Below are positions 1-64,000 of a stretch of DNA of 64,000 bases, piece after piece. The translations under genes were made by a program, and so were the position numbers. Source of the stretch: a virus. Taxonomy: Duplodnaviria > Caudoviricetes. The DNA is taken from the IMG/VR virus record IMGVR_UViG_3300031992_000019; one strand, written 5' to 3'. A model generated the notes under the pieces. The model saw nothing but the letters and a program-made list of their open reading frames with translations, made no database searches and had not been told where the DNA came from. Each line of letters starts with the position of its first letter. Positions within the stretch are counted from its first letter, which is position 1.

Positions 1-675
1 GGGTTATAAAGCAGCCGTACTTTCGTATGGTTGGATAGATATGGGAAGTGGTGTTCCCATCGGTGGTTGAATTGAGTACATTGGCGGCATCTGAATCGCC
101 CTACGAACATTTAACTCGGTTAGCCACTCTACAAGTTGGAGAAGTTCCTCCTTATATTGTGGGTTTTGGTCGGGAAAAGCCGCTTCTGCAACAAGTCTTT
201 CTATTTCGGCATCTATGGTTATCTTGTCTATCATAGCCGTAATTTTTTATTCGCGTTATTTAATACGGGTTATAGTTGTATTGTTAATTATACTATTTCT
301 CTAAAATATCGGTCACTTCTTCCGCTTGCGTCCTCACAGGGCATAGGGTCGTTAATTCCAACTTTTTCACAGATTTTCTGCAATGCGCAATAATCGCAAG
401 CGTCTGCACCATGCTTATCTGTGGCGAATTCAACCCTCTTCCCAAAGATTTCAATTTCGTTTGCCATAGTCGTATTGTTTATACTCGTTTTACATTGTTA
501 TCCTTAATCCATTTTTCAAGGGATTCATTTGTTCTCTTTCTGCTTTTGTAATCTGGACAATAACTATACGGCTCTGTGGATTTCATAAGCATATAGCAAT
601 ATCCGTCAAAATGCTGCCAAAAGCACCTTGTGCAATATCCGTGATTTGCCATAGCTTGCTGCTTTAGGGTGCTAA

Positions 676-867
676 TTATGTTACTATTTCAAAATGTCCA
701 TCACACAAGTCTTCATCAATGATTTCTGGAATTGCGCAAAGTCTCACAAATGCCAACCGTTCATTGGAACACACGTTCTTGAGGGAACAGTTATTACAAG
801 AAGATGCCGCAGTATCTGGCACTAACTTGTGTCTCGTTTCTTCAAATATTATTTCAAAGTTCTTCAT
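676..867 (-). CDS. small Cys-rich hypothetical protein (CxxC)
   Basis: 63-aa ORF in a run of co-directional short genes. Confidence 0.55.
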   Translation of the reverse strand: MKNFEIIFEETRHKLVPDTAASSCNNCSLKNVCSNERLAFVRLCAIPEIIDEDLCDGHFEIVT

Positions 868-892
868 AGGGGTCTAATTATTGGTAGAAATG

Positions 893-1183
893 TTACAGGT
901 TGTCGAAGTTCGACACAACGTAGTTCAAGAGGATTTTTGCTTCCTCTTTTGACTTGGCATCCCATTCTATCTTGACTTCACCTTTATATTCCTCAATTGA
1001 AATCTTTTGAGTGTGAGAACGTACATATTCGTTTGTCTCAAATTGTTTATCAATCTGGTCAATAGGAGATGTTGTGTGTGACCCATCGTGTCCTGTGAAG
1101 ATGTAGTCGGTATTTGTTATGCCAGTTATCCACATCGTCTGCTTGCCATCAGTGATAAGGTCGTTTACTTTGAATCTTGCCAT
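893..1183 (-). CDS. hypothetical protein, MARFKVNDLIT N-terminal family
   Basis: N-terminus shared with 24791..25144 and 14430..14792. Confidence 0.75.
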   Translation of the reverse strand: MARFKVNDLITDGKQTMWITGITNTDYIFTGHDGSHTTSPIDQIDKQFETNEYVRSHTQKISIEEYKGEVKIEWDAKSKEEAKILLNYVVSNFDNL

Positions 1184-1188
1184 AGTTG

Positions 1189-1569
1189 TTATTCTTCGAT
1201 TAAGTTCTTAAACTCGCCTTGATATGCACTTATCTGCGTGTTGAGAAGTCCTATCGCCTTGTCAAGCGTATCAAAACGCTTTCTATCGACTTGCACTACA
1301 TGGGTGTAGGCATCGTTGCGAAAGCTGTTAGGATTCATATAGAAGTCTGTGCGTGCAAAACCACGATTCCGAATAATCACCTTTTTAACGCCATACACTA
1401 TTTCGCCACCAATGCCTTTTTTCTGCCCAATAAAAAGCCACATAGAGGACAAGTTGTGGTCTCGGTCAAATGCTGCGTAGCACTCACCTGCCTGCATATC
1501 TAACTTTTTGAGCATCTTTTCGTAATAGTCCAGCGGCTCATATCTTTTAAGTTTTATTTGTTTTGCCAT
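1189..1569 (-). CDS. hypothetical protein
   Basis: 126-aa ORF with AT-rich leader, in operon. Confidence 0.65.
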   Translation of the reverse strand: MAKQIKLKRYEPLDYYEKMLKKLDMQAGECYAAFDRDHNLSSMWLFIGQKKGIGGEIVYGVKKVIIRNRGFARTDFYMNPNSFRNDAYTHVVQVDRKRFDTLDKAIGLLNTQISAYQGEFKNLIEE

Positions 1570-2027
1570 AGTTTTTCATGTTTTGCACCCTTACCTATTT
1601 AGGGTGCATAACCTTTATATATCCATATAATATCACCGATTTTCCCAAAAAAACCCAAGTCTTGGTCAACGCGGAACTTCTTTTTTGACAATTTATCTAA
1701 TGTTACTTTTGTTTTATTATCTTTTGCCATAATTGTAAGTTTTAGTATATCATCTTTAGGGTGCTTTGTTATACATTGTTAATCATCTCAAATATCTTCT
1801 CTAAAAGTCTTGTATCGACACGTCGAGAATCTTGTTCAAGTTTCCGAGTGATTTTTTCAATCAACACTTTGCGGTGGAAATCGCTTGGCATAGGTGTACT
1901 AAATGGTTTATACTTGTTTCTTTACTCTTCCGCGCTTTTGAGAATGTCGTCAATCGGTATCATTCTTCAAAAATAGCACCCAAGATATAGATGCCGAACA
2001 TAATACCAAATGGAATTGCCATATAAA

Positions 2028-2480
2028 TCATGCCGCGTAGTAGTTTTTGAGTTGTTTTCTCGCTTGATGGATATATGTCGGCACGTTAGCCATACTTATG
2101 CCCATATTTTCCGAAATCTCTTTGTAGGAGTACCCCTCGGCATACTTCAAGAGGGCAGTTCTATACTTGTCCTTCACCGAATCCAGAGCCTTCGGAAGGT
2201 CTTGTAGCCTTTCGTCCACGCAATACCCGTTCTCTTCGGGAATGTCATCGCTCGTCTTGGACTGGTAGCGCATCTCGTCAAGGAAGGCATTTTTAAGGAT
2301 AGTGAATATCCACGCCTGCCACTCACCGCCCCGATAGAGGGAGAACTTCTCGAGTGCCTTGAGGCAAGCCTCTTGCACCATATCCTTTGCCAAATCCTCG
2401 TTGCAAGCCAAGGAGAGAGCCTGCTTGAACATCCAGCCTTGATTCTTGACCAAAGCCAGACCCATCTCTTCGCGCGTCAT
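2028..2480 (-). CDS. ECF-type RNA polymerase sigma-70 factor
   Basis: AKDMVQEACLKA (region 2), WIFTILKNAFLD, GYSYKEISENMGIS...V..YIHQARKQL (region 4 HTH). Confidence 0.9.
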   Translation of the reverse strand: MTREEMGLALVKNQGWMFKQALSLACNEDLAKDMVQEACLKALEKFSLYRGGEWQAWIFTILKNAFLDEMRYQSKTSDDIPEENGYCVDERLQDLPKALDSVKDKYRTALLKYAEGYSYKEISENMGISMANVPTYIHQARKQLKNYYAA

Positions 2481-2839
2481 TTTCTTTCTGCGTTTTCAGC
2501 CTTGAAAGCCGTTACCACCAAGGCGACAGCCGCGTTAAGGCAGCACACCCAAATTACACACTCATAGTCACACGAAAGGCTAATCTTCGCCACAACCAGC
2601 GAGACTGCAAGCCAAATCCAAGTCTTCTTCATATTCAGCAAGGGATTTCAGATAGAGATTATAAGCTTCTTGTTCACTCACATTATACTTACGGCAGAAC
2701 TCTCTTCGCCCCAACCGCTCGTAATCGTCCGCAAAGTTACGATATCCATCCAACATAAGCAATAAAATTACGATTTTTAATACAATTTTTAACACTTTTT
2801 AAGCAAATATATATCGGGTAGTACAATTTCTGCCCGATA

Positions 2840-3103
2840 TTATGCCACGTTGGACACGATATCCACCTCGCCATCTTCGTCATAGGCGGTGAGGGTGACG
2901 TTCACCTCTCTGCGTGTCTCTACGTAAGCACCAGTGCCGTTGAAGTAATCGTCCTCGCGGTAGCCATCGGACTCAATATAGCCGCTAACAACCACAAATA
3001 GGTTGCCGAAGTCGAACTCTTTGTCGAACCCGCCATTGGGGGCATTGTCGATATATCTCTGAATCTCGGCATTCTGCTCTGGGGTGAGGGTGTACTCTTT
3101 CAT
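2840..3103 (-). CDS. hypothetical acidic protein with its own promoter and leader
   Basis: 87-aa ORF downstream of a TATCTTTG promoter. Confidence 0.65.
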   Translation of the reverse strand: MKEYTLTPEQNAEIQRYIDNAPNGGFDKEFDFGNLFVVVSGYIESDGYREDDYFNGTGAYVETRREVNVTLTAYDEDGEVDIVSNVA

Positions 3104-3165
3104 ATCAAGAGAGTTTACACGGGTGCGTTGCCCGCCCGACTAACGAACCATTTCGTTTTGCACTG

Positions 3166-3173
3166 CAAAGATA
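3166..3173 (-). promoter_or_regulatory. Bacteroidetes -7 promoter element TATCTTTG
   Basis: Matches TAnnTTTG. The same motif occurs on minus at 10069, 28988, 34676, 36798, 40646, 41725, 44957, 49399 and 57407, and on plus at 10174 and 49511, all upstream of gene runs. Confidence 0.75.
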
Positions 3174-3280
3174 CGACATTTATATCATATATGCAAGATT
3201 TTATCCAATAAATTCGTATTGTTTAACATTTATTAACGTAATATATCGTATTATATGATGTGGTAAACATATTTTAACAG

Positions 3281-3310
3281 AAATAGCATCCCACAATGTG
3301 AGATGCTACC
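3281..3310 (-). terminator. probable intrinsic terminator
   Basis: hairpin tagcatcccaca-a-tgtgagatgcta downstream of the 3376..3627 ORF. Confidence 0.5.
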
Positions 3311-3375
3311 TATTTAACCCATCCAGTTTTTCTCGGTCGGGCAATTCGACATTAACTACAATGTTAGTTATGAAC

Positions 3376-3627
3376 TCATAGAGACTCCATCTTGAGGAAC
3401 ACTTCGCGGCTGTCCATCTTGTAGAACACCCTCGAAACGACTTTATAGAGCCTATCGGGATGTAGCTCGCCAGTCACCACCATATAACCACTCTTGACTC
3501 TAAAATCAATGTCATCCTGCGAAGGTGACTCACAGCAATCGCCCACTGATGGCAATACCGCGTTATGAACGTCGAAATTCGGAATCTCAATAAATGTCTT
3601 CTTGTCAATACTAATTGCTACTCTCAT
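3376..3627 (-). CDS. hypothetical protein
   Basis: 83-aa ORF in operon. Confidence 0.6.
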   Translation of the reverse strand: MRVAISIDKKTFIEIPNFDVHNAVLPSVGDCCESPSQDDIDFRVKSGYMVVTGELHPDRLYKVVSRVFYKMDSREVFLKMESL

Positions 3628-3676
3628 AATGTCTTTTTTATTATAACGGATTAGTCGGCAAAATGTTTATAAAACC

Positions 3677-4000
3677 TCATAGTCCTAACATATATTCAAA
3701 GTTTAACCTCTCGTCTATATCTCCGTATTTCTTCTTGTAGTCCTCGAGCCTCAACCTATAAGCCTTGTAGAAGCCATACAATGCGTTGTAGTCGCTCCTC
3801 TGCGTTTCGGAGGTTGGATGTACCGCCAAGACACCTTTCGTGTGCTCACGGGCATATTCCTTCTGGCACTCCCGACAATATGACTGCCTCTTGAAGAGGG
3901 TGGTGTCGGTGTGGAGGTTGAACTCGCTTATCGGTTTCTCCCTCTTGCATCTTGCGCACCTCTTGGTGTAGGGAGGCGAACTATCAAGAACCAAGTCCAT
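3677..4000 (-). CDS. zinc-ribbon protein (CxxC...CxxC, endonuclease VII-like N-terminus)
   Basis: KRCARCKREKPISEF...YCRECQKEY. Confidence 0.65.
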   Translation of the reverse strand: MDLVLDSSPPYTKRCARCKREKPISEFNLHTDTTLFKRQSYCRECQKEYAREHTKGVLAVHPTSETQRSDYNALYGFYKAYRLRLEDYKKKYGDIDERLNFEYMLGL

Positions 4001-4001
4001 A

Positions 4002-4577
4002 CTAATACTTTTTAACGTGGTACTTCCAGTCAGTCCTTATTCGGTTGTAGCGCATCTTCCTCTTGCACGCCTTGTAGAGGTCGATATTCAGTTTCTCTGC
4101 CCACTTGTTCACATAGGCTATTCCGTCACACGCGGCTATCAGGGCGTTCTCTTGCGATAGAATCCTAACAAGTTTCATCGCGTTCTCCGTGAAGGTGTTC
4201 TCGTCTGGCACTGGCAGATACCGATAGCCTACATCATACGGGATTAGCTTGTCAATTTCCTTCATATAGTAGAATGATAGCAACCTCAACATCGTGTCTG
4301 CCAGCTCGTCTTGAACAGTGTCCTTGCAGTAGTATTCAAAGGACTCCTTGAAAAGTAGGTCGGAATCCATCTCGTCCACCTCCGTCCTCAATATATCCCA
4401 ACTCACGCTCTGGCTGACGGTCACGTTCCCTTTCCTGTCGGCTTGGATAGCCTCGCACACCTCACCGATGATGAGCATAAGATAATGCGAGTTGGAGAGT
4501 TCCTTGTCTATCCATCCCAACCTGACCATATCAGCGTAATGGTCTTTTCCGATTTCCGCGATTTGTTCTCTTGTCAT
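4002..4577 (-). CDS. MazG-like NTP pyrophosphohydrolase family protein
   Basis: LIIGEVCEAIQADRK, QDELADTMLRL, KMRYNRIR. Confidence 0.75.
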   Translation of the reverse strand: MTREQIAEIGKDHYADMVRLGWIDKELSNSHYLMLIIGEVCEAIQADRKGNVTVSQSVSWDILRTEVDEMDSDLLFKESFEYYCKDTVQDELADTMLRLLSFYYMKEIDKLIPYDVGYRYLPVPDENTFTENAMKLVRILSQENALIAACDGIAYVNKWAEKLNIDLYKACKRKMRYNRIRTDWKYHVKKY

Positions 4578-4628
4578 AATTTGCAGTCCATTGATAACCG
4601 AATATCTTCCTTAAAAACTCCAAGATTT

Positions 4629-5408
4629 TCATACCGACACCTCTCCTTTTATTGCAGGGTGACACTTGTACCCAGTCAGATGAAAGTCCTCATAGACGAA
4701 CTCGTCGATGTTGTCCCTCTTGTTGAGCGTCATCCTCGGAAGTTCAAACGGAGTCCTTTCGAGCTGCGTCTTGACTTGCTCGATGTGGTTGAGGTAGATA
4801 TGGGCATCCCCAATGCTTATAATCAAGTCCTTCGCCCTCTTGTCGGTGACGGAGGCTACCATCATCAGCAGGCACGCATACTGCGCGATGTTGAACGGAC
4901 ACCCCAGAAAGAGGTCATTCGACCTGATGTAGAGTGAAAGACTCAACTCATTCCCATCAACGTAGAACTGGTAGAAGCAATGGCAAGGAGGTAGTGCCAT
5001 ATTCTCCAAGTCCTCGACATTCCAAGAGGAGACGATTATCCTCCGTGAGAACGGGTTGTGCTTGATTTGGTCTATCGCGGTCTTTAACTGGTCATTCCCC
5101 CAATATCGCCACTGATAGCCGTATATTGGTCCCATCTCCCTCGTCTGCGGGTCGCCCCACTCCTTCCAGATGTTCACGTTCTTATCCTCGAGAACCCTCG
5201 CGTTGGTAGAGCCGCTCACAAACCAGAGCATCTCCTCTATGAATCCCCTTGTAAAGACTTTCTTCGTTGTCACGATAGGGAAGTTCTCGCTCACGTTCTC
5301 GAAGCGCATCTGCCGCCCGAAAACACTTAATGTTCCAGTCCCCGTGCGGTCTTCCCTTACTTTGCCGTGTTCGAGGACATCCCTTAATAGGTCAAGATAT
5401 TGCTTCAT
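4629..5408 (-). CDS. thyA: thymidylate synthase
   Basis: DRTGTGT, MALPPCH catalytic motif, RSNDLFLGCPFN, GDAHIYLNH. Confidence 0.98.
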   Translation of the reverse strand: MKQYLDLLRDVLEHGKVREDRTGTGTLSVFGRQMRFENVSENFPIVTTKKVFTRGFIEEMLWFVSGSTNARVLEDKNVNIWKEWGDPQTREMGPIYGYQWRYWGNDQLKTAIDQIKHNPFSRRIIVSSWNVEDLENMALPPCHCFYQFYVDGNELSLSLYIRSNDLFLGCPFNIAQYACLLMMVASVTDKRAKDLIISIGDAHIYLNHIEQVKTQLERTPFELPRMTLNKRDNIDEFVYEDFHLTGYKCHPAIKGEVSV

Positions 5409-5580
5409 CGCTTTTTTTCTAATTGTTCGAGTATTTCACTTCTCGTTCTCGCCTTGATGGTAGTGCGTGGAAGTGGTGCGCAGATGGATTCCCACCAGTT
5501 CTCATACATACGCTTGGGTCTTGCGTGGTAGTCCTTCTTTGCTCTATGTCCGCTAACCATCTTTACAAGTCCGTATTGTC

Positions 5581-5850
5581 TCATACACTTAAATGTTTGT
5601 CGCTTGGTATCTTGTGCCAGTGTGTCACTTTGCACATCTTGTTTATGAACTCCCTATCGTCCATCTCCTTTGTGTGCCAAGTGCCAGTTGTGTGACCATA
5701 TTCGGCAACTTCGGGGATATACCGATAAGTCATCCCCTCCTCGTAGAAGGAGATTAGCACCCAGTCCCAATACTTCGGGTTCGGAAGGTACTTGTCACAC
5801 GGAATCCAGAATCCCAAGCGTGCCAAGATTTCCCAAAATAATGTTTTCAT
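5581..5850 (-). CDS. hypothetical protein (DUF551-like ...VTHW ending)
   Basis: ORF in operon; the start is probably MKTLFW. Confidence 0.55.
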   Translation of the reverse strand: MKTLFWEILARLGFWIPCDKYLPNPKYWDWVLISFYEEGMTYRYIPEVAEYGHTTGTWHTKEMDDREFINKMCKVTHWHKIPSDKHLSV

Positions 5851-6260
5851 TGCTCGAAGAACGGACACCCAGTAGGGCATCCAGAAATGTTTTTGTTGCT
5901 TTCCTCCCCATCAAACGGGGTCTCCTTGTGTTTGCAGCTTCCGAAATGATTTGACTGCTCCTCGAATAACTTGCACTTGAAGCATTCCACGTTGGACGTG
6001 TCTATGCTCGGTCGGAAGAACCTCTTGTTCGCCAAGGTCAGTATTTTGTCCAGTGTCTCGTCATTGAGCATATCAAGGAGTTCCTCCAAGGAGTCGGTGG
6101 CGCAGAGATATGCCGCAAGCGGTTCGAGGAAATAAGGCGAACAGCCGTCTTGCAGCGCGGAAACGCTTTCATTATCTTCGATGATGGCGAAGATTGTCAC
6201 ATCCTTGCGCCCCTTCATCAAGTCAAGAATCTTCTTCTGTATCTCTTCGTACTGTTTCAT
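5847..6260 (-). CDS. hypothetical protein with C-terminal Cys cluster
   Basis: C-terminus paralogous to 6223..6669 (CxxC..F...HFG.C..H...FDGEE.N...GCPF). Confidence 0.7.
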   Translation of the reverse strand: MKQYEEIQKKILDLMKGRKDVTIFAIIEDNESVSALQDGCSPYFLEPLAAYLCATDSLEELLDMLNDETLDKILTLANKRFFRPSIDTSNVECFKCKLFEEQSNHFGSCKHKETPFDGEESNKNISGCPTGCPFFEQ

Positions 6261-6669
6261 AAAACGGACAACCTTCCTTGATTTTCGTTACCTTTGAGTT
6301 TGCCTCCTCGCCATCGAAATATGCCTTGTGGTGCTGGCAGATTCCGAAATGGCTCGCCTTTTCCTCAAACTTCCGACACATTATGCAAGGCTTGTCCCCG
6401 TGTGTCGGGTTGAGGTTCTTGAGCATCATCCTCTTCGTGTCCTCGGAGAGCATGGCATACACCGCCTTGAAGATGTCCTCGCCAGCATCGGAGTTGAAGA
6501 GCGCGGCTACTGGCCCCATCGTGTTCGTCAGTCCACCCGTCTGCACAATGCCAATCTGGTGCGATTCGATGTCGAAGATAAGGGAGAGGGTAGCCACGTC
6601 CTTATGGCTTACCCCTATTCCCTTTATCGCTTTCTCCAAGGCTGCGGCAATGTTCTCTATTCTGGCCAT
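6223..6669 (-). CDS. hypothetical protein with C-terminal Cys cluster
   Basis: paralogue of 5847..6260. Confidence 0.7.
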   Translation of the reverse strand: MARIENIAAALEKAIKGIGVSHKDVATLSLIFDIESHQIGIVQTGGLTNTMGPVAALFNSDAGEDIFKAVYAMLSEDTKRMMLKNLNPTHGDKPCIMCRKFEEKASHFGICQHHKAYFDGEEANSKVTKIKEGCPFYETVRRDTEEDS

Positions 6670-6939
6670 TCCAAGAGCGTCACAAAGTTGTTTGACTTGT
6701 TCCTAAACTCCCTCGGAGGAAGGACAAATGCCATCTTGACATTGTTCGGGATGAACATACCCCTGACCTCGTTAATCTGGTGCAGTCCCAGGGGTGTCTT
6801 GCTCTTCATTGAGAGCCGCCACCTTTCATTGTGCGTGACAATCACCGAAACACTCCCTTTCGCGAAAACACCCGTCATATAGCACCCGTACTCATCCTCC
6901 TCGGAGTATTCCTCGATGTGGTAGGGTTCTTGGGGCAGC

Positions 6940-7368
6940 TTAATCTTCAGCAGTTGTTCCCTCGTCATAGACTTCAAGGATGTTGGATTCACCGATGGAG
7001 AGAATCTTCCAGTCTGACATCGTATCGCGCATATTCTCCTTGAGGCTCTTCACCGCCCCGTCAAAGTCCTCTGCCTGTACCAGCATCGTGCTTGTGGAGG
7101 TCTTCTCCACGCCAGACTTCTCGTCCAAGGTGATGAAGCCGACCTTTGCGCAGTAGAAGATACCCTCACCTCGGAATATCTCCGCTACGGGGTTCTTCTT
7201 CACGGCATCGACCTCGAACTCTCCGCTGATGACTTCGGTCATCTCCTTCGTGATACGCGCCTCGGCTTCGGTGAAACTCTCTGCCTTGACAAGATAGGAC
7301 TCGCTAACTTTCTTTTGAGTGCCAGTTTCAAGCACTTTGTCATACTTGACCTTTGTTTCGATATACAT
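6940..7368 (-). CDS. DUF4494-like protein
   Basis: KKVSESYLVKAESFTEAEARI...GFITLDEKSGVEK, typical of this Bacteroidetes family. Confidence 0.85.
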   Translation of the reverse strand: MYIETKVKYDKVLETGTQKKVSESYLVKAESFTEAEARITKEMTEVISGEFEVDAVKKNPVAEIFRGEGIFYCAKVGFITLDEKSGVEKTSTSTMLVQAEDFDGAVKSLKENMRDTMSDWKILSIGESNILEVYDEGTTAED

Positions 7369-7369
7369 A

Positions 7370-8086
7370 CTAACAGAAACTTAAATATTGTTTGATGATT
7401 GGATATTTGATTTCCTTGATTCTCTCGAAGTCGCAGTTATAGGTCTTGTTCACGAAACCAACCACATCCTCGGAGGGTATTCGCGTATCATAGTTGACAC
7501 TTCTCGCGAACAACTCGTAGTGTGGGATGTTCCTATAATCCTTTGTCGTCAGGGTCTTGTTTCTTTCCCTATCCTCCGCAACCTCCTTCTCCCTCTTCTC
7601 CAGAAGGGCGAGGTCTATTGATTGTGTTGGGAAATACTCCTCCCGATTCTTCAACTTGGTAAGTGAGAGGTGATATTTCTCACCAAAGATGTTCGCGAAG
7701 TCCATCTCTATGCCGCCATACGTGATATGCTCGTCCTCGTCATTCTCATCCTTTCCTCCAAGGGTGCAGAACACTACAAGGTCGCCCCTCTCGAATGATG
7801 AAACCAGAGATTTAATCCTCTTGTCGAGGCAGTTTCTCGCATAGACGTATTGGTCGAAGGTAAGGCAGCTATCCTTGGCATCCAAGTGGTCTTTGTCCTT
7901 CTTCACGCTACCCGTAAGGTAGATGTCCCCAAGATACCTATCCTTGACCTTGAAGAGTTCGGACTTTTCGGGTATCGTCATATACCTTGTGAGGTTCTCC
8001 GACTTGTAGCATCGTCCGAAGACATATAGCCAGAAGTCATCCTTGCACATCCTTTCAAACTCCGTGTTGTCTAAATATACCTTCAT
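7370..8086 (-). CDS. hypothetical protein
   Basis: 238-aa ORF. Confidence 0.75.
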   Translation of the reverse strand: MKVYLDNTEFERMCKDDFWLYVFGRCYKSENLTRYMTIPEKSELFKVKDRYLGDIYLTGSVKKDKDHLDAKDSCLTFDQYVYARNCLDKRIKSLVSSFERGDLVVFCTLGGKDENDEDEHITYGGIEMDFANIFGEKYHLSLTKLKNREEYFPTQSIDLALLEKREKEVAEDRERNKTLTTKDYRNIPHYELFARSVNYDTRIPSEDVVGFVNKTYNCDFERIKEIKYPIIKQYLSFC

Positions 8087-8223
8087 AGCAGTGTTTTGTT
8101 TTTAATCCCTCTCGCGTGTACGCATGAAGTTTAATATAATATATTATTTTTATAACGGGTTATTCTCTTGCTCAACAACAACAACATTAGTTTTACGATG
8201 ACAGAAAAAACAAAGACAAAAAA

Positions 8224-9168
8224 TCAATGACCATACGCTCCCGTCAACTGGTTTAACCTCCGCTGCGCGCTCCAATTCGGGTTCATTGCCAATTCGTGTA
8301 TATAGGCATCGACCTTGCCCTGCTCAAATTCTTCTACAACCTTTTCCTCGGACTTGCCATTGCGACCTCTTGCGTTGTAGAGACAATAACGGAACAGACC
8401 CTTTTCGGAATCCGACAAAGAATACTCGTTGCAGTCGCGGGTAAAACCATTAACCCCAATGATGATGAGAGCCGACACCGCCATCTTGCCCACGTTACGC
8501 GCTTGCAAGACAAGTTTATGGGAAATGACCTTGACCCTTCCATCCTTCTTGAGCCTATTCAAGTACCTTATCAATGTCCTTTCGCTGATTCCCACCTTCT
8601 TTGCCAATACCTCTTGTGACAATGCTGGCTTGCACATCAAGCATGAGTTTTCTTTATAACCCCTTCGGGTATTCTCTTGCTCAACAACATTAGTTGACTT
8701 GTTACGTGCCTCGTTGTCGTATGAGTTGATGACATTCTCAATGAGGAGTTCGCGCAGAACGACCTCGACTGCCTTGAGGGATTTACCCTCTATGCTTTCT
8801 CTCTTTACCTCAATTCTAAATGCTCCGTAGATAGCCTCATTCTTCCTATTGTATTGCTTGACTCTGTAAAGCCTTTTAAGTGACGATATTCGGATGTATT
8901 TCCTGCCATTAACCTCATAGAGCTTGGCAAGCATCCTTCCGTTCGGAATCCTAATACCCTTTTCAAGTGCGGATATAAGCTCCTTGGACTTGTAGTGGTT
9001 CACTCCAAAGTCCTTTCTAAATTTAGCCTCATTCTCAAAGAAATACACACTGCTCTCGTGCATACCCTTTGTCATAATGGCAAAGGATGCAATAGACCAC
9101 TGGAGAGGGTCATTCTTCGCCCACTCCAGAAAGTCCTTCGGAACAAATATGGATTCTCTTTGGTACAT
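8224..9168 (-). CDS. HTH DNA-binding protein (possible replication or regulatory protein)
   Basis: LSQEVLAKKVGISERTLIRYLNRLKKDG HTH. Start moved to MYQRES because the track start lies inside the tRNA-like RNA. Confidence 0.75.
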   Translation of the reverse strand: MYQRESIFVPKDFLEWAKNDPLQWSIASFAIMTKGMHESSVYFFENEAKFRKDFGVNHYKSKELISALEKGIRIPNGRMLAKLYEVNGRKYIRISSLKRLYRVKQYNRKNEAIYGAFRIEVKRESIEGKSLKAVEVVLRELLIENVINSYDNEARNKSTNVVEQENTRRGYKENSCLMCKPALSQEVLAKKVGISERTLIRYLNRLKKDGRVKVISHKLVLQARNVGKMAVSALIIIGVNGFTRDCNEYSLSDSEKGLFRYCLYNARGRNGKSEEKVVEEFEQGKVDAYIHELAMNPNWSAQRRLNQLTGAYGH

Positions 9169-9180
9169 AATACTTGTTTT

Positions 9181-9309
9181 TGGTGAACGCAGGAGGACTC
9201 GAACCTCCAATCTTCGGAATTAGGGAAGGGGAATTTGGTCTAAAGAAAACTCATGCTTGATGAAGAGAAAATGCCTAACCCCGACACTCTACCATTGAGC
9301 TATACGTTC
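9181..9309 (-). ncRNA. tRNA-like RNA with greatly enlarged anticodon arm
   Basis: Acceptor stem GAACGTA/TGCGTTC+ACCA, D arm GCTC-AATGGTA-GAGT, T arm GGAGG-TTCGAGT-CCTCC. Anticodon stem extended (TCGGGGTTAGG/CCTAATTCCGA) around a ~47-nt loop. Confidence 0.8.
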
Positions 9310-9420
9310 TTGTTTGCGGTCTCGAAAAGGAGTCGAACCCCTACCTTCTGGATTTACACTCAAATGTTGCTTTCTTCTATAACGATTGAGTCGGAAAATT
9401 GTTTACAAAACTTGAAAATT

Positions 9421-9819
9421 TTATATCCTCACGTCAATGTCCTTGTATCTTGCGAGTTTTCGGCAGCACTCCTTGTAGCCTTTGATGAGAGCCTTGTATT
9501 CATCTTTGGAGGGTTCTTCGCCCATCTCGTAGTGCAGCCGTTCAAGTTCATCGAACTCCGCTTGACCGATTTTCCTGATGAGGTTCTTCTTGTAGCCTAT
9601 GAGGTGGTTGGGGTCATTGCAGTTGCATATCGCACATTCCGCGTTGCAGTTCCTCTCGTCCCATCGTGTCGATAGGTTGTACCGCGAGAAGTAGTGACCG
9701 CACTGCATCCTCTCAAAGGGGAGGAGTTTCCCGCAAGATATACATCTGGTCATACCACCGACCTCGGCATCCCTCAATCGTATGTATAGGGAGTACACCC
9801 TATCCAGTTCTTTTCTCAT
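9421..9819 (-). CDS. NinG/Rap-family recombination endonuclease
   Basis: YIRLRD...CISCG...CGHY.SR....RWDERNCNAEC..CN. Start at MRKELD just after tRNA-Gly. Confidence 0.9.
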   Translation of the reverse strand: MRKELDRVYSLYIRLRDAEVGGMTRCISCGKLLPFERMQCGHYFSRYNLSTRWDERNCNAECAICNCNDPNHLIGYKKNLIRKIGQAEFDELERLHYEMGEEPSKDEYKALIKGYKECCRKLARYKDIDVRI

Positions 9820-9820
9820 G

Positions 9821-9892
9821 AGCGAGATACGGGACTCGAACCCGCAACCCTCGGTATGGGAAACCAATGCGCTACCATTGCGCCAATCTCGC
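9821..9892 (-). tRNA. tRNA-Gly(CCC)
   Basis: cloverleaf GCGAGAT/ATCTCGC, anticodon loop TT-CCC-AT, T loop TTCGAGT, U discriminator. Confidence 0.9.
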
Positions 9893-9980
9893 GTAACACC
9901 CCGAAGGGCGACCCTGCCTCACGGAGGGATTTCTCACTAACCTGTGTGTATTATGACTCAAATTATGCGAAAAAACATTG

Positions 9981-10053
9981 TGACCGCATCGGGACTCGAA
10001 CCCGAATCTAATCCTTAGGAGGGATTTATTACTATCCTTTGAACTATGCAGCC
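9981..10053 (-). tRNA. tRNA-Arg(CCT)
   Basis: GGCTGCA/TGCGGTC acceptor, anticodon loop CT-CCT-AA, T loop TTCGAGT. Confidence 0.85.
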
Positions 10054-10230
10054 TTCAATTTCTGGGTGCAAAGATAGTAATAAAAATCGTATGTTCCAAC
10101 ACTTGTATCGTATTATTTTCGTGTCATTAAGATTATTTAACACTTTTTATTTGGTCAATCCAATAAAAGGTCGTATCTTTGCAGCGTCAATAAAGACAAG
10201 ACCCACGGCGGGGTAGCCGAGTTTCATTAA

Positions 10231-10476
10231 ATGGTTGCTATGACATACCAAATTGACACCTTTGGGGCTGTACATCTAAAAGAGCGTAGCTTATATAACC
10301 ACAACTACTATCTTATGAACGATGGCAACATCATTCTTGAGAAATGCGATGATGACAACTTGTTTGGTTATTGGCTTGTGAACGGCGAAACCACCGAACT
10401 ATTGGGTTACTACGAGTATGACTCCATCTTTAATTTGCCAGCAGGCATTTATGATGTTGATAACGAGATATGTTAA
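10231..10476 (+). CDS. hypothetical protein
   Basis: first ORF after the plus-strand promoter at 10174. Confidence 0.6.
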   Translation: MVAMTYQIDTFGAVHLKERSLYNHNYYLMNDGNIILEKCDDDNLFGYWLVNGETTELLGYYEYDSIFNLPAGIYDVDNEIC

Positions 10477-10498
10477 TGCAACAAAAAGACCTACGTGT

Positions 10499-11308
10499 AT
10501 GAAGATTAGTTATAAGCAGATGCCGTTTCTTGCGGCAATAGAGAGCGGGACACTACTTGCCCCCGAATATCCCATCAAGAACTATGCCGATGATGACTAC
10601 GACCCCTCGTTAATCAAGGCATGGCTGATGCTCAACAAGGCTATGGCTACGGCATACAAGGACATCGCCAAGAACGTGGTTCTGGTGAGTTCCACCTATA
10701 TGGATGCGCTATACCGAAGCAGCAAGGCTTTCGACAACCTCATAGAGAAGGACGCACGAACCATCACCGAAGAAACCCTTGAGGGTAGCGGGTGTTATAT
10801 TTTCCCCGATGCCCAGCAGAAGGATATTAGGTTGGCGGTAATCTACCACAACTCCCCCGAAGTGCGGTTCGTGTTCGGTATTATCGACAACGACACCATC
10901 GCCTACGCGAACATAGACACACCCGCTGGGCAGCACAAGTTCATCACAAGGCGGTTTATCGCCAATGACGGGCAAGAGTGGGTAGAGAGGATTTTCCTAC
11001 GCTATCTGGTGTACCTCCGTATGATGGAGAAGTATGCCAAGGTAGAGACCAAGGTGATAGCCTCTGGCGCGAAGGTTAGGCTCAACCCGAGGTATCTCGA
11101 AACCACTACCAACACGTCTAAACTGAACGTGAAGTACCGCGATTCGCGCTGGTTCACCGAAATCGTAAGAAACGAGGGATTTATGGTGTCGGGACATTTC
11201 CGACTCCAACCCAAGAAGGTGAATGGCGAGTGGACGCGAGAACTTATCTACATCAATGAGTTCCAGAAGCACGGCTATCACCGCCGTGCGCAGATAGAAG
11301 AAGTATGA
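10499..11308 (+). CDS. phage protein with C-terminal VSGHFRLQP motif
   Basis: long ORF; likely start MKISYKQ. Confidence 0.75.
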   Translation: MKISYKQMPFLAAIESGTLLAPEYPIKNYADDDYDPSLIKAWLMLNKAMATAYKDIAKNVVLVSSTYMDALYRSSKAFDNLIEKDARTITEETLEGSGCYIFPDAQQKDIRLAVIYHNSPEVRFVFGIIDNDTIAYANIDTPAGQHKFITRRFIANDGQEWVERIFLRYLVYLRMMEKYAKVETKVIASGAKVRLNPRYLETTTNTSKLNVKYRDSRWFTEIVRNEGFMVSGHFRLQPKKVNGEWTRELIYINEFQKHGYHRRAQIEEV

Positions 11309-11507
11309 GCGACAAAGAGAAGATACGAACCGAGATTCAGCGCAGGCTGGACGAGTACGTGAAAAATCACGGTGACCTTGAGTTTATCCACGAAGAGTTG
11401 TACGGCAACAACCACTATGACGATGATGGTTATGATGTCGGTCGTCTCTGGGTGGACGAGAACACGATAAACATCTACCAGTCACTCCTCAAATTCATCG
11501 ACAAGTT

Positions 11508-12158
11508 ATGAACATCTGGCACGATATAAACACTCCGATTATTCCTAACCATGCTCTGGTAGTGATGACAAAACGCGGCTTCTGCCTAAAGACGGAATAT
11601 GACGAGGACAAGAATGTATTCCGTGGCGAGGGCATAGAGATAGACCCGTCAAACGTAGCAAGCTGGTGCTATTTCTGCGAACTCGTCAAGTCATCGAAAC
11701 CCTCCGTTGTAAAGGACTTCAAGTTCAACGATATAGTTCTCTACGCGAAGCACTGGTACAAGCACGGGTACATCTTGGATGACCTCTCCTATCTCTTTGG
11801 AAAGATTTATACATATTCCCCGAAGGGCGAGGTTGAGATAGCGGGCATGATGCTCCGCGTGATAGACGAACTCTACATTGAAAAGGGCGAAAGGTTCTCC
11901 AAGGACACTTTCCTCGGGTTCAGAAGTATTTATGACAAAGCGCAAGAGTATATGTATTTCTTCGAGTGCTCGTTTGATATGGCTATTATCCGCGTGACAT
12001 TGACCATCCTGTGCAACCTCACCAGAGACGAAATCATCCTCAAGCGACCGCACTACGGCAAGAAAGAGCATTTTAGAATGGGTAATATGGTCAAGGACTA
12101 CCCTATCTCCATGACCTATGCAGAAATGAACAGAATAGCAAAAAAGACATTTGGTTAA
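11508..12158 (+). CDS. hypothetical protein
   Basis: 216 aa, ATGA-coupled. Confidence 0.7.
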   Translation: MNIWHDINTPIIPNHALVVMTKRGFCLKTEYDEDKNVFRGEGIEIDPSNVASWCYFCELVKSSKPSVVKDFKFNDIVLYAKHWYKHGYILDDLSYLFGKIYTYSPKGEVEIAGMMLRVIDELYIEKGERFSKDTFLGFRSIYDKAQEYMYFFECSFDMAIIRVTLTILCNLTRDEIILKRPHYGKKEHFRMGNMVKDYPISMTYAEMNRIAKKTFG

Positions 12159-12159
12159 T

Positions 12160-12588
12160 ATGGCAAAGTTAGTTAATTATGAGATAGCAAGTTTCTTCGA
12201 CAAGAGGGGACACATCTTCGACACCGAGTATTTCATCTACCCAGATGGGGTTATTACACAAATCCCTAACCGCGACAATGTGCGTTGTCCGTCTATCTAT
12301 GACATTATGGACTGGCTGCGTGACGAGAAGAACATCGACATCGACATTAAGGCTTGCTGCGGTATGCTCCACATCAAGGTCTATGTTCCGTGCATCCACA
12401 CCTACACAAGAGCCGATAAACTTCACGAGGATGATAATAAGGTTAGATGGATTCAGCACGACCACTACCTACACTATGAGGACGACTATGGCATTATTCC
12501 AGCACATCGGGATTTCGACACCTACGAAGAGGCTGCTAACGCGGCTATCGAGTATTGTCTAACCAAACTATTGAAACGCAATGTATAA
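12160..12588 (+). CDS. hypothetical protein, paralogue of 24355..24777
   Basis: shared V..E.A..L..KG / P.I....WLR.E..I.I / YEEA...AI.YCL pattern. Confidence 0.7.
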   Translation: MAKLVNYEIASFFDKRGHIFDTEYFIYPDGVITQIPNRDNVRCPSIYDIMDWLRDEKNIDIDIKACCGMLHIKVYVPCIHTYTRADKLHEDDNKVRWIQHDHYLHYEDDYGIIPAHRDFDTYEEAANAAIEYCLTKLLKRNV

Positions 12589-12840
12589 GAACGGCACTAA
12601 CAAGCTGGGGGTGAAACTCCCCCGAAAGGTCAAGAAGGTCTATACCTCTTGTTTCCCCGAAAGGTCATATAACAAAATCTACAAGAGGATGAGCATACGC
12701 TCCAACACCAACTATGTATCTACTCTTTTCAAGATTTTGGATTATGTCTATTACATCGACGATAAAGCCATTGGCGAGGGTCGGGGGTTTAGACCAAGCT
12801 GGTCTGAAATCGTGAATCACAAACTTTACAAGACAAGGAA

Positions 12841-13275
12841 ATGAAAATACTCCAAGGTATAACAATCTATCAATGCGAGTTCTGCGGCAAGGTCTCCCTT
12901 TCGAGGGGTGGACTATCCAACCACGAAAGGTTCTGCCGCGTGAAGCATGAGTACAAGGACGGCTCTCCGTGTTTCGGGTGCAAGCTGCTCACCACGCGCA
13001 ATGTCAAGCCAGAGGAAGATTCTCCGAGATGCTTTGGTTGCGACTACCACGATTACAATGTTGGGTGTTGCACCTCCGACATCTGCCCTACCCCCTATGT
13101 GGACTTTGTTTGCCGTCTTTCTGGCAAGGCGATGTACTACCCTCCGAGGATTGCCGCCCGTAGCAAAGAGATTCAAGAGAAGATAATCAAGCGGTGCAAC
13201 TGCGCCATGCCGAAAGAGTGCGAGGACTTCTCCCCAAAGCCAAATGAAATTACCAACCTTTCCGCGAAGCAATGA
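12841..13275 (+). CDS. Cys-rich zinc-binding protein
   Basis: YQCEFCGK...HERFC plus further CxxC pairs. Confidence 0.65.
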   Translation: MKILQGITIYQCEFCGKVSLSRGGLSNHERFCRVKHEYKDGSPCFGCKLLTTRNVKPEEDSPRCFGCDYHDYNVGCCTSDICPTPYVDFVCRLSGKAMYYPPRIAARSKEIQEKIIKRCNCAMPKECEDFSPKPNEITNLSAKQ

Positions 13276-13281
13276 AATAGT

Positions 13282-13731
13282 ATGGAATACAAGAAGACCC
13301 GTTTATCCACGAAACTCTATGACCTATATGGCGATAAGTACGCATCCCACATAGAGGTAGGAAAGGAATATTGGGAATATTTTACGGCAGACACGGAGAT
13401 ATATAAAAAGACAGGGCAGAACTACAACAAAATCAAAGTCACCTATGTCCGCAGCGGGTGTATGTTTTATACCTTTTGCGATGCTCCAGAAATAGACGAG
13501 GGATATTGTTCTATTAACTCCTTTAAGGCGATGAACCTAATTGTTGCCGAAATTGACCCGATAAAGGACTTGGAGAGCATCAAGGAAACCGATAAGGACT
13601 TTTATTATTTCGACAGCACCTTTACCATAGTAAAGAACTGGCCTAATGAACCAGTTAGCGAAATAAACGAAGAGACCTTTTACAAGCGTTATGTAGCAAT
13701 TACCATTTCATCAATGTTGGGAGAATTTTAA
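13282..13731 (+). CDS. hypothetical protein
   Basis: 149 aa in operon. Confidence 0.65.
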   Translation: MEYKKTRLSTKLYDLYGDKYASHIEVGKEYWEYFTADTEIYKKTGQNYNKIKVTYVRSGCMFYTFCDAPEIDEGYCSINSFKAMNLIVAEIDPIKDLESIKETDKDFYYFDSTFTIVKNWPNEPVSEINEETFYKRYVAITISSMLGEF

Positions 13732-13905
13732 CATATATGGTAGAACAAAGGGAAATATGTTGTCATTGCGTCCATTGGAAACCTGGCAGATATTGGTCGG
13801 CAACTGGCGCGGAATGGTATAGAAACCAACTGCGAAAAGACCTTGAGGACGGCATAAGGGAAATCAACGAGAAATCCTCAAAAATCATCCAAACGTACAC
13901 GTTAA

Positions 13906-14427
13906 ATGAATATGACAATCGAAATTTCAACCGAGGATTATAATTTCCTCAAAGACCTACAACACGAACTCAACACCCAAGGGACGGATGGCAATGCACA
14001 ACCCGTCTATTGGCAAGTGATTGAAACGAAGGAGGTGGGTGTACCTGACGGATGCGGTGAACCCAGAATCTATATGGGCGATGGTGTTTGCGGTACAAAA
14101 GAAGAGGCTATCGACCGAATCAACGAAAACATAGGCGAATATTCGGAAGAAACACAGAAGGATTGGCAAGGACTATACAAATCTATGCAGCTCGTTGTCT
14201 TGTTTGCCCGCACTCGTTTGTTTTGGGAAGATTGGCGAATTATCTATGTGGATAAGGTTGATAGTCTGACCGAGAACACTGGTGCATTCTTCACCAAACG
14301 CGCTTGTCAAGAGTATATAGACAACAACCGCCACAACCTCGAGAACCCTCACACCTACGCGATGACCGCATTAAGAAACAAGGAGTTTGAGAGAGTGATA
14401 AACTTTCTCCGAACAATGAAATTATAA
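13906..14427 (+). CDS. hypothetical phage protein
   Basis: 173 aa in operon. Confidence 0.7.
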   Translation: MNMTIEISTEDYNFLKDLQHELNTQGTDGNAQPVYWQVIETKEVGVPDGCGEPRIYMGDGVCGTKEEAIDRINENIGEYSEETQKDWQGLYKSMQLVVLFARTRLFWEDWRIIYVDKVDSLTENTGAFFTKRACQEYIDNNRHNLENPHTYAMTALRNKEFERVINFLRTMKL

Positions 14428-14429
14428 CT

Positions 14430-14792
14430 ATGGCAAAGTTCAAGAAAAACGATTTAGTCACCAATGGCAAGGAAATCTTGTGGATAACCGAAGTGGATGA
14501 CACCAACTACACCATCTGCTACAACGATGGCAGCGAGATGATGTTTAATATAGACTCCATCGACAAGGAGTATGAGGTATGGAAGCCGAAAAGAATCTGG
14601 CACGAATCCTCCGAAGAACCCCGAAACAACAAGAGGGTGGTTATCGTCAAGAAGAGTTATGACGGCATACATTCCGATGTGGGGCGATACTCCAAGGATG
14701 AGAGAATCATCATCTGCGAGATAGATAGGTGGAAGCTCAAGGATATCACCCACTGGGCAAATTTCGAGGACTTAATCAAGGCTACTCTTTGA
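14430..14792 (+). CDS. hypothetical protein, MAKFKKNDLVT family
   Basis: paralogue of 24791..25144 and 893..1183. Confidence 0.75.
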   Translation: MAKFKKNDLVTNGKEILWITEVDDTNYTICYNDGSEMMFNIDSIDKEYEVWKPKRIWHESSEEPRNNKRVVIVKKSYDGIHSDVGRYSKDERIIICEIDRWKLKDITHWANFEDLIKATL

Positions 14793-15016
14793 TAAATGGG
14801 ACTATATAAGTGTGAGAAGTGCGGGTGTACCGAGAACACCGCCCTTGGCTGGTATTGGATGGCGAAAGACCTCGCGGATGATGCAGACTGGTCGGACGTG
14901 GGTGAAGAGTACAAGGGCAAGAGGCTGTGTTCGGAGTGTGCTCCAAAGAGATATAAGGACGGCAAACCCACTGGCTTCGGTCGGTGGCATAATAAATTTC
15001 CAAAACAAAAATAGTT

Positions 15017-15349
15017 ATGTACGAAAGAGATGCAACGTGTGACATTAGGGTAGAACTTTCTATTCCGAATGAAAAAATCATCGGTCAAGCAAGAGAGGTG
15101 ATGAAACATTACACTCCCATTGTAGAAGAGGCTCTCAAGGATGCTCATTTACGGATTCTAAATGACAGGGACAACCAAGAGAGATTGAAACTGATTGTAG
15201 CGGATAGGGTCGAAACCGTATTGAGGGAAATGACCGAATCCTACATTAGAAGAGCCGTGGATTCCGTGTTCTATGCCGAGTCACACAAACTGGAGGATGC
15301 GGTGAGGGACGCGATAAACAAGAAGATAGATGACATTCGAGGAACTTGA
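15017..15349 (+). CDS. hypothetical protein
   Basis: 110 aa in operon. Confidence 0.6.
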   Translation: MYERDATCDIRVELSIPNEKIIGQAREVMKHYTPIVEEALKDAHLRILNDRDNQERLKLIVADRVETVLREMTESYIRRAVDSVFYAESHKLEDAVRDAINKKIDDIRGT

Positions 15350-16078
15350 AATAGGAAAATGCTACACGTCCCACTCTGATTCTCTCCGCAAGGTCATTGC
15401 AAAGGGATTGGACTGGGTGTGCGTTCTTCTCTACTCCTACAATCATTGCGTGTGCAACGTGGTGTTCATCATGTCCGATGACGAATGGTTGAAGAACTGG
15501 GAGGTTGACGATGACTGCGCCTACATCTTTGACGAGTTGAGGTATTCAGACGATTATACATTGAAAGACTTATGACAATCACGGCTAAATGCAAGAAGAG
15601 TGTCAATATCTTTGGGATGGAGTTTGTTCCAGAGAAAGAGTACACCTTTGACCAGACCATCAACTACGAAAAGGATTCCTTCGGGGAGGCATTCTGCCTA
15701 CGGAGAAGGAGCGAGGTTTATAGCATAAAGATTCCTCCCTGTTTCATCTACTCCTTCTACGATAGGAAAACCTGCGAGGACGAGGGATGGTGCTCCATTG
15801 ACTTGATGGGTAATATTGAACCGATGTTGTGTTTTGAAGATTATTTCTATGTGGTATAAATTTAATGACTATTGCAACGGAGACAAGGCATTTGTGTGTT
15901 GTTGCTATGTAACGCCGTTCAAGTCGCCAAACACAATGCACGTATTGCAAAGTAACGTGTATATACTTCCGTCTATCAGCTTCCGTTTTAATAACTGGGG
16001 TGTGTGCATATTCTTCTCGTGGATAACATTCAATGCGTGGCTTGAGTATAGAAACATAACCAAGCAAAAGAAATATCT

Positions 16079-16423
16079 ATGACATGGAAGGTGTACGACC
16101 TCTATCCAGACTACGAAGTCAGCGATGAGGGGCAGGTGAGAAGAATTAGGGATGGAAAGATATTGAAACAATACCCCCAGAAGAGCGGCTATGTTGTAGT
16201 GTTCCTTGATAGGGGATGCGGAAACACCCCGATACCTGTCCATAGGATTGTCGCGGACGTGTTCCTTGAGAGATTACCTCACCACGATAGGATAGACCAC
16301 ATCAACACGATAAGAAGCGACAATAGGGCGGTTAATTTGAGGTGGACGGACGCGAAAGGCAACGCGAACAACCCGATTACAAAAATCAATATGAGCAAAG
16401 CAAGGCACAAAAAAATTGGATAA
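16079..16423 (+). CDS. NUMOD4/HNH endonuclease
   Basis: YEVSDEGQVRR, VHRIVA..F, IDHINTIRSDNRAVNLRW. Confidence 0.9.
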   Translation: MTWKVYDLYPDYEVSDEGQVRRIRDGKILKQYPQKSGYVVVFLDRGCGNTPIPVHRIVADVFLERLPHHDRIDHINTIRSDNRAVNLRWTDAKGNANNPITKINMSKARHKKIG

Positions 16424-16658
16424 TTTAACCCAAACTCAATAGAAAATGAGAGCTACATCTTATATAATGATGGCGATTGGATGTATTGTATGGTATGTGT
16501 CTCTATTCATAATGTGGCCTACTTTCTCCATATTACCCAAATCAATGTTCAGCAAGGAAGAATTGAAGGCGGCTAAAATCGCGGAAATAATAGGCTATGC
16601 GGGTCTCTTGTGTGCAAGCATTGGCTTCGTTATATTGATTCTAATAGAATAACAAACA

Positions 16659-17060
16659 ATGATAGAAGTAAAAGATACAGCAACTGGTGAGGTCAAGCAA
16701 TTTGACAGCATCGACAAGGTGAGTGACGGCTATCACACCTTCGAGGAGTTATATGAGTTCCGCAAACTATTCAATGCGGCATTCTTCAACCTCCTCGCCC
16801 AAGACCATCGTGTAATCAAGTCCAAACGTCATTACACTGGAGAGGAGTGCTTCGGTGGCGGCTGGTTCATCGTTATGGCTTATCTACCTACGGGGCAGAT
16901 TTCCAACCATTACGAAATGAAGGATTGGGGTTTGTTCAAATGCCCAGAATATCCTTATGCTGACGAATGGGATGGGCATACTCCACAAGATGTGGTAGAT
17001 AGACTTACGCAATACTTGACGGGCAAGCGCACTCTGAATGTACCAGTACACTATAAATAA
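16659..17060 (+). CDS. phage protein with SDGYHTF / WDGHT motifs
   Basis: SDGYHTFEELY, GQISNHY, WDGHT. Confidence 0.8.
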   Translation: MIEVKDTATGEVKQFDSIDKVSDGYHTFEELYEFRKLFNAAFFNLLAQDHRVIKSKRHYTGEECFGGGWFIVMAYLPTGQISNHYEMKDWGLFKCPEYPYADEWDGHTPQDVVDRLTQYLTGKRTLNVPVHYK

Positions 17061-17478
17061 AGTTATGAATATACGAATCGAATATGACGGCACTATGGCG
17101 AAGTGCTATATCCAAGACACCTTCGGGAAAGACCCGTTCAAGGAAGTGCCATTTAACGAGGCTGACAATATGAGCCAAGTATTCGCGCTTGGTGCTTTCT
17201 CCTGCATCAAGGAATGCTGGAAACGAGAGCAAATGAATAAGTTGGCTACCGAGATTAAGTTAGCAGAAGAGAAGAGAAGAAATGAAAAGAGCAATTAGAC
17301 ATCCCCTTGGGGCGATTCCGAGGTTTATCGTAAAAGAAAGGCGTATCAATGACCTCAAAGCGGCTTTTTCCCGCTATATGGATGCCAACTACCCCATTCC
17401 GCAAAAGTTCATAGACGAGTACAACGAACTTGTCAAAAGACTCCCCGAAGAGGATTCCGACGAAATAAAATTACCAAG

Positions 17479-17823
17479 ATGCGAATCATAAAATTCCGAG
17501 GCAAAGACCTCAACGGAGAATGGGTATATGGCGACTTGCACACCCTTTGCGACAAGCCGCACATCCACACCTCCCCATTGGGTAGGAGTTATATCAACAC
17601 CGACACCATCGGTCAATACACGGGTGTCAATGACAAACACGGCAGGGAGATATACGAGGGCGATATTGTCCAATTCTTCAAGATGAGATTAAAGGTTTCT
17701 TGGAGCGATACCACTTGTTCCTTTATCTTGGAAAATGACGAAATGCTACTTGACCTCACCGAACACAATAGTCGCGTGTGTGAAATAATCGGGAACATCC
17801 ACGACAACCCAAAACTATTATGA
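17479..17823 (+). CDS. YopX-family protein
   Basis: IKFRGK...WVYG, GQYTGVNDKHGREIYEGDIV, IIGNIHDNPKLL. Confidence 0.9.
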   Translation: MRIIKFRGKDLNGEWVYGDLHTLCDKPHIHTSPLGRSYINTDTIGQYTGVNDKHGREIYEGDIVQFFKMRLKVSWSDTTCSFILENDEMLLDLTEHNSRVCEIIGNIHDNPKLL

Positions 17824-18275
17824 AGACGATAGGACTTAACGAGATTCGGAATATCTCCCGAAAGACGGGGATGAAACCCTCCCAGTGCAAATGCAAGTTA
17901 TGCCAGCAGCAATGCCACACCCCTTGCTTGGGCACTCCCAATGACATTTTAAGGCTCATTGAGGCGGGATATAAGGACAGGTTAGAGCCAACAATCTGGA
18001 ATGCAGGAATGGTTATGGGAACTACCGACCATCCGATACCGATGGTACAAGCGAGGATAGAAGCGAGGATAGAGGGAGCATGGTGTACGTTCTTCCACGA
18101 CGGCTTGTGCGAGCTGCACAATCTTGGACTGAAACCCACCGAGGGAAAACTCTCCCATCACTCAATGACACTCGAGAGATGGACACCAAAAAAGTCACTA
18201 TCTTGGAACGTGGCAAAGACGTGGGAGGATAATGACGAAAAAGTAGAAAAGATATTATCAGCATTTAATATATGA
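17820..18275 (+). CDS. Cys-cluster protein (YkgJ-like metal-binding)
   Basis: CKCKLCQQQC..PC, CTFF..GLC.LH..GLKP. Confidence 0.6.
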   Translation: MKTIGLNEIRNISRKTGMKPSQCKCKLCQQQCHTPCLGTPNDILRLIEAGYKDRLEPTIWNAGMVMGTTDHPIPMVQARIEARIEGAWCTFFHDGLCELHNLGLKPTEGKLSHHSMTLERWTPKKSLSWNVAKTWEDNDEKVEKILSAFNI

Positions 18276-18847
18276 GCGCAACATTAACATTAGACCGATT
18301 CCAGTTGATGTGGCTATGCGAAGGAGCAATGGGCAAGTCACATTTGAGATGGGATATCTACCCAATGATGGTAAATGATGTTTACCCCCAGCTTTCCGAT
18401 GGCGAGAGAGAGGCAATCTTCACCTATGTAAAGAGAGATGAGTCTTGGAAGTTCAAGGACGACTTTGACAAGACCGCAAAGGAGTATTATCTCAAGATGC
18501 TCGCAAGGTACAACCCAGCCAACCAGTATGAGGTGACGCTCAAGGATGGTCGCAAGAGAATCAAGGTGGATGCCTACAAATGGGAGAATAAATACTTTGT
18601 CGGGTGGCAGAGGTACTGCGCCCCAGAGAACATAGTTGAGACAAGGCAAAAGCCGTTCAAGAAATGCGCCAACGAACTGTGCAAGGCGCGGGATATATGT
18701 CTGCGTTCCTTCTATCAAGAAGGGGATATGATGTTCGGTAACGGCTCTCAATTTGCTTGTGACAAGTGCGACTTCATAATCGTAGGAGAGAGTATTGTTG
18801 ACCCCGTGGCAGAGATTTGTATAACCCCGAAATTCAAGAACAGATGA
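18272..18847 (+). CDS. hypothetical protein
   Basis: 191 aa, coupled. Confidence 0.7.
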   Translation: MSATLTLDRFQLMWLCEGAMGKSHLRWDIYPMMVNDVYPQLSDGEREAIFTYVKRDESWKFKDDFDKTAKEYYLKMLARYNPANQYEVTLKDGRKRIKVDAYKWENKYFVGWQRYCAPENIVETRQKPFKKCANELCKARDICLRSFYQEGDMMFGNGSQFACDKCDFIIVGESIVDPVAEICITPKFKNR

Positions 18848-18964
18848 ATAAGAAAAATAGTTTAGATGAACGATACATTGTCGGCATAGACCTCGCATAC
18901 AACAAACCCGCATTCGAGGAACTCCTCAAACACGGGAGAAGATTGGGCGACACCACCCTTCTTG

Positions 18965-19303
18965 TCAAGGAACTGCTTGCTTTTTCGGGGGATTCGGATT
19001 CGGAACAACCTTCTCTTGAAAGAGTTTCCCCTTCCTAACGCAAAACTTGGCTATCCAAGGTCTATCCGTGTCATATCTTATTATCACCGCGCAGTCCGCT
19101 CTCAATATGGCATCCCTTGTTTCCTCACACACGAAATAGGGGATGCCATTCCTTTCTGCCATGCTCTCAACCAGACTCCACCCGTCCGAATACACGAAGG
19201 TTATAGGATGCGGATAGGTCACGTTGATGGCGAACTTGTATAACTTGTCTATGTCACTTTCCAAGAAGTCAATGTCCTTGTTCCCTACTATCGCGACCCT
19301 CAT
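18965..19303 (-). CDS. possible SLOG/YspA-like protein
   Basis: MRVAIVG start and alpha/beta pattern; weak. Confidence 0.45.
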   Translation of the reverse strand: MRVAIVGNKDIDFLESDIDKLYKFAINVTYPHPITFVYSDGWSLVESMAERNGIPYFVCEETRDAILRADCAVIIRYDTDRPWIAKFCVRKGKLFQEKVVPNPNPPKKQAVP

Positions 19304-19489
19304 GATGTGGCTTTAATGATAAACTCTTCGACAATCCTTCTTATCTCTTCGGCATCATCGTGCCCCAGACCCACGCAGACGTGTTCTGCTGACCTTGGAG
19401 CGCAGAAGTTCACTTGGATGTAGAAATCCTCACTATGACCCTCAAAGAACGAATGTAGGGCATTTCTCTGCGCTATGCGCTTGTCCAGA

Positions 19490-20356
19490 CTATTTTTCAT
19501 TTTGTACCTGTTCGTATGCGGTAATATAATCTTGCGGTGTGCAGTTGTATTTCTCCAAGAAGAGTTTCTCCATCGCCCCTACTCCTAAAATAGACTTGGC
19601 GGTATCGTAAATCTTCTTGTCCTCGCTCTCCTCCTCTATCTTGACATCCCAGTTGTTTGCCTTGGCGATGGTTCTCAACAATGGCGAGTTGTTGCCTTTT
19701 AGAAGTTTCTCGACAAACTCCTTCGGCGCGGCATCCCTCATCATCTCTTCGTGCCTTCTAATGGCATCGTTCTTGTCCTCCTCCTTCTCGAGATTCTCTA
19801 TCTCGCCCCTGCGCCACGCAAGGAACTGGGTAGCAGCCTCGCCTATCTTCATCGGGTCAACTGCCCCATAGAACGTGCCATAGTCACCCGACATGAACTT
19901 GAAGAGAAATAATAGTATCTCACGGACATTCAACCGATACTCCGTGAACTTGCTGTATAGTGTGAGAGCCGTGGCGGTAACTTGCAAGGTGTTCATCTTG
20001 GTCTTTGTGCCAGCGATGGCATCAAGTATCTCTATGTTCTTCTCAAGCCACTTCAACGAGGTGTTCTCACCGAAGGCAATATCCATCACGTTAAGCGACG
20101 GAGCCTCTGGCTTGTAGTTCTTCGTGGGAAAGCACTGCTTGCCGACGAACCTCTTCATGTTATACAATGAGTAGTGGTTGATGAAGTTGTCCAATGCCCT
20201 TTCGGGGGTGAATCGTATCACGTTTCCGTTCTGGTCAGTAATCACCGAAAAACGCTCCACTATCGGGTGTGTTGTCCCTTGCGGCTTGGAAAGCGCGTAA
20301 TTGTTCATCTCGCTTGTTTCTTGCGCTCTCCTCTTTGGCGAGTTGTTGAGTTCCAT
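19490..20356 (-). CDS. replication-associated protein (loader-like partner of initiator)
   Basis: EILLFLFKFMSGDYGTFYGAVDP motif; follows the initiator gene. Confidence 0.65.
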   Translation of the reverse strand: MELNNSPKRRAQETSEMNNYALSKPQGTTHPIVERFSVITDQNGNVIRFTPERALDNFINHYSLYNMKRFVGKQCFPTKNYKPEAPSLNVMDIAFGENTSLKWLEKNIEILDAIAGTKTKMNTLQVTATALTLYSKFTEYRLNVREILLFLFKFMSGDYGTFYGAVDPMKIGEAATQFLAWRRGEIENLEKEEDKNDAIRRHEEMMRDAAPKEFVEKLLKGNNSPLLRTIAKANNWDVKIEEESEDKKIYDTAKSILGVGAMEKLFLEKYNCTPQDYITAYEQVQNEK

Positions 20357-21305
20357 AATCTATTGTCCTTTTGGTAAGTTGTATCGCGTTTACGAATGCA
20401 CCCCAAAACGTCTTCTTGGACAGGTTGGGGTCGGCATCCATGTTCTTCACCGCTTGAATGAAGAAGTCCTTGTAGTTCTGGCTTATCTCCGCTACCTCCG
20501 CTTCGGTCGGAAGGGGTACACACTTGACTATGTTCTCGGAGTGGTCGGCAATGTAGTGTATCACCGCGCCATACGACCCCTTGCCCATCGGCTGGTTGTC
20601 CTCGAGAATCTTCTTGTTGGCTTCCTCATAGTCCTTCCGTCCATTCTTCCACGTTGTCTCCCACGTCACGCAGCATTGCTTCCAATTCGTTATCTTGGTC
20701 TTGCCGCGATACCAGTTGGAACTCTCATAGAAGGCATAGAACTCATCGGCATTGAAATGATAGCCTTTCTCTTGAACATAGTCCCGAACCTCTTGCACGT
20801 CATTGGGTTTGTCGCGCCTCGGCTTCTTGATTAAGCAGTCCGTTAAGCAGTCCGTATTTGAATCCGTCAAGCAGTCCGTTAAGCAGTCCGTTTGCGATTG
20901 TTTGGCTTGCTTGGAAGTGCCACGTTTACAATTAGTTGAGCCTTGTTTTAAGGAGTCCGCTTTTCGAGCCGTTAAGCAGTCCGTTTGGGAGTCCGTTTTA
21001 TAATCACTTATTGTAATTATTACAGTAAACCTATTAAACGTCCTCCTCGTTATCATTCCATCGGTTTCGAGCATTTGCAGAAAATGAAAGATGGTCTTTC
21101 TTTCCCTTTTCCATCTTTTCGCAAGGAAGGGCGCGGACGCAATCAACTCACCGCGTTTCAATGTGACGCGGTGTGAATCGTGTATCGTGTCCGTGTCCTC
21201 ATCAGCAGCCATAATAAGCAGGTCGAGCCACCATTTCAGTTTCTCGGGGTCTTCCCATAGCCAATGGCTGACGATACTACGACTTACGCATATCGTGTCA
21301 TTCAT
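20235..21305 (-). CDS. phage replication initiator (lambda O/DnaD-like)
   Basis: HWLWED...WLDLLIMA...LKRGEL wHTH, F.AFYESSNW....KITNWK, internal iterons. Confidence 0.8.
   Translation of the reverse strand: MNDTICVSRSIVSHWLWEDPEKLKWWLDLLIMAADEDTDTIHDSHRVTLKRGELIASAPFLAKRWKRERKTIFHFLQMLETDGMITRRTFNRFTVIITISDYKTDSQTDCLTARKADSLKQGSTNCKRGTSKQAKQSQTDCLTDCLTDSNTDCLTDCLIKKPRRDKPNDVQEVRDYVQEKGYHFNADEFYAFYESSNWYRGKTKITNWKQCCVTWETTWKNGRKDYEEANKKILEDNQPMGKGSYGAVIHYIADHSENIVKCVPLPTEAEVAEISQNYKDFFIQAVKNMDADPNLSKKTFWGAFVNAIQLTKRTIDYGTQQLAKEESARNKRDEQLRAFQAARDNTPDSGAFFGDY
20831..20999. repeat. iteron-like AAGCAGTCCGT repeats (putative origin)
   Basis: at least five near-perfect copies encoding TDCL repeats inside the initiator gene. 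Confidence 0.75.
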
Positions 21306-21317
21306 CGCAAGTGGTTT

Positions 21318-21623
21318 TTACTTCGGAAAGAACGTGTCGGAGTTGTTGGTGATTTTCTTCGCCAGAATCTCGGTGATGAACCTCTCTACTCCGCTCCTGT
21401 CAATGTAGGCACGCGAATCAATCTCGAACTCCACTACGACATCATCGCCAACGAGGGGTATCTGCGTGTTGTCATTCGGGTTAAAGACAGTGATGCAGAC
21501 CTTCTTCGGGTACTGCTCCTTTGTCTCACCGATGAACTCTCTCTTGACCCACTTCTTGCCTGTTGCCCTACTCACTCCGCTCAACTCTGGGAGCACTTGG
21601 ATGACTTTAAGATTTATTTCCAT
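21318..21623 (-). CDS. DUF3127-like OB-fold (SSB-like) protein
   Basis: GVSRATGKKWVKREFI.ET.EQYPKKVC. Confidence 0.85.
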   Translation of the reverse strand: MEINLKVIQVLPELSGVSRATGKKWVKREFIGETKEQYPKKVCITVFNPNDNTQIPLVGDDVVVEFEIDSRAYIDRSGVERFITEILAKKITNNSDTFFPK

Positions 21624-21867
21624 AAATTAGAAGAAAAATGCCCAAGCATAGGTGGATGAACTACACTTGGGCGGGTGAAAGGAACGCGGATGTGCGCCCT
21701 AATATAGTTGTTATTGCCGATACAAAGATACGGGATTCTCAAGCAAGTCACAACCAATATATCCTTGGAAACGGGACATCCACTTCTCGTTTCGTGGCGC
21801 AAAGATAGGTAATATAATTGGATTATGCAATACCCATACTATATTTTAACACAAATATTAACATTTT

Positions 21868-23508
21868 TTAGTTGAGAAAGACCCCCGTGAGCTGCTTCCA
21901 ATGGAATTGCTTCGTCCTCCAGTCCTGCACCCATCCGAAGGTTTCGGTAGTGCCCTCCGTGCTTTCCCCGATGTATATATTCCCAACCTCACCGAACCTC
22001 TGGGTGTTGCCCACGCAGTCAATTATCCACGCATCCTTGCCAGCAAAGGGTCTTAATGCCCTACCTACAATCTGGTAGTGCATAGCCAAGGAGAGTGTCG
22101 GTCGCCCGATAACTATCGTGTCCAACTCTGGGAAATCAAATCCGCAAACCAAAACACCGCAATTTGCCAGCACCTTTATTTTCCCCTCTTGGAAGTCTTG
22201 GAGAATCCTCTCCCTATTCTTCTTTGTGGTCATACCGCTAATGAATGCAGCCGAATGGACGGCATTGGCTATCTTCTCCGCGTCCTCTACGAACTGGGTG
22301 AAGACCAATATCCCCTTTCTCGGCACACCCGTCTTGGGTTGAAGGAGTCTGCGGCAGACCGAAATGAGGTGGGTGGTCATATCCGAAACCTCCATCATAA
22401 ACTTAACCGACTTCTCAGAATAGTCCGACCCCGTGGTGTTCTTGTAAATCTTCTCCTCGTTCCATCTCGGCGGCTTGACGGAGTAGTATTTGAGGTTAGC
22501 CAGATACCCTTGATTAAGCAAGTCCTTTACTTGGACGGTATAGAGAATCCTCTTGAAGAAGGGGGTATCTTCGTTGACGAGCATCGTCAGTTTCGCGTTC
22601 TTCGTCCTCATCGCCTTGGCTTCGTAGTCGAAATACCGCTCGGAGGTCAGCCTGAACGGGGTGGCGGTGAGTCCCAGCACCTTGCAGTCAAGCATAGACA
22701 GGAAATTGAGGTACATACTATCCGCGTTGTCCGAACCGATTCCGTGGCACTCGTCCACAATGACGTACTTGAACTTCTTGAACTCCTCGACGTGTTTCCT
22801 CACCGAGCCAATCATCGCAAAGGTTATCTTCGACACCCTCTTCTCGCCCACACTCGCAGAATACGCAGAACAATCGTCCGTGTACTTCTTCATCTTGGAG
22901 AGGTTTTGCTCCAAAATTTCTTTCGATGGCTGGAATACCAATACGTTTGCTTTCAACTCATCGGCAATAGACGTGATGATTAAACTCTTTCCGCTATTAT
23001 GGTGGACAAATCCCTGACCATCGCAATATAGGTGGTTGCCATCAAGCGTAAAGCCGAAATACTCGCCCTCGCCTATCTCCTCTATCGTAAAGTCGGTAAA
23101 TTCAGTCTTGTCCCGCTTGTATAGCTTGCAAGAAAAATCATTGTTTTGGAATGTATATCCATAAACGGATATTTCCACAACGATTTTGTCCGTAGGGTCG
23201 CAAAGGGAGAGGATATGCCCGCTATTCACGATAAAGCTCTCTCCTTTCTTCGGGGTGATACGGAACATCATATCTATCCCATTGTGAAGGCAGAGAACTA
23301 TTCTTGGTGTGGAATCATCGCCCATTACAATATCACCCACGCGGATATCCTCCACGTTCTTCATCGTGCCGTCATACATCAGTATAGGCGTACCCTTGGC
23401 GTGACACCCCGTAGGCAGCACCATAATCCCGTTCTCCCTTTCGGGGGAGCGGAAGAAATCAACGCCTATCCTAACGGCTTCTTTCTGGTATGGTCTTAAA
23501 TTAAACAT
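21868..23508 (-). CDS. SF2 DEAD/DEAH helicase with mini-intein
   Basis: LRPYQ, PTG|SGKS split by intein, VDECH, GLTATP, GFDFP, QIVGRALR. Confidence 0.93.
   Translation of the reverse strand: MFNLRPYQKEAVRIGVDFFRSPERENGIMVLPTGCHAKGTPILMYDGTMKNVEDIRVGDIVMGDDSTPRIVLCLHNGIDMMFRITPKKGESFIVNSGHILSLCDPTDKIVVEISVYGYTFQNNDFSCKLYKRDKTEFTDFTIEEIGEGEYFGFTLDGNHLYCDGQGFVHHNSGKSLIITSIADELKANVLVFQPSKEILEQNLSKMKKYTDDCSAYSASVGEKRVSKITFAMIGSVRKHVEEFKKFKYVIVDECHGIGSDNADSMYLNFLSMLDCKVLGLTATPFRLTSERYFDYEAKAMRTKNAKLTMLVNEDTPFFKRILYTVQVKDLLNQGYLANLKYYSVKPPRWNEEKIYKNTTGSDYSEKSVKFMMEVSDMTTHLISVCRRLLQPKTGVPRKGILVFTQFVEDAEKIANAVHSAAFISGMTTKKNRERILQDFQEGKIKVLANCGVLVCGFDFPELDTIVIGRPTLSLAMHYQIVGRALRPFAGKDAWIIDCVGNTQRFGEVGNIYIGESTEGTTETFGWVQDWRTKQFHWKQLTGVFLN
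22996..23406 (-). mobile_element. mini-intein (137 aa) in helicase Walker A
   Basis: starts CHAKGT, ends VHHN, followed by Ser; no endonuclease domain. Confidence 0.92.
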
Positions 23509-23771
23509 CCGAATATCTCTTTTATGTCAAAGTCAACGAACCCCTCAAGGAACTTGTCGAAATTGTGCATCGAATAAAAGCCGCCGTCCTCCGTGTATTC
23601 GAGCGGATGCAACGGTGAGATAATCGGGGAAAGTATCTCTATTAGGGAATCAATATCGGAGGTAAAGACACTTAATCCCTTATATCCCCAGAACCAAGCC
23701 ACGAGCTGCGGTTCTATCGTTAACAGTTGTATATCCTCTTTCTTCATATTTCGGGTTAGAAATCGTATAGG

Positions 23772-24089
23772 TTAATCATTTTCCATCTCATAAAGCCATC
23801 TCTCAAGAAACTCAACTCGCTCTTTAGATAAGCCTTCTTTATCACCCATTGATTTGAGTAATAGGTTGAAATCTTCGATGTCTTCCTTTTTGTCTGGACG
23901 GAAGTCATTTTTGACTCTATCAAATGGCTGCAAATAATGGTCAAGAACGTCGATAGCCTCTTCCCTTGCTTTTTCAGCGCAATACTCGATGTATTCCTCT
24001 CTCGTCATATCGCTGTGTGTGATAGAGTCCACAACGGTCGAAAATCGGCAAAATTTGCCATTTGGTTGTTTGCAAATATATGCTCCCAT
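23772..24089 (-). CDS. hypothetical phage protein
   Basis: KQPNGKFCRFSTVVD, 105 aa. Confidence 0.7.
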   Translation of the reverse strand: MGAYICKQPNGKFCRFSTVVDSITHSDMTREEYIEYCAEKAREEAIDVLDHYLQPFDRVKNDFRPDKKEDIEDFNLLLKSMGDKEGLSKERVEFLERWLYEMEND

Positions 24090-24354
24090 AGTTGTGTTTT
24101 GTTTTTAAGTTGCACCCTACCTGTTTAGGGTGCATTGTTATTTACTGCGGTTTATTCTTCTCGATTTTCGCCTCTGCTTGTTCTTGGCAAGTTTAGGCGA
24201 TTTCTCTTTCTTTGGCGCACCTTTGAGTTTTCGGTCAATATAACCTTTGCCAGCCTCAAGAGCTGCTGCCAATGTTATTGCGTTTAATTTATCCATGCTC
24301 ATAATATCTTCTATTTAGGGTGCGGTTTGTATTACTAATTGGGTTATAAAGCGG

Positions 24355-24777
24355 TTATATATCGAAATTTTCAAGACAATACCTTATTACTGTCTCCAAC
24401 GCCTCTTCTGGACTTTTGTATCTTCCTGTAATCACGTCTTGCTGTGTTTTGAGATTGTCGCCATAACAGAAGGCTTCGGCGAAGTAAACCATTGGATGCA
24501 AAAAACCCGTATCATCTGGTCTTATAAATAGTCTTATAAATATCTGGTGTTCTAACCTTAGCCACTTGACGGCCATTTGTATAGTTGGTATTGCCACCGC
24601 TCCTTCCATGCCCAACTTCTTCATATACTCCACATCATTCCAGTCCATCATAAATATATCTGACACTGTTCTGATTTCGTCATATTGGGCATTGTAGTAC
24701 CTATTGGTGACACACCTGAATCCTTTGTCCTTTAATAGCCTTGCCGTTTCAAGACTTACATAATCTTCGGTAATCAT
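24355..24777 (-). CDS. hypothetical protein (EDYVSLETA.LLK.KGF family)
   Basis: paralogue of 12160..12588. Confidence 0.75.
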   Translation of the reverse strand: MITEDYVSLETARLLKDKGFRCVTNRYYNAQYDEIRTVSDIFMMDWNDVEYMKKLGMEGAVAIPTIQMAVKWLRLEHQIFIRLFIRPDDTGFLHPMVYFAEAFCYGDNLKTQQDVITGRYKSPEEALETVIRYCLENFDI

Positions 24778-24790
24778 ATCTTAATTGGGG

Positions 24791-25144
24791 TTATAAATCG
24801 ACAAGGTCTTCGAGGTATGCCCATCGTTCGACATTATCCATTTTAACGTATTGCTCAATGCTGATTAGAAAGGATTTTGTTCCTTCGTCATAGAAGCCGA
24901 CATCGTGGTAGTCGTTCCCATACTCGACCAGAGCCTCTTTGCCCTTGATTGGTGGTTCTTCGCCTACCTTGTGCCAAATAGACTTTGGTTCATATAAGTA
25001 ATAGTTTCTATCTATGCCTTCAATTGGAAGGAAAAATTTATTCATATCGTGGTCGGTGAACTCATATTCTCTTTCAGTTACACCAGTTATCCACAGTGTC
25101 ACATTGCCGTTTGTAATAAGGTCGTTTACTTTGAATCTTGCCAT
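24791..25144 (-). CDS. hypothetical protein, MARFKVNDLIT family
   Basis: first 11 aa identical to 893..1183. Confidence 0.75.
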   Translation of the reverse strand: MARFKVNDLITNGNVTLWITGVTEREYEFTDHDMNKFFLPIEGIDRNYYLYEPKSIWHKVGEEPPIKGKEALVEYGNDYHDVGFYDEGTKSFLISIEQYVKMDNVERWAYLEDLVDL

Positions 25145-25151
25145 AGTTGTA

Positions 25152-25565
25152 TCAAAATGTTATATTGTGTTTGTTTGCCACCCATCTCACGCCAGCCTCA
25201 AACGCTTCTGCAATGTCTGACCAGTCATAAAGTGTCTGCTTTCGCATAGTATGTTTGGAGTATGGGGATTCTGGCAGTTTGCTATCGGCATAGTCGGTTG
25301 ATGCCTTCTCAATGTTCTGCAATGCCTCTTGAGCGATTCTTTCGAGTTCTTCTAAGGCTTCCTTCAAACTTGGTGCTTTTTGTAACGACACCTCAACTGG
25401 CGAATTTTCGTATGTTACTTCGGGGAACATATCTGCATCCAAAGGCATAGAGTTGTATTCAAGAGTGCCATCATTCGCCCAAAAGAAGTTATTTACCCTA
25501 TGCGGTTTGTGGTTGTATAGGTGAAGCGAGTTATTTCGCCACCTTGCTATCCATAGTTTTGCCAT
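25152..25565 (-). CDS. hypothetical protein
   Basis: KLWIAR...FPEVTYENSPVEV. Confidence 0.7.
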   Translation of the reverse strand: MAKLWIARWRNNSLHLYNHKPHRVNNFFWANDGTLEYNSMPLDADMFPEVTYENSPVEVSLQKAPSLKEALEELERIAQEALQNIEKASTDYADSKLPESPYSKHTMRKQTLYDWSDIAEAFEAGVRWVANKHNITF

Positions 25566-26101
25566 AGTTTTCTTGTGTTATGCACCCTTACATATTTAGG
25601 GTGCGTTATTCGATGTAAACAAGTTTCTCAATCTCTTTTTGACAATACTCGCCTATTGATTGCAATAACCCTGCATCGTTAATGAGGTCTTCGGCAAGAC
25701 GCTTCACCACGGCAAGTTTTGCTGCACGTCCACAATAATTGTCGCTATCGTCAAACTCTATCTTTGTATTTTTGACAAATAGTGTTTCGTCTATCTTGAT
25801 TATAAGTGTCATAGTTGTAATTGTTTTTAATAGTTGTAATTGTTTTTAGTTGCACCCTTGCTTATTTAGTTGTTAGATTCTTTGCATATTCGATTCACTT
25901 CCTCTCGCAATAACTTCGCGTGATAATTCACGCCTGCTGCAAAAGCGGCTGCAAGGTCATATCCATTATACCAGCAGATGCTCAACATTGCCTGTTGCGT
26001 ATGCTTGACATCTGACCTTGCTTGGAATTGTGCGATTGCATAGTCGTATGCAGCATCTTTGTAATCTACATCCATAATTATCATTGTTGCTTTAGGGTTA
26101 A

Positions 26102-26458
26102 TTAGTTTCTATTTTTTATGTCTATATTACACAAGTTAAGGAGACACTGTAATTCGTGGACATACAAAATATAATAAACTGTATCGTTGGATGTCTCATT
26201 TGGTTTTACCCGCCAATAGTCCCCACATTGGACAAGGCATATATCCTCACCACTTAAACATATTGCATAAGCCTTCCATTCAAAACCAAACTTTTCAAGT
26301 ATATTGGAAGTAAGCGGAATAGGTTCTGTCCTTTCATAGTCATGCCTAACGCCTTTGGTGTCTATCCAATGGTTGGAAAGGATTTCCTTTACCTCGCATA
26401 TACCGCTTGGTGATTCGGCACAAACCAATGCGCCTACAAATAATTCTTTTGGGTTCAT
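26102..26458 (-). CDS. hypothetical protein, paralogue of 41783..42160
   Basis: PIPLT..IL..GF...YVHELQ. Confidence 0.7.
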   Translation of the reverse strand: MNPKELFVGALVCAESPSGICEVKEILSNHWIDTKGVRHDYERTEPIPLTSNILEKFGFEWKAYAICLSGEDICLVQCGDYWRVKPNETSNDTVYYILYVHELQCLLNLCNIDIKNRN

Positions 26459-26736
26459 ATTCTTATGGGTTATAAATGTTTTCAAAAAAATTCATTAGGA
26501 ATAATAGTAAAATATCACCGATTACTCTCATAACTCATCTATCTCTTTGAGTTTGTCTATCTTGTAGGTCTTGATTCTCTCTGCGGCATACGTCACCAGT
26601 TCATTATAGAGGTCTTTCGGACATCGTGCGGTGAAGGCGGTGGTGAAGTAGTTCTGCGGATTGACAAGGAGAAGGTCATTCGTCTTGTCGATTTGGGCGA
26701 ATAACTTTTGCGCCCTTGTAAAGGTATTTCTATCCA

Positions 26737-27015
26737 TTATTTTACCATCTCCTTGTTACATAGTACCACATCGCCTACGATTAAGCCGAAATAAGGCTGG
26801 AAACGCATACAATAGGCTTCGGTGGCTATCTGGTTAACGGGTAGTCCCTTCAACTTGCCCTCTTCATTCACAACCAAAATTTGACCATTGTGGAGGTCGA
26901 GAATCTCGATATATCCCCCGACAACATTCTGGAGTTCTTCGAGGGAGAAGTCCGTGTCGTTCTTCGGCTTGAACGGGGTAACGCGCCCGTCCGCGTAGAT
27001 GATTTGTGCCTTCAT
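26737..27015 (-). CDS. DUF3846-like protein
   Basis: FSLEELQNVVGGYIE...NEEGKL..LPVN..AT. Confidence 0.85.
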   Translation of the reverse strand: MKAQIIYADGRVTPFKPKNDTDFSLEELQNVVGGYIEILDLHNGQILVVNEEGKLKGLPVNQIATEAYCMRFQPYFGLIVGDVVLCNKEMVK

Positions 27016-27219
27016 TGTCCTATTCGTGTCTGGTAACTGAATTTCTCGTCATACTTGCGGTTCGGATGGGATTTGGCTATATTGTCCATATAGGCTCGCG
27101 ATATCTCAAATGCCTTCTTGAGCCACTTTGTAGGAGGTTTCGTGTTATCGAAGGTGTGATACGTGTCGCGGCATCTCTCTTGCTGCCGCCAGATGTCCTT
27201 GATGGATTTTGCTCTCATA

Positions 27220-27516
27220 TCAGTACAAGTCGTTTGCGGAGAATCCGTTGATGTGAATCTCTTTCTTGTTATAGTCTATCTCTACGTCGATGGCTGCTGC
27301 CCAGTCGAACCGTCTTTGCATTCTCTCGTCAAAGGAGAGGACGCGCTTTCTTCGCTCTTGCCAGACATATTCTTCGCGGGGTTGCCTATCGTCCTCTACC
27401 TCGCCCGCGCCCTTCCAGCCGTACCCTGCTCGCCAGAATACCTTGTAGTCGGAGGGTGTCCGCGACAACAACTCTTTGCATTGCTTGCCGCTAATGAGGT
27501 TGAATTTCTGCGTCAT
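27220..27516 (-). CDS. hypothetical protein
   Basis: 98 aa in operon. Confidence 0.65.
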   Translation of the reverse strand: MTQKFNLISGKQCKELLSRTPSDYKVFWRAGYGWKGAGEVEDDRQPREEYVWQERRKRVLSFDERMQRRFDWAAAIDVEIDYNKKEIHINGFSANDLY

Positions 27517-28253
27517 AGTGTTATTGAGTCTTTGTACGGGTCTTCACCCGTGAAGTTATAACTGCCGTGCGTACACTCTTTCGTTAGTCCGTTGACTCGG
27601 AAGGTGAACCGATGGTCGGAGAAGTCCAGCACACCCCTGTCCAGCCACCGCTTGAAGAGGTTGCGCCATATCTTCTTTATCTTGCTCTCGTCATCGGAGG
27701 TGACAAAAGCCTTATCGTCACTACCCAAGGTGACTATCTTGATGTAGTACCGCGTCTTCATATATATAACGTGTGAAAAGGTAAATTATTTACGGGACTC
27801 GGGTTAATACCCAAGTCCCTTGAGGGTGTGACGGATAATCGGTTTGAGAGCATCCAGTGCCTCTTTCTCACGCCCTTTGACGGCGGGGATAGACATATAA
27901 GCCAGCAGCTTGTGGGACATGTCATAAAGGTTGCAATTGCAATGGTATGGTATATCTTCAAACTCGCCGAAAGTGATGTCAACATCCATCTTCTTGCCGT
28001 TGACACATGGATGATACCAAGTTGTTAATTTAGGATAATGGGGAATGAAAGTGATTCTCATATCTTTTAGTTTTATGAGGGGTTGGTTAGACCCCTCTCG
28101 TTATACAGACTCTACCGAAAGTGCTTCGGGGTATTTCTTGAACACGTCGGCGAAACACTTCGCCTTTACAACCTTCGTGCCGTTGGGCAGCACAACCTTG
28201 AACTTTCTCATATTCTTTATTGTTGTGAGGGGTTGGTTAGACCCCTCGTTGCC

Positions 28254-28571
28254 TTACTTAATCTCGTACACCACGAAGCCGTTGCCGTTGAGTACCTTCA
28301 CCTTGCCATCTAAGCAGTCGGCTCGGTAGCAGGCATCTTCAAAAGACAGATGCTCGGTTGTCTCATAGGACTCGGCTACAATCGTCCACGGGCCGATATT
28401 CGGGTCTGAAAGCTCGTCCACGGCTTTCTTGACCATATCCAGAACCTCTTTCTTGTCACCCTCTATCTTCGCGTGTGCCACAAAGAAATCGAGGTCGAAA
28501 TCGCCCATAAAGTCCTCTACTGTGCCAAGGGTCGAATACCCGAGGATGATGCTCTTAATCTTTTCGTACAT
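28254..28571 (-). CDS. hypothetical protein
   Basis: 105 aa, flanked by repeated hairpins. Confidence 0.65.
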   Translation of the reverse strand: MYEKIKSIILGYSTLGTVEDFMGDFDLDFFVAHAKIEGDKKEVLDMVKKAVDELSDPNIGPWTIVAESYETTEHLSFEDACYRADCLDGKVKVLNGNGFVVYEIK

Positions 28572-28617
28572 AGCCTTATATTATTGTGGGCAGATGGTTG
28601 GTCTGCCCGTGACCTTT

Positions 28618-28926
28618 TTATGCCCAGTCCTTGAGTTCTGGCTCGCTATTCTCGGTTTCGATGTCCCAGCCGCTGATGGTGTCCAGCAAGTTCATTAGAT
28701 AAGACCTGCGAACCGCATTGATGCTATCGCTCTCTTGCTCTTTCTTGATGTATGCCTTCAGCTCTTCGAGACAATCCTTGATGCTGATGGACGAATGCTC
28801 GTAGGCATCGTCTTCGGCTTTAACATCGTCAGCATAGTCGATGTGCCATTCGTTAGTCATAAACTTATCTCTCTTGGTCATCGTTACCGTTACATCGGTC
28901 TCGAACTCTGCATAATGTCTTGCCAT
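28618..28926 (-). CDS. hypothetical protein
   Basis: first gene after promoter 28988 and conserved leader. Confidence 0.65.
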   Translation of the reverse strand: MARHYAEFETDVTVTMTKRDKFMTNEWHIDYADDVKAEDDAYEHSSISIKDCLEELKAYIKKEQESDSINAVRRSYLMNLLDTISGWDIETENSEPELKDWA

Positions 28927-29091
28927 ATTCTTTAGTTTTGGCGGGGTCGTTGCCCGTGCGGTCGCAAGAACTTTTCTTTTGACACTGCAAAGATACGATA
29001 TTTATTTTATATATCCAACATTTTAACGATAAAATTAAATAGTTTTAATAAAATATCCTAAATTTTAAGAGTTGTTAACACTATTTTAACG

Positions 29092-29124
29092 AAAAAACAC
29101 CCGTAAGATTGCTCTCGCGGGTGT
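29092..29124 (-). terminator. intrinsic terminator after the portal/ASCH run
   Basis: acacccg...cgggtgt hairpin followed by T-run on minus. Confidence 0.65.
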
Positions 29125-29146
29125 CCATTTGATTAGTTAAATACTT

Positions 29147-29383
29147 TTAGTTGGTCTGCTCAAGAAATGCCTTGAACTTCTCGACAAGTTTGTCCTTGTC
29201 AAGTCCCTTGTGGCTCATCTCCTCAACGAACTGGTCAAGTGCCTCGTTCTCCTCATTGGTGATGTAGAACTCGCGCCCGTTGGCCATGCTGATGAGATAC
29301 TGCTCGCCCACCTTGCTCCGCGATGCGATGAGCCGTGGGTTGATGTCCGCTTGGATGCGGTCGATGTGAAAGAAATTCTTCAT
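29147..29383 (-). CDS. hypothetical protein
   Basis: likely start MKNFFH, ATGA-coupled to the ASCH gene. Confidence 0.6.
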   Translation of the reverse strand: MKNFFHIDRIQADINPRLIASRSKVGEQYLISMANGREFYITNEENEALDQFVEEMSHKGLDKDKLVEKFKAFLEQTN

Positions 29384-29721
29384 TCTGGTACGTTTGAAAC
29401 TGCCTTCCCCGACAATACCTTGCCGAGGTCGATACATAATAACTTGTTCTTCTTGTCAATCCGAAAACCCTTTATCTCCACCAGACACGTCCTACCCGTG
29501 TTGTGGAATCGCAGGTGGGTATATCCAGAGGGTCGGAAGGTAAGACTCCCGTTGAGGAGTCCGTCCCTCACCTCCTCAAGGCTCTTGCCCGTGTAGGAGT
29601 CCACGTTGCAGAACGTGCTGATGTAATAGAGGTTCTTCAAGTCGCGATACTCCGTCTTCTTCTTGCCCGAGGCAATCTGGTTGTATGGGCTTGAATGCAA
29701 TGCTAAATCTTTGGTTTTCAA
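29380..29721 (-). CDS. ASCH-domain protein
   Basis: YNQIASGKKKTEYRD (GxKxxExR). Confidence 0.8.
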   Translation of the reverse strand: MKTKDLALHSSPYNQIASGKKKTEYRDLKNLYYISTFCNVDSYTGKSLEEVRDGLLNGSLTFRPSGYTHLRFHNTGRTCLVEIKGFRIDKKNKLLCIDLGKVLSGKAVSNVPE

Positions 29722-29727
29722 TGTATT

Positions 29728-30045
29728 TTAATATTGTGGTTCAACTTTGCCTATGCCGATGCAGAAGCAATGATGTCCTTTGAAGACTTTGATATATCTC
29801 ACTTCGGCCTTCAATCTCACCCCCGTCTTTGATTCGTGGAACATGATGTGGGTGATGTCCTTGGTCTTGAGTTCGAGCGTGCCGTCGTGGAGTCCGTCCA
29901 TTATCTCCCTTATCGGTTTATTATAAGACGCGACATCGACCAATTTATTTACGTAGTATTCCGTCAAGTCGCGGTATTCGATGGTCTTCACCCCTCTCCG
30001 CATGGGTTCGAGGTAAACCGCCTTTAATGCCATGTCCGTTGTCAT
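29728..30045 (-). CDS. ASCH-domain protein
   Basis: MRRGVKTIEYRD (GxKxxExR); paralogue of neighbour. Confidence 0.75.
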   Translation of the reverse strand: MTTDMALKAVYLEPMRRGVKTIEYRDLTEYYVNKLVDVASYNKPIREIMDGLHDGTLELKTKDITHIMFHESKTGVRLKAEVRYIKVFKGHHCFCIGIGKVEPQY

Positions 30046-31523
30046 TGCTCTGGATTTTGTGCCACGGGACGGATGCCAGTCTTGGCTTCCTCCTCTTGCT
30101 CTGCCATAGACGGAGTAGGCTCCCCCTTGGCCTCATTGGCGGTGAATATCTCGTCCATTGCTGCGGAGTGCAACCTCGCAACCTCGTCCTCGGGTGCATC
30201 GGTAAGCGCAAGCATTGATACTGCGGTCTCGAGGGAAACGAGTCCAGAACCATACAATGAGGATATCTGCCCCCATCTCTGCTCCTTGTCCGAAGAGAAC
30301 GGGTCTGCGAACTCGTGCTTGATTTTGGTCGCGTCTATCTTGCTCCCCATATTCTCGTGCTGAAGCTTCAAGATAGCCATAATCACTGACCTCAACCTGT
30401 CCACGTTCTCGTCATAGTCCTCCTTTCGGTTGTCCCTCTTGATGTAGCCTATCGCGAAGGTGTTCTTTATCGCTGCGCCCGTGAGAGTGCCGAACCCCCT
30501 CATCTTCTCAACGTCAAAGTTTGGTGTCATCGTGTCGAAGAGGACGGATGTCTTGAGGTCTTCCTTCTCCTCAACCCTTGTCTGCGAGTTGCTGGGAGGT
30601 TGTATGTATTCGAACTTCGAGCTTGACCCCGTTAGCTGGATGAGTCGCCCAGGCTTGTCGGGAGTAGCCATATTGTTGATGACATCGGCGGTGGCTGCGG
30701 CTATCGGGTCGGAGAAATAGTTGTTCGTGTCGGCGGTCTTCGAGTCGAGCATCTCTATCCTGTCCAGCCTCTCCTCTGAACCTGCCCAAGCCTTCGGCTG
30801 CGTGAAATAGATGGCGGGAATCTTCCCTATAGAGTTCTTGTACGGCTTGACATCCCAACCCAACTTGCCCTTCTTGCAGTAATATAGTGTGTCCTTGGTG
30901 AAGATGTCCCAGTGTGAGACGTTGACCATACCATCCCCTGCGATGTTCTCCTTGAGGGTGTAGCCTATCGCAAAGGCGGTCATCTGCCCATACTGGTCGA
31001 AGAGTGGTCTTAACTTGTAACCCGTGCTTCTTGCCGCCACGAAGGGGATGACCTTGACATCATCGTTCTCTTGGTAGATGTGGAAGACGAGAGCGGCTTC
31101 GGTTTCCGCGCCAGCAAGTCTCTTCACCTTCCTCATCTTTGAATCAAGCCTATGCTCTTTCCAGAAGTCCGTGAACAACGTGAACGCCTCATCCTCACCA
31201 TCGGTCTTCGACCATATTATCGGCTGACCAAGGAGGAAGAAGAGTTCTATCTCGTTTATATATGACTGAAGATTCCTCGGGAGCTTCTCGGTGATATACG
31301 GGTCATCGTTGTCCCTCTCCTTGTTGGGGCGGTGCATCACCTTGTGCTGCTTCGGGTCATACTCCGAAAGAGCCTCGTCAACCTTGTCGTCCCTGTTCTG
31401 TAGGAGGTCGATGACCCTGTCAACGTCCTTGTCATTCAAGAGGGTGTGTATGTCCCTCTCTATGCCAAGGATATTGAGTACCTTGTTGCGGAAATGGGTC
31501 TTTATATCGTCTAATACTACCAT
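30042..31523 (-). CDS. phage portal protein (SPP1-like)
   Basis: 493 aa directly after TerL; TGAAIK and LETAV motifs typical of SPP1-type portals. Confidence 0.85.
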   Translation of the reverse strand: MVVLDDIKTHFRNKVLNILGIERDIHTLLNDKDVDRVIDLLQNRDDKVDEALSEYDPKQHKVMHRPNKERDNDDPYITEKLPRNLQSYINEIELFFLLGQPIIWSKTDGEDEAFTLFTDFWKEHRLDSKMRKVKRLAGAETEAALVFHIYQENDDVKVIPFVAARSTGYKLRPLFDQYGQMTAFAIGYTLKENIAGDGMVNVSHWDIFTKDTLYYCKKGKLGWDVKPYKNSIGKIPAIYFTQPKAWAGSEERLDRIEMLDSKTADTNNYFSDPIAAATADVINNMATPDKPGRLIQLTGSSSKFEYIQPPSNSQTRVEEKEDLKTSVLFDTMTPNFDVEKMRGFGTLTGAAIKNTFAIGYIKRDNRKEDYDENVDRLRSVIMAILKLQHENMGSKIDATKIKHEFADPFSSDKEQRWGQISSLYGSGLVSLETAVSMLALTDAPEDEVARLHSAAMDEIFTANEAKGEPTPSMAEQEEEAKTGIRPVAQNPEQ

Positions 31524-31525
31524 AA

Positions 31526-33220
31526 CTAAAATATTCCAAGTCTTTCCTTTGTGACGTTCTTCGGCTTCATCACCTTGCCCAAGACTATCGCCAGCACTAC
31601 ATACCTCACCGCGTCAATGAGGTGGTTATATGCGTCAATAGGTGAGTTTATGTAGTTGCCGTTCTTGTCGGTGTCCCAAGTGTAGTTCCTCAACTCCTCT
31701 TGTAGGTTGAGGGACTTCTCGGTCACGTACAATTCCATCGTCTGCATCTTGTCGATGCCAGCCATTATCGACCCTGGCCCCTTCTGAACGGGATATATTA
31801 TTATCCCTCCCAAGGCTATCTCGTCTATCAATCTCGGGTCTGCACTCTCCGAAATGACGTGATAGGGGTACTTCCTCAACTCCTTTATTATGTCGGAAGA
31901 AAGCATCGCGGTCTTGTAGCACAACTCCTCCATATAGATTCGGTTGTCCACGAAACCGACCTTGACGATAGCCGTAACGTCTTGACTGTAACCTAAATCC
32001 ATTCCGAGGTACACCTTCTTGCAGTAGTCGGGGAACTCCTTCACTACGCCCCACTTCTTGAAGATAGCACCCTCTGCGACATCTGCCCATCGTCCCATAA
32101 AGATGTGTGCATACCTCTCTGGGTCGCGCTCCTTCATCGCCTTCGCCTCCTCTATGAACTGCGGCGCGAGGTGTTCGAGGTTGTCCAAGTAGGAGGTGTG
32201 GATGTGAAGCACATTAGGGTGGGTGGATATCTGCACGTCAAAGCCGTCATACTTGACCAACTTGTGCGTGTCCTTGATATATCTCTGGTAGATGAAGTGG
32301 TTGGAGTCCGTGGGGTTCATGATGATTATCACGAGATTCTTTAGACCCGACTGACGGATGGAATACACTATCGTCTCGAAGTCCTTCTCGTTGACGAACT
32401 CCTCTGCCTCATCACACACGAACACACTCAATCCCTTGATGGATTTCAGTTTCGCGGTCTGGTTGCCCGAAGATGTCTTGATGCCTCGGAACATTATCTT
32501 TGAACCCGTCTTGACATTGATGATGTCCGACTTCGACCTCGCGAAATACTTCTGCGTGCCGTCAGCCTCTATCTTGTCATAGACCTCGGGGATGATACTT
32601 ATGTTCGCGGAGACCATCGTATATCTTGAGTAGAGTATCTGGTGCGCTATCTTGTGCCCCGTGGTGTCCCTGCCCAACTCGAAGGTCAATCTCTCGATGA
32701 AGGTGGACAAAGCAAACGACTTGCCCGAATTGTGCGTTATCGTCCCATCGGAGTGTACGTACCTCTGGTTTCCGTCAAGGCTGATGCCGCACCACTCTTC
32801 CTTGTCTATCGGGGTGATGGTCATCTCGGTCTTGATAAGGGAAAAGTCCCCATTGAGAGGGTCGGAGAGTCTTGCACCGAAACACTTGTTTGGCGCGTAG
32901 CCTACCCGAACGTCCTTTAATCCACCATTGTCATATAGCGTGAGGATGTGGTTGTCATTCACATAGTACGTTTCCCCGTTGCTCTGGGTGACTTCGTACA
33001 TCTGCCCATACCCCTTATGAGTCTGGAGTACCTTTCGCGGTGTGCCGTCATCGCCTAAAACCATATCTCCAACCCTAACGTCCTTGAGCTGCTTGACGGA
33101 AAGGTCAGCCATAATGATTTCTTGCGTTGGTCTTTCACACCCACGGCCTCCCGTGACAAGAATGATGAACTTGTCCTTGTTCAGATATAGTGGCGTGTAT
33201 ATGTCGTGGTTGAGTATCAT
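31526..33220 (-). CDS. terminase large subunit (PBSX-like) with mini-intein
   Basis: GGRG|SGKS, VCDEAEE Walker B, MNP, GMDLGY, NHLIDAVRY. Confidence 0.95.
   Translation of the reverse strand: MILNHDIYTPLYLNKDKFIILVTGGRGCERPTQEIIMADLSVKQLKDVRVGDMVLGDDGTPRKVLQTHKGYGQMYEVTQSNGETYYVNDNHILTLYDNGGLKDVRVGYAPNKCFGARLSDPLNGDFSLIKTEMTITPIDKEEWCGISLDGNQRYVHSDGTITHNSGKSFALSTFIERLTFELGRDTTGHKIAHQILYSRYTMVSANISIIPEVYDKIEADGTQKYFARSKSDIINVKTGSKIMFRGIKTSSGNQTAKLKSIKGLSVFVCDEAEEFVNEKDFETIVYSIRQSGLKNLVIIIMNPTDSNHFIYQRYIKDTHKLVKYDGFDVQISTHPNVLHIHTSYLDNLEHLAPQFIEEAKAMKERDPERYAHIFMGRWADVAEGAIFKKWGVVKEFPDYCKKVYLGMDLGYSQDVTAIVKVGFVDNRIYMEELCYKTAMLSSDIIKELRKYPYHVISESADPRLIDEIALGGIIIYPVQKGPGSIMAGIDKMQTMELYVTEKSLNLQEELRNYTWDTDKNGNYINSPIDAYNHLIDAVRYVVLAIVLGKVMKPKNVTKERLGIF
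32729..33139 (-). mobile_element. mini-intein (137 aa) in terminase Walker A
   Basis: starts CERPTQ, ends ITHN, followed by Ser. Confidence 0.92.
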
Positions 33221-33957
33221 ACGGACGAGTCTCCTTCGTCATGGGTTTCCTCCGATTCGGCGGCTTCATTCCTCTTCTCCTTGGCTTTGGTTTCCTGGTC
33301 TATCCACTTCGAGATGTCGATGCCCTCCTCTGCCTCGGTGACTACATTCGGGTCTTCGTTGTCCTCTGGGACTACTCCCTCCCTCTTGCGCCATTCGGGG
33401 TCGTGGTGGTGCAGCCATACGCTCATCGCCTGTAGTGATGGTGCGTACTCTATCTCCGAGGTAGAGGTCTGGATGTCCTCGTCATCGGTCAATACCCCGT
33501 TGATTCTCATCCTCCTTGACACCGTTGTGACGTTCTTCGTCTTGTGCAATCCAAGTGCCATCTTGAGGTATTTGTTTCTCACCGCGGCATTGATTTTGCG
33601 CCTCGCACGTTCCAAGACTCGTTGCATTCGCTGGGAGCGGTAGGCATTCTCCTCGTCCGTCCACGACTGGTATCGTCCCGCCTTCATCGCGTTAAAGGTG
33701 TCGGGGGAAATATACACATGGAGGTCGGAGTCGAGGAGTCCGTCGGCTATCTCCGCGTCAGTCATACCTTGGTAGGCGAGTGTCCAGATTATCTCGTAGA
33801 ACTCGTCATCGTCGTAGTCTATCTTGGGTTTCAGACCGCCCTTCTTGACCACATCCTCCTGCCGTTCTTGGTATGACCTTGGTGGCTTGGGGTTTGACTT
33901 GGGAGGCTTGTAGTTCCTTTTCTTTGCAGCCTCTTTCTTCTTGTCATCTTTCTTCAT
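33217..33957 (-). CDS. terminase small subunit
   Basis: G.TDAEIAD HTH, APSLQAMSVWL..HDPEWR; coupled upstream of TerL. Confidence 0.8.
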   Translation of the reverse strand: MKKDDKKKEAAKKRNYKPPKSNPKPPRSYQERQEDVVKKGGLKPKIDYDDDEFYEIIWTLAYQGMTDAEIADGLLDSDLHVYISPDTFNAMKAGRYQSWTDEENAYRSQRMQRVLERARRKINAAVRNKYLKMALGLHKTKNVTTVSRRMRINGVLTDDEDIQTSTSEIEYAPSLQAMSVWLHHHDPEWRKREGVVPEDNEDPNVVTEAEEGIDISKWIDQETKAKEKRNEAAESEETHDEGDSSV

Positions 33958-34069
33958 AGTGGGGTTATTGTATATTTTTCGTGTGATGTGATTTTTGCGT
34001 TTTGTCGGTAAATCTTGTTATGAGGATAGGTTTTTTATTTGTGGGTTATTGTACTTTTTAACACTTATT

Positions 34070-34387
34070 TTAGCCGTTAGAGGCTGCTTTTGCCTTGTCG
34101 GTGTTGTAATTCTCATACTGGCGATTCCAAGCACCCTTGTTGAGTTTTGAGAGATAGTTCCCGTAATCTCCTTGGACACCTCCAGTCTTTTCCACATCGT
34201 TCTTGAATGCCTTCGTGCCTATTATATTCTCGATATACTGGTCACGAATCCTCTGCGCCTTTTCAAACCTACCAATCCCCCGATTGTCATTTTCGTTGGC
34301 TATAAGCGAATTGGCGGCATTCATCCATATCCTCCCAAGCTGCGCATCTATGTCATTGATGGACTTTGTTCTTTTCCTTGTTGCCAT
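34070..34387 (-). CDS. MATR-family basic protein (ends AASNG)
   Basis: MATRKRTKSINDIDAQLGRI. Confidence 0.85.
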   Translation of the reverse strand: MATRKRTKSINDIDAQLGRIWMNAANSLIANENDNRGIGRFEKAQRIRDQYIENIIGTKAFKNDVEKTGGVQGDYGNYLSKLNKGAWNRQYENYNTDKAKAASNG

Positions 34388-34391
34388 AGCC

Positions 34392-34658
34392 TTATCCGTT
34401 AGAACCCGTCATATACGCCCTACGGGAGTATTTCGTTGCAGATGCAGTTCGCCAGTTCTGCGCGTTCTCGTTCTTGAAACGCGACTGCTTCTTGATGTTA
34501 GCGGAGTATTTCCTCTCCGCACCGATTGCCCTGTCGAGCATCTTGTTGTACCTCTCCTTCGAGATAGTGCCGTCCGAATATCGGTCGAGAACCAGCTTGT
34601 AGATTCTATCCGTCTGCTTGCGGATGTCATCCAGTGATTTCCTTCGTCTTGTTGCCAT
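34392..34658 (-). CDS. MATR-family basic protein (ends TGSNG)
   Basis: MATRRRKSLDDIRKQTDRI. Confidence 0.85.
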   Translation of the reverse strand: MATRRRKSLDDIRKQTDRIYKLVLDRYSDGTISKERYNKMLDRAIGAERKYSANIKKQSRFKNENAQNWRTASATKYSRRAYMTGSNG

Positions 34659-34815
34659 AACTGTTTGTTTTTGCGCAAAGATAGTTAAAATTATCCTAAT
34701 TTTAGATTTGCTATTTGAAAACTATCGCACTTTGTGGTTTTGTGCTATAAAAGGCGGGAGTTCATCGCCCCCGCCCCCACAAACACACACTAATCACACT
34801 ATGAAGATTATATTT

Positions 34816-34845
34816 TTATCCTTTTCCTCCCTTGGCTTTCGCCAT
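34816..34845 (-). CDS. micro-ORF MAKAKGGKG
   Basis: read from sequence; lies between MATR genes. Confidence 0.4.
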   Translation of the reverse strand: MAKAKGGKG

Positions 34846-34856
34846 ATAGGTCTTTT

Positions 34857-35222
34857 TTATCCGTTTGACGCGGCTCTCGCCTTGTCAGTTGTATAATCTA
34901 CGTACTTTCGGTTAGACACCCTTTTGACAGCCTTATCCAGTCTTTCTTCTGCCGCGTCATATTTGTCCACTGGGCCTCTACCTCTATAATAGTTTCGCTC
35001 GCGTAATGCTCTGCTATGCTCTTCCATATCTTTTTGATGGATTGCGGTTTTCCTTATGTTGTTGAAATACCTTTGCGTAGCATTTTCGACCGCTTTGAGC
35101 CTCCTTGTTAATATTTGCTCATCTCCACCTTCTCGCCTCCTTTTATCTAAAAGTTCCGCGATTCTGGACTCTTGATTTCGCAAGTCTTCTAATGACTTTG
35201 CCCTTTTCTTTCTTGTTGCCAT
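34857..35222 (-). CDS. MATR-family basic protein (ends AASNG)
   Basis: MATRKKRAKSLEDLRNQESRI. Confidence 0.85.
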   Translation of the reverse strand: MATRKKRAKSLEDLRNQESRIAELLDKRRREGGDEQILTRRLKAVENATQRYFNNIRKTAIHQKDMEEHSRALRERNYYRGRGPVDKYDAAEERLDKAVKRVSNRKYVDYTTDKARAASNG

Positions 35223-35247
35223 ATTGTTATCCTTTATTAAGTCCCAT

Positions 35248-35793
35248 TTAACCTACTATTAGAGATGATTTGCCTACAAGCGAGGAGATTCTTCTTTCAG
35301 TCACGTCACGCAGCATATTCTTTGTAGCGATAGTAACATTTGAAAGGGACTCCTTTAGGCTTGATATCCTCTTGTAGAACCCAGCAGTGTGCATTGTTTC
35401 TATCTTGAGGTATCTGGTGTCATAGTGATGCACAAACTCGTGTAGGAGTGTGTCGGCAAAACTCTTTATGGACACCTTCTTCCCAGTCTTGGCAGTGGTG
35501 TTATAGATGACAATGGAATCCTTTACCCCACCTCCGTGACGATAATACCCGTATGTCTGCCCACCTCCGCTACTTCTCCTCGGTCTTTCAGTCACATAGA
35601 CTTTTGGGGAATTTATCTTGTATTGCTTACACAAGTCATCGACCAGAGCTTGAGCAGCCTTTTGCCTACTGCCCTCGTCCTCCTTGGCTTCAAGCAGCTT
35701 TGAGAATAGCGATTTCTTGAATCGTTTCTTCTCAATGGTCTCTATGCTATTGCTCCTCTCATAGTCGGTCGATGTTGTCCTTCGCGTTGCCAT
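35248..35793 (-). CDS. MATR-headed zincin metallopeptidase (SprT/WLM-like)
   Basis: TLLHEFVHH...HTAGFY; ends LIVG. Confidence 0.75.
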   Translation of the reverse strand: MATRRTTSTDYERSNSIETIEKKRFKKSLFSKLLEAKEDEGSRQKAAQALVDDLCKQYKINSPKVYVTERPRRSSGGGQTYGYYRHGGGVKDSIVIYNTTAKTGKKVSIKSFADTLLHEFVHHYDTRYLKIETMHTAGFYKRISSLKESLSNVTIATKNMLRDVTERRISSLVGKSSLIVG

Positions 35794-35794
35794 A

Positions 35795-36175
35795 TTAAGT
35801 TGTTCCTTGCGACTTGGATGCGGTGACGTACTTTGTCACATTGTCACGGAGTGCATTACTGCCCCTATCTACCGTGTCATACTTGGTATAGAGAAGACGC
35901 TTTGCGGTATTATTTCCGAGCCTACTCATATTGTAGAGCCTCTGCGCGGTATTCCCAGGCGAGAACTCTGGCTTGAGTCCTCCATCGGAGGCTTTGCTTA
36001 CATCAATCATAAGCCTACCTGCAGATGTCTTGTTCAGCCTCCTCTGCATCTCGTTGCCCAGTGCGCGGTTGATGCGGTTATAGTTGCGACTTCCGTACCT
36101 TGCCCCGTATGTTCTCTCCATACGATTAGACTGCTCTACCAAGTCGTTGATTGATTTCTTTCTTCGTGTTGCCAT
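35795..36175 (-). CDS. MATR-family basic protein (ends SQGTT)
   Basis: MATRRKKSINDLVEQSNRM. Confidence 0.85.
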   Translation of the reverse strand: MATRRKKSINDLVEQSNRMERTYGARYGSRNYNRINRALGNEMQRRLNKTSAGRLMIDVSKASDGGLKPEFSPGNTAQRLYNMSRLGNNTAKRLLYTKYDTVDRGSNALRDNVTKYVTASKSQGTT

Positions 36176-36177
36176 AA

Positions 36178-36477
36178 TTAACCTTTGTTTAACCCCCGAT
36201 AGGTGTTCGGGGAGTATTTCCTATTCAACTGCTTGCTGACGATTTCGTCCCTCTTGACACCCTCCGCGCCCGCGAACTTGTCATCAAGCCTACGGAAGGA
36301 CTTCGAGTTGGATATATTCCTCTGGTAGTTCCTCGCGGCGGTCAATGCCCTCCTATATCGCCTGTATATTGGAATGGCAATCTCATCGGGTTGGTTCGCT
36401 CCCCTACTCAATGCCATCGTCCTAATTCTTTCAAGCTGCGCCTCTATGTCGTTTACGGATTTCTTTCGTGTAGCCAT
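36178..36477 (-). CDS. MATR-family basic protein (ends GLNKG)
   Basis: MATRKKSVNDIEAQLERI...RKYSPNTYRGLNKG. Confidence 0.85.
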   Translation of the reverse strand: MATRKKSVNDIEAQLERIRTMALSRGANQPDEIAIPIYRRYRRALTAARNYQRNISNSKSFRRLDDKFAGAEGVKRDEIVSKQLNRKYSPNTYRGLNKG

Positions 36478-36478
36478 A

Positions 36479-36775
36479 TTATCCTTTGTTTAGTCCAACC
36501 GCCTTGGTGGTGTCGGGATTGTTGTAGCCAGTATATTTCTGATTCAAGTTCCTCCACGCCCTCTTTCCGTATTCGGTCGGGGTGGCATCACCATTTCGAG
36601 CCTCCCTCACGCGGTTCAACAACCTTTTCCCAGTCTTGCTATTGTCTATGTTGTTCACATAGTTGGAATATATGCGGTTTATCCGCTCCGCTCTTTCGGG
36701 GGAGGGGCTGTAGTCATACAATAACCTACCGCGCTGAATGGATAGGTCGTTCTTGGATTTCGCTCGTGTCGGCAT
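36479..36775 (-). CDS. MATR-family basic protein (MPTR variant, ends GLNKG)
   Basis: MPTRAKSKNDLSIQRGRL; start downstream of promoter 36798. Confidence 0.8.
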   Translation of the reverse strand: MPTRAKSKNDLSIQRGRLLYDYSPSPERAERINRIYSNYVNNIDNSKTGKRLLNRVREARNGDATPTEYGKRAWRNLNQKYTGYNNPDTTKAVGLNKG

Positions 36776-36916
36776 AACTTTTATTTTTTTTCTGCTGCAA
36801 AGATACACACTTATCATATTGTGCAATCAAATACCCATCCGATAGTTTGCACGATAAAAATTTGTGCATAATGTAAACAATTTTCGGACTTGTGCGTTAT
36901 AGAAGAAAAGAGAGTT

Positions 36917-37126
36917 ATGACAGTTTTAGAACAAGAACTTTTAACAATGGCAAAGAGTTTCTTTGCGCACTACAACAAAGAGGGACTGCGTGAGAGAGTA
37001 GCGACACAGGTCTTCTCCAATGTTTACGCGACTTATGACCACATCCCGAGTGAAGAACAGACAAAGAGGCTGGCATCCGAGGCGGTAAAGGCTGCGGACA
37101 TCCTCATTAAAGAGTTGGACAAATGA
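36917..37126 (+). CDS. hypothetical protein
   Basis: LA.EAV.AAD.LI.EL motif; start MTVLEQ. Confidence 0.65.
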   Translation: MTVLEQELLTMAKSFFAHYNKEGLRERVATQVFSNVYATYDHIPSEEQTKRLASEAVKAADILIKELDK

Positions 37127-37518
37127 AAGAGATTATCGCTAACGACATCCTCAATTACATCGAGGATTCACTTAAAGGACTTTCCTTCAACGACTACACC
37201 GAGGTCGCCCTTATGGTGGGTGACAAGTTGGGCAACGCAATGATTAAGGACTTCAAGGCTTATGACAACATCCGCTCCAAGAGGATGGAACGGCTCGAAG
37301 CCGAAATCGCGAGACTCAAAGAAGAACTCGAAGAAGAGAAGGCAAAGAACGACCATCAGGAGAACTTCTACCTCTCCCAGATAGCCATCCACAACATCAA
37401 CACCGAGAACGCGCACCTCGTCAAAAGACAGAAGGACGCGATAACCAACATGAGAAGGTCTTACCGAGCCACCATCAAGGGACTCCAAGACCAGATTGAC
37501 AATTACAAGAATATATGA
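37123..37518 (+). CDS. coiled-coil hypothetical protein
   Basis: 131 aa, coupled. Confidence 0.65.
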   Translation: MKEIIANDILNYIEDSLKGLSFNDYTEVALMVGDKLGNAMIKDFKAYDNIRSKRMERLEAEIARLKEELEEEKAKNDHQENFYLSQIAIHNINTENAHLVKRQKDAITNMRRSYRATIKGLQDQIDNYKNI

Positions 37519-38724
37519 TTTTCTTCGCAATTACTGGCATCGTCTTCGGGTTATACATCTACTTGAAGGATGCGAGAAACTTTAATGAGTTTGATTGATT
37601 ATGAGAGTTTGGAAACCGAAAGTCGGGGAAACATTCTACCTCCCCCACTTCATCTATTCTGGATTCACCACGATTAAGGCTACCTACAAAGAGGGGTACA
37701 ACTTCATTACCGACAACAGACTTGCATTCCCCACCGAGGACGAATGCCAAAAGTTCTGCGAGTATCTTAACAAGAAATTCAAGGCAGCAATAAATGAGTA
37801 TTAACGAGCATTGGACGCAAAAGCACGGCAGACACGTTCCCAAGAAACAATTCACCTCTCTTGAAGAATGTATCGAGTTTCTCCGCGAGAACAAGATTCG
37901 GGGATATCACCCCTATGTTTGCAGCGTCTGCGGTCAATGGCATATAGGTCACGACAAATGATAGAACTCCTTCTAATCGGTATGTTGAGGTTTTCCGCAG
38001 ACTCCCTCATAGTCAACTCTACCGAAAGGGTAGAGATAGGCTGCGAGAAAATCTCCCTTGTGTTCCGTCCGTCTGGGTATGTTTTGAAATCATATTTCCC
38101 GAAGAAACTCAAGGAAGGTCTCAAAGAGTCCGCATACATCAAGGTCGGGGACAAGAAATACGTCCTCAACGAGAAAGAGAAATGTGTCTTGCTTAACTGG
38201 TTAAAGTGATGGAAGAGAAAGAAAACGGATGTGCAGACATCTTTATCATACCCCTATGTATCTTCGGTGGTGCGTGGGTTATCATGTGGTCTTGGAATGA
38301 CCTTGCCCCTTTTTTCCTTGGTGAGGTGAACACCATGTCATACAAGTTCGCACTCAAGTGCATGTTGTACTTGTTCGTGATGCGTGTATTGCTGAAATAG
38401 TTGCTTTCTACGGCACTTTCTCTTTTCTGACGATAAGGTTATCGTTTGGATTGAGAAAGTCCGTTAGAAACAAAAAAAATCGGGATATCCGCGATACCCC
38501 GATTATGTTAAATTTTGTTAACACTTGCAACAAATACGTTTTTTCTGCGTCTTATATATAGAAACACCTAAAAACATACGATTATGAAAGAAAAAAAATT
38601 CCCAGAGTGCATCTTATCTTCCGAAGAACTCGAGAAGATGGACAAAGAAGAAATGAAGAAGGGTCGCTACCGCGTAGGATTTGAGGACGGACTTCCCATC
38701 TATCTTGCTGTTGGTGGCGAATGA

Positions 38725-39501
38725 CTATCGCTTTGTTGGATGGTTCTGGCGAGATGTATAGTTCCAACCGAATCTCTTGGCTACCCTCTTGTTAAGTTCG
38801 TTGGCCATATATACATCAGTTCTATCAGTGACTTGGGCATCCCAACCCCTTCCTTTACGAATTAACTTCAATCGACCCCTTTGGTGCTCGTGTAATGCTA
38901 TCTCCTTTCCAAGTTTTGCCGCCTCTATTTCATAGGCTCTTTTTACTTGTGCAGGAGTTGCTCCCCATCCGTTTTTCGGTCGTTTGAAGGAGAAAGTAAA
39001 GGTAGGAGTTGCGGCACGCATTTCTGCCGCATTCCAAGCCACCGCAGAAATCATATCGTCTTTGCTGAATGAGTGCCCAATTCCACCGAATCCTTTTTTG
39101 CCTATTGACAAAGGATGGTTGTGAGTCAAAACGATATTCTTCTTGGCTCCGAGCATCATAAGGGCAAGTTGTTCATACTGGTTAGGCTCAACCTTATTGC
39201 CCTTTCCTTGTTTGCTAAAAAGTTTGTTGCCATTCTCATCAAAGACGTGAAGCTGCTCATCGTGAAGATTGCGAGTGTTTTCCTCTACATCTGATAATGC
39301 CTTCTTGAGACCCTCGCTATGACCTACCTCGGTGTCATGCTTGGAAAGTTCCCTTTTAGCCTTCATCTGGACACTTACCGATGGCTTCTCGTACTTTTTC
39401 TTCTTGTCGGAGGCATAGGACAGACTACCGAAGCCTATCTGCGGTTTCGTATAGACCTTCTTCGGTTTCTCCTTGCGATACTTGTAGATTCCTTCTGCCA
39501 T
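38725..39501 (-). CDS. JAB/MPN-like metalloprotein
   Basis: E (DEQLHVFD) ... THNHP ... SFSKDD matches the JAMM E..HxH..S..D pattern. Confidence 0.65.
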   Translation of the reverse strand: MAEGIYKYRKEKPKKVYTKPQIGFGSLSYASDKKKKYEKPSVSVQMKAKRELSKHDTEVGHSEGLKKALSDVEENTRNLHDEQLHVFDENGNKLFSKQGKGNKVEPNQYEQLALMMLGAKKNIVLTHNHPLSIGKKGFGGIGHSFSKDDMISAVAWNAAEMRAATPTFTFSFKRPKNGWGATPAQVKRAYEIEAAKLGKEIALHEHQRGRLKLIRKGRGWDAQVTDRTDVYMANELNKRVAKRFGWNYTSRQNHPTKR

Positions 39502-39502
39502 A

Positions 39503-39862
39503 TTATCCTTGGTTTCTACCCATATAGGTGTTACGTGAATACTTGCGGTTCATCCTCTGCCAATAGTATTTTCCCGCCTTTTTCATTATTTTCCTATGCT
39601 TCTCCAACTCTTTGCGCTCCCAAGGTGTAGGTTCGTGGAAGATAAGGTCAATCTTACTGGCTCGGTTAAGTTCGCGATTTTCCTTCTCCCTCGCATTGCT
39701 CGCACTTTTCGTTCTTCGGATATTACCCGAATACCTAAACGTGATGCCCTCGGCACGCCTTGCCCTCTCTCTGCTACTTTCAGTGCCAAGTTCCTCGGCA
39801 AGCCTTTCTATTCGTGCCTGCTGTTCTATCAAGTCTTCTATTGACTTTTTACGTGTAGCCAT
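39503..39862 (-). CDS. MATR-family basic protein (ends GRNQG)
   Basis: MATRKKSIEDLIEQQARI...RKYSRNTYMGRNQG. Confidence 0.85.
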   Translation of the reverse strand: MATRKKSIEDLIEQQARIERLAEELGTESSRERARRAEGITFRYSGNIRRTKSASNAREKENRELNRASKIDLIFHEPTPWERKELEKHRKIMKKAGKYYWQRMNRKYSRNTYMGRNQG

Positions 39863-39866
39863 AGTT

Positions 39867-40304
39867 TTAACCCGCTGAAAGTCCTTTTGATTTCCTTTTT
39901 GCCCTATACTCTGCGCGACTTGACGATGGAAGGGAGTTTATCACCGACCTTGCTTTCTCTGCGGAGTCAATCCCCCATTTGTTTGCATCAATGTCAAGCC
40001 GCTTTCCGTTGCGGAAAATCTCATAGGCATATTTATCTACCCTTTTGACCTCATATCCGTTATGGGAGAAATTGTTGGTGTTATAATCCCTATCAATGGC
40101 AGCTTTCGTCTTGGTTATATCAAACTGGTCACCGATATTCAGGTCGAGGCCTTCTCCATAAGGTGTTTCCACACTATACTGCCTACCGCCATCGGCTGAT
40201 ATGTTGCGTATAGTGTACCCCTTGTAATTCTCACTATAAGATGATGGGGAGATATAAGCCACATCCCCATCGTCACCGCTTGTAAGTCTAATTCGTCTTG
40301 CCAT
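39867..40304 (-). CDS. cargo-bearing member with SSRAEYRA...GLSAG tail
   Basis: C-terminus shared with 40713..41579. Confidence 0.75.
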   Translation of the reverse strand: MARRIRLTSGDDGDVAYISPSSYSENYKGYTIRNISADGGRQYSVETPYGEGLDLNIGDQFDITKTKAAIDRDYNTNNFSHNGYEVKRVDKYAYEIFRNGKRLDIDANKWGIDSAEKARSVINSLPSSSRAEYRAKRKSKGLSAG

Positions 40305-40617
40305 AGTCTAATATGTTATAACCCTCTTCAACGGAAATACCCAAGTCCTCACACCCACACTCAAAACCATAGTTGGTGAATGAGTCGGCATTGAACAAAC
40401 CATTGTCGCCATTGTGGACTTTCGGAAATCCGTTCTGCGTAAGAAATATGAGAACCGATGCACAAGTTGCTTCGTCTATGCTGACAAAAGGATTGAAAAC
40501 GAATCCCTCGCCATTCTTGAACTCAAATGCTTTCTCGCCATAGATGTTGTAGATTGCTCTACCCTTGATGATGTACTCATCATTGAAACACTTGTTGTAA
40601 ATAGTCTTGATGTTCAT
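40288..40617 (-). CDS. hypothetical protein
   Basis: 109 aa after promoter 40646. Confidence 0.6.
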   Translation of the reverse strand: MNIKTIYNKCFNDEYIIKGRAIYNIYGEKAFEFKNGEGFVFNPFVSIDEATCASVLIFLTQNGFPKVHNGDNGLFNADSFTNYGFECGCEDLGISVEEGYNILDYGKTN

Positions 40618-40712
40618 AATCCAATATATTTATCGTTTGACGCTGCAAAGATATTGGATATTCGTTGGATGTTCAACGAACTATTGTGCAAGTGCCCCGA
40701 ATTTAACATCTT

Positions 40713-41579
40713 TTAACCTGCTGATAATCCTTGCGCTCTTCTGCGTGCGCGATATTCCGCTCTTGAACTTGCCTTTGGTTTGGGTGCTCTCGGTGTGTCG
40801 ATGAGTTTCTGGGCATACCGCCTATCCTCGGCTTCGCGTTCCTTGTCGGCAATGGCACTCATAACGTCCTTGAGTTCGCTTGGTCGGATTCTCAAGTCGC
40901 TATGCCGTGTCCTTGTGCGCTCCCCATCAAAATAATGCTCCGCTGGGATGGTTTTACCCCTTTCAAGTTCATCAAGCGAGATAGCTTCGTCTCCGTCAGT
41001 AGAATCACCTTGCCAATAGACATTCGCCCAGTATCTTCCCTTGTTGTCTTGATAGACACTATCTATGCGATGATTCCAGTTGAACTTCGTGTCTATACGT
41101 CCCGTGCGCTTGTCAGGTTGAGAGGACACATACCGCTTCAAGGCATCCATTCCTCCGTTTCTTAATCTCTCGGAGTTGGTGTGTTCGCTTTCGGGGACTC
41201 TGTTAGACCTACGGAGTTCCCTCGCATAGGCATCCACATCACTCACGCCAGTTCGCGTGGCTCTATCCACCTTGAAATCGTCGTTGTAGGCAAGGGGAAT
41301 GCGGTCGTACCTTCTTTCGTAGCGATTCCACTCCTCGCGCACACTCGTTACTGGCGACTTCTTTCTTGTGGTGTTGAGATAGGAATTTGCAGTTCGTCCA
41401 GCATTCCTCACCCTTCGCTCCATATCGTAGGTGTGCGGATTGTAGTCATTGGTGTCCCGATAACCGCTCTCCCTCCACTTGCGTATCTGGGAATCGGTCA
41501 TACCGCCAAGCCTACCGATGCGCTCTATCTGCCTAACGATGTCGTTGTAGGACTTTCCCCTTTGTCTTGTCTTTGCCAT
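40713..41579 (-). CDS. large MATR-family protein (ends GLSAG)
   Basis: MAKTRQRGKSYNDIVRQIERI...SSRAEYRARRRAQGLSAG. Confidence 0.85.
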   Translation of the reverse strand: MAKTRQRGKSYNDIVRQIERIGRLGGMTDSQIRKWRESGYRDTNDYNPHTYDMERRVRNAGRTANSYLNTTRKKSPVTSVREEWNRYERRYDRIPLAYNDDFKVDRATRTGVSDVDAYARELRRSNRVPESEHTNSERLRNGGMDALKRYVSSQPDKRTGRIDTKFNWNHRIDSVYQDNKGRYWANVYWQGDSTDGDEAISLDELERGKTIPAEHYFDGERTRTRHSDLRIRPSELKDVMSAIADKEREAEDRRYAQKLIDTPRAPKPKASSRAEYRARRRAQGLSAG

Positions 41580-41782
41580 AGCTTAAAATTGTCTTACCTT
41601 GCCGCTCCCACCGATGGGATAGGTCGGGGAAGGAGTATTCTTTCCCCAACTGATGCTCCTTGTGGTGGAGTCGCGCTGAATGTCCTTTAGGACGCTATTG
41701 TTGTGAGTTGATGGTTTCATGCCGCAAAGATACGCGATATTACATTCCCACAATCAATTTTCTTTCGTCAAGATGCACAATA

Positions 41783-42160
41783 TCATTTTGTGCGGAAATT
41801 CCTCACCATTTCGGCCAATCCGACACGCTTGAGGACATAAAGGAACTCATGGACATAGCGGACATGGATGCGCCAATCGTCATTGTTCTTCTCATAGACC
41901 TTGGAGTAGTACAACACCCCGCTCTCAAACCACCTGATACACGACCCACCAAATATCATCTCAACGAACGCGCCCTTGTCCGTAAACCCGTTCAACAAAA
42001 GCATTTCCCTCGTCAAAGGAATAGGCTCAAGCACCGACGCGTCATAGTTGTTCATGTTCTCGTCCGTGACCTCGTTGAAAGTGCCGTTGATACCGCACAC
42101 CACGATAGGTTTCCCCTTATAGGAGACCCTATCAAGATAACACAATTCAGTGATATTCAT
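41783..42160 (-). CDS. hypothetical protein, paralogue of 26102..26458
   Basis: LEPIPLT..LLLNGF...RYVHEF. Confidence 0.7.
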   Translation of the reverse strand: MNITELCYLDRVSYKGKPIVVCGINGTFNEVTDENMNNYDASVLEPIPLTREMLLLNGFTDKGAFVEMIFGGSCIRWFESGVLYYSKVYEKNNDDWRIHVRYVHEFLYVLKRVGLAEMVRNFRTK

Positions 42161-42779
42161 CTTCTACAAAATATTTGCAAATTATACCATTCTGCTCAAC
42201 AAAGAACTGGAAGGAGGCATTGAAATAGTTTGGTTTCGGATAGTTCTTATCCCAAGTGTTTCTGCCCATCTTTCCGTCTTGTTGGTTCTTTATATCCCTC
42301 ATCTCGGTCTTGTTGGACGCATAATGCAACCCCAATCTGTATCTGGCATAGAAAAGACACTTATTGCGGAGGTGACAATACCCGTTCACGCAGCTTATCC
42401 GCTTATCCTTAATCTTGTAGTCTTGCGGAAGGTCTATTGCCCTCACAAGTCCTTCATATTGCTGCCAGAAATACTCTAATGTTTCTTCATCATTCATTTC
42501 TCTATCATTTTTAATGCAAGAGGCTTTTGGGAGACATCGGTCATCTTCTGTATCGCCCACCACCTCAAGAAATCTCGTGAAATATCTCTCTTCACCCACC
42601 GATTCGATGAGGAATACTCAAAAATCACGTCATAGCCGTGGTTCATGCCCAGACCTTCGTTGCTTATCTCGGCATAATCCACGACCCATAGTTTACCATC
42701 GGGACAGACCTTCTTGATATACATCACCTCGAAGGAGTATCTGTTTCTCTTGAAGATACAATCCCCGACACCTATCCTT

Positions 42780-43091
42780 TTAGCCTCTTCGCGGTTCATG
42801 CTCTTCGAGATATTCTATGAGGAGTTCACCCCGTTCCTTTATGTCTTGGATGGTTTCAAGTATATCCACCGCCAAGTCCTTGTCATCCTCATCGGAGGAA
42901 CACAATAGTTCGTCAGCAAGGCTCTTGACCATCTCGGATGTCTTTATGTACGCATCCAGCAACAGGACAAGGGCATTGTGGCTTTTCAGTTTGCCGCCCT
43001 TGACCTTATCCAAGCATTGCGTCTCCATCTCGTTGTAGCCATTGAGCATAGCCTCGGAGGTGTGACGCAGTTTATATCCGCTATCCGTCAT
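42780..43091 (-). CDS. hypothetical protein
   Basis: 103 aa. Confidence 0.6.
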   Translation of the reverse strand: MTDSGYKLRHTSEAMLNGYNEMETQCLDKVKGGKLKSHNALVLLLDAYIKTSEMVKSLADELLCSSDEDDKDLAVDILETIQDIKERGELLIEYLEEHEPRRG

Positions 43092-43436
43092 ACTTTTCTT
43101 TTATAACGGACAAAAGGGCATTTTCTTTACGTGTATTGCAAGATAATCGTTTGATTTAATGTTTACGATGCAAGGATGTTCTTTCGCTCTTCGGGGGAGA
43201 GTTCTATCTTCAGCCGTTGCCCGAAGATGTCCCAGAGTTCTACCTCTTTGCCCCCGATGATGTCCATCATCCCGAAGGGAGTGTCGGCTTCTGCCTCGAA
43301 ATAGTCCTTCTCGACTATCGTCAGCAGAATCCTCTCGTTTTCGAGCCGTACCGCGTCTATTTCAGCCAAGGGTACATTTCTACCGCCCACAAGGTAAAAC
43401 CCCTCAAAAACGGCATCTATCGGCTTGTACGAGCCT

Positions 43437-43739
43437 TTAACCTTCGCGTTCATACAACTCGAAGTGGATATCGTCCACAAGGGACTTGATTCGGGACTCG
43501 TACTCTTCGTCATTCTCTTCTCGCTCGTGGGTGAGCCACACCTCGCGCAGATGGGTCATGAACTCGACTTTCCAGCCTACAAACGCACCGAAGAACGCGG
43601 AAAGGTTTCCAGCATCTTCGGGCAAATCGGACACCTCAAATTTCTTGATGTCCTCGACTCTTTCTCTCTTCACCTCTTCGGGTGTGAGACGGGCAAGGCA
43701 CTCTTGTACCTCGCCCTCTGGGTAGTTGTACTCTATCAT
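43437..43739 (-). CDS. hypothetical acidic protein
   Basis: likely start MIEYNY after hairpin 43762. Confidence 0.6.
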   Translation of the reverse strand: MIEYNYPEGEVQECLARLTPEEVKRERVEDIKKFEVSDLPEDAGNLSAFFGAFVGWKVEFMTHLREVWLTHEREENDEEYESRIKSLVDDIHFELYEREG

Positions 43740-43770
43740 ATTAAAAAGCGATATAGTTAAAGGCGGTTGG

Positions 43771-44124
43771 TTAGACCGCCATACCCTTGATTTTCTTGTT
43801 AGCTTTCTCACACTCACCGAACTCGACCTCGAAGGTGTTGCCGAAGTTGTCGGTAGCCTCGCCCGAAACAAGGTTGAACCCGATGATGTGGTTGTCGGCT
43901 ATGTCAGCACCGCCATTTGCCACAATCTCGAACTCGCCAGACTCGCCAATTACGTCTAAAATGTATTCGGGGTACTCGCCATCTATTGTGAAGCCATCTA
44001 CCTCGAAGTCATCTACCCATACCTTCTTGATGTTCTCTATGGGGACAATCTTGCCCTCGATGATGTAACTTTCTTCGCCAGTGACCTCGATGTTGCGCCA
44101 CTCATTGTTTACTAATGCCTTCAT
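43771..44124 (-). CDS. hypothetical acidic protein
   Basis: likely start MKALVN after the conserved leader. Confidence 0.65.
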   Translation of the reverse strand: MKALVNNEWRNIEVTGEESYIIEGKIVPIENIKKVWVDDFEVDGFTIDGEYPEYILDVIGESGEFEIVANGGADIADNHIIGFNLVSGEATDNFGNTFEVEFGECEKANKKIKGMAV

Positions 44125-44291
44125 ATTAAGAGGTATTACTCGGGTACGTTGCCCGCTCGGTCGCAAGACTGATTCTTTTGACACCGCAAATGTACGATAT
44201 TATATTGGATTAAGCAAGATTATTTTATAGTTTTATCCAATATATGTATAGTTTTAACCAATATTAACGCGATTTGTAATGTCCAATAGAC

Positions 44292-44328
44292 AAAAAAATA
44301 GAGATGACACCGAAATGCCACCTCTATT
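44292..44328 (-). terminator. intrinsic terminator
   Basis: aatagag...ctctatt hairpin plus T-run on minus. Confidence 0.6.
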
Positions 44329-44348
44329 GTCAAAATAAGCAATGAAAG

Positions 44349-44927
44349 TTAACCAGTTGATACTGCGCGGTAGGGTGCTGGACGACCGTTGCCGCGTCCT
44401 GTGAGTGCGGTGATTTCGTCCTCGGATGCTCCGTTTGCCCTCAATGTGGCTTCGAGCCTTGCGAGTGCTTCGGGTGAACGCTTGTCGTTGTTCAAGCCTA
44501 CCCTTACGTAATAGTCGCGCTGGCGGCGGTTGGCTTCGCTTGTCATCCTTCCGTTTTCGCCCTTGCGTGTGCCGCTCTGCCTCTTGTTGCCCTTGGAGTC
44601 GAGAACTGCCGTTCCGTCATCGTTCTTCGGGGTGAAGAGGTTGGTCTTGGCGTTCTTGGTGTCCGTTCCAATGAGCCTTCCGTTCTCATCGCGCTTGGCT
44701 ACCGCCAGTTTGCCGCCCTTTGAGGTGGTGGAGTCTGCGGTGTACCTTCCGTCCTGATAGTTCTGGTTCATTGCGCCCATAGAGGAACGTCCATCGGTAC
44801 GGGTGTGGTAAGGAGTGTTGCCGACCTTCGTCACGTTATAGTGCTTGACCTTGACACCCTTGCCCCTCAACTTCTCGTCGAGTTTCTGCCCGAGTTCTGC
44901 TGTCCTTTTCGGTTTTCGTGTTGCCAT
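44349..44927 (-). CDS. MATR-family Gly/Arg-rich protein (ends AVSTG)
   Basis: MATRKPKR..., NRRQRDYYVRVGL; adjacent to the PP-loop enzyme. Confidence 0.8.
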   Translation of the reverse strand: MATRKPKRTAELGQKLDEKLRGKGVKVKHYNVTKVGNTPYHTRTDGRSSMGAMNQNYQDGRYTADSTTSKGGKLAVAKRDENGRLIGTDTKNAKTNLFTPKNDDGTAVLDSKGNKRQSGTRKGENGRMTSEANRRQRDYYVRVGLNNDKRSPEALARLEATLRANGASEDEITALTGRGNGRPAPYRAVSTG

Positions 44928-44969
44928 ATTATTTAGTTAATTTAAGTTTCACGCTGCAAAGATAGGGGT

Positions 44970-45707
44970 TTATTCCTCTTCGCAATCATTTTCATCCGTT
45001 TCACTTTGCACTATTCTTTGTTGTGCAAGTTTCCTTCTCTCCGCTTCGTCATACTCAAAGAGAATAGTCCTCGCAAACGGAAAGACTTCGTAGATTTTCA
45101 GCAGGTCTTGGGGGTAGTTCTCCCTCAACCAGAGAAAGCAGTCCTTCGAGAATCCCACACCCGATGATGCCTTTAACGAGTACCTCACGGGTTCGGGGAT
45201 GCCCCTATTCTTCATATACAAAAGAATCTCCTTCTGCGTCCAGCTCGCCAACGGATAGACCAGACCCTTGTTGATGTAGTCGCTCTCCTTGTAGGTGTTG
45301 AGCATAAGCCTTCGGTTCATCGAGTCGGCTTTCTTCATACCCAAGAAGACATACTCCACATTATAGGTCAGCCTTATCGTCTTTATCACGTCGTCCAACT
45401 TAATCAACTTGACATTCGGGTCGGGTGCGCAGTAGAGTCCGCTCCTCAATACATAACTTAACGTCCAATGGGGGATTTCCACGAACTCTATATTCGGATA
45501 TCTCGCCTTCGTCCAGTTTATCCATCTTTGGATGTGGTCTAACCCCTTGACGAAATACATGAAGAAACACACTATCCTATTGAATTTCGGATAGCACAAG
45601 TCCAAGGTCACGAGGGAGTCCTTTCCTAACGACAGTCCTATCGCTATCGTGTCGGTCTGCTCCCTCACCTTGTCAATGACCAGATTGGCTTCTTGCAGCT
45701 TGTTCAT
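44970..45707 (-). CDS. PAPS-reductase-like / PP-loop adenine-nucleotide alpha-hydrolase
   Basis: IGLSLGKDSLV (SxGKDS), LGMKKADSMNRR, YPLASWT. Confidence 0.88.
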   Translation of the reverse strand: MNKLQEANLVIDKVREQTDTIAIGLSLGKDSLVTLDLCYPKFNRIVCFFMYFVKGLDHIQRWINWTKARYPNIEFVEIPHWTLSYVLRSGLYCAPDPNVKLIKLDDVIKTIRLTYNVEYVFLGMKKADSMNRRLMLNTYKESDYINKGLVYPLASWTQKEILLYMKNRGIPEPVRYSLKASSGVGFSKDCFLWLRENYPQDLLKIYEVFPFARTILFEYDEAERRKLAQQRIVQSETDENDCEEE

Positions 45708-45910
45708 CCCACACCCATATAAGTGGTTCGCGAATACTTCTTGTCATACGCATCCCTCCCCTTGAATGAAGGGTGCTTGATGATGTTGTCCGTGTATCGG
45801 TCTGCCGCAATGTTCGCCCTGTCCACACGTTCCTTGGTGGCGCGTGGGTGGTTCTCAATCCTCTCTGCTTGCGCGAGGATGTCGGAAAAACTTTTCTTTC
45901 GTGTTGCCAT
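45704..45910 (-). CDS. MATR-family basic protein (ends YMGVG)
   Basis: MATRKKSFSDILAQAERI; coupled between the ParB-like and PP-loop genes. Confidence 0.85.
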   Translation of the reverse strand: MATRKKSFSDILAQAERIENHPRATKERVDRANIAADRYTDNIIKHPSFKGRDAYDKKYSRTTYMGVG

Positions 45911-46731
45911 TACTCTTCGTCTTCAAATGAATCGTCAACCAGTGGTTCGCATCGCATCTCGAAGTCCTCCCCCTTGATTGTACGGCTATAAGGGTCGTAG
46001 TTGAATTTCTGGCAGAAGGCGGCTTTCGCGTTGAAGGTGGAGAAACTCAACACGAGGAAGGCATCCATATTCTGCGCGTTCTCGACGGCTTGCTCACGGA
46101 CTTGCTGCTTGACATCCTTCATGTGCTGCACCCTCTGCTCCCTCGTCATCTCCTCCTGTGCAAGTCTTTCGGCTTCCTTTGAGGCTTCGCGGATGGCGGC
46201 TCTCTCGGCTTTCTCCTGCTCATGCTGCTCGTTTACTGGAGCCATAAGGTCATCCAAGGCATTTCGCGTGTCTGACTGCCCAGCCGTCTTGTAGAGGTCT
46301 TCCAAGCCAATCATTGAAAGGTCGGCTTCGGTGAGTCCAGCATCCTTGTAGTCGATGTCGGGAACGATGGCGGCTAACTTGTCGAAGTCCCACTGCCCTT
46401 GCGCGTTGGGGTTGTTCAAGAGGATAAGGAGCGCATCCGCATCCTTCTTGTCCAAGTCCACCACATCGCAGCGAATCTTGTAGTCGGTTTCGGGTGTGCC
46501 GTCGTACTTCTGAATCTCGTCCATGATGGTGAGTCGCTGGTGTCCAGAGAGGAGCGTGTAGCCGTACCTCTTGTTTACAACGATACCTCCCACCAGACCG
46601 AACTTCTTGATGCCCCTCTTGAGCTTCTTCTTGGATTCGGGGTCGATACGTCTTGGGTTGTTCTCGCTGAATTGGATTTCGGAGCGCATCAGTTCGATGT
46701 TCTCCGAGGTGAAAAGTTCTGATAGTTGCAT
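45910..46731 (-). CDS. ParB/Srx N-terminal domain protein
   Basis: NNPRRI...LKRGIKKFGLVGGIVVN...LLSGHQRL. Confidence 0.88.
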   Translation of the reverse strand: MQLSELFTSENIELMRSEIQFSENNPRRIDPESKKKLKRGIKKFGLVGGIVVNKRYGYTLLSGHQRLTIMDEIQKYDGTPETDYKIRCDVVDLDKKDADALLILLNNPNAQGQWDFDKLAAIVPDIDYKDAGLTEADLSMIGLEDLYKTAGQSDTRNALDDLMAPVNEQHEQEKAERAAIREASKEAERLAQEEMTREQRVQHMKDVKQQVREQAVENAQNMDAFLVLSFSTFNAKAAFCQKFNYDPYSRTIKGEDFEMRCEPLVDDSFEDEE

Positions 46732-46751
46732 TGTGTTTGTGTATTTAGTGA

Positions 46752-47024
46752 TTAACCTTCGTTTCCAGCACGCGCGGAGTAAGACCGCTTGGTCTCATAA
46801 GCCTTGTTCACGGCTTGCCCAGGCATCATACCGCTCTCCACGTTACGTTTGTACTCCCTCTTGACCCTTTCCGAGTTGTTGATGTTTGAAACGTACCTTT
46901 GGGCGATGGCTTTTGCCCTCTTGAGCCACGGGTTGTTGGAGTCATAGTTCTCCACCGCGTTCTCCGCAATCCTGTTGTACTGGTCTATGATGTCCTTTGC
47001 GGACTTTCTCCTACGTGTTGCCAT
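46752..47024 (-). CDS. MATR-family basic protein (ends AGNEG)
   Basis: MATRRRKSAKDIIDQYNRI. Confidence 0.85.
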   Translation of the reverse strand: MATRRRKSAKDIIDQYNRIAENAVENYDSNNPWLKRAKAIAQRYVSNINNSERVKREYKRNVESGMMPGQAVNKAYETKRSYSARAGNEG

Positions 47025-47025
47025 A

Positions 47026-47304
47026 TTATCCTACTCCCATATAAGTTGAACGGGAATACTTCTTCGTGTTGATTTTCGCGATGTCCTCAAAGCTCGCGTT
47101 CTCGCCTTGGCTGGCTACATTCCTATAACCGCTCTGCTTGGCGATGTTTGCCGCATACCTCTTATATGCGTCCTTGATGCGCTTATCCCTCGCGTCAAGC
47201 ACCGCAGCTTGTGACGGGTCTTGCACCCACCTCCTATTTATCGCATTGCGAATCCTCAATGTCTGGTTGATGAGGTCATCCAAAGATTTCTTTCTTGTTG
47301 CCAT
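47026..47304 (-). CDS. MATR-family basic protein (ends YMGVG)
   Basis: MATRKKSLDDLINQTLRI. Confidence 0.85.
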   Translation of the reverse strand: MATRKKSLDDLINQTLRIRNAINRRWVQDPSQAAVLDARDKRIKDAYKRYAANIAKQSGYRNVASQGENASFEDIAKINTKKYSRSTYMGVG

Positions 47305-47305
47305 A

Positions 47306-47602
47306 TTATCCGTTGCTCAATGCCCTCGTTGTCGATGCGTTCTGATAACCCGTGTACTTCTTGCGATAGCCTTCTGCTGCGATAGTCCCGTAGGTCTGAC
47401 TCATAGGTAATATCGTTTTTTTGAGCAGATTCTTCTGGCTTCTCGTACCCACGATGTTCTCGCGATACTTGTCACTGATGTCGTATGCGCGGAGTGCCCT
47501 ATTATAGGCGCGTGGTGTACCAAGTTTTATTGCGAGTGCTCCAATACGCAGCCTCTGTCTGGTAATATCTTCCAGTGACTTTGCTCTTTTTCTTGTTGCC
47601 AT
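47306..47602 (-). CDS. MATR-family basic protein (ends ALSNG)
   Basis: MATRKRAKSLEDITRQRLRI. Confidence 0.85.
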   Translation of the reverse strand: MATRKRAKSLEDITRQRLRIGALAIKLGTPRAYNRALRAYDISDKYRENIVGTRSQKNLLKKTILPMSQTYGTIAAEGYRKKYTGYQNASTTRALSNG

Positions 47603-47604
47603 AA

Positions 47605-47928
47605 TTAGCCTCCGTTTTTACCCATGTAGGTGGATTGTGAATACTTGCGGTTGCGATAAGCATCATAAAACCTATCTGCATCCTCGTAGTTCTTGTTCTT
47701 ACGGGCTTCCTCATACTTAGCCATCATCTTACGGACATAAGGAGACCGCTTGATGATGTTTCGAGTATAATGAGGTTGTGTGAGTGCATTGTATTCCCTA
47801 TTACGGGTGCGATTCAATGCCTCCTCGTCATTGTTCCTCTCGTAACGACCTTGTAATTCCGCCGAAAGGTCTTCTATACGATGCCGTTGGTCAATAATGT
47901 CCTGAATGGATTTCTTTCTCGTTGCCAT
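47605..47928 (-). CDS. MATR-family basic protein (ends GKNGG)
   Basis: internal start MATRKKSIQDIIDQRHRI. Confidence 0.85.
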   Translation of the reverse strand: MATRKKSIQDIIDQRHRIEDLSAELQGRYERNNDEEALNRTRNREYNALTQPHYTRNIIKRSPYVRKMMAKYEEARKNKNYEDADRFYDAYRNRKYSQSTYMGKNGG

Positions 47929-47929
47929 A

Positions 47930-48346
47930 TTATCCTTGTGATAAACCTTGTGACTTGCGGCTTTCTCGGTATAGTTTCCGTTGTGCCGCACGATACGTGT
48001 TGTTAAGTTCACTCTCCGATGCCTCAGACTTGAACCGCCAAGTCCCGTTTGCGCCGTACTCCGTCTTGAGGTTGGTATTCAACCCTTGTCGGGTGGCTGC
48101 GTTGTTAAGCATCCTCCATAGGCGTTGACGTTCAATGTCCGCTTTCCTCTCGTTTCTCAAGGTCCGGTTGTACTCGGCTCTCGCCCCTCGCGCCCTACCC
48201 TTCTTGTTGGTGAACGCATCCCTCAAGTCCCGATGAAAAGTGTTGTTGATTCTGCGGTTTCCCGTCAAATCGCCTGCATAAAGCATATTTACAAGCCTTT
48301 CATATTGCGCTTGTTTCTCGGCTCTCGTCTTTTTTCTCGTTGCCAT
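47930..48346 (-). CDS. MATR-family basic protein (ends GLSQG)
   Basis: MATRKKTRAEKQAQYERL. Confidence 0.85.
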   Translation of the reverse strand: MATRKKTRAEKQAQYERLVNMLYAGDLTGNRRINNTFHRDLRDAFTNKKGRARGARAEYNRTLRNERKADIERQRLWRMLNNAATRQGLNTNLKTEYGANGTWRFKSEASESELNNTYRAAQRKLYRESRKSQGLSQG

Positions 48347-48352
48347 AATAGT

Positions 48353-48400
48353 TTACTTTCCGCAACCCTTGCCTTTGCCCTTACCTTTCTTCTTGCACAT
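48353..48400 (-). CDS. micro-ORF MCKKKGKGKGKGCGK
   Basis: read from sequence; fills the gap between two MATR genes. Confidence 0.5.
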   Translation of the reverse strand: MCKKKGKGKGKGCGK

Positions 48401-48404
48401 AGTT

Positions 48405-48761
48405 TTAAGTGTTTGAGTTAGACTTCGATGCTATGCCCATTCGCTGCTCACGGGTAGCCGATGCTCCCTTGTAGGCTGCGAAAGCCACGTTATCTCCATA
48501 CCCCGCTGCTCGCGCGGTGTTCCTTTCGTAGTTGTCACGCGCATTGCGCACACGCGCCATCCTTTCACCCAACTGGTTGGTTCGGGCGACTGAACGCCCA
48601 TATCCCCTCGCCTCCCAAGGGCTGCGGTAGTTTCTCCGATACTCGGCTTCTACACCCCTCTGGAAGTCCTTCCTTGCTCCCCACTCCCTATCAAGGCTGG
48701 TGAGAATCCTATTGGCTTGCTCGGTGATTTGCTGAATAGTTTTCCTTCGTCTTGTTGCCAT
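48405..48761 (-). CDS. MATR-family basic protein (ends SNSNT)
   Basis: MATRRRKTIQQITEQANRI. Confidence 0.85.
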   Translation of the reverse strand: MATRRRKTIQQITEQANRILTSLDREWGARKDFQRGVEAEYRRNYRSPWEARGYGRSVARTNQLGERMARVRNARDNYERNTARAAGYGDNVAFAAYKGASATREQRMGIASKSNSNT

Positions 48762-48762
48762 A

Positions 48763-49119
48763 TTACCCGTTACTTGCGGCTTTCGCTGCGTTAGTGTTAT
48801 AGTTCACATACTTGCGGTTGTCCATCTTGTCGTAGTACCGATAGGCTTTTTCATCCTCATCCCAATATTTTTCTTCGTTGTCATCCATAAACGCCTCGTA
48901 TTTCGCCGCTTGTGCCTTATTAACCCTTTGCAGGTCGCGCTGGAAAGTGGATGAACCAGTAATGTTGTTGTTATACTCCCTTGCTATGTTACGCGCCCTT
49001 TCCAATCTTCCTTGGTTGCGCTCCCTTTCCCTTGCATAGGGTGAAGTTGCGAGTAACTTGATTCTTGCAACTTGTCGCCTTATGTCAGCGAGGGATTTCT
49101 GCCTTTTCCGTGTTGCCAT
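48763..49119 (-). CDS. MATR-family basic protein (ends AASNG)
   Basis: MATRKRQKSLADIRRQVARI. Confidence 0.85.
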   Translation of the reverse strand: MATRKRQKSLADIRRQVARIKLLATSPYARERERNQGRLERARNIAREYNNNITGSSTFQRDLQRVNKAQAAKYEAFMDDNEEKYWDEDEKAYRYYDKMDNRKYVNYNTNAAKAASNG

Positions 49120-49123
49120 AACT

Positions 49124-49384
49124 TTATGTGTTAGAACCCGCTGCGGTGGCTCTCGTGTAGATTTCCTTGTCGAACTTCCTATCGAGCCTATCCTCTACGG
49201 GGGTGTTCTTGTTTTCCCTATCTATCGCGTTGTTTATGTTGTTGCGATACCTGTTCGCGATTCTCTCAACCCTCCTGTTCCACCTTTCTATGCGGTGTCT
49301 GTCCGCACTCTTCGGGTCAACTGGTCGGATGAGCCTCTGCATCTGCTCGAACAAGTCCCTTATGGATTTTCGTCTTGTTGCCAT
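49124..49384 (-). CDS. MATR-family basic protein (ends AGSNT)
   Basis: internal start MATRRKSIRDLFEQMQRL, downstream of promoter 49399. Confidence 0.85.
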   Translation of the reverse strand: MATRRKSIRDLFEQMQRLIRPVDPKSADRHRIERWNRRVERIANRYRNNINNAIDRENKNTPVEDRLDRKFDKEIYTRATAAGSNT

Positions 49385-49532
49385 ATTATTTTTTGCCGCA
49401 AAGATAGCCGTAAATATTCCTCTCCAATCAAAATTCTTGTCTCTCTTTGCACTTGTTTTTATTGTGCAATAATACGGGGGATTTAATTCCTCTCCTTTAT
49501 GAAATGTGCCTATCTTTGCACCAAAAAAAGAC

Positions 49533-49811
49533 ATGGTGACAGAACTAACTTTCACGAAAATAGAGAACGGGTACGAATCCCAAGTGGTAACGGTGACCAG
49601 CGACTTCAACCTCCACCTTGAAAGGGAGAATAGGGGCGCGGTGTATATCTTCCAGAAGACGGACGGAAACAAGTTCGGGTACGGCACATCGTTTGACGCG
49701 GGGAATCTATGGAAAGACCTCGACGTTGACCTTGACGCAAGACTCTATCCCAAGGACATAAAGATTGTATCTTCAAGCGCGGTATTTTACGGCAGCATTT
49801 CGCAAGAATGA
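49533..49811 (+). CDS. hypothetical beta-rich protein (tail-associated?)
   Basis: first gene after promoter 49511. Confidence 0.6.
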   Translation: MVTELTFTKIENGYESQVVTVTSDFNLHLERENRGAVYIFQKTDGNKFGYGTSFDAGNLWKDLDVDLDARLYPKDIKIVSSSAVFYGSISQE

Positions 49812-49967
49812 GACATCTATCGGGATATAACAAATTAGGAAGAAACCTTTCGCGGGTACTGACAAGACCAGACATCCTTCTCTCCGAACAAAAGAGGGAA
49901 AGGTTCTATCTTCTCGACTCCGAGGGGTATAGATTGAAGGATAGTGACGGAAATTATTTAATGGTAA

Positions 49968-50288
49968 ATGGATAAGACTCTAACACGCAAGGCTGCGGAC
50001 ATAGATAGGATTCTTTCAAAAGCCGACTCCATACAAGCCACGTATGACGGAAGTGTCTGCTCGATAACCTACAACGCGGCTAAAACCGCGATAGACAACG
50101 GAAGGGATGTGACCATAACCTACAATGGACGTAACTACATCTACTCCAAGTTCTCAAACAACACCCTTTTCTTCGTCTGCGCGGACAACAACCTACATTA
50201 TCTTACCGCCACCCAAGACGGATGGCAATCCTCGACAAGGAAACTCCTTTTTGCGGAGGACGGGGAAAACACCTATAACGACTTCTAA
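49968..50288 (+). CDS. hypothetical tail-associated protein
   Basis: 106 aa coupled to the next gene. Confidence 0.6.
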   Translation: MDKTLTRKAADIDRILSKADSIQATYDGSVCSITYNAAKTAIDNGRDVTITYNGRNYIYSKFSNNTLFFVCADNNLHYLTATQDGWQSSTRKLLFAEDGENTYNDF

Positions 50289-50289
50289 T

Positions 50290-52482
50290 ATGGCAAAGGA
50301 ATTAAGAATACGCGATGAGCAAGGCAATCTGCTCTACCCAGTAACCGTTACCGACCTCGTTTTTGACGATTCTACGGGTAAAACCGCAAAGGAACAACTT
50401 GCAGAGAAGCAAGATACCATCAGTGACCTCTCCACCATTCGCAGTGGAGCATCTGCTGGTGCAACGGCATATCAAAAGCCGAGCGGAGGAATACCCAAGA
50501 CCGACCTCGCAAGTGCGGTGCAGACATCATTGGGGAAGGCAGACACGGCATTGCAAACTCATCAAGACATCAGCGGAAAGCAAGATGTCCTCGTGTCTGG
50601 AACTAACATAAAAACTGTAAACAACACTTCTCTGTTGGGAAGTGGCAATATTTCTATCCCAAAGGGAGACCCAGGAGAGGATGGTACAGATGGCGAAGAT
50701 GCCTACCAACCTTTCAAAGGTTGGTTCGATTCTTCCTCTGCCCTATCTGCGGCCTATCCTTCCCCACAGGTGGGAGATTTCGCCTATGTGAAGGGTGCTA
50801 CTTCCACTGACCCCGTTGCTATCTACGCTTGCGCTACGGCTGGCACTTGGGCAGATAGCGGAAGCGAGTTCAACCCTGCCAACAATCAAGAGTTCGGTAG
50901 CGGTGAAGCGTTGAACGTGACCAACATTGTCGATAGTCTTACTTCGACAAATGCCCACGATATTCTGTCAGCCAAGCAAGGTAATGTGCTTGACCAAAAG
51001 GTAGCCGCTTTAGGCCTGGATTTAGGTGAGGTCACTGATGTAATCAAGCCGCAGGATACGAATAATGTTTTCTACATAATTGATGGAAACGGCAATGTCA
51101 TAGCACAGATTGACTATGAAGGACTAAAGACGATAGCTTTGTTTGTCAAGAATGGAGAGGGGGAGTTGCAAAATATATTAGACCTCATCCCAGAGCCTTC
51201 ATCTTCCGACATTGCTGACATACTTTCGGATTACTATACTGCAAGCCTCAAGGTATCTGACAAGTTTGGTAATGTGATATTCAACATTGACCAAGATGGC
51301 GTTGAATACATCAGCAAGATGGGAAGTTCACACTTCCTTTACAAGAAGAAACTTGTAACTATATGTGACAGCCTTGGAGCTGCAAGTCAATGGCAGACAC
51401 GCTTGGCAAAGATAACGGGTGCAATATATGACAAGACCAAGAATGATAACAGGCACTCATTCGGAGGAACTACCACAATAAGTTCAAGCCAAGTGTGTGG
51501 TCAGGATAGGGCAAAGTTGATTGTATCTGATGAGATTGACCCCGATGTAATCATCATAGAGAATGTCAATGACAGTGCGTATATGTCAAATGTGGGGAGC
51601 GACGAAGATGTAGCCTTCTTCAAGGCATCGCAATCACTTTTGGACGTTACAAGCCAAGCATCGTCTTCTGACGCAGAAACCTATTGGACAAACAATTTCT
51701 CTACAATCGTAGGTGGCCTTACACCAACCATAGGGAAGGTAGTCGGAATCCCATTTACTCAAAGCAATGCCGTAAAGCTGACCATAACTGGAGCAGCAAC
51801 AGCAAGTGGAGAGTTCGGCATAACATTGAGTGGGACAGGCGTAGGAAAGCAGAGCATAAGCGTATCTGCTGGCGAGAGCGTTTCTTCCATCATATCGAAG
51901 ATATACGAATATGCTTGGAACAACTTTGTATGCACATATTCGAACAATGTGGTCACATTTACTCCCACATCTTCATCTGCCACTCCTACGATAACCATTG
52001 ATGCTGGAGGAACGGGAATCACCTCGACAACTGCAACAGGGCAGACTGGCAGCAATGCCGTTTGGAAGTATTTTAACAGCCACGACGCAAGTGATTGGGA
52101 TGACCCGACAAAATGGGTGGACAATATCTCTTTGTGGGCAGCATGGAAAGGTCTTGTCGAGTATCTGCAAGGCCAGTTTCCAAATGCGTATATCTATTGG
52201 TTTATCCCAAAGACCTACAATTTTGACTATACAAGCAGCTCATACAAGAGGGCTGATGGCACGATAGACTATGATAAAGTCCTTTCAGAGAAGGATTATG
52301 CAAAGTCATTGTTCACAGCGCAACTTGCATTTTGCGAATACTACCAGATACCTGTGATTGACATTCGCAACGAGAGTTGTATTACTCCTGCCAATATAGC
52401 GGAATACTGCAACGTGAACAACGTGCATCCCAAACAGGCGGCCTATGACCGATGGGCAGATGTGATTGCAAAGATTATGTAG
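50290..52482 (+). CDS. tail fibre/adhesin with SGNH-hydrolase-like C-terminal domain
   Basis: GATAYQKPSGGIPKTDLASAVQTSLGKAD and LVSGTNIKTVN fibre motifs, short collagen stretch, TICDSL...NND-like...NNVHP SGNH blocks; start MAKELR. Confidence 0.75.
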   Translation: MAKELRIRDEQGNLLYPVTVTDLVFDDSTGKTAKEQLAEKQDTISDLSTIRSGASAGATAYQKPSGGIPKTDLASAVQTSLGKADTALQTHQDISGKQDVLVSGTNIKTVNNTSLLGSGNISIPKGDPGEDGTDGEDAYQPFKGWFDSSSALSAAYPSPQVGDFAYVKGATSTDPVAIYACATAGTWADSGSEFNPANNQEFGSGEALNVTNIVDSLTSTNAHDILSAKQGNVLDQKVAALGLDLGEVTDVIKPQDTNNVFYIIDGNGNVIAQIDYEGLKTIALFVKNGEGELQNILDLIPEPSSSDIADILSDYYTASLKVSDKFGNVIFNIDQDGVEYISKMGSSHFLYKKKLVTICDSLGAASQWQTRLAKITGAIYDKTKNDNRHSFGGTTTISSSQVCGQDRAKLIVSDEIDPDVIIIENVNDSAYMSNVGSDEDVAFFKASQSLLDVTSQASSSDAETYWTNNFSTIVGGLTPTIGKVVGIPFTQSNAVKLTITGAATASGEFGITLSGTGVGKQSISVSAGESVSSIISKIYEYAWNNFVCTYSNNVVTFTPTSSSATPTITIDAGGTGITSTTATGQTGSNAVWKYFNSHDASDWDDPTKWVDNISLWAAWKGLVEYLQGQFPNAYIYWFIPKTYNFDYTSSSYKRADGTIDYDKVLSEKDYAKSLFTAQLAFCEYYQIPVIDIRNESCITPANIAEYCNVNNVHPKQAAYDRWADVIAKIM

Positions 52483-52503
52483 AATTATAAATATCAGAAT
52501 ACT

Positions 52504-53349
52504 ATGGTTTTTATACTTAAAGACGCTGATTTTTCGGCAAACAATGTGGGAACGATAGAAATTCCCGTAGAGCTTAATGAAGAGACGCTGGCTATTCTTG
52601 CCAAGACAACAAAGTATAGCGAGAGTTCTTCGCAGACTTTAGCACTTGATGCGTTCATTACAGCCTTGAAGCGCAATGGCTTGTGGTCAAAGATTGCCCT
52701 ATTTGTGCCTACATTTATGGCAGCATCTACAACTGAAATGGCTTACGATGTCATCAGTGACGCATATCTTGTATGGACTAACGCTGGCACATACAATTCT
52801 GCCAATGATACCTATGCCTCTGCATCGAAGTATGGTTCTTATGTGACTATTCCGCAGTTGAAGGCCATTGACAACTTCCATTTGCATTTCAAGAAATCTA
52901 CTTGTGCATTGTCGATAGATTCCAACAAGATTAACATTGCAATAGGCCGTTACTATAACACGAACTATCCAGGTGTGAACGTGGGTACATTCAACGTGAA
53001 CAAGAACTATTACGATGCAGAATTGTCATACTACAATTATGGTAGAGGTTTGTTTAATTTGAAGTCTGCCAGTCTTGATTCTGATGGGAGTAAGTTCTAT
53101 GGCCATGACCATCAAGGCGAACTTGAGTCTTGCACATTGACACAGAGTTCGACCTATGATGCTGGAGTGGTATCTAATTACAGCCTCTCAACCAAGATGA
53201 TAATCGGTTATCATGATACAAGTGCTAAAACTATCAAGCAGGAGTTTCACATTATCGGTAACACAGCATTAACGGATTCAGAGGCTACGGCATTGATTGA
53301 GGCAGCCCACACACTGTTTATCTCGCTTGGCGGTGAAGATGACAACTAA
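52504..53349 (+). CDS. tail-fibre partner protein
   Basis: MVFILKDADFSANNVG start; follows the fibre gene. Confidence 0.65.
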   Translation: MVFILKDADFSANNVGTIEIPVELNEETLAILAKTTKYSESSSQTLALDAFITALKRNGLWSKIALFVPTFMAASTTEMAYDVISDAYLVWTNAGTYNSANDTYASASKYGSYVTIPQLKAIDNFHLHFKKSTCALSIDSNKINIAIGRYYNTNYPGVNVGTFNVNKNYYDAELSYYNYGRGLFNLKSASLDSDGSKFYGHDHQGELESCTLTQSSTYDAGVVSNYSLSTKMIIGYHDTSAKTIKQEFHIIGNTALTDSEATALIEAAHTLFISLGGEDDN

Positions 53350-53741
53350 TCCAATTAGAGAAGACTATGGAAGAAGATTACAAAAACAACCCCATCTATC
53401 AGCAAGGTTTGAAGGATGGCTACAAGAAGGCTCTTGCCGATTTTCGTGAAATGCTAACAAAAGTGGAGGTGAATCACGAGATTGAAATCGGTGTGGTAGC
53501 ACGAACACTTTAGATTTAAATATGGAAGAATTAACTGACTATCAAAAGGGAATGATAGATGCTGTTTGTGGCATTATCGAACTCATCTTTGAGGAGTGTG
53601 ACGAACCTGCAAGGAAAATCATCTTTGAGAAGATTGAAAAGTTCAGACCCTCACCTAATTAGAGCCCTAAAGCGGTTAGGCATCCTGCCAACTTCTTGGT
53701 AGGGGAAGCGGGGTTATAATAAACAAAAAAACTAAAAAATT

Positions 53742-54083
53742 ATGAAAGATTTAGAAAAATTAAAAATTGAACAAGTAGAGCTGAAAGAAAAGCTAATACG
53801 ACTGATTGACTTCATGAACGGCGAGGAGTTCGCTGGTCTTGATGGCACTGAAAAGGGACTTCTTGCAAGCCAGAGGGCAGGCATGGAGGTATATCTCAAT
53901 GCTCTTACACAGCGGATTTATGGGACTAATGAAGCTCGCGTGGAAACGATGCTACCCATCATGATGATGAGTCTGTTGGGTTCTCCATTTGGCGCATCAT
54001 CACAGAAGATTCCGCCTTTGCCTGAAAGCCTTGTGAGCCAACAGGCAAAAGATAGCGGCTCGCAACCATTACAGACATCGTAA
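53742..54083 (+). CDS. small phage helical protein
   Basis: E..EL.EK..RL..F...LL..Q..GM..Y...L..RI pattern. Confidence 0.7.
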   Translation: MKDLEKLKIEQVELKEKLIRLIDFMNGEEFAGLDGTEKGLLASQRAGMEVYLNALTQRIYGTNEARVETMLPIMMMSLLGSPFGASSQKIPPLPESLVSQQAKDSGSQPLQTS

Positions 54084-54177
54084 GCCCTAAAGCAGCAATG
54101 TTCAGTTGTTCACTTTTTCCGAACAAGTGGTTGGTCGGGATTCCCGACTGACCACCATAAAAGAAAACTTAAAACTT

Positions 54178-54456
54178 ATGGAAGAAAAAGAACAAAAAGA
54201 TAACCTCGAGGAATTGATTGAATCGTTAAGACCAGATGACAAAGCTCACGAGGAATGGATGCGGTCAATGCTGGAGAAACTCGCACCTCTTGACCCCAAG
54301 GAATTGGCCGACCACAATGCGAAGATTGAAGAGGTCAAGTATTGGAGGGAGTTTGAGGGTAATGTATTTCTTGAACTGCTTCGACAATATCCGCAAAATG
54401 ACATTGATGACCTGCTTAACCTGACGAAATATGTCATTGAGGTATTAAAGCGATAA
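54178..54456 (+). CDS. hypothetical protein
   Basis: start MEEKEQ. Confidence 0.6.
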   Translation: MEEKEQKDNLEELIESLRPDDKAHEEWMRSMLEKLAPLDPKELADHNAKIEEVKYWREFEGNVFLELLRQYPQNDIDDLLNLTKYVIEVLKR

Positions 54457-54549
54457 AATGGCACAAGACGTTGTGCAAGTCCAAGGCGCAAGCCTTTGCG
54501 CTCAAATCGCGCCTTGGGCGATTTATAGACCCTTTTAATTAACTGATAT

Positions 54550-55257
54550 ATGATTAGCGAGCAACTGAAAAAAGATGCCGAGGGTTTCATCAAGAACGTG
54601 GAGTCCGAGGCTTACGCGAAAGCGAAAGAGGCTTTCGACAAGCAGGTAAGTGACATCATCGCCCAGCACGACAAGGAAATCGTGTTAGAGAGGGATAGGT
54701 CTTACAACGAGGGGTTCGAGGACGGCAAGAACTCCCAAGTCGAGACTCCCGAGATTTTCCCACCCGTTACCTTTGCGGACGGCACGGAGTATCTCGCGGA
54801 CGAGACGAGGCTTGTCACATCATTCACCTACTCGCGTGTGTTCAAAGCAACCACGTGGGGGACAATCATCCTCCCCGTTTCCCTTCATTATTCCGACTGG
54901 TCAAGCAAGTTCGAGATTGCGGAGATTGTGGGAGTGGAAGTAAATAATGGGAAAATCTACGCGAAGAGAAATGTCCTTGGAGTGGGGTCGCAGACTCTTC
55001 CCAACACCCCCTATCTCATCAGGGCGAAACTCACCAGCAATACCCCTCAAGCCATCACCAAGAAAAACTGCCTTATGTTCCCCGCCGAGGAAGGAAAGGT
55101 GGTGATTCAGTACAAAGGAAAGACCTACACCTTCAAGGGTTCGTATCTCACAATGACATCCGAAGACCTCGCAGGGAAATACTATTCGAGCGGAGGGTAC
55201 TTCAAGGAGGCTACCTCTATCCTTAAACCAATGCGTGTTTATCTTGAAATCGAATGA
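54550..55257 (+). CDS. hypothetical protein with Prevotella surface-protein-like domain
   Basis: TYSR.F...WGTIILP...PNTPYLIRAK. Confidence 0.7.
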   Translation: MISEQLKKDAEGFIKNVESEAYAKAKEAFDKQVSDIIAQHDKEIVLERDRSYNEGFEDGKNSQVETPEIFPPVTFADGTEYLADETRLVTSFTYSRVFKATTWGTIILPVSLHYSDWSSKFEIAEIVGVEVNNGKIYAKRNVLGVGSQTLPNTPYLIRAKLTSNTPQAITKKNCLMFPAEEGKVVIQYKGKTYTFKGSYLTMTSEDLAGKYYSSGGYFKEATSILKPMRVYLEIE

Positions 55258-56429
55258 TTATGAATGAGCAGATGCTTGCCCTTCTGAATAGGGCGTATGT
55301 AGAGGGCGCAACCGAATCAAAAGCCGTCTACGAAGAGAGAATCGGCAAAATCACCGCCGACCACAAGGCAGAGATGGAAACCGCCAAGGAGACCGCTTAC
55401 AGACAAGGCGTGTCGGACACATTATCGTCAGTCAACCTCAAGCCGACCACCGAGGACGAGGAGATGCCAGAGCATGACATCACCAATCCCCTTGTGAAGG
55501 CATTCTTCCTCTCTATCCCAAAGGGAGGGTATGCGCAAGACGATATTTCGAGGACGTGGTATTTCTCGAAGTTTGTCAGCGGTTCTTCAAAAAAGAACAT
55601 GGCAGACCGAGGGAATCCCTATCTCGTCTTCTGCAAGGGCGACTACCTCCTCTTGGAGAGTGCGGGCGAGAAACCCCAGACCATCCTACCCGAGAACAAC
55701 GTCTTCGCGTGCTATCTCTTGATGCCCGAGAAGGTCTATCACTGGAAGGTGTATAAGAGCAAGAAAGTCATCAAGGAGGGGTCGTTCAAGACGGTCGGGG
55801 ACATTAGGCTGATTCAAATCCCCACATGGCCTAACGTGAGGGACATCGCCTACACTCCATTGATGAAGGCTGGACTCGTCTATTCTGGTGCAAACCCTGA
55901 CAACGTGGTTGTAGGGAGCGATGACTACAATACCATAAAATACTTGGGGATTGACACGCAGATTAACCTCCGCAACCCTTCGGAGGACTCCAACACAGAA
56001 AAGCCTTGGCGACCAGACCTCTTCACCTACGGCTATGACATCATGATTGCCGACTACATCTCCGCTTTCTCGAATGCCTCGGGTATCAAGACGGCTTTCG
56101 AGACCCTTGTTTCCGAACTCGAAAATGGAAGGAAGGTTGCCTTCAACTGTTTCGCTGGCGCGGACAGGACGGGAACTTTCCGCTATCTCCTCCAAGGTCT
56201 TTGCGGTGTGCCAAGGCATATCGCCCAAGGCTATTACGAACTGACCTCGTTTATGTTCTGGGAGAACTTCAAGCGTTGGGACAAGGAGGACAAGTTCAGA
56301 GCCTTGGACAAGGAGCTTATAACGAGGTATGGCAAGGATTTCCAGTACCAGTGCCTTATGTTCTTCACGGAGGTCGCAAAAGTCCCCATCGAAAAGGTCA
56401 AGAAGTTCCAAGACATCATGAAGAAGTGA
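55254..56429 (+). CDS. protein-tyrosine/dual-specificity phosphatase-like protein
   Basis: PNVRDI, INLR, FNCFAGADRTG (CX5R), YELTSF. Confidence 0.85.
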   Translation: MIMNEQMLALLNRAYVEGATESKAVYEERIGKITADHKAEMETAKETAYRQGVSDTLSSVNLKPTTEDEEMPEHDITNPLVKAFFLSIPKGGYAQDDISRTWYFSKFVSGSSKKNMADRGNPYLVFCKGDYLLLESAGEKPQTILPENNVFACYLLMPEKVYHWKVYKSKKVIKEGSFKTVGDIRLIQIPTWPNVRDIAYTPLMKAGLVYSGANPDNVVVGSDDYNTIKYLGIDTQINLRNPSEDSNTEKPWRPDLFTYGYDIMIADYISAFSNASGIKTAFETLVSELENGRKVAFNCFAGADRTGTFRYLLQGLCGVPRHIAQGYYELTSFMFWENFKRWDKEDKFRALDKELITRYGKDFQYQCLMFFTEVAKVPIEKVKKFQDIMKK

Positions 56430-56830
56430 GGTATCTTTTCATTCTCCTGTTTCTTCTTTCCTCCTCCCTCTATGCGCAGAGAATCTATTTGGGTACGGCT
56501 CTTCCGTTGAGAAGGACTTTCATCGGAGCGGAGGTAGGAAAGAGGATTGAAAACATCTCCATCGGTCTATCTGGGGAGATAAGTCCCACGGAGTCGAATT
56601 TGTCCCCGAAACTGAATCTTCATTTCAAAAATGTCAGTTTGGAGGGCGGTATGGGTTGGGGACATAGGTTCGGAGAGAATAACGACCACAACTACCATAC
56701 TTATACCTTGGGCGTGGTCTATGAGAGAAAGAGGTTGTTCTTCGGCACTAATATGTTCTGGCGTTCATATCAAGCGCACATCGGTTTTCATAGAGGGACT
56801 TTAAGGTTCATAATCGGAATACGGCTATAA
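56426..56830 (+). CDS. putative small outer-membrane beta-barrel protein
   Basis: GTG start, signal peptide MRYLFILLFLLSSSLYA-Q, amphipathic strands, ends FIIGIRL. Confidence 0.6.
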   Translation: MRYLFILLFLLSSSLYAQRIYLGTALPLRRTFIGAEVGKRIENISIGLSGEISPTESNLSPKLNLHFKNVSLEGGMGWGHRFGENNDHNYHTYTLGVVYERKRLFFGTNMFWRSYQAHIGFHRGTLRFIIGIRL

Positions 56831-56863
56831 AAAAATACCCGTCCTCTTTTTAGGGGGCGGGTA
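56829..56863. terminator. terminator between convergent operons
   Basis: tacccgtcctct...agggggcgggta hairpin with A-run. Confidence 0.7.
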
Positions 56864-56883
56864 AATTGATTTATGGCAGCGAA

Positions 56884-57378
56884 TCAGTTGTTGAGCTTTG
56901 TGAGAACCACCTTGCCAAGGTCGAAGGTAATCTGCTCGCGGAAATAGGCTTCGTAGTCCTCGATGACGTTGTTGTTCTCGTCCAGAGCCTCGTAGGTGTC
57001 GGCATCGTAGTAGTGCGGAAAGACCTCTTTGCGGGTGTTCTTGTCGATGAAGTAGAAGATGGGTTCGTTCTCTTCGTCAACGAGAATCTGGGTGGACGCG
57101 CCCGTGCATTCGATAAGTGCAGCCTCGCGGTCGGGGGCATAGCCGACGTAGAGCAGCAGAAAGTCATAGTGAAGGGGCACGGTGTTGCCGTTCTCGTCTT
57201 CGATGGGGTAGCCGTCATTGTCGAACTTGATGTACTTGCGCTCGGTGCTCGGCTTGATTTCGCGGAACTCTTGAACCTTCGTCCCTGCGATAATCTGGTC
57301 GAAATACTTCTTCTTGATGATGAGGGTGAGGACAGCCTTGCCCTTCGTCACCTCTTTAACTTGGTCTTTGAAACTCAT
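56884..57378 (-). CDS. ASCH-domain protein
   Basis: LTLIIKKKYFDQIIAGTKVQEFREIKP. Confidence 0.88.
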   Translation of the reverse strand: MSFKDQVKEVTKGKAVLTLIIKKKYFDQIIAGTKVQEFREIKPSTERKYIKFDNDGYPIEDENGNTVPLHYDFLLLYVGYAPDREAALIECTGASTQILVDEENEPIFYFIDKNTRKEVFPHYYDADTYEALDENNNVIEDYEAYFREQITFDLGKVVLTKLNN

Positions 57379-58087
57379 AATATAAAAAGTGTTTGGTTTG
57401 ACGCCGCAAAGATATGTAATTTTATTGACATATCCAACATTTTCGCGATAATTTTAACGAATTTTAATCGAATAAGCCAATATTTAACAATCATTAAAGG
57501 TCGGTGGGGTTGTTTGCCGCCAAAAAGTTGACCGCTCTCGAATAATCGGGTGCGATGTCCATCAGGTCGGGGTTGTTGTAGAATTGTTTTGATACCTTCT
57601 TGCAAGCGTGGTGCGCCAGCATCTCGGCAAAGTCACTTGAGGATTTGCTCACGATATACTCTGCCGCCTTTTCCTCGCCCAAGTTGGAAACAAGTTCCTT
57701 TAGGCATTGCGCGAAGTCAACCGATGCCTCTGCCTTAACTTTCATAGCATCTGAACTTTCTCACCTTGAAGATTTCCTTGACCTTCCCCTCCCTATGAAG
57801 TTCTTTCAACAGTTTTAGGAAGCACTTGATTTTAGACCTGTCCTTCACGTAGGCAATCATATCAATGTCCCCGATGTCGGTGGTGTCATTTTTTGAGTCC
57901 CAGATGCCCATATACCACATCCCGACAATCTTTTCCGAATAGAAGATGTTCATATCAAAATATAGTTAGTTGTTGTTTTTCTTGCTCTACGCGCGAGGTC
58001 AGTTTGTATGGAGGGTCGGTGACTACCAAATCCACACTTCCGTCTTGGAGAGTGGACATAAATTCAACGCAGTCCACGTTAAAGATT

Positions 58088-58726
58088 TCATTCATCGAAT
58101 AATGTTCCTTGTTTTACTATTTGTCCGTTTACCTTGAACTCCCCGTGGCACTCCTTTTGGAATCGTTCGTTGCCCTTGTCGAAGAAGTCCTTGTTTATCT
58201 CACACCCCCAGAAGTCAAAGCCTAACTTGTAGGCAGCGATTCTACTACTTTCACTGCCCATCATCGGGTCGAAGATTTTACCCCCCCCATTGAGATAAGT
58301 ATTCAACAACCAGCCGTATACTTCTACTGGCTTGGATGTCGGGTGAATCTTCCCCTTGAAATAGCACGAAATCTGCACATATCTTGACACCGTTCCGAGG
58401 TTTTCCGAAAGCGAGGCTATCTCAACTTGTGAGTACCTATCTGCTCCCCTCACCATCTTGTCCCACGCGACAAATCCCTTGAACGGATAGCCAAAGTTGT
58501 TTGCACCGAAGATTATCTGCGCCTCGCTCACCCTCCTTAACTCCTTGAAGAACTCCTCATTAGGCTTGTTTCCGAAGTTGTCCATACCAATGTCGCGCAT
58601 CTCCTTTTGCGGTGCGTTCTCGCTCTCATCCCTATACGGAGGGTCTGCGATAGCCAAGTCAAAGAACTTGTTGGGGATAGTCCTCATATATTCCATGCAA
58701 TCGCAATTAAATACATCGCTTATCAT
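58088..58726 (-). CDS. N4/N6 DNA methyltransferase (beta class)
   Basis: ADPPY, IHPTSKP, FDPMMGS, GCEI. Confidence 0.9.
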   Translation of the reverse strand: MISDVFNCDCMEYMRTIPNKFFDLAIADPPYRDESENAPQKEMRDIGMDNFGNKPNEEFFKELRRVSEAQIIFGANNFGYPFKGFVAWDKMVRGADRYSQVEIASLSENLGTVSRYVQISCYFKGKIHPTSKPVEVYGWLLNTYLNGGGKIFDPMMGSESSRIAAYKLGFDFWGCEINKDFFDKGNERFQKECHGEFKVNGQIVKQGTLFDE

Positions 58727-58856
58727 ATTTTCTTTATTTAAGTGAAACTTTATCGTTTGTAAATAGAAAGTGGCTCATACACCCATTAAAATGGCTCTAC
58801 GCGGCTAAAAGAGTGTCGGTTGTGCCATTTCAGCTATTATGCGCTTATTGGCAATG

Positions 58857-59762
58857 TCATATAAACAGTTCCGATACATATCTACTTGCAAAAGGCTTTT
58901 GTGTATATATCTTTTCTGCCATTATAGATTGTTTCCCATTTGCCGACATTATACTTCTTAATCCGCACATAGCAATAGGAGCGAAACCTTCTGGCATATC
59001 ATACTCGCTAACAAATATAGGAAAATCCAATGACAATGCCCATTTATAGAAGGCATCGTGGTCAAATGGGCAATTATACTCATTTGTCCCCTTATATGGA
59101 ATATCACAATAGACAACATCGCCTTCTTTTATTTCAATATCACGATAATCGCTTTGCAGACTTTCCAACCTTTGCAGACTTTCCAACCTTTGCAGACTTT
59201 CCAACCTTTGCAGACTTTCCAACATCTCTATTGATTGTAGTCTTTCAACACTACACAATTCCGAATCTCTTCCGACAAGTCCGTTTGCCAAGGTTTTCCA
59301 AGAGGTATATCTTTGTGATATGTCTTTTCCTTTCACTTTACCACTTATGCCTAATTCTTCTGCGGCTTTCATATCGTCATAGAAAATGGCGAAATGTGCG
59401 GCTCTTTTTAAGGCTTCAACATCTCTTCCGTAGGCATACGTCCGTAGGTCGTTGCCGAACGAGAAACAAATTGCCGCATACGCATCGGTGTCTTTCAGTT
59501 TGAAGAAGTCCTCTCGGCTTATCCATCTATCTTCACCCTTGAAGCCTCCGTGAGCCGCGCGAAGAAACGCATCGGGCATCATCCCGTTTATGTCGTTGAT
59601 GAGGAAATCGTGCCACCTTCCGCTTAACATAGCGCAATGTGTGACCGAACATCCACCGCAGAACATATCAACCAGTCTGCGCCCCGTGGGTAGCACACTT
59701 ACCACCCATTCGGCTATCCTTGCCTTACTGCCCTTGTAGGGCATTCCGTATTTTCTTGCCAT
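58857..59762 (-). CDS. Dam-like N6-adenine DNA methyltransferase
   Basis: PYKGSK, DMFCGG, INDI, VYCDIPY. Confidence 0.88.
   Translation of the reverse strand: MARKYGMPYKGSKARIAEWVVSVLPTGRRLVDMFCGGCSVTHCAMLSGRWHDFLINDINGMMPDAFLRAAHGGFKGEDRWISREDFFKLKDTDAYAAICFSFGNDLRTYAYGRDVEALKRAAHFAIFYDDMKAAEELGISGKVKGKDISQRYTSWKTLANGLVGRDSELCSVERLQSIEMLESLQRLESLQRLESLQRLESLQSDYRDIEIKEGDVVYCDIPYKGTNEYNCPFDHDAFYKWALSLDFPIFVSEYDMPEGFAPIAMCGLRSIMSANGKQSIMAEKIYTQKPFASRYVSELFI
59152..59223. repeat. 18-bp tandem repeat x4 (LESLQR)
   Basis: four exact copies of ctttgcagactttccaac. Confidence 0.95.
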
Positions 59763-59919
59763 AGACTATCCCAAGCATATCCAGAGAATCGTAGATACAA
59801 TGATAACCAAGACAACAAAACACCCGATGAGGAACTTCGCGCACCCCCAGAAGAACTGCTTGTCCTCCTCCTCTTGTCTTTTTCGGTCGAGTTCGTACAA
59901 CTCGTCCCAATCGTAATAG

Positions 59920-60468
59920 TTACTTCCCATACCTCGGAACATTACAACCAATGAAATTTCCAAAGACAATCACACACCAATAGGGCAGATAATCCCTCAC
60001 CAACTCCCAGTCCTCCAAGGAGGAGAACATATAGAAGCAGTCGGCTATTGAGTGATAGAATCCGCACGAAATGAACAAGGTTATGCCCCAGATGAGGGGT
60101 AACTTGTTCCCCTCCCTCGCAGCACCCACCACGAAGGTCATTATCATACCGCAGAGAATGGAACGTGTGAAACAAGTAAGATACCCAGCCTCTATCCGCG
60201 TGAAGATGATGTCCGCTCCGTCAAACCCTATCAACAAAGCACCGACAAGACACCCCACGCAGTTCAAGACGAGGGTGAGAACCAATTTTTCCCACTCTTT
60301 TATTGAGGAGTAGTCGAAAAACCCAGCCATACCCGTATATAAGGGGTACTTGTAGTGGATGATGGTCAGTAACCCGAAGGCGAAGAGTACCGCGCCCTCC
60401 AGACCTCCTAATTTCAGATATGCCGCACCTCCCAAGGAGATGCAGATGCCAGCCAATATACCTTTCAT
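59920..60468 (-). CDS. formate/nitrite transporter (FNT)-like membrane protein
   Basis: GILAGICISLG, LFAFGL, LYTG, SILCG, FISCGFYHSIAD, GNFIG. Confidence 0.8.
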   Translation of the reverse strand: MKGILAGICISLGGAAYLKLGGLEGAVLFAFGLLTIIHYKYPLYTGMAGFFDYSSIKEWEKLVLTLVLNCVGCLVGALLIGFDGADIIFTRIEAGYLTCFTRSILCGMIMTFVVGAAREGNKLPLIWGITLFISCGFYHSIADCFYMFSSLEDWELVRDYLPYWCVIVFGNFIGCNVPRYGK

Positions 60469-60534
60469 TTTCCCAAAATGTAAACCTCGAAAAGTAACTT
60501 GATGTATTCGATAAATGATTTCAGTAGTTTCATA

Positions 60535-61083
60535 TTAGAATAGTGTTAGTTGTCCCTCTGGCTCTGGAGGGTAGAATAAAGATTCAAAGATACAAGTGAG
60601 TACATTAACCGTAATAGAGTTGCCGTACAATTTATACATAGCAGAATTACTCAACCCCGAACTCTCCAAGATGTCTATTTGTTCATCATCCACATCTTGC
60701 AAACGTCCGCATTCCCTTGGGGTTAGCTTGCGTATTCTCAACCTTACGGGTGTGATGTCGGTGAGGAACTGGTCTGCCGCATTTCCTTCGGAGATTGTGG
60801 TCAGGAGTTCTGCCCCTTGGAGAATGTGTGTTGCAACCCATTCGTTCTCCTGCTCGGTAAACTTGTTTCTCCACTTTGCGAAAAGTTTGGAGAGAGCATC
60901 CACGAAAGCGGTTGATAGGTTTCTGTCACCCTCTTCGGACAACCTCTGCTGCTCTTCGGAGGTGAGTTTCCAAATCTCCGCAGCCTCCTCTTGGACTTCA
61001 TCGTCACCATACTGTTTCTTCAGTTTCAGATAGCCGATTCTCAAAGCCTTGTTGAGTTCGGAACGATTTTGATGCTTGAACAT
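60535..61083 (-). CDS. C5-cytosine methyltransferase C-terminal subunit (motifs IX-X)
   Basis: IRKLTPRECGRLQ, YKLYGNSITVNVL. Confidence 0.88.
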   Translation of the reverse strand: MFKHQNRSELNKALRIGYLKLKKQYGDDEVQEEAAEIWKLTSEEQQRLSEEGDRNLSTAFVDALSKLFAKWRNKFTEQENEWVATHILQGAELLTTISEGNAADQFLTDITPVRLRIRKLTPRECGRLQDVDDEQIDILESSGLSNSAMYKLYGNSITVNVLTCIFESLFYPPEPEGQLTLF

Positions 61084-61084
61084 A

Positions 61085-61261
61085 TTATATCTCGATTAAA
61101 ATGAATACTTTCGGTTCGTGTGCCGTTGTTACGGTCATTGATTCGTTGTAGGGACTATTTATCTGCAATTCGCTTACCCCTCGCTTGTCTGGAGTGTCCT
61201 GATAGAAACGGATATTCCCATTCGGCATAAACTTCCAGCGGATAGACTCCTTACGTTTCAT
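61085..61261 (-). CDS. TRD-like mini-gene 16 (58 aa)
   Basis: MKRKESIRWKF...SMTVTTAHEPKVFILIEI. Confidence 0.7.
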   Translation of the reverse strand: MKRKESIRWKFMPNGNIRFYQDTPDKRGVSELQINSPYNESMTVTTAHEPKVFILIEI

Positions 61262-61397
61262 AAAGTTCTATTAGTTTCCACCCCGCTCTCAAGGCATTTC
61301 TGCTCCAAGTCTGCGTGAGTGTGCCTATGTAATGTCGCTTTTCTGGGGGAGGTATTACCCCATTGTAGTCATCATAAGGAATATATCTACGTTTCAT
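61251..61397 (-). CDS. TRD-like mini-gene 15 (48 aa)
   Basis: MKRRYIPYDDYN...IGTLTQTWSRNALRAGWKLIELYET. Confidence 0.75.
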   Translation of the reverse strand: MKRRYIPYDDYNGVIPPPEKRHYIGTLTQTWSRNALRAGWKLIELYET

Positions 61398-61533
61398 ATA
61401 TCTCTACAAGTTTCCATCCGTGGCGGGGAGCGGGATTGCCAAACTGCGTGGTTATTGCCCCGATGAGCTTCTGCTCCCAGTTTGGCGGTGATGAATTATA
61501 ATCGTCAAAGGCGGTTATCTTACGTTTCCTCAT
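61387..61533 (-). CDS. TRD-like mini-gene 14 (48 aa)
   Basis: MRKRKITAFDDYN...IGAITTQFGNPAPRHGWKLVEIYET. Confidence 0.75.
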   Translation of the reverse strand: MRKRKITAFDDYNSSPPNWEQKLIGAITTQFGNPAPRHGWKLVEIYET

Positions 61534-61711
61534 ATTCTACAATCAAAGAATCCTTGGTGAAGAAGGTTGTCACGCACGAGCAGACACCATCGTTGCCAGG
61601 ATATGCGTACTTCGCGTTGAATTTCGCCCCGTTCTCTCCGTGGAGATGTCTGCGCTCTCGCTCCTCGTCCGTGCGTTGCCTACGCAAGCCTTGCGCGTCA
61701 AACCTCGTCAT
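61520..61711 (-). CDS. TRD-like mini-gene 13 (63 aa)
   Basis: RTDEERERRH...DGVCSCVTTFFTKDSLIVEYEET. Confidence 0.75.
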   Translation of the reverse strand: MTRFDAQGLRRQRTDEERERRHLHGENGAKFNAKYAYPGNDGVCSCVTTFFTKDSLIVEYEET

Positions 61712-61856
61712 ATCCGATAACCATATAGTCTTTTTGCAGACTTGTTATTGCATTACTTGTCCCACCTCCGCGAATCTCCAACCTTTGTCGGTGTTCGGAG
61801 TTGTGCCAGTCGCCATCGGAGCGACCACGGAACGCGCAGGCTTTAACATTCGTCAT
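61698..61856 (-). CDS. TRD-like mini-gene 12 (52 aa)
   Basis: ACAFRGR...QRLEIRGGGTSNAITSLQKDYMVIGYDEV. Confidence 0.78.
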   Translation of the reverse strand: MTNVKACAFRGRSDGDWHNSEHRQRLEIRGGGTSNAITSLQKDYMVIGYDEV

Positions 61857-62061
61857 AGTATGCTATGTTATATCTGCCAAGCACTTCTCCAGAGCAGATG
61901 GACGGAGCGATGCCGTATATACCGTGGATGCGGTGGGGTTGAGAGTGCATCCGACTATTGAGTATCGAGCCTTCGTTGAAACGGAGTTTGCCGTGTATGA
62001 ATCCGCAGAAGATGTCGTCATTGCTGATGCTACGGATTTCATCGTAGAACATTGTTATCAT
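61843..62061 (-). CDS. TRD-like mini-gene 11 (72 aa)
   Basis: SQPHRIHGIYGIAPSICSG...IAYYDEC. Confidence 0.7.
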   Translation of the reverse strand: MITMFYDEIRSISNDDIFCGFIHGKLRFNEGSILNSRMHSQPHRIHGIYGIAPSICSGEVLGRYNIAYYDEC

Positions 62062-62207
62062 ACCTCATTGTACTCTACCACTCTCATACAAGTTTGGAAT
62101 CCAGTACCCTCCAACGTGTGAACAACGTTCGCCACAACCAAAGGATGAAGATATAGGAGCGACCCCTCCCTATCTCGGACGTGTCCCAAAAGATGTTTAT
62201 GTTTCAT
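62058..62207 (-). CDS. TRD-like mini-gene 10 (49 aa)
   Basis: LGHVRDREG...VANVVHTLEGTG...VVEYNEV. Confidence 0.7.
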   Translation of the reverse strand: MKHKHLLGHVRDREGSLLYLHPLVVANVVHTLEGTGFQTCMRVVEYNEV

Positions 62208-62337
62208 AATACTCTAACACTCCCATCTCTCTTCGCCCACCTTTCGAACAGACAATATTGAGGGAATAGTGGTTGGACGTAAGAAGTGCTGCTGCACATC
62301 CGTCTGCCGTTTCGTTGAATATTCTACGTTTCCTCAT
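62197..62337 (-). CDS. TRD-like mini-gene 9 (46 aa)
   Basis: MRKRRIFNETADGCAAALLTS...MGVLEYYET. Confidence 0.72.
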   Translation of the reverse strand: MRKRRIFNETADGCAAALLTSNHYSLNIVCSKGGRREMGVLEYYET

Positions 62338-62461
62338 ACTCAATAACAAGTTGTCCCCTATCGGACATAGGATTTGCAGGGACGCAGAACGCGATGTCCT
62401 TGTAGGAGTAGTACCCAGCACCCCTATCACCGACCATCTGGCATATCTTATATTTCCTCAT
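62324..62461 (-). CDS. TRD-like mini-gene 8 (45 aa)
   Basis: MRKYKICQMVGDRG...IAFCVPANPMSDRGQLVIEYEET. Confidence 0.72.
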   Translation of the reverse strand: MRKYKICQMVGDRGAGYYSYKDIAFCVPANPMSDRGQLVIEYEET

Positions 62462-62588
62462 ACCTTACGCAAAGCAAAGGAGATTTATAATCGGTCTGCA
62501 ATATCGTTGGCGCGATGTTGAAAGACTCCCTTATCTCGCCGAACTTCTTGAGAGGATTAGGACAAATGGAAGCCTTACTCATTCTCAT
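62448..62588 (-). CDS. TRD-like mini-gene 7 (46 aa)
   Basis: IAPTILQTDYKSPLLCVRYEEI. Confidence 0.72.
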   Translation of the reverse strand: MRMSKASICPNPLKKFGEIRESFNIAPTILQTDYKSPLLCVRYEEI

Positions 62589-62724
62589 AGACTATGATTT
62601 TCGGTTCTACGCCAGAATGACAACCTACTCCGATGGTAGGGCACAAACCCCTCGGATGACACACCACCCCATTTTGTCGGGAATGATAGCAATATCCCAC
62701 AATGATAATCCTACTGCTCGCCAT
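62575..62724 (-). CDS. TRD-like mini-gene 6 (49 aa)
   Basis: RQNGVVCHPRGLCPTIGVGCHSGVEPKIIVYENE. Confidence 0.75.
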   Translation of the reverse strand: MASSRIIIVGYCYHSRQNGVVCHPRGLCPTIGVGCHSGVEPKIIVYENE

Positions 62725-62887
62725 AGACGCTCACGAAGAAATGATTTCTGAACGATATACCCACGCAGATTGTTCCCGCGATGTCATTCGTTATCTGGTT
62801 GTAGTCATCTATCCAAATGTTCGGTCGGTCTATCCTGCCCTCTCTTATCATCTTGTGGAGAGTCTTGCAGCCGTTAATCTTCCGCAT
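62711..62887 (-). CDS. TRD-like mini-gene 5 (58 aa)
   Basis: WIDDYNQ...IAGTICVGISFRNHFFVSVYGEQ. Confidence 0.72.
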   Translation of the reverse strand: MRKINGCKTLHKMIREGRIDRPNIWIDDYNQITNDIAGTICVGISFRNHFFVSVYGEQ

Positions 62888-63044
62888 AGTCGCTCACGAA
62901 AAATATTCCTGCGTCATACCTCGCCCTTATCGTACCAGCATATCCATCAAAGACGATTTGGTTGTAGGTGTCCAGATACTGACCGCCACGAAAGACCTTA
63001 CCGCTCGACAATAGCGATTTCAACCTTGTCCTATCGTTCTTCAT
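62874..63044 (-). CDS. TRD-like mini-gene 4 (56 aa)
   Basis: YLDTYNQ...YAGTIRARYDAGIFFVSDYAED. Confidence 0.72.
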   Translation of the reverse strand: MKNDRTRLKSLLSSGKVFRGGQYLDTYNQIVFDGYAGTIRARYDAGIFFVSDYAED

Positions 63045-63174
63045 ATTCCATTACTGCCGTTGCCCCAAGTCCGTCACTCCTGATGAAGTTCGCGACTCCA
63101 TTCTTGAAATACTGCGCCTTGATGGTTCGTGCCGTACATCCTTCGGCAGGGTTGATGATTCTCTTATTGCTCAT
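63031..63174 (-). CDS. TRD-like mini-gene 3 (47 aa)
   Basis: INPAEGCTARTIKAQYFKNGVANFIRSDGLGATAVMEYEER. Confidence 0.78.
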   Translation of the reverse strand: MSNKRIINPAEGCTARTIKAQYFKNGVANFIRSDGLGATAVMEYEER

Positions 63175-63304
63175 AATACTCCATTGCACCCGTTGCCGCG
63201 AAAGTACCCTCTCTAACGAGGTTGGCGGTGGAGGTCTGCTGATATTGCGCCTTTATAGTTCGACATAAACCTTTCTGGTCATTCAAGGGTTTAACTCTCT
63301 TCAT
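63164..63304 (-). CDS. TRD-like mini-gene 2 (46 aa)
   Basis: PLNDQKGLCRTIKAQYQQTSTANLVREGTFAATGAMEYYEQ. Confidence 0.78.
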   Translation of the reverse strand: MKRVKPLNDQKGLCRTIKAQYQQTSTANLVREGTFAATGAMEYYEQ

Positions 63305-63464
63305 AGGCTATCACCGCAGTCATAGGGAAATGTCCGAGGGAGAGGACATTGGTGTCACCCATACCAGCACCGTATCTTGTCGTGATGGTCGCGGTACATC
63401 CGTCCCTTGTGCAGGGACAGGCCCCGTAATACCCCCCCCTAAATCGGAACAGGTCAATCTTCAT
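63291..63464 (-). CDS. TRD-like mini-gene 1 (57 aa)
   Basis: TRDGCTATITTRYGAG...HFPMTAVIAYEES. Confidence 0.75.
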   Translation of the reverse strand: MKIDLFRFRGGYYGACPCTRDGCTATITTRYGAGMGDTNVLSLGHFPMTAVIAYEES

Positions 63465-64000
63465 GCTGTCTGCGGAAATAGCTCAACATCTTGTCGGAGA
63501 TGAAGTATTTCTCGTCAACCTCGTCCTCAAGGACATCAATCAGGTGTTTCTCCAGAGGGAAAGGCTTGGGGAACGTGTAACGTGGCAGCGGGTCTTCATC
63601 GTCAATACGGATGGAAACCAAGAAGATTCTCTCTCTATTCTGCGGCACGCCGTAACTCTTGGAGTTGAGGATTTCACCGCTTGAATAATAACCCTGCTTT
63701 TCGAGGTAGAGTTGCCAGTCGAGAAAGTAACCACGGAATCGGTTGCTTACAAGGTTCTTCACGTTCTCCATAAGCAGATACTTTGGTTTCTTCTCCTCGA
63801 TTGCTTTTGCGCATACCCAAAGGAGAGAGGAACGTGTGCCGCTATCCTTTTCAAGACCTAACATTTTACCCGCTTGGCTGACATCGGTGCAGGGGAAAGA
63901 GTAAGTGAAAAGGTCGAAATCGGGAACCTTGCTCCAATCAATCTTGCAGATGTCACCGTAATTCTTGTCGGCAGAATCAGGGAACAATGCCTTATGAGCA
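63454..64000 (-). CDS. C5-cytosine methyltransferase N-terminal catalytic subunit (5' end outside window)
   Basis: GDI, YSFPCTDVSQAG (motif IV), MENVK (VI), GVPQNRERIF (VIII), VDEKYF then stop. Confidence 0.92.
   Translation of the reverse strand, partial: AHKALFPDSADKNYGDICKIDWSKVPDFDLFTYSFPCTDVSQAGKMLGLEKDSGTRSSLLWVCAKAIEEKKPKYLLMENVKNLVSNRFRGYFLDWQLYLEKQGYYSSGEILNSKSYGVPQNRERIFLVSIRIDDEDPLPRYTFPKPFPLEKHLIDVLEDEVDEKYFISDKMLSYFRRQHED

Follow-up and report, generated by a model that had tools for sequence, protein, structure and literature searches.

A conserved, apparently non-decoding tRNA-scaffold RNA with a lineage-specific antisense match to the downstream gene in a probable rumen Bacteroidales phage

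In the complete virus record IMGVR_UViG_3300031992_000019 (Caudoviricetes; genome of 165,288 bp), a tRNA-shaped gene carries, in place of its anticodon loop, a long insert, part of which is perfectly complementary to the mRNA of the same-strand gene that follows. The locus raises the question of whether this RNA decodes codons at all and, if it does not, whether the complementary stretch regulates the neighbouring gene or arose in some other way. We analysed a stretch of 64,000 nucleotides from this genome, hereafter the window, together with related loci from public assemblies. Judged from its sequence and that of its relatives, the locus appears to hold a conserved, non-decoding tRNA-scaffold RNA with an antisense match that is specific to one lineage. 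The host group is probably the rumen Bacteroidales, with which a DUF4494 domain in a neighbouring gene and a Bacteroidetes-type −7 box agree, and the runs in which this stretch occurs are gut metagenomes of sheep and cattle. The phage reads well in the standard genetic code, with a coding density of 89%; stop-codon recoding through a suppressor tRNA was rejected on account of this density and because no stop reassignment helps selectively.

The minus-strand gene order was read with tRNA callers, Rfam, Pfam and phrog (Table 1). The promoter-like box TATCTTTG upstream of the tRNA cluster is kept in two relatives described below (contigs L003 and L010), and the same motif recurs elsewhere in the genome, making it the likely promoter of an operon. 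Comparing the window with L003 by eye, we found no conserved Bacteroidetes-type promoter box between the RNA gene and its putative target, and a sigma-70 scan, which does not cover the Bacteroidetes type, returned no promoter on that strand in the same interval. Since a promoter-like box stands only upstream of the tRNA cluster, the RNA gene and the downstream gene, which encodes the protein P0001, are probably co-transcribed with the cluster.

Table 1. Coordinates of the features discussed in the text (positions in the window).
Feature	Position	Strand	Basis or remark
Bacteroidetes-type −7 box (TATCTTTG)	10069..10076	−	Read in the sequence; upstream of the tRNA cluster
tRNA-Arg(CCT), first gene of the cluster	9980..10053	−	
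tRNA-Gly(CCC), same cluster	9820..9892	−	
NinG/Rap-like gene, directly upstream	9421..9819	−	Pfam PF05766, phrog_5034
Degenerate tRNA remnant, directly upstream of the tRNA-scaffold gene	9320..9386	−	14.6 bits
tRNA-scaffold RNA gene	9181..9309	−	Rfam RF00005, ARAGORN with introns, fold, conservation
Extended anticodon stem, 5′ strand	9274..9284	−	Fold; pairing kept in L003 and L010 via G-U to G-C changes
49-nt loop, largely unpaired	9225..9273	−	Centroid fold leaves the loop open
Loop segment complementary to the downstream mRNA	9241..9262	−	22 nt
Extended anticodon stem, 3′ strand	9214..9224	−	Contains the would-be anticodon (CCT here; CTT in relatives)
Downstream gene P0001, 314 aa	8224..9168	−	
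Direct-repeat copy within the linker, 11 nt from the target	8667..8695	−	Partner at 8158-8192
7-nt stretch able to pair with loop bases 9225-9231	8660..8666	−	RNAduplex; this window only
Target segment in the mRNA	8635..8656	−	(Y)KENSCLM, linker just before the winged HTH
Direct-repeat copy, intergenic after the P0001 gene	8158..8192	−	Conserved in L003
238-aa gene, then DUF4494 gene, 3′ of the P0001 gene		−	DUF4494 by Pfam

The Rfam tRNA model RF00005 matches positions 9184-9309 on the minus strand with 53.3 bits (cut-off 29); the acceptor, D and T arms are all intact and aligned, and 61 nt replace the 7-nt anticodon loop. Default ARAGORN makes no call at this gene. With introns allowed, it calls tRNA-Arg(CCT) and places an insert of 52 nt at 33/34. 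The MFE and centroid folds agree on a cloverleaf in which an 11-bp anticodon stem, including two G-U pairs, closes a 49-nt loop. The original prediction, made from the letters of the window, had described intact acceptor, D and T arms and an 11-bp stem closing a loop of ~47 nt. Arms and stem were borne out by the 53.3-bit match and the cloverleaf fold, with a slightly larger loop. It had also listed an encoded CCA, which is indeed present in the window but in no relative: these read ACA at the same spot, and the other tRNA genes of the phage also have no encoded CCA. Nor did the gene turn out to be a catalogued intron or RNA family, as ARAGORN and Rfam return a tRNA and no intron family; between positions 8000 and 11000 no Rfam family except tRNA matches at E ≤ 1, and ARAGORN calls no tmRNA in the window or the genome. 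When the scaffold was compared with phage tRNAs for a possible ancestor, identities ranged from 53 to 70% and none stood out.

Three features indicate that the tRNA-scaffold gene does not decode codons: a 7-nt loop is absent, the would-be anticodon varies between CCT and CTT, and the phage encodes no splicing endonuclease, RtcB or Rnl2. Specifically, for near-identical genes ARAGORN with introns allowed gives tRNA-Lys(CTT) in L003 and L010 and tRNA-Arg(CCT) in the window. The C/T difference falls in the extended stem, where it exchanges a G-C pair for a G-U pair and pairing is kept. We weighed against this the possibility of an intron-containing tRNA in which removal of 52 nt would give a working tRNA-Arg(CCU) or tRNA-Lys(CUU). 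A canonical 7-nt loop does appear once ARAGORN takes out the 52 nt at 33/34, and extra sequence in the anticodon loop is what this gene shares with intron-bearing tRNA genes of the group I and archaeal bulge-helix-bulge kinds. The resemblance does not extend to size, structure or enzymes, however. The insert is far smaller than a group I intron (~200 nt or more, with the Rfam Intron_gpI core), and no Rfam intron matches it; the 11-bp helix is continuous, with no bulge-helix-bulge of the archaeal type; and the host is bacterial, while the complete phage genome holds no tRNA-splicing endonuclease, RtcB or Rnl2 ligase (PF01974, PF01139, PF09414). In addition, the anticodon would change between near-identical relatives, and the phage already encodes a tRNA-Arg(CCT). 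Contigs from RNA libraries (two runs), in which rare forms are lost and which may stem from DNA, carry the unspliced form and no skipping joint. We therefore regard splicing to a functional tRNA as very improbable. A contig of RNA run X4, from one sample, ends at position 9177; being a contig end, it is not taken as the end of an RNA.

Could the gene instead be a decaying pseudo-tRNA, inactivated by an insertion and without function? Decay of tRNA genes does occur in this region, as the degenerate remnant directly upstream illustrates, but the arms of the scaffold are intact and its base pairs have been maintained through one-sided changes in three lineages. The 5′ 43 nt of the insert also show a single change across the window, L003 and L010, where ~7 would be expected at background divergence. 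These points make inactivation improbable, though less so than splicing. Within the insert, the 24-nt loop core has no change among the same three sequences, at a background identity of 88-94%. A recent recombination patch may be an alternative source of this conservation.

The segment of the loop and its target form an inverted repeat of 22 nt with 100% complementarity, exactly as the original prediction stated. The repeat occurs twice and no more in the window, and likewise in the 165,288-bp genome, even when 2-3 mismatches are allowed. No such match is expected from shuffled sequences (n = 100), and the whole genome contains just 5 exact inverted repeats of at least 22 nt. The complement is far beyond chance. 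Loop and target lie on the same strand, ~585 nt apart, and the predicted position of the target, just before the HTH of a same-strand gene, was likewise correct. Using RNAduplex, we obtained a duplex of 22 bp plus 7 bp at −43.8 kcal/mol, the best non-self site in the genome, over a background of −14.4 ± 4.6 kcal/mol; the additional 7-bp match just 5′ of the target arises from a cluster of six changes within the 3′ portion of the window's loop. The next sites, at about −35 kcal/mol, are interior-loop-rich noise, and a second genomic target was rejected on this ground. Similarity in the flanks of the 22-mer falls short of significance in the window (p ~0.12) and is marginal in L003 (p ~0.02). 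Neither the 21/22-mer nor the 5′ half of the scaffold is matched exactly in the genomes of IMG/VR or GTDB. JGI metagenomes gave five 19-mer matches, which lie in unrelated contexts with no tRNA and were set aside as chance hits.

P0001 consists of an N-terminal domain, a variable linker, a winged HTH (Pfam HTH_24, residues 177-214) and a C-terminal domain, of which Pfam and PDB sequence searches recognise the winged HTH alone. Its Atlas neighbours are winged-HTH proteins of phages and Bacteroidota, some with HTH_36 and a few with DnaD_N, which hints, as a lead only, at a replication organiser or a regulator. The target falls in the stretch of the protein that varies most, at insertions which P0001 and its close relative P0002 carry relative to homologues. 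It ends at an in-frame ATG that is absent in homologues. An internal promoter or start in the linker was considered and found unsupported, as no Bacteroidetes −33/−7 pair was visible by eye and the ATG is not conserved. The GGGTTATAAA motif occurs six times in the genome, in other orientations relative to genes. At the codon level, window and L003 differ by synonymous changes in 28 of the 314 codons; in the seven target codons 0.6 such changes would be expected and none is seen, so that the target copy carries no measurable extra constraint, the expected number being too low for statistical power. This, and the position of the target mid-gene in a variable linker and not at a conserved frame start, counts against a regulatory role.

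A search among 5.8 billion proteins returned a single close relative of P0001, the protein P0002, which is 96% identical and encoded on the 84-kb Logan contig L003. This contig carries the same tRNA-like gene, in which one-sided changes have preserved the pairing of the acceptor stem and the extended stem; its loop 22-mer is that of the window, and its target departs from the window's at a single edge base (21 nt exact; 23 of 24 positions). Two cattle-gut runs, X5 and X7, contain relatives that are ~95% identical. Among the differences listed for them, none falls within 8576-8656, and both have G at 8657. For these two runs the complement is deduced from the target side, the loop sequence not having been seen; if their loops are unchanged, the G at 8657 would extend the match to 24 nt. 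Because this base would lengthen the match, the ancestral repeat was probably 24 nt long, the window and L003 each having lost one edge pair by an ordinary codon change. The differences seen among the three target-bearing lineages are confined to one edge of the duplex, a pattern that weakly fits protection of its core.

An exhaustive profile-free search recovered distant homologues of P0001 at 22-40% identity. Among them, P0005 (31% identical to P0001) is encoded on contigs L010-L012 in the order tRNA-Arg, second tRNA, NinG, tRNA-like gene, P0005 gene; DUF4494 follows in L010 and L012, and the cut last gene of L011 occupies that position. The upstream DNA of these contigs is 88-89% identical to that of the window and L003, and their tRNA-like gene differs from that of L003 at only 2 of 128 positions, with an identical loop 22-mer. 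Homology to the window ends right after the 3′ end of the tRNA-like gene. Even with up to 5 substitutions permitted, these loci (up to 6.2 kb) gave no complement of the 22-mer; the longest stretch able to pair with the loop is 9 nt, which is chance level. The original prediction had looked to homologous loci for complementarity between loop and target and for co-variation of the two. The first is absent in L010, L011 and L012 despite the identical loop, and the second did not emerge, every target-bearing locus being a close relative. As these contigs keep the loop in front of a target-free, 31%-identical allele, the complement is, in the loci compared, confined to the lineage with the P0001 allele, and the RNA itself is not. 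On this comparison the loop is conserved with or without its target, and the RNA would be older than the neighbouring gene and conserved independently of it.

Further afield, the distant homologues on L008, L009, L025, L027 and L028 have no tRNA-like gene and no upstream complement, and they have their own Bacteroidetes promoters. In phages whose NinG is 63-69% identical to that of the window, the corresponding place holds a normal tRNA or is empty. P0001, NinG and the 238-aa neighbour had no hits when viral contigs were searched with them, and blastn against GenBank phages returned tRNA pieces only.

How might the RNA act on the gene that it matches? The tRNA genes, NinG and early genes would be transcribed as an operon, together with the scaffold RNA, from the promoter-like box near 10070. 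With acceptor, T and D arms intact, RNase P and the 3′ tRNA-processing enzymes would probably excise the scaffold RNA, which would then display its 49-nt single-stranded loop on the 11-bp stem. The loop would pair with mRNA from the same transcript, in the window as a perfect 22-bp duplex, and this pairing with the winged-HTH message would lead to cleavage by a double-strand RNase or to a block of ribosomes. The gene would thereby be turned down as infection proceeds, or in a lysogen. We put the probability that the scaffold RNA regulates the P0001 gene by pairing, as a cis-operon antisense RNA of the P1 C4 or P4 CI type, at about 0.4. This reading is favoured by a match that lies beyond chance, in an open loop, on the same strand and with a strong duplex, and it is weakened by a sister lineage that keeps the RNA without the target. 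Of the antisense carrier originally proposed, then, a conserved scaffold RNA that appears not to decode, on the same strand and with an open loop, stands; a complement in L010-L012 does not.

P4 CI RNA, from the satellite phage P4, is a small RNA that RNase P releases by acting on a tRNA-like feature of the transcript; it is encoded upstream of its target in the same operon and pairs through its loops with the downstream message. For C4, the account in PMC5320573, citing Citron & Schuster 1990 and Hartmann 1995, describes an RNA that RNase P cuts from the operon transcript and that pairs with a downstream target. The present locus resembles C4 (P1/P7) and P4 CI in having an RNA encoded upstream of its putative target, probably in the same operon; in C4 and CI the RNA pairs through loops and holds back a regulatory or replication gene. 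The differences are threefold. The carrier here is a complete tRNA cloverleaf, whereas C4 and CI are partial mimics; a single perfect 22-mer lies in a coding linker, in contrast to short loops over the ribosome-binding site; and a sister lineage here has the RNA without the target. The C4 family model does not match the locus, and neither does any non-tRNA Rfam family at E ≤ 1.

Nearly as likely as regulation through pairing is a local duplication, in which a piece of the loop of ~24 nt was copied in inverted orientation into a tolerant linker, during repair or template switching, and does no regulatory work there. The RNA would then serve some other purpose: it might be a decoy or mimic directed at a host factor that binds tRNA, or it might regulate another target. 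Conservation of the loop with or without the target accords with such an event, as does the placement of the target at the lineage-specific insertions of P0001 and P0002. A second rare repeat, a direct one, lies 11 nt away in the same linker: 20 nt are exact, about 29-45 nt match with gaps, and its partner is 509 nt off. Two rare repeats side by side in one linker suggest that the linker is a mutational patchwork of nearby sequences, or their source. The near-trichotomy of the three lineages does not decide the direction of copying between loop and linker. The perfect 22-24-mer, moreover, resembles a recent copy, evolved trans-acting RNA-target pairs usually being imperfect, and ordinary substitutions are eroding the target copy at its edge. 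Against a functionless copy, a perfect 22-bp match in an open loop should pair if one cell makes both RNAs, and a complete lack of effect would then call for special pleading; the repeat also persists in four sampled genomes at 6-10% divergence, with the differences seen all at one edge.

An exact inverted repeat also invites an explanation at the DNA level, namely an invertible segment of 584 bp flanked by 22-bp arms, or a pair of binding sites for a DNA-binding protein. With inversion, full-length and truncated versions of the gene would alternate. Bacteroidales invertons typically have arms of such length and spacing, and the likeness is plain: a few hundred bp lie between exact inverted repeats of ~20 bp, in a phage of the same hosts. 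Among the phage's genes is one for a tyrosine recombinase, and the gene at the arms encodes an HTH protein. Unlike in those invertons, however, the arms lie within two genes, so that inversion would destroy the tRNA-like gene and the reading frame. No internal promoter was seen: by eye, no Bacteroidetes-type box lies inside the segment, and the sigma-70 scan, which does not cover this type, found none either. No recombinase is adjacent, the phage's own being ~44 kb away, and the phage has no resolvase. Contigs of four runs, which drop rare variants, span both arms in the reference orientation only, with no strand-changing joints, so that the inverted form is not seen. In L010-L012, finally, only one arm is present. 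An inverton or paired protein sites thus seem a little less probable even than a pseudo-tRNA. Explanations that we did not consider share the remainder, which is small.

Regulation by pairing, our tentative reading, would gain interest from where it places this RNA among others. Phage tRNA clusters are known to contain non-decoding RNAs with tRNA features, such as the T4 species 1 and 2 RNAs (rnaC/rnaD) and the tRNA-like stable RNAs of T5. We know of no function for these RNAs and of no reported match between one of them and a neighbouring gene. The scaffold RNA is set beside them by description, as it too appears to be non-decoding and lies amid phage tRNA genes. A literature search on phage tRNA genes whose anticodon loops are naturally enlarged or interrupted brought up no description of such an RNA. 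RNA regulation in Bacteroidales phages is little known. The same design exists in man-made form. The engineered 'tRNA scaffold' of Ponchon and Dardel for recombinant RNA (PMC3753655) retains the acceptor, T and D arms and converts the anticodon arm into a stem bearing a foreign insert; in bacteria such chimeras undergo precise processing and are stable, being shielded from decay. The construct in PMC3753655 is artificial, whereas the phage element is natural and conserved.

If the pairing is used, the locus would be the first natural tRNA-cloverleaf carrier of an antisense guide known to us and a natural counterpart of the engineered scaffold, and it would extend RNase-P-dependent antisense control from P1 and P4 to Bacteroidales phages. 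Even as a by-product, the match would leave a clean, conserved case of the poorly understood non-decoding, tRNA-shaped phage RNAs, and its 22 nt give experiments an unusually direct way to probe the capabilities of such RNAs. A bolder version, which we consider unlikely, is that whole tRNA bodies serve in rumen Bacteroidales phages as natural carriers of exchangeable 'guide' loops, with the loop described here aimed at the phage's own early winged-HTH, replication-type gene as a self-timer or immunity RNA. It is an equally speculative part of that version that an exchange of either the loop or the allele of the gene would let sister phages escape or re-target, as the second scaffold copy of X5 and the loop of L018 might illustrate.

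These further elements differ from the scaffold of the window. A different tRNA scaffold (Rfam, 34.5 bits), whose perfect 9-bp stem closes a 24-nt loop, is present in related phages on contigs L018 and L019, and L022 has an enlarged-loop candidate called by ARAGORN only; none of these has a local target, which weighs against a regulatory use of the pairing. In run X5, a second, tandem scaffold copy stands at the place of the window's tRNA remnant. There, 21 other letters, which have no complement in the window's genome, take the place of the middle 62 nt, and by our reading this copy would form a 9-bp stem with a 12-nt loop.

Directly upstream of the tRNA-like gene lies a degenerate tRNA remnant whose T arm is well preserved (Rfam 14.6 bits, E 0.33). 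It is missing from L003 and L010, two contigs of related lineages carrying the tRNA-like gene, and from X7, a cattle-gut sequencing run holding a relative ~95% identical to the window; six different letters occupy that position. At the same position in X5, another such run, there is a second tandem tRNA-scaffold copy, differing in its 21-nt middle. A further tRNA-scaffold RNA is found in a related phage on contigs L018 and L019 (Rfam tRNA 34.5 bits), with the anticodon stem replaced by a perfect 9-bp stem closing a loop of 24 nt; a local search for a complement to this RNA found none.

Coordinates of the features described (window unless a contig is named)
Feature	Sequence	Position	Strand
tRNA remnant	window	9320-9386	-
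tRNA-scaffold RNA	L018	2969-3064	
tRNA-scaffold RNA	L019	302-397	
HNH_3-type gene and Hom_end_hint neighbour	L022	1271-2301	
HNH_3-type gene and Hom_end_hint neighbour	L023	1251-2156	
Additional 193-aa gene	L003	6082-6663	
Direct repeat, linker copy	window	8667-8695	
Direct repeat, intergenic copy	window	8158-8192	
TATCTTTGCA	window	10069-10076	
GGGTTATAAA	window	8653-8662	-
GGGTTATAAA, four further copies	window	1, 24341, 24788, 26467	+
Copy of the record's final 116 nt	window	1-116	
Recurrence of the record's opening	window	~447-1730	

The tRNA/NinG region of related phages is thus populated by mobile endonuclease elements: on contigs L022 and L023 an HNH_3-type gene abuts the NinG/Rap-like gene, and a neighbouring gene has a Hom_end_hint (intein) domain. 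L003 has an additional 193-aa gene, absent from the window, between the wHTH gene and a 238-aa gene, and at the same place X5 and X7 hold ~639 additional letters (joint 8087/8159).

Beside the antisense target we observed a direct repeat, exact over 20 nt and longer if gaps are allowed. One copy lies in the linker of the wHTH gene, 11 nt from the target, and the other in the intergenic region after that gene, where it contains a -33/-7-like pair preceding the next gene (TTTG, 21 nt, TAATGTTG); TAATGTTG has one mismatch to the Bacteroidetes -7 consensus.

The final 116 nt of the virus record are identical to the start of the window, and the record's opening 350 nt recur ~46 kb in; these repeats represent either repeated cassettes or an assembly feature of the record's ends.

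The Bacteroidetes-type -7 box TATCTTTGCA recurs at several sites in the genome and explains several of its longest exact repeats (e.g. window 49510/80422, 10174/40637 and 72214/73200); these sites are probably host-type promoters of the phage. A second motif, GGGTTATAAA, occurs six times in 165 kb against ~0.3 expected. One of the six runs across the antisense target's 5' edge. The remaining five all sit on the plus strand; four fall within the window, and the copy at 24341 lies just beyond the end of a minus-strand ORF.

What the first reader, a model, noticed from the sequence alone, without database searches (positions are those of the whole stretch)
34070..49384. Array of ~20 MATR...G basic proteins with putative ligase and proteases: candidate C-terminal-glycine conjugation / virion-cargo system
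Seen: 20 co-directional ORFs (68-288 aa). Most share the head MATR(R/K)K..S..D(I/L)..Q..RI and often a central RY..NI. The tails are of the type (R/K)KY...YMG..G, ASNG or GLS.G. Seventeen end in Gly, using GGA/GGG/GGT/GGC codons (so selection is on the protein), and three end in Thr. The middles are highly divergent, and some carry larger cargo domains. Genes are tightly coupled (often TAA-T-ATG-GC) in sub-arrays with their own TATCTTTG promoters. Embedded are a PP-loop enzyme, a ParB-like protein, a JAB-like protein and an HExxH protease. Established: PP-loop enzymes adenylate substrates, ubiquitin-like and sulfur-carrier proteins are activated at a C-terminal Gly, JAB proteases cleave after such Gly, and T4 internal proteins use a shared N-terminal capsid-targeting sequence. 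Inference: a diversified family of DNA-binding proteins is ligated via Gly to DNA or a protein, and/or co-packaged and injected as anti-defence cargo. I do not recognise a described system with this make-up.
Basis: partly seen in the sequence, partly recalled or inferred. Interest (0 to 1): 0.92.

Follow-up and report, generated by a model that had tools for sequence, protein, structure and literature searches.

The report
Glycine-tailed basic phage protein array
A 165-kb phage of rumen or gut Bacteroidales carries 23 copies of an undescribed small, very basic protein that nearly always ends in glycine; in related phages this family always lies beside an ATP-activating 'PP-loop' enzyme and a ParB-like protein just before the DNA-packaging genes, so it may be part of an unknown protein or DNA chemistry.

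Summary
There are 20 co-directional MATR genes at 34070-49384; 17 end in Gly and 3 in Thr. Three more members lie elsewhere in the genome.

- **Family:** it is real, widespread and unannotated. A profile search found 342 cluster representatives. Of the best 150, 139 end in Gly and 124 start Met-Ala. Pfam, PHROG, NCBIfam, PDB and fold searches gave no match.
- **Structure:** AlphaFold2 predicts a helical hairpin in which the conserved N- and C-termini pair with each other.
- **Context:** wherever enough DNA was available, the family sat in one late module: small protein, PAPS-reductase-like PP-loop enzyme, small protein, ParB-like protein, small protein, terS, terL, portal. In 43 of 45 loci anchored on the enzyme, small ORFs ending in G-L-S-x-G occur only inside this module.
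- **Other phyla:** Lactobacillus phages carry unrelated-looking basic proteins ending in Gly-Gly in the same slots. Riemerella phages have the enzyme pair without them.
- **Neighbours:** the 'JAB-like' neighbour does have a JAB/MPN fold.

Function is not shown. My best model (0.38) is that the PP-loop enzyme acts on the glycine tail. The main rival (0.27) is capsid-internal injected cargo. Earlier notes of this scan describe the same module on other DNA. I found no paper describing it.

The parts
34070..34387 (-). M01, 105 aa, head MATRKRTKS, tail AASNG
   Evidence: profile E 7e-29
34392..34658 (-). M02, 88 aa, tail YMTGSNG; first gene after the promoter at 34676-34683
34857..35222 (-). M03, 121 aa, tail AASNG
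35227..35793 (-). M04, 181 aa. MATRR head plus an HEFVHH zincin-like body; ends LIVG. A TAA stop is followed in frame by MGLNKG and a second stop (35227-35247), so a family tail is stranded behind the stop.
   Evidence: the flanking bases read GGT TAA ATG GGA CTT AAT AAA GGA TAA; Peptidase_M91 E 0.001 and SprT-like E 0.011, both below cut-off
35795..36175 (-). M05, 126 aa, ends QGTT
36178..36477 (-). M06, 99 aa, tail YRGLNKG
36479..36775 (-). M07, 98 aa, head MPTRAKS, tail VGLNKG
38725..39501 (-). JAB/MPN-fold protein, 258 aa. The first 54 residues are predicted disordered and basic. Invariant E..THNHP..GxSFSxxD.
   Evidence: Homologues sit in the same module in L007, L022, L026 and L044.
39503..39862 (-). 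M08, 119 aa, tail YMGRNQG
39867..40304 (-). M09, 145 aa, head MARRIR, larger body, tail KGLSAG
40713..41579 (-). M10, 288 aa, head MAKTRQRGKS, large body, tail QGLSAG
   Evidence: The sibling-phage ortholog is 95% identical, dN/dS 0.06.
44349..44927 (-). M11, 192 aa, MATRKPKR head, tail AVSTG
44970..45707 (-). PAPS-reductase-family PP-loop ATPase, 245 aa, with an invariant SLGKDS motif
45704..45910 (-). M12, 68 aa, the minimal member, tail YMGVG. It overlaps the ParB stop (TAATG) and the PP-loop gene's start (ATGA).
45910..46731 (-). ParB/Srx-like protein, 273 aa, with conserved NPR, GGIVVN and SGHQR motifs
46752..47024 (-). M13, 90 aa, tail AGNEG
47026..47304 (-). M14, 92 aa, tail YMGVG; this is the member modelled with AlphaFold2
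47306..47602 (-). M15, 98 aa, tail ALSNG
47605..47928 (-). M16, 107 aa counted from the ATG at 47926-47928, tail YMGKNGG
47930..48346 (-). M17, 138 aa, tail QGLSQG
48405..48761 (-). M18, 118 aa, ends SNSNT
48763..49119 (-). M19, 118 aa, tail AASNG
49124..49384 (-). M20, 86 aa, ends AGSNT; first gene of the longest sub-array
27012..27218 (-). Outlying family member, 68 aa, head MRAKSIKDI, ends RIGQ
34727..34745 (.). GCAC-N11-GTGC palindrome, 43 nt from the TATCTTTG box at 34676-34683
36849..36867 (.). The same palindrome, upstream of the TATCTTTG box at 36798-36805
41775..41793 (.). The same palindrome, upstream of the TATCTTTG box at 41725-41732 (heads M10)
45008..45026 (.). The same palindrome, inside the PP-loop gene and upstream of the TATCTTTG box at 44957-44964 (heads M11).
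49449..49467 (.). The same palindrome, placed between divergent TATCTTTG boxes at 49399-49406 (minus strand, MATR array) and 49511-49518 (plus strand, fibre-like operon)
30042..33957 (-). terS (33217-33957), terL with an intein (31526-33220) and an SPP1-type portal (30042-31523), directly downstream of M01

Best explanation
The MATR...G genes are a 23-copy expansion of an undescribed family of small, very basic helical-hairpin proteins. This family is the variable third component of a conserved late-gene module. The module consists of a PAPS-reductase-family PP-loop ATPase, a ParB/Srx-like protein and 0 to about 20 Gly-terminated basic proteins, all placed directly upstream of terS, terL and portal.

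Working model:
1. The proteins bind phage DNA through their variable, positively charged hairpins.
2. The conserved head and tail pack together into one recognition unit.
3. That unit presents the free C-terminal glycine to the PP-loop enzyme.
4. The enzyme uses ATP to activate the glycine carboxylate as an acyl-adenylate, which is then passed to a nucleophile. The acceptor is unknown. Candidates are an amine on DNA or on a protein, ammonia, sulfur, or the protein's own N-terminus.
5. The ParB-like protein holds the enzyme on DNA at the time of packaging.
6. The JAB/MPN protein and the zincin-like member M04 are optional erasers or processors.

Shown: the family, its conservation, its synteny and its late-type promoters. 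Inferred: DNA binding, contact with the enzyme, adenylation and the acceptor.
For: 1. The terminal Gly is kept in 139 of the best 150 representatives and in 46 of 47 dereplicated members of the fetched loci, with all four Gly codons used. Ala is residue 2 in 124 of 150.

2. Every locus found through a family member that had enough flanking DNA holds both enzymes.

3. In 45 dereplicated loci anchored on the enzyme alone, 43 carry small ORFs ending in G[LMIV][STNAG]xG inside the module. That is 64 such ORFs in the module against 0 of 1,992 small ORFs elsewhere (p = 1.6e-77).

4. M12 overlaps both enzyme genes at its start and stop codons. In other loci the gaps are 0-3 nt.

5. Lactobacillus phages LR1 and JNU_P7 and provirus L122 have PP-loop enzymes only 28% identical to this one. 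They carry 1-6 basic proteins (pI 10-12), several starting MAR, ending in GKSSG, GSRGG or SGHSGG, in the same slots.

6. The PAPS-reductase family transfers AMP to oxyanions (CysD, FAD synthetase; own knowledge). Other PP-loop enzymes, Cap9 and QatC, act on a partner protein's terminal Gly tail (PMC13279940).

7. The accessory protein has a JAB/MPN fold. Its best solved matches are C-terminal-Gly peptidases: PfJAMM1 Z 8.5, BubCD Z 8.2, Cap3 Z 8.1.

8. No E1-like ThiF domain is found in the genome, so the PP-loop enzyme is the only nearby candidate activator.
Against: - No interaction or chemistry has been tested. The complex predictor was not available.
- All the Bacteroidales loci come from one related phage lineage, so their synteny is not independent evidence.
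- The Lactobacillus proteins show no detectable homology to the family (best E 0.04 against 11 sequences), so that parallel may be analogy.
- The enzyme pair exists without such proteins in Riemerella phages and in L125. In a 129-kb relative the PP-loop gene lies about 12 kb from the ParB gene and the family members.
- A sibling phage lacks M12 between the two enzyme genes.
- Three members in the window end in Thr and one ends in Gln.
- Many fast-diverging paralogs look more like arms-race cargo than like enzyme substrates.
- The JAB gene is present in few modules.
Confidence: 0.38

Rival explanations
1. Capsid-internal, injected cargo. The proteins are made late, loaded into the procapsid through their conserved head-tail unit (a targeting signal like the T4 capsid-targeting sequence or an encapsulin cargo peptide), coat or neutralise the packaged DNA, and enter the host with it to blunt defences. 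The PP-loop, ParB, JAB and zincin genes are merely neighbours, or are co-packaged effectors.
For: - Five sub-array promoters carry the same GCAC-N11-GTGC palindrome at a fixed distance from the -7 box. That palindrome also heads a 1,692-aa fibre-like gene and the divergent fibre-like operon.
- The arrays run straight into terS, terL and portal.
- The proteins have conserved ends on hypervariable bodies, some with larger inserted bodies (M04, M09-M11).
- Paralogs turn over quickly between sibling phages.
- pI is about 10-11.
- One homologue of the JAB-like protein is fused to a Phage_Mu_F head domain.
- ParB-like, RadC/JAB and zincin domains are the typical domains of head-packaged 'polyvalent' effectors (PMC5512222).
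Against: - A strict terminal Gly, or Gly-Gly in Lactobacillus phages, is unusual for a docking peptide and typical of C-terminal chemistry.
- In the fetched loci the tail motif occurs only around the enzyme pair.
- No MuF domain is found in this genome.
- There are no virion data.
Confidence: 0.27
2. Non-covalent adaptors. The proteins dock on the ParB-like or PP-loop DNA-modification pair through the head-tail unit. Their variable hairpins steer the pair to different DNA sequences or shield it from different host inhibitors. The terminal Gly is only part of the docking surface.
For: - The synteny is the same as for the best model.
- Phage ParB-like proteins are known activators of DNA base-modifying enzymes (PMC13229309).
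- PAPS-reductase-family proteins act in DNA phosphorothioation (abstracts of PMC11662687 and PMC12914056).
- According to earlier notes of this scan (not checked here), the same genome also splits a methyltransferase into a core plus 16 free recognition modules.
Against: - A helical hairpin with no fold match gives no sign of sequence-specific DNA reading.
- The shortest relatives, about 42 aa and rich in Gly and Arg, can hardly be specificity modules.
- The model does not explain why the last residue is Gly.
Confidence: 0.2
3. Stand-alone DNA-condensing or regulatory proteins (histone-like or late-gene factors) that are unrelated to the enzymes. The shared position is inherited as part of the packaging block.
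For: - The proteins have a strong positive charge and a simple helical fold.
- The whole block of PP-loop, ParB, terS, Terminase_3-type terL and SPP1-type portal is inherited together across phyla.
Against: The model does not explain the lineage-specific but strictly terminal Gly tails, the Met-Ala start, or the confinement of the tail motif to the slots around the enzymes.
Confidence: 0.1

Closest known systems
IbrA/IbrB-type phage cassette (PAPS-reductase-like plus ParB-like genes before the terminase), as annotated in Bacteroides phage BS-TP2, Riemerella phage RAP44 and Lactobacillus phage LR1
   Same: The same two enzyme families, in the same position upstream of terS, terL and portal.
   Different: The function of the cassette is unsolved (own knowledge; the 2002 IbrAB paper could not be read here). 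None of my literature searches found a paper that mentions small Gly-tailed proteins as a third component. This phage has 23 of them.
DndC/DndB, SspD and the BREX type 4 PAPS-reductase proteins (DNA phosphorothioation)
   Same: A PAPS-reductase-family PP-loop protein paired with a ParB-fold protein carrying a DGQHR-like SGHQR motif (abstracts).
   Different: No DndA, DndD, DndE or Ssp partners were seen. Only two Cys are conserved in the enzyme. No small Gly-tailed proteins are known in those systems (own knowledge).
Cap9 with CD-NTase (type IV CBASS) and QatC with QatB: QueC-family PP-loop enzymes that modify a partner protein's terminal glycine
   Same: An ATP-activating PP-loop enzyme encoded beside a partner protein whose flexible terminal Gly motif is essential (PMC13279940).
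   Different: The enzyme family differs (QueC, not PAPS_reduct). In those systems the N-terminal Gly amine is the acceptor, whereas here the conserved Gly is C-terminal. Those are host defence systems and this is a phage late module.
Ubiquitin-like and sulfur-carrier proteins (ThiS, MoaD, TtuB, SAMPs, bacterial Bub/Bil systems) with E1 enzymes and JAB peptidases
   Same: Small proteins with a free C-terminal Gly, an adjacent adenylating enzyme, and an accessory JAB/MPN protein whose best structural matches are Ubl peptidases.
   Different: Helical hairpin instead of beta-grasp. No E1 or ThiF domain in the genome. The tail is G-L-S-x-G rather than Gly-Gly in Bacteroidales phages. There are many divergent paralogs.
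Phage internal or injected proteins: T4 IPI-III, the P1 Dar proteins, MuF-linked and 'polyvalent' effectors
   Same: Late expression next to head and packaging genes, basic DNA-associated proteins, a shared short terminal signal on variable bodies, and ParB, JAB and zincin neighbours (PMC5512222).
   Different: No homology. No evidence that the proteins are in virions. The conserved feature includes the very last residue.

Membership tests
Ubiquitin-like / sulfur-carrier proteins | beta-grasp fold | tested here: not met
   The AlphaFold2 model of M14 (pLDDT 87.9) is a helical hairpin followed by short helices. Foldseek and VIA-align gave only generic helical matches.
Ubiquitin-like / sulfur-carrier proteins | free C-terminal Gly-Gly | tested here: inconclusive
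   The terminal Gly is present in 17 of 20 window members and 139 of 150 representatives. The penultimate residue is mostly N, S, A or K. True Gly-Gly ends occur only in the Lactobacillus-phage analogues.
Ubiquitin-like / sulfur-carrier proteins | E1-like (ThiF/MoeB) activating enzyme encoded with it | tested here: not met
   PF00899 gave no match in the 165-kb genome at E <= 1.
PAPS-reductase family of PP-loop ATPases (44970-45707) | PP-loop motif and a family profile match | tested here: met
   Pfam PAPS_reduct scored 36.1 bits against a cut-off of 22.5. SLGKDS is invariant in 11 orthologues.
PAPS-reductase family of PP-loop ATPases (44970-45707) | catalytic C-terminal ECGLH cysteine of true CysH enzymes (own knowledge) | tested here: not met
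   No such motif is present. The C-termini are variable and acidic.
ParB/Srx superfamily (45910-46731) | ParB N-terminal domain with its conserved Arg/Gly motifs | tested here: met
   PHROG 620 'ParB-like' E 8e-21 and phrog_9353 E 2.6e-75. NPR, GG and (S/G)GHQ(R/K) are conserved in 13 orthologues. Pfam ParB_N scored only 15.1 bits, below its cut-off of 26.3.
JAB/MPN metallopeptidases (38725-39501) | JAB fold with Glu, His-x-His, Ser and Asp metal-site residues | tested here: met
   Model pLDDT is 79.5, and above 90 over most of the domain. All of the top 50 VIA-align rows are MPN/JAB-fold chains, with Z 8.5 (rmsd 3.8, 117 residues aligned) to PfJAMM1. E73/E82, H127, H129, S146 and D149 are invariant in 20 homologues. 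The spacing between HxH and SxxD is longer than the canonical one.
JAB/MPN metallopeptidases (38725-39501) | match to the curated profiles Prok-JAB or RadC | tested here: not met
   No match at E <= 1.
SprT-like / zincin peptidases (M04) | HExxH motif with a family profile match | tested here: inconclusive
   HEFVHH is present. Peptidase_M91 scored 19.9 bits and SprT-like 16 bits, both below their cut-offs of 25 and 25.6.
QueC-family protein-modifying enzymes (Cap9/QatC) | QueC domain and a partner with an N-terminal Gly motif | tested here: not met
   The enzyme matches only PAPS_reduct in Pfam. The partners start Met-Ala, and the conserved Gly is C-terminal.
Capsid-internal proteins with a targeting signal (T4 IP type) | presence in virions and a signal-dependent loading step | not testable with these tools
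   Only the late-type promoter context could be shown.

The most novel reading that the evidence does not exclude
A PAPS-reductase-type PP-loop enzyme, not an E1, adenylates the C-terminal glycine of these DNA-binding proteins. It then joins the glycine covalently either to phage DNA at packaging or to the protein's own N-terminal alanine. The second outcome would give backbone-circular proteins and is suggested by the predicted pairing of the two termini. JAB/MPN and zincin proteins would act as erasers. Either outcome would be a new protein-conjugation chemistry in phages.
Probability: 0.15. Interest if true: 0.95.

Novelty: categorically new. Interest (0 to 1): 0.8.

Why it matters
The 'PAPS reductase plus ParB' pair is one of the commonest unexplained gene pairs in front of phage terminases. 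This work indicates that in gut and rumen Bacteroidales phages, and by position in Lactobacillus phages, the pair comes with a third, overlooked component: small basic proteins with a fixed glycine end.

That gives the unsolved pair a concrete candidate substrate or partner and a simple test: co-express the proteins, weigh them, and mutate the glycine.

If the tail is chemically activated, this would be a conjugation system that works without an E1 enzyme. If the proteins are injected cargo instead, this 23-copy array would be one of the largest phage internal-protein repertoires described. Cultured carriers exist (BS-TP2, LR1, JNU_P7), so the question can be tested directly.

Tried and rejected
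**Family searches on the MATR proteins**
- Pfam, PHROGs and NCBIfam gave nothing credible.
- A PDB profile search gave one chance-level hit at E 1.8.
- Foldseek (best E 2.3) and VIA-align wide (Z <= 5.9) gave only generic helical hairpins.
- The ESM Atlas gave no usable hit.
- A search for longer fused forms found none, which is weak evidence.
- No PP-loop or ParB protein in the fetched loci showed an appended family member; the few over-long ORFs had unrelated N-terminal extensions.
- tblastn of M08 against 50,697 phage records found no match.

**Calls that failed or were unavailable**
- The search for related loci failed with alignments that were too diverse and with a single member.
- The 2002 IbrAB paper is not held. 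Two further literature searches gave nothing useful.

**Cross-phylum checks**
- The MATR profiles do not detect the Lactobacillus basic proteins or BS-TP2 gp53 (E >= 0.04), so homology across phyla is not claimed.
- Riemerella RAP44, contig L125 and Psychrobacter phage Y8A have no Gly-tailed small proteins near their PP-loop or ParB genes.

**Ideas considered and dropped**
- The terminal GGN codon as a nucleotide-level signal for the next gene. Rejected because all four Gly codons and all three stop codons are used.
- Ribosomal-protein mimicry. Rejected because there were no profile hits.

Full report
**What is in the window.** The window is bases 45836-109835 of a 165,288-bp IMG/VR phage record that CheckV rates as complete. 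It has Bacteroidota-type TAnnTTTG promoter boxes.
- They are 68-288 aa, with pI 9.2-11.2.
- Seventeen start MATR.
- Seventeen end in Gly, using GGA, GGT, GGC and GGG, and three end in Thr.
- About 6% of the other ORFs in the genome end in Gly, so 17 of 20 has p = 1.6e-18.
- An alignment of the 16 short members shows invariant M1, T3, K6, Q14 and R17, a near-invariant Tyr in RY..NI, and three tail types: KYSxxTYMGxxG, AASNG and GLSxG.
- Three further members lie outside the stated range: window 27012-27218, and G000 118092-118559 and 118634-118999.
- M04 ends LIVG. A TAA stop is followed in frame by MGLNKG and a second stop, so a family tail is stranded behind a stop codon.

**These are real genes of a real family.** A profile search of 1.84 billion cluster representatives found 342 proteins at E <= 0.001.
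- The best 150 have a median length of 101 aa and a median pI of 10.3.
- 139 of them end in Gly and 124 have Ala as residue 2.
- The consensus is MA(T)RKKS..DI..Q..RI ... RY..NI ... RKYSxxTYMGLSNG.
- Among 47 dereplicated members in the fetched loci, 46 end in Gly, using all four Gly codons and all three stop codons. Selection is therefore on the protein.
- Against a sibling phage (L129), orthologues have dN/dS 0.05-0.33.
- That sibling shows strong turnover. Some members are 94-99% identical, others 66-69%, others are replaced or lost, while ParB and the PP-loop enzyme stay 95-98% identical.
- Pfam, PHROGs, NCBIfam, the PDB and the source databases give the family no name.

**Structure.** AlphaFold2 on the 16-member alignment gives a confident model (pLDDT 87.9). 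It has two long helices forming a hairpin, then short helices, and a beta-bridge between residue 6 of the head and residue 83 of the tail. Head and tail are therefore predicted to form one unit at the base of a variable hairpin, not two separate tags. Foldseek and VIA-align find only generic helical hairpins. The fold is not a ubiquitin-like beta-grasp.

**Genomic context.** Sixteen viral loci, five Bacteroidales or Paludibacteraceae MAG loci and several metagenome contigs were found through family members. Whenever enough flanking DNA exists, they show the same order:
- [small protein] - PAPS-reductase-like PP-loop enzyme - [small protein] - ParB-like protein - [small protein] - terS - terL - SPP1-type portal.
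- One of these contexts is a common integrated prophage.

I also anchored the search on the enzyme alone (80 loci).
- The family profile found members in only 8 of 79 loci.
- Nearly all loci nevertheless hold 36-85-aa basic ORFs with related tails in the same three slots. Examples are ..RRQRYxDLRxSFGLSGG upstream of the enzyme, as in gp53 of cultured phage BS-TP2, and ..GLGLSNG or ..YMGNNNG further downstream.
- In 45 dereplicated loci, 43 have such ORFs. That is 64 ORFs ending in G[LMIV][STNAG]xG inside the module against 0 of 1,992 small ORFs elsewhere (p = 1.6e-77).
- These loci come from related phages, so the count overstates independence.

**Beyond the lineage.**
- Lactobacillus phages LR1 and JNU_P7 and provirus L122 have PP-loop enzymes only about 28% identical to this one. 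They carry one to six proteins of pI 10-12, several starting MAR, ending in GKSSG, GSRGG, GSKGG or SGHSGG. These are interleaved with the PP-loop and ParB genes before terS.
- The MATR profiles do not detect them, so this is a positional and compositional parallel, not shown homology.
- Riemerella phage RAP44 and contig L125 have overlapping PP-loop, ParB and terS genes with no such proteins. A Psychrobacter phage has none either.
- In a 129-kb relative, the PP-loop gene lies about 12 kb from the ParB gene and the family members.
- In this sample the small proteins never occur without the enzymes, but the enzymes can occur without the small proteins.

**The neighbours.**
- The PP-loop enzyme passes Pfam's PAPS_reduct threshold and keeps SLGKDS. 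It lacks the CysH catalytic tail and has only two conserved Cys.
- The ParB-like protein keeps NPR, GG and SGHQR motifs.
- The 258-aa protein at 38725-39501 has no profile hit to Prok-JAB or RadC.
- Its model is nevertheless a JAB/MPN fold. All top VIA-align rows are MPN-fold chains: PfJAMM1 Z 8.5, BubCD Z 8.2, Cap3 Z 8.1, RadC Z 7.8. E, HxH, S and D are invariant in 20 homologues.
- Its homologues sit in the same module in four other loci, and one is fused to a Phage_Mu_F domain.
- M04's zincin assignment is weak.
- The genome has no ThiF or E1 domain and no MuF domain.

**Expression timing.** All five exact GCAC-N11-GTGC palindromes in the window lie 42-43 nt upstream of the TATCTTTG boxes that head MATR sub-arrays. 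The one at 49449-49467 also serves the divergent fibre-like operon. Elsewhere in the genome the same arrangement heads a 1,692-aa fibre-like gene and the two outlying family members. M02 and M01 appear to share a transcript with terS, terL and portal. This fits late expression, which is an inference.

**Interpretation.** A strictly terminal Gly that is specific to each lineage, a Met-Ala start, translational coupling to an ATP-pyrophosphatase, and an optional JAB/MPN protein point most economically to chemistry at the C-terminus catalysed by the PP-loop enzyme.
- PAPS-reductase relatives transfer AMP to oxyanions (own knowledge).
- QueC-family PP-loop enzymes have recently been shown, or proposed, to modify a partner protein's terminal glycine.
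- Phage ParB-like proteins activate DNA-modifying enzymes.

I give this model 0.38. The acceptor is open.

The main rival, at 0.27, is capsid-internal injected cargo. It is favoured by the late promoters, the position before the packaging genes, the paralog turnover, and the resemblance of the neighbouring domains to head-packaged polyvalent effectors. Non-covalent adaptors get 0.20 and enzyme-independent DNA-binding proteins get 0.10. The complex predictor was unavailable, so nothing here tests binding.

**Novelty.** Earlier notes of this scan describe the same module (Gly-tailed peptide, PP-loop enzyme, ParB) on other phage DNA. My literature searches found no paper that mentions the small proteins.

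Noticed in passing
31526-33220: The large terminase carries a Hint/intein-type insert (Hom_end_hint, residues 32-95) ahead of the Terminase_3 domains. Relatives have 768-aa terL genes, which suggests larger inteins.
   Followed up: no
9820-10053: The phage encodes tRNA-Gly(CCC) and tRNA-Arg(CCT).
   Followed up: no
   Followed up: partly
L129:5339-15079: The sibling phage array lacks M12 (there the ParB and PP-loop genes overlap directly) and also M16, M17 and M19. It carries other members not present here. Its M11 orthologue has a different, non-Gly C-terminus.
   Followed up: partly
41783-44184: A block of about seven small non-basic genes separates two MATR sub-arrays. Several match genes in the sibling phage at their ends. 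Function unknown.
   Followed up: no
L022:5781-7293 and G000:159739-160362: Amidoligase_2 (with a GATase gene in L022) occurs in phages that carry the family. This is another carboxylate-amine ligase that could in principle act on a C-terminal Gly.
   Followed up: no
L122:4669-7708: A Lactobacillus-type provirus has six basic proteins (pI 11-12), all ending in S/T-G-x-x-G-G, around its PP-loop and ParB genes. This is an independent expansion of the same kind.
   Followed up: partly
L001:5172-5333: gp53 of cultured Bacteroides phage BS-TP2 (53 aa, Gly/Arg-rich, ends GSNG) lies directly upstream of that phage's PAPS-reductase-like gene. This gives a cultivable test system.
   Followed up: partly
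49449-49518: One palindrome lies between two divergent TATCTTTG boxes, so it may control the MATR array and the fibre-like operon together.
   Followed up: partly

Follow-up and report, generated by a model that had tools for sequence, protein, structure and literature searches.

A glycine-ended MATR-family gene between the ParB-like and PP-loop genes of a rumen or gut phage: a candidate packaging-linked module

Results

Gene arrangement and promoters

The stretch of DNA analyzed here (the window; 64,000 nucleotides) belongs to a 165-kb phage, from rumen or gut, that encodes a PP-loop enzyme, a ParB-like protein and a small basic protein ending in glycine. All features described lie on the minus strand. 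An earlier sequence-only reading had placed a MATR gene between the ParB-like and PP-loop genes, and verification of coordinates upheld this. A ParB/Srx-like (IbrB-like) protein of 273 residues (45910..46731; assigned from phrog_9353, phrog_620 and PADLOC) is followed by MATR68 (45704..45910; sequence and ORF list), the shortest member of the MATR family (68 residues, basic, pI 9.9), which begins MATRKKS and ends YMGVG. Next comes a PP-loop ATP pyrophosphatase of the PAPS-reductase-like clade (IbrA-like; 245 residues, 44970..45707; PF01507, phrog_424). Both junctions are as that reading gave them: the TAA stop of the ParB-like gene and the ATG of MATR68 have one base in common (TAATG; sequence and ORF list), and the TGA of MATR68 and the ATG of the PP-loop gene have four (ATGA). 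Translational fusion of the three genes by read-through was considered and rejected because the overlapping starts lie in other frames than the preceding stops. Start/stop overlaps are nothing unusual in this operon, since most of its MATR genes lie 1–4 nt apart; on their own they are thus not beyond chance.

Eight tandem MATR-family genes (86–138 residues, 46752..49384; HMM matches) share the transcription unit of the ParB-like gene, which they precede. Immediately after the PP-loop gene comes a gene for a basic protein of 192 residues (44349..44927) that starts MATRK and ends AVSTG, with homologues in the same place in phages L091 and L094. A second MATR array (34070..36477), one member of which is a 181-residue MATRR protein with an HExxH motif, sits directly upstream of the terminase genes. 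The packaging genes preceded by the module (30042..33957) are TerS-like (33217-33957; phrog_309, 6.6e-25), TerL (31526-33220) and portal (30042-31523), the latter two assigned by tblastn and by Terminase and SPP1_portal Pfam matches on L003/L090 orthologues. Megablast of positions 34000-50000 against GenBank phages gave no match.

The unit comprising the eight MATR genes, ParB, MATR68 and the PP-loop gene is headed by a composite promoter (49399..49467) with a GCAC-N11-GTGC operator, 42 nt and a TATCTTTG -7 box. A second composite promoter (44957..45026), whose operator is inside the last codons of the PP-loop gene, heads the gene for the 192-residue MATR protein. The promoter type of the larger unit also precedes the major head (capsid) protein operon, and the reading we favor places expression of the module in the late (capsid) regulon.

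The MATR family and the wedged gene

The MATR family was defined by an MA(T/R)(R/K)K start, Q14, R17, a central RY..NI and the terminus (K)Y.x.TYMG..G-COOH. Every one of these elements is found in MATR68, and its L091 orthologue matches the family HMM with an E value of 2.4e-14. A word-index protein search gave 10 matches, by which the family looked near-unique; an exhaustive profile search raised this to 431 representative clusters. Among the top representatives, 140 of 152 have a C-terminal glycine at a fixed distance from YMG, and the Gly and Arg codons of MATR genes vary synonymously. This phage has ~20 cassette-like paralogues, all basic (pI 9.2–11.2, K+R 16–26%), three of which end in threonine. 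Pfam and PHROG scans of 120 family members yielded no recurrent family and no model, and tblastn of the consensus-like member P0026 found no match in 50,697 phage records.

The AF2 model of MATR68 (pLDDT 93.6, pTM 0.79) shows a single folded domain: its conserved N- and C-terminal strands pair with each other, and a short glycine-ended tail is left over. Neither the best Foldseek match in the PDB (E 1.5) nor the best from a wide VIA search (Z 5.7, against a helical segment of an epimerase) was meaningful; the fold is thus a confident prediction with no PDB match. For a 92-residue MATR protein, ESM Atlas returned a low-confidence model with generic helical neighbors.

MATR68 differs from its L091 counterpart at 1 of 207 nt (99.5% identity), and the flanks are 91% identical. 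L094 is the closer relative, with a PP-loop protein 97.5% identical, and has no MATR68. There the ParB-like gene directly overlaps the PP-loop gene, showing that the wedged gene is dispensable. As judged from these alignments, the wedge is a recently exchanged, ORF-precise cassette.

The PP-loop and ParB-like proteins

SLGKDS occupies residues 26-31 of the PP-loop protein, which matches Pfam PAPS_reduct (PF01507; E 8.4e-9, 36.1 bits, cut-off 22.5) and phrog_424 (3.8e-21). An alignment of 33 homologues bore out the initial impression that SLGKDS is present but Fe-S cysteines and the ECGLH motif are not. No cysteine is invariant in the family, one paralogous clade having other residues in place of C47, C93 and C200; the C-terminal ECGLH tail is absent, and the C-terminus is acidic and helical. 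Curated CysH models fell far below their cut-offs (NF002537, 16.1 bits versus 154; TIGR00434, 13.6 versus 165.1). Lacking both an invariant cysteine and an ECGLH tail, the protein is therefore, in line with the earlier reading, not a sulfonucleotide reductase, and it is not DndC either. This divides the earlier classification of the pair as IbrA/IbrB-like and DndC-related: the phage IbrA/IbrB-like kind, a PF01507-type gene beside a ParB-domain gene, stands, and DndC falls with the absence of its cysteine features. By IbrA/IbrB-like we mean homology to phage genes so annotated. PADLOC gave no DndC or SspD match to the PP-loop protein, only BrxP residues 122-153 (the PP-loop motif) with an E value of 1.9e-4.

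Best structural matches of the AF2 model (pLDDT 85.1) were FAD synthase, CysD, GMP synthase and LarE. VIA Z scores were 15.3 to the PAPS domain of FAD synthase (8rom), 14.7 to CysD (1zun) and 14.3 to APS reductase (4bwv), with a range of 13.2–14.3 for CysH/APS reductases (rmsd 3.7–4.9, 166–178 aligned). TtuA-TtuB (5gha) was among the Foldseek matches. No QueC chain was among the structural matches listed, and the Pfam match was to PF01507 only, not PF06508. The PP-loop is intact, and the modeled fold is that of adenylyl-transferring enzymes of the PAPS-reductase clade, minus the cysteines that define reductases and DndC. PDB sequence searches with the PP-loop and ParB-like proteins returned noise only.

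The ParB-like assignment comes from phrog_9353 (2.6e-75), phrog_620 (8e-21) and the ParB part of PADLOC MTase_II (2.8e-11); Pfam ParB_N was under its cut-off (E 0.024, 15.1 versus 26.3 bits). An N-terminal ParB domain with a YNPR-type box, GGIxVN and SGHQR is followed by a helical, charged linker and, at the C-terminus, by a small conserved domain. Residues R16, S17, N25, P26, G45, G48, N53, G63 and D71 are invariant in 27 homologues, and among them N25, P26, G45, G48 and, within SGHQR, G63 bear out the ParB/Srx superfamily features of an NPR-type box and a Gly-x-x-Arg nucleotide-binding motif. A weak hhalign match (E 0.0095, probability 4%) between the C-terminal domain and the non-ParB partner of Pasteurella phage Pm86 is only suggestive of a relationship.

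Recurrence in other phages

At 80 IMG/VR loci with PP-loop homologues the gene order is [Gly-ended ORF]-PP-loop-ParB-TerS-TerL. When the PP-loop proteins were grouped into 14 clusters, at 80% identity or less, 13 had a Gly-ended ORF whose stop is within 140 nt of the PP-loop start, often overlapping it; the background frequency of ORFs ending in glycine was 331 of 6720 six-frame ORFs. It is this immediate vicinity of a basic, Gly-ended gene to the PP-loop gene that is beyond chance, and MATR68 fills the canonical Gly-ended slot, its stop overlapping the PP-loop start. The loci are those of related phages, and conserved adjacency is therefore in part inheritance and not independent association.

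The wedge itself recurs. MATR-family or other basic Gly-ended genes are found between the PP-loop and ParB genes of at least seven further metagenomic loci (L011, L017, L102, L107, L111, L113 and L114), and a Gly-ended gene occupies this position in Lactobacillus phages LR1 and JNU_P7. Cultured Bacteroides phage BS-TP2 encodes gp53, which ends GSNG, just ahead of its PAPS-reductase gene. A PP-loop gene was present in 6/6 informative MATR-family contexts, and the link of small Gly-ended basic proteins, MATR included, to the PP-loop/ParB pair spans many lineages and both gene orders. About 35 related phages have the pair and only a tiny Arg/Gly-rich, Gly-ended peptide, with no MATR-family member. 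These tiny peptides do not match the MATR HMM, and the 141-residue wedge protein of LR1 showed no homology to the MATR profile by hhalign (E 0.36). Because neither the peptides nor the Lactobacillus wedges are detectably homologous to MATR, the third part is defined by its features and not by homology.

L109 and L112 have MATR arrays before TerS and no PP-loop or ParB gene within the stretch examined. L003 and L004 were dropped as further arrays of this type, as longer flanks place the pair 1.7 kb further out. In the more distant phages Pm86, BigBern1, CA1NRNZ and Morgana the PP-loop gene has a partner other than ParB, and a Gly-tailed gene was not observed nearby. The pair is immediately upstream of TerS/TerL in ~80 relatives; here it is on the same strand, 11 kb upstream of TerS, the interval holding MATR and other genes. 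Relatives have an ASCH-like gene ahead of the module, though no ASCH domain (PF04266) was found in this genome.

Discussion

The evidence appears to us evenly balanced for and against the reading we favor, that ParB, MATR68 and the PP-loop protein represent, in this phage, a widespread module, late and linked to packaging, whose enzyme acts on or together with glycine tails. Such a module would combine a PP-loop ATP pyrophosphatase (IbrA-like), a ParB/Srx protein (IbrB-like) and at least one small basic protein ending exactly in glycine, placed in an operon block leading into TerS, TerL and portal. The partner family would have grown in this phage to ~20 paralogues that move as ORF-sized cassettes, with MATR68 as one recent insertion. 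More tentatively, and along the lines of the earlier proposal of a catalytic core acting on MATR proteins or on DNA, the PP-loop enzyme may use ATP to activate or modify the Gly-ended tails of its partner proteins. There is a precedent in the QueC family, whose PP-loop enzymes modify a partner protein at its flexible, glycine-bearing end (bioRxiv 10.1101/2025.04.06.647259; PMC13279940). The most economical chemistry would be adenylation of the C-terminal carboxylate and its transfer to a nucleophile, and the ParB-like protein would keep the reaction on phage DNA at packaging. Speaking against carboxylate adenylation, the structural neighbors FAD synthase and CysD adenylate phosphate or sulfate. 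We consider it unlikely that the enzyme is a full protein-tail ligase, adenylating the C-terminal glycine carboxylate of MATR or other Gly-tailed proteins and passing it to an amine. Candidate acceptors would be the protein's own adjacent N-terminus (head-to-tail cyclization), a virion protein or the phage DNA held by ParB. If true, phages would have ubiquitin-like tagging at DNA packaging, with a PP-loop enzyme in place of E1.

Co-location without direct interaction strikes us as a somewhat doubtful account, in which the Gly-ended basic proteins would be late DNA-condensing or internal virion proteins packaged with the DNA, and the PP-loop/ParB pair would act separately on DNA, by modifying it or by marking or initiating packaging. 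The genes would be neighbors only as members of the head of the packaging operon, with tandem duplication dropping MATR copies wherever tolerated. Consistent with this, all MATR genes are basic, under capsid-type promoters and near TerS, TerL and portal, and the wedge is a mobile cassette missing from a near-identical phage. The L109 and L112 arrays, with no PP-loop gene in the stretch examined, fit as well, as does the zincin-like enzyme with a MATRR head, which is expected of a cargo-targeting tag. However, mere co-location does not explain why a Gly-ended gene is so frequently stop/start coupled to the PP-loop gene in particular, nor the exact C-terminal glycine of unrelated small proteins beside the PP-loop genes of Bacteroidota and Lactobacillus phages; moreover, AF2 puts the N- and C-terminal motifs in one fold and not on free tags. 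That the pair is instead an IbrAB-like co-activator of late phage transcription, with the small basic proteins unrelated or accessory DNA-binding factors, is improbable. E. coli IbrA/IbrB reportedly activate prophage eib genes (Sandt et al. 2002), ParB-family proteins bind DNA and the pair stands at the start of the late/packaging block in ~80 relatives, but it is itself transcribed from a late-type promoter and therefore cannot first switch on that promoter class, and the conserved PP-loop catalytic motif points to an enzyme.

Sulfur chemistry fares worse. DNA phosphorothioation, or another sulfur insertion by an enzyme akin to DndC, SspD or BrxP with ParB as the DndB equivalent, could draw on the Pfam family shared with DndC, on a ParB and PP-loop pairing that recalls DndB/DndC and on the weak BrxP match, which covers the PP-loop motif only. 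DndC has as its defining features a 4Fe-4S site of three cysteines and a cysteine dyad (PMC10853773), whereas this PP-loop family has no invariant cysteine, PADLOC returned neither DndC nor SspD, no curated NCBIfam model was reached and no cysteine desulfurase was noticed nearby; we rate this reading very improbable. The chance is negligible that an ordinary PAPS/APS reductase of sulfur assimilation is encoded here as an auxiliary metabolic gene. Only the Pfam/PHROG name speaks for it, against the missing ECGLH catalytic cysteine and Fe-S cysteines, CysH scores of 13.6-16.1 bits where 154-165 are needed, and the company the gene keeps in ~80 relatives, always ParB and terminase genes and never sulfur-assimilation genes.

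Hundreds of phage genomes have genes annotated as 'PAPS reductase' and 'ParB-like nuclease' ahead of the terminase, and these are counted among sulfur auxiliary metabolic genes. Papers retrieved by full-text searches on the pair and its location mention it at annotation level only, and a further search retrieved Dnd and defense-system papers; none of these describes a Gly-tailed partner or a measured function. The pair travels with an overlooked third component, which is small and basic, conserves its C-terminal glycine exactly and belongs, in this phage, to the MATR family. A vague annotation thereby becomes a testable three-protein system with cultured models in BS-TP2 (gp53-55) and Lactobacillus reuteri prophage LR1. 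Should the tail prove to be a substrate, phages would possess a new protein-modification chemistry; if it is not, a common mis-annotation is still corrected.

Comparison with known systems

The pairs annotated as 'PAPS reductase' and 'ParB-like nuclease' in RAP44 (Riemerella; gp33/gp32), BS-TP2 (gp54/gp55) and LR1 comprise the same two protein families. The PP-loop protein is 33–35% identical to those of RAP44 and BS-TP2, and the ParB-like protein 35% identical to that of BS-TP2. Translational coupling and a place upstream of TerS/TerL are common to these pairs and to this phage, which differs in having ParB before PP-loop, a MATR-family gene between them, ~20 MATR paralogues around them and 11 kb separating them from TerS. 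In the records, the Gly-ended third gene is a 'hypothetical protein' in BS-TP2, LR1 and JNU_P7 and is unannotated in RAP44.

DndB/DndC systems (SspD, BrxP) likewise combine a ParB-superfamily protein with a PF01507-type PP-loop ATP pyrophosphatase, but the DndC-defining cysteines and DndA/D/E partners are absent here. In Cap9-CdnD (type IV CBASS deazaguanylation) and QatC-QatB, an ATP-activating PP-loop enzyme is encoded beside a partner protein, an arrangement that recalls this phage; there, the partner has a flexible, glycine-bearing end that is either required or the site of modification (10.1101/2025.04.06.647259; PMC13279940). Those enzymes belong to the QueC family, the glycine is N-terminal and the setting is host defense; here the family is PAPS_reduct, the glycine is C-terminal and the genes sit in a phage late operon with no TGT or 7-deazaguanine gene. 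The resemblance holds by analogy only. In the TtuA-TtuB and Ncs6-Urm1 sulfur relays the PP-loop enzyme takes the C-terminal glycine tail of a small carrier into its active site. There, an E1-like enzyme activates the carriers, which are ubiquitin-like proteins of the beta-grasp fold, and TtuA contains an Fe-S cluster. The small proteins of this phage, by contrast, are basic, helical and of a fold unmatched in the PDB; its PP-loop enzyme lacks any conserved cysteine, and no gene for an E1-like protein was noticed.

Finally, the internal proteins IPI-III of phage T4 form a hyperplastic array of small basic late proteins that have a common conserved N-terminal motif and are encoded next to head genes. 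Their capsid-targeting motif is a cleaved signal, whereas the N-terminal motif of MATR proteins is modeled as a strand of the fold that pairs with the C-terminal motif, and MATR proteins additionally conserve the exact C-terminal glycine.

The PP-loop/ParB module and its predicted expression

The module comprises three minus-strand genes, each present in one copy across the genome, that encode a 273-aa ParB-like protein (45910-46731), the 68-aa MATR-family protein MATR68 (45704-45910; N-terminus MATRKKS, C-terminus YMGVG) and a 245-aa PP-loop protein (44970-45707). The translational overlaps described in a sequence-only reading, TAATG between the ParB-like and MATR68 genes and ATGA between MATR68 and the PP-loop gene, were borne out by sequence and ORF coordinates. 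The window represents bases 45836-109835 of a CheckV-complete, single-contig virus record of 165,288 bp (GC 0.50). The ParB-like protein matched phrog_9353 (2.6e-75) and ParB PHROGs (8e-21) and did not reach the Pfam ParB_N cut-off. Alignment of homologues showed that it retains an N-terminal NPR box and SGHQR motif (with G63), and that a small C-terminal domain is also conserved.

The Bacteroidota-type -7 box TATCTTTG occurs 20 times in the window versus 2.8 expected, and the composite GCAC-N11-GTGC, 42-43 nt, TATCTTTG occurs 6 times versus 0 expected, with 11 composite promoters listed for the whole genome. One predicted copy (49399-49467, minus) heads a unit of eight MATR genes, ParB, MATR68 and PP-loop; a single palindromic operator is common to it and a divergent promoter at 49449-49518 (49399-49518, both strands). 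Another (44957-45026, minus), with its operator in the last PP-loop codons, heads the gene for a 192-aa MATR protein, and three more (41725-41793, 36798-36867 and 34676-34745, minus) head the remaining MATR blocks. Elsewhere in the genome, the operon containing the major head protein (phrog_29, 1.1e-28) is also headed by a composite copy. The MATR/ParB/PP-loop unit is thus probably expressed late, together with virion genes.

Of the packaging genes, TerL of the window (31526-33220) encodes 564 aa and is intein-free; TerL of a close relative is 1094 aa (metagenomic phage loci L003, 11637-14921, and L004, 11164-14448) with intein/Hint and homing-endonuclease Pfam matches. A second terminase-like stretch (22954-23409, minus), inside ORF 21868-23508, aligns with residues 27-178 of TerL at 38% identity (tblastn E 2e-24).

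Identity of the PP-loop enzyme

The PP-loop protein matched Pfam PAPS_reduct (E 8.4e-9) and phrog_424 (3.8e-21). Among 33 aligned homologues, S26-x-G28 K29 D30 S31 was nearly invariant (at least 90%), D128, S129, N131 and R132 were conserved, and the YPL motif displayed invariant Y151 and L153, with P152 at 90% or more. The same alignment contained no invariant cysteine and no ECGLH tail, in agreement with the earlier observation that no Fe-S cysteine cluster or ECGLH motif is obvious. An AF2 model (pLDDT 85.1, pTM 0.81) adopts the PP-loop fold. Its closest solved chain is the PAPS domain of human FAD synthase (Z 15.3, rmsd 2.8, 154 aligned), effectively tied with CysD (Z 14.7), GMP synthase and APS reductase (both Z 14.3) and LarE (Z about 14). 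None of the curated CysH, CysD, DndC, SspD or BrxP models was reached. DndC is defined by cysteines that the window protein lacks (PMC10853773), and the proposed DndC relationship was therefore abandoned. Assignment as a reductase was likewise rejected, given the missing ECGLH and invariant cysteine and the unreached CysH model. As an ATP-activating enzyme the protein is intact; it can be neither a reductase nor a DndC.

Gly-ended genes beside PP-loop genes in other phages

An IMG/VR scan identified 80 loci at 55-68% identity to the PP-loop protein, with two layouts: PP-loop, ParB, TerS, TerL, portal; and, in 70-220-kb phages, PP-loop, ParB, second PP-loop, a gap, second ParB, TerS, TerL, portal. 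Directly upstream of these PP-loop genes lies a short, strongly basic ORF, about 42-81 codons in length, with endings that include FGLSGG, LGMSSG, MGLSAG and RRLRRG and a stop that often overlaps the PP-loop start. When PP-loop proteins were clustered at 80% identity, a Gly-ended ORF was upstream in 13 of the 14 clusters with upstream DNA, against a background of 331 Gly-ended ORFs among 6720 six-frame ORFs of the same loci. Two loci (L011 and L017) have extra Gly-ended genes between PP-loop and ParB.

Known phages display related arrangements. Cultured Bacteroides phage BS-TP2 encodes, in order, gp53 (a 53-aa 'hypothetical protein' with C-terminus GSNG), PAPS-reductase gp54, ParB gp55 and terminase. 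In Lactobacillus phages LR1 and JNU_P7, PAPS reductase and the ParB-like nuclease flank one or two basic proteins, all terminating in GKSSG, GSKGG or GSRGG; one per phage starts MARQR or MARKK. At the corresponding position in Riemerella phage RAP44 there is a basic ORF of 44 aa that is unannotated and not Gly-ended. More distant Pasteurella, Bifidobacterium, Cutibacterium and Gordonia phages, in which Gly-tailed genes were not observed, pair PP-loop with a non-ParB protein; from a weak hhalign match (E 0.0095), this protein may have its C-terminal domain in common with ParB. Collectively, ParB, a Gly-ended protein and PP-loop constitute a three-part, terminase-linked and probably late module, in which partner proteins from non-homologous families keep the exact C-terminal Gly.

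One class of large gut phages (L045, 7601-10696; about 45 similar IMG/VR loci; L001) has an extended module, in which an ASCH-like gene, a 74-aa Gly-ended basic gene, PP-loop, ParB and a PP-loop paralogue lie back to back and a second ParB precedes TerS. Unlike this class, the window phage has no ASCH gene anywhere in its genome. A function-unassigned 258-aa protein inside the MATR region (38725-39501, minus) has 30-37% identity to homologues across the 70-220-kb class (L045, about 15128-15721; L001, 10715-11461), which occupy the interval separating the PP-loop/ParB/PP-loop set from the second ParB ahead of TerS.

The MATR family and its predicted fold

In this genome, MA(T/R/K)-headed genes are confined to 34070-49384, where there are at least 19, co-directional and of 68-288 aa. 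At their conserved ends, codons for Arg and Gly vary synonymously, indicating that selection acts on the protein. Exhaustive profile searching placed 431 representative clusters in the family at E ≤0.001 and 58 at E ≤1e-10, with consensus ends MA(R/T)(K/R)K and RKYS-x-x-TYMGLSNG; a C-terminal Gly is found in 140 of the 152 best members. No Pfam or PHROG family covers these proteins, and no member was found in GenBank phage records. UniProt contains a 69-aa protein of a gut 'Siphoviridae sp.' that matches the MATR fold (TM 0.81).

A PP-loop gene was found in every informative MATR context. L091 has the window's layout (ParB-68-PP-loop-192), L094 has the PP-loop/ParB pair within a MATR array, and in L017 PP-loop and ParB are separated by a MATR gene. 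L102/L103 carry three Gly-ended genes, PP-loop, four more, ParB, TerS, TerL and portal; L104/L105 carry PP-loop, then at least five Gly-ended MAR-headed genes and a sixth MARKK gene cut at the contig end. In L107, L111, L113 and L114 the order is PP-loop, one to three MATR-family genes, ParB, the L114 gene being assigned by its TYMGL pattern with no MATR HMM score. L109 and L112 have MATR arrays before TerS and no PP-loop/ParB pair within the contig DNA examined.

A 181-aa protein (35248-35793, minus) with a MATRR start, HExxH motif and C-terminal Gly had no MATR HMM match and weak zincin matches, all below cut-off (Peptidase_M91 E 0.001, SprT-like 0.011). MATR HMM matches without a MATR head were ORFs 27015-27218 and 36482-36817 (both minus); the former, outside the array, ends RIGQ and the latter GLNKG.

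The AF2 model of MATR68, from an alignment of 120 family members (pLDDT 93.6, pTM 0.79), comprises strand 5-7, helices 8-19, 26-45 and 52-56, strand 58-60 and helix 61-65, and resembles no solved structure. With only two strands, the conserved RKKS segment at the N-terminus must pair with the conserved KYS segment at the C-terminus, so that 'head' and 'tail' motifs together form a single small domain, each contributing one half. In the predicted fold the termini adjoin and no more than the final three or four residues (G-x-x-G) protrude; longer paralogues have their variable central part inserted into this domain.

MATR68 as a mobile cassette

DNA identity between the window and L091 is 91.6% for ParB and 91.1% for the PP-loop gene, yet the 207-nt MATR68 genes differ at 1 position where about 18 are expected. 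L094 matches the window more closely than L091 does on both sides (95.0% and 93.9%) and is without MATR68, its ParB stop overlapping the PP-loop start by 8 nt. These data indicate recent ORF-precise exchange, or insertion plus deletion, of MATR68, and show that it is not required between ParB and PP-loop. Conserved MATR coding ends may supply homology for cassette exchange. MATR68 recreates the canonical layout of a Gly-ended gene with its stop overlapping the PP-loop start.

Functional interpretation

A functional link between the PP-loop enzyme and Gly-tailed proteins is likely, with the enzyme predicted to act on the Gly tail or together with it. PP-loop enzymes that adenylate carboxylates include NAD synthetase, QueC and LarE. 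QueC-family members modify partner proteins at glycine-bearing termini (10.1101/2025.04.06.647259; PMC13279940). That the Gly tail is itself the substrate is a tentative proposal. In the main alternative, which we consider unlikely, the small proteins would be packaged as DNA-binding or cargo proteins and would have only the operon in common with the enzyme. An IbrAB-type regulator, phosphorothioation and true sulfate assimilation follow, each less probable than the last. Relative to known systems, the PP-loop/ParB enzyme pair is of a recognized, unexplained type; what this analysis adds is the MATR family, with its fold, expansion and cassette behaviour, and a reversed gene order in which ParB comes first.
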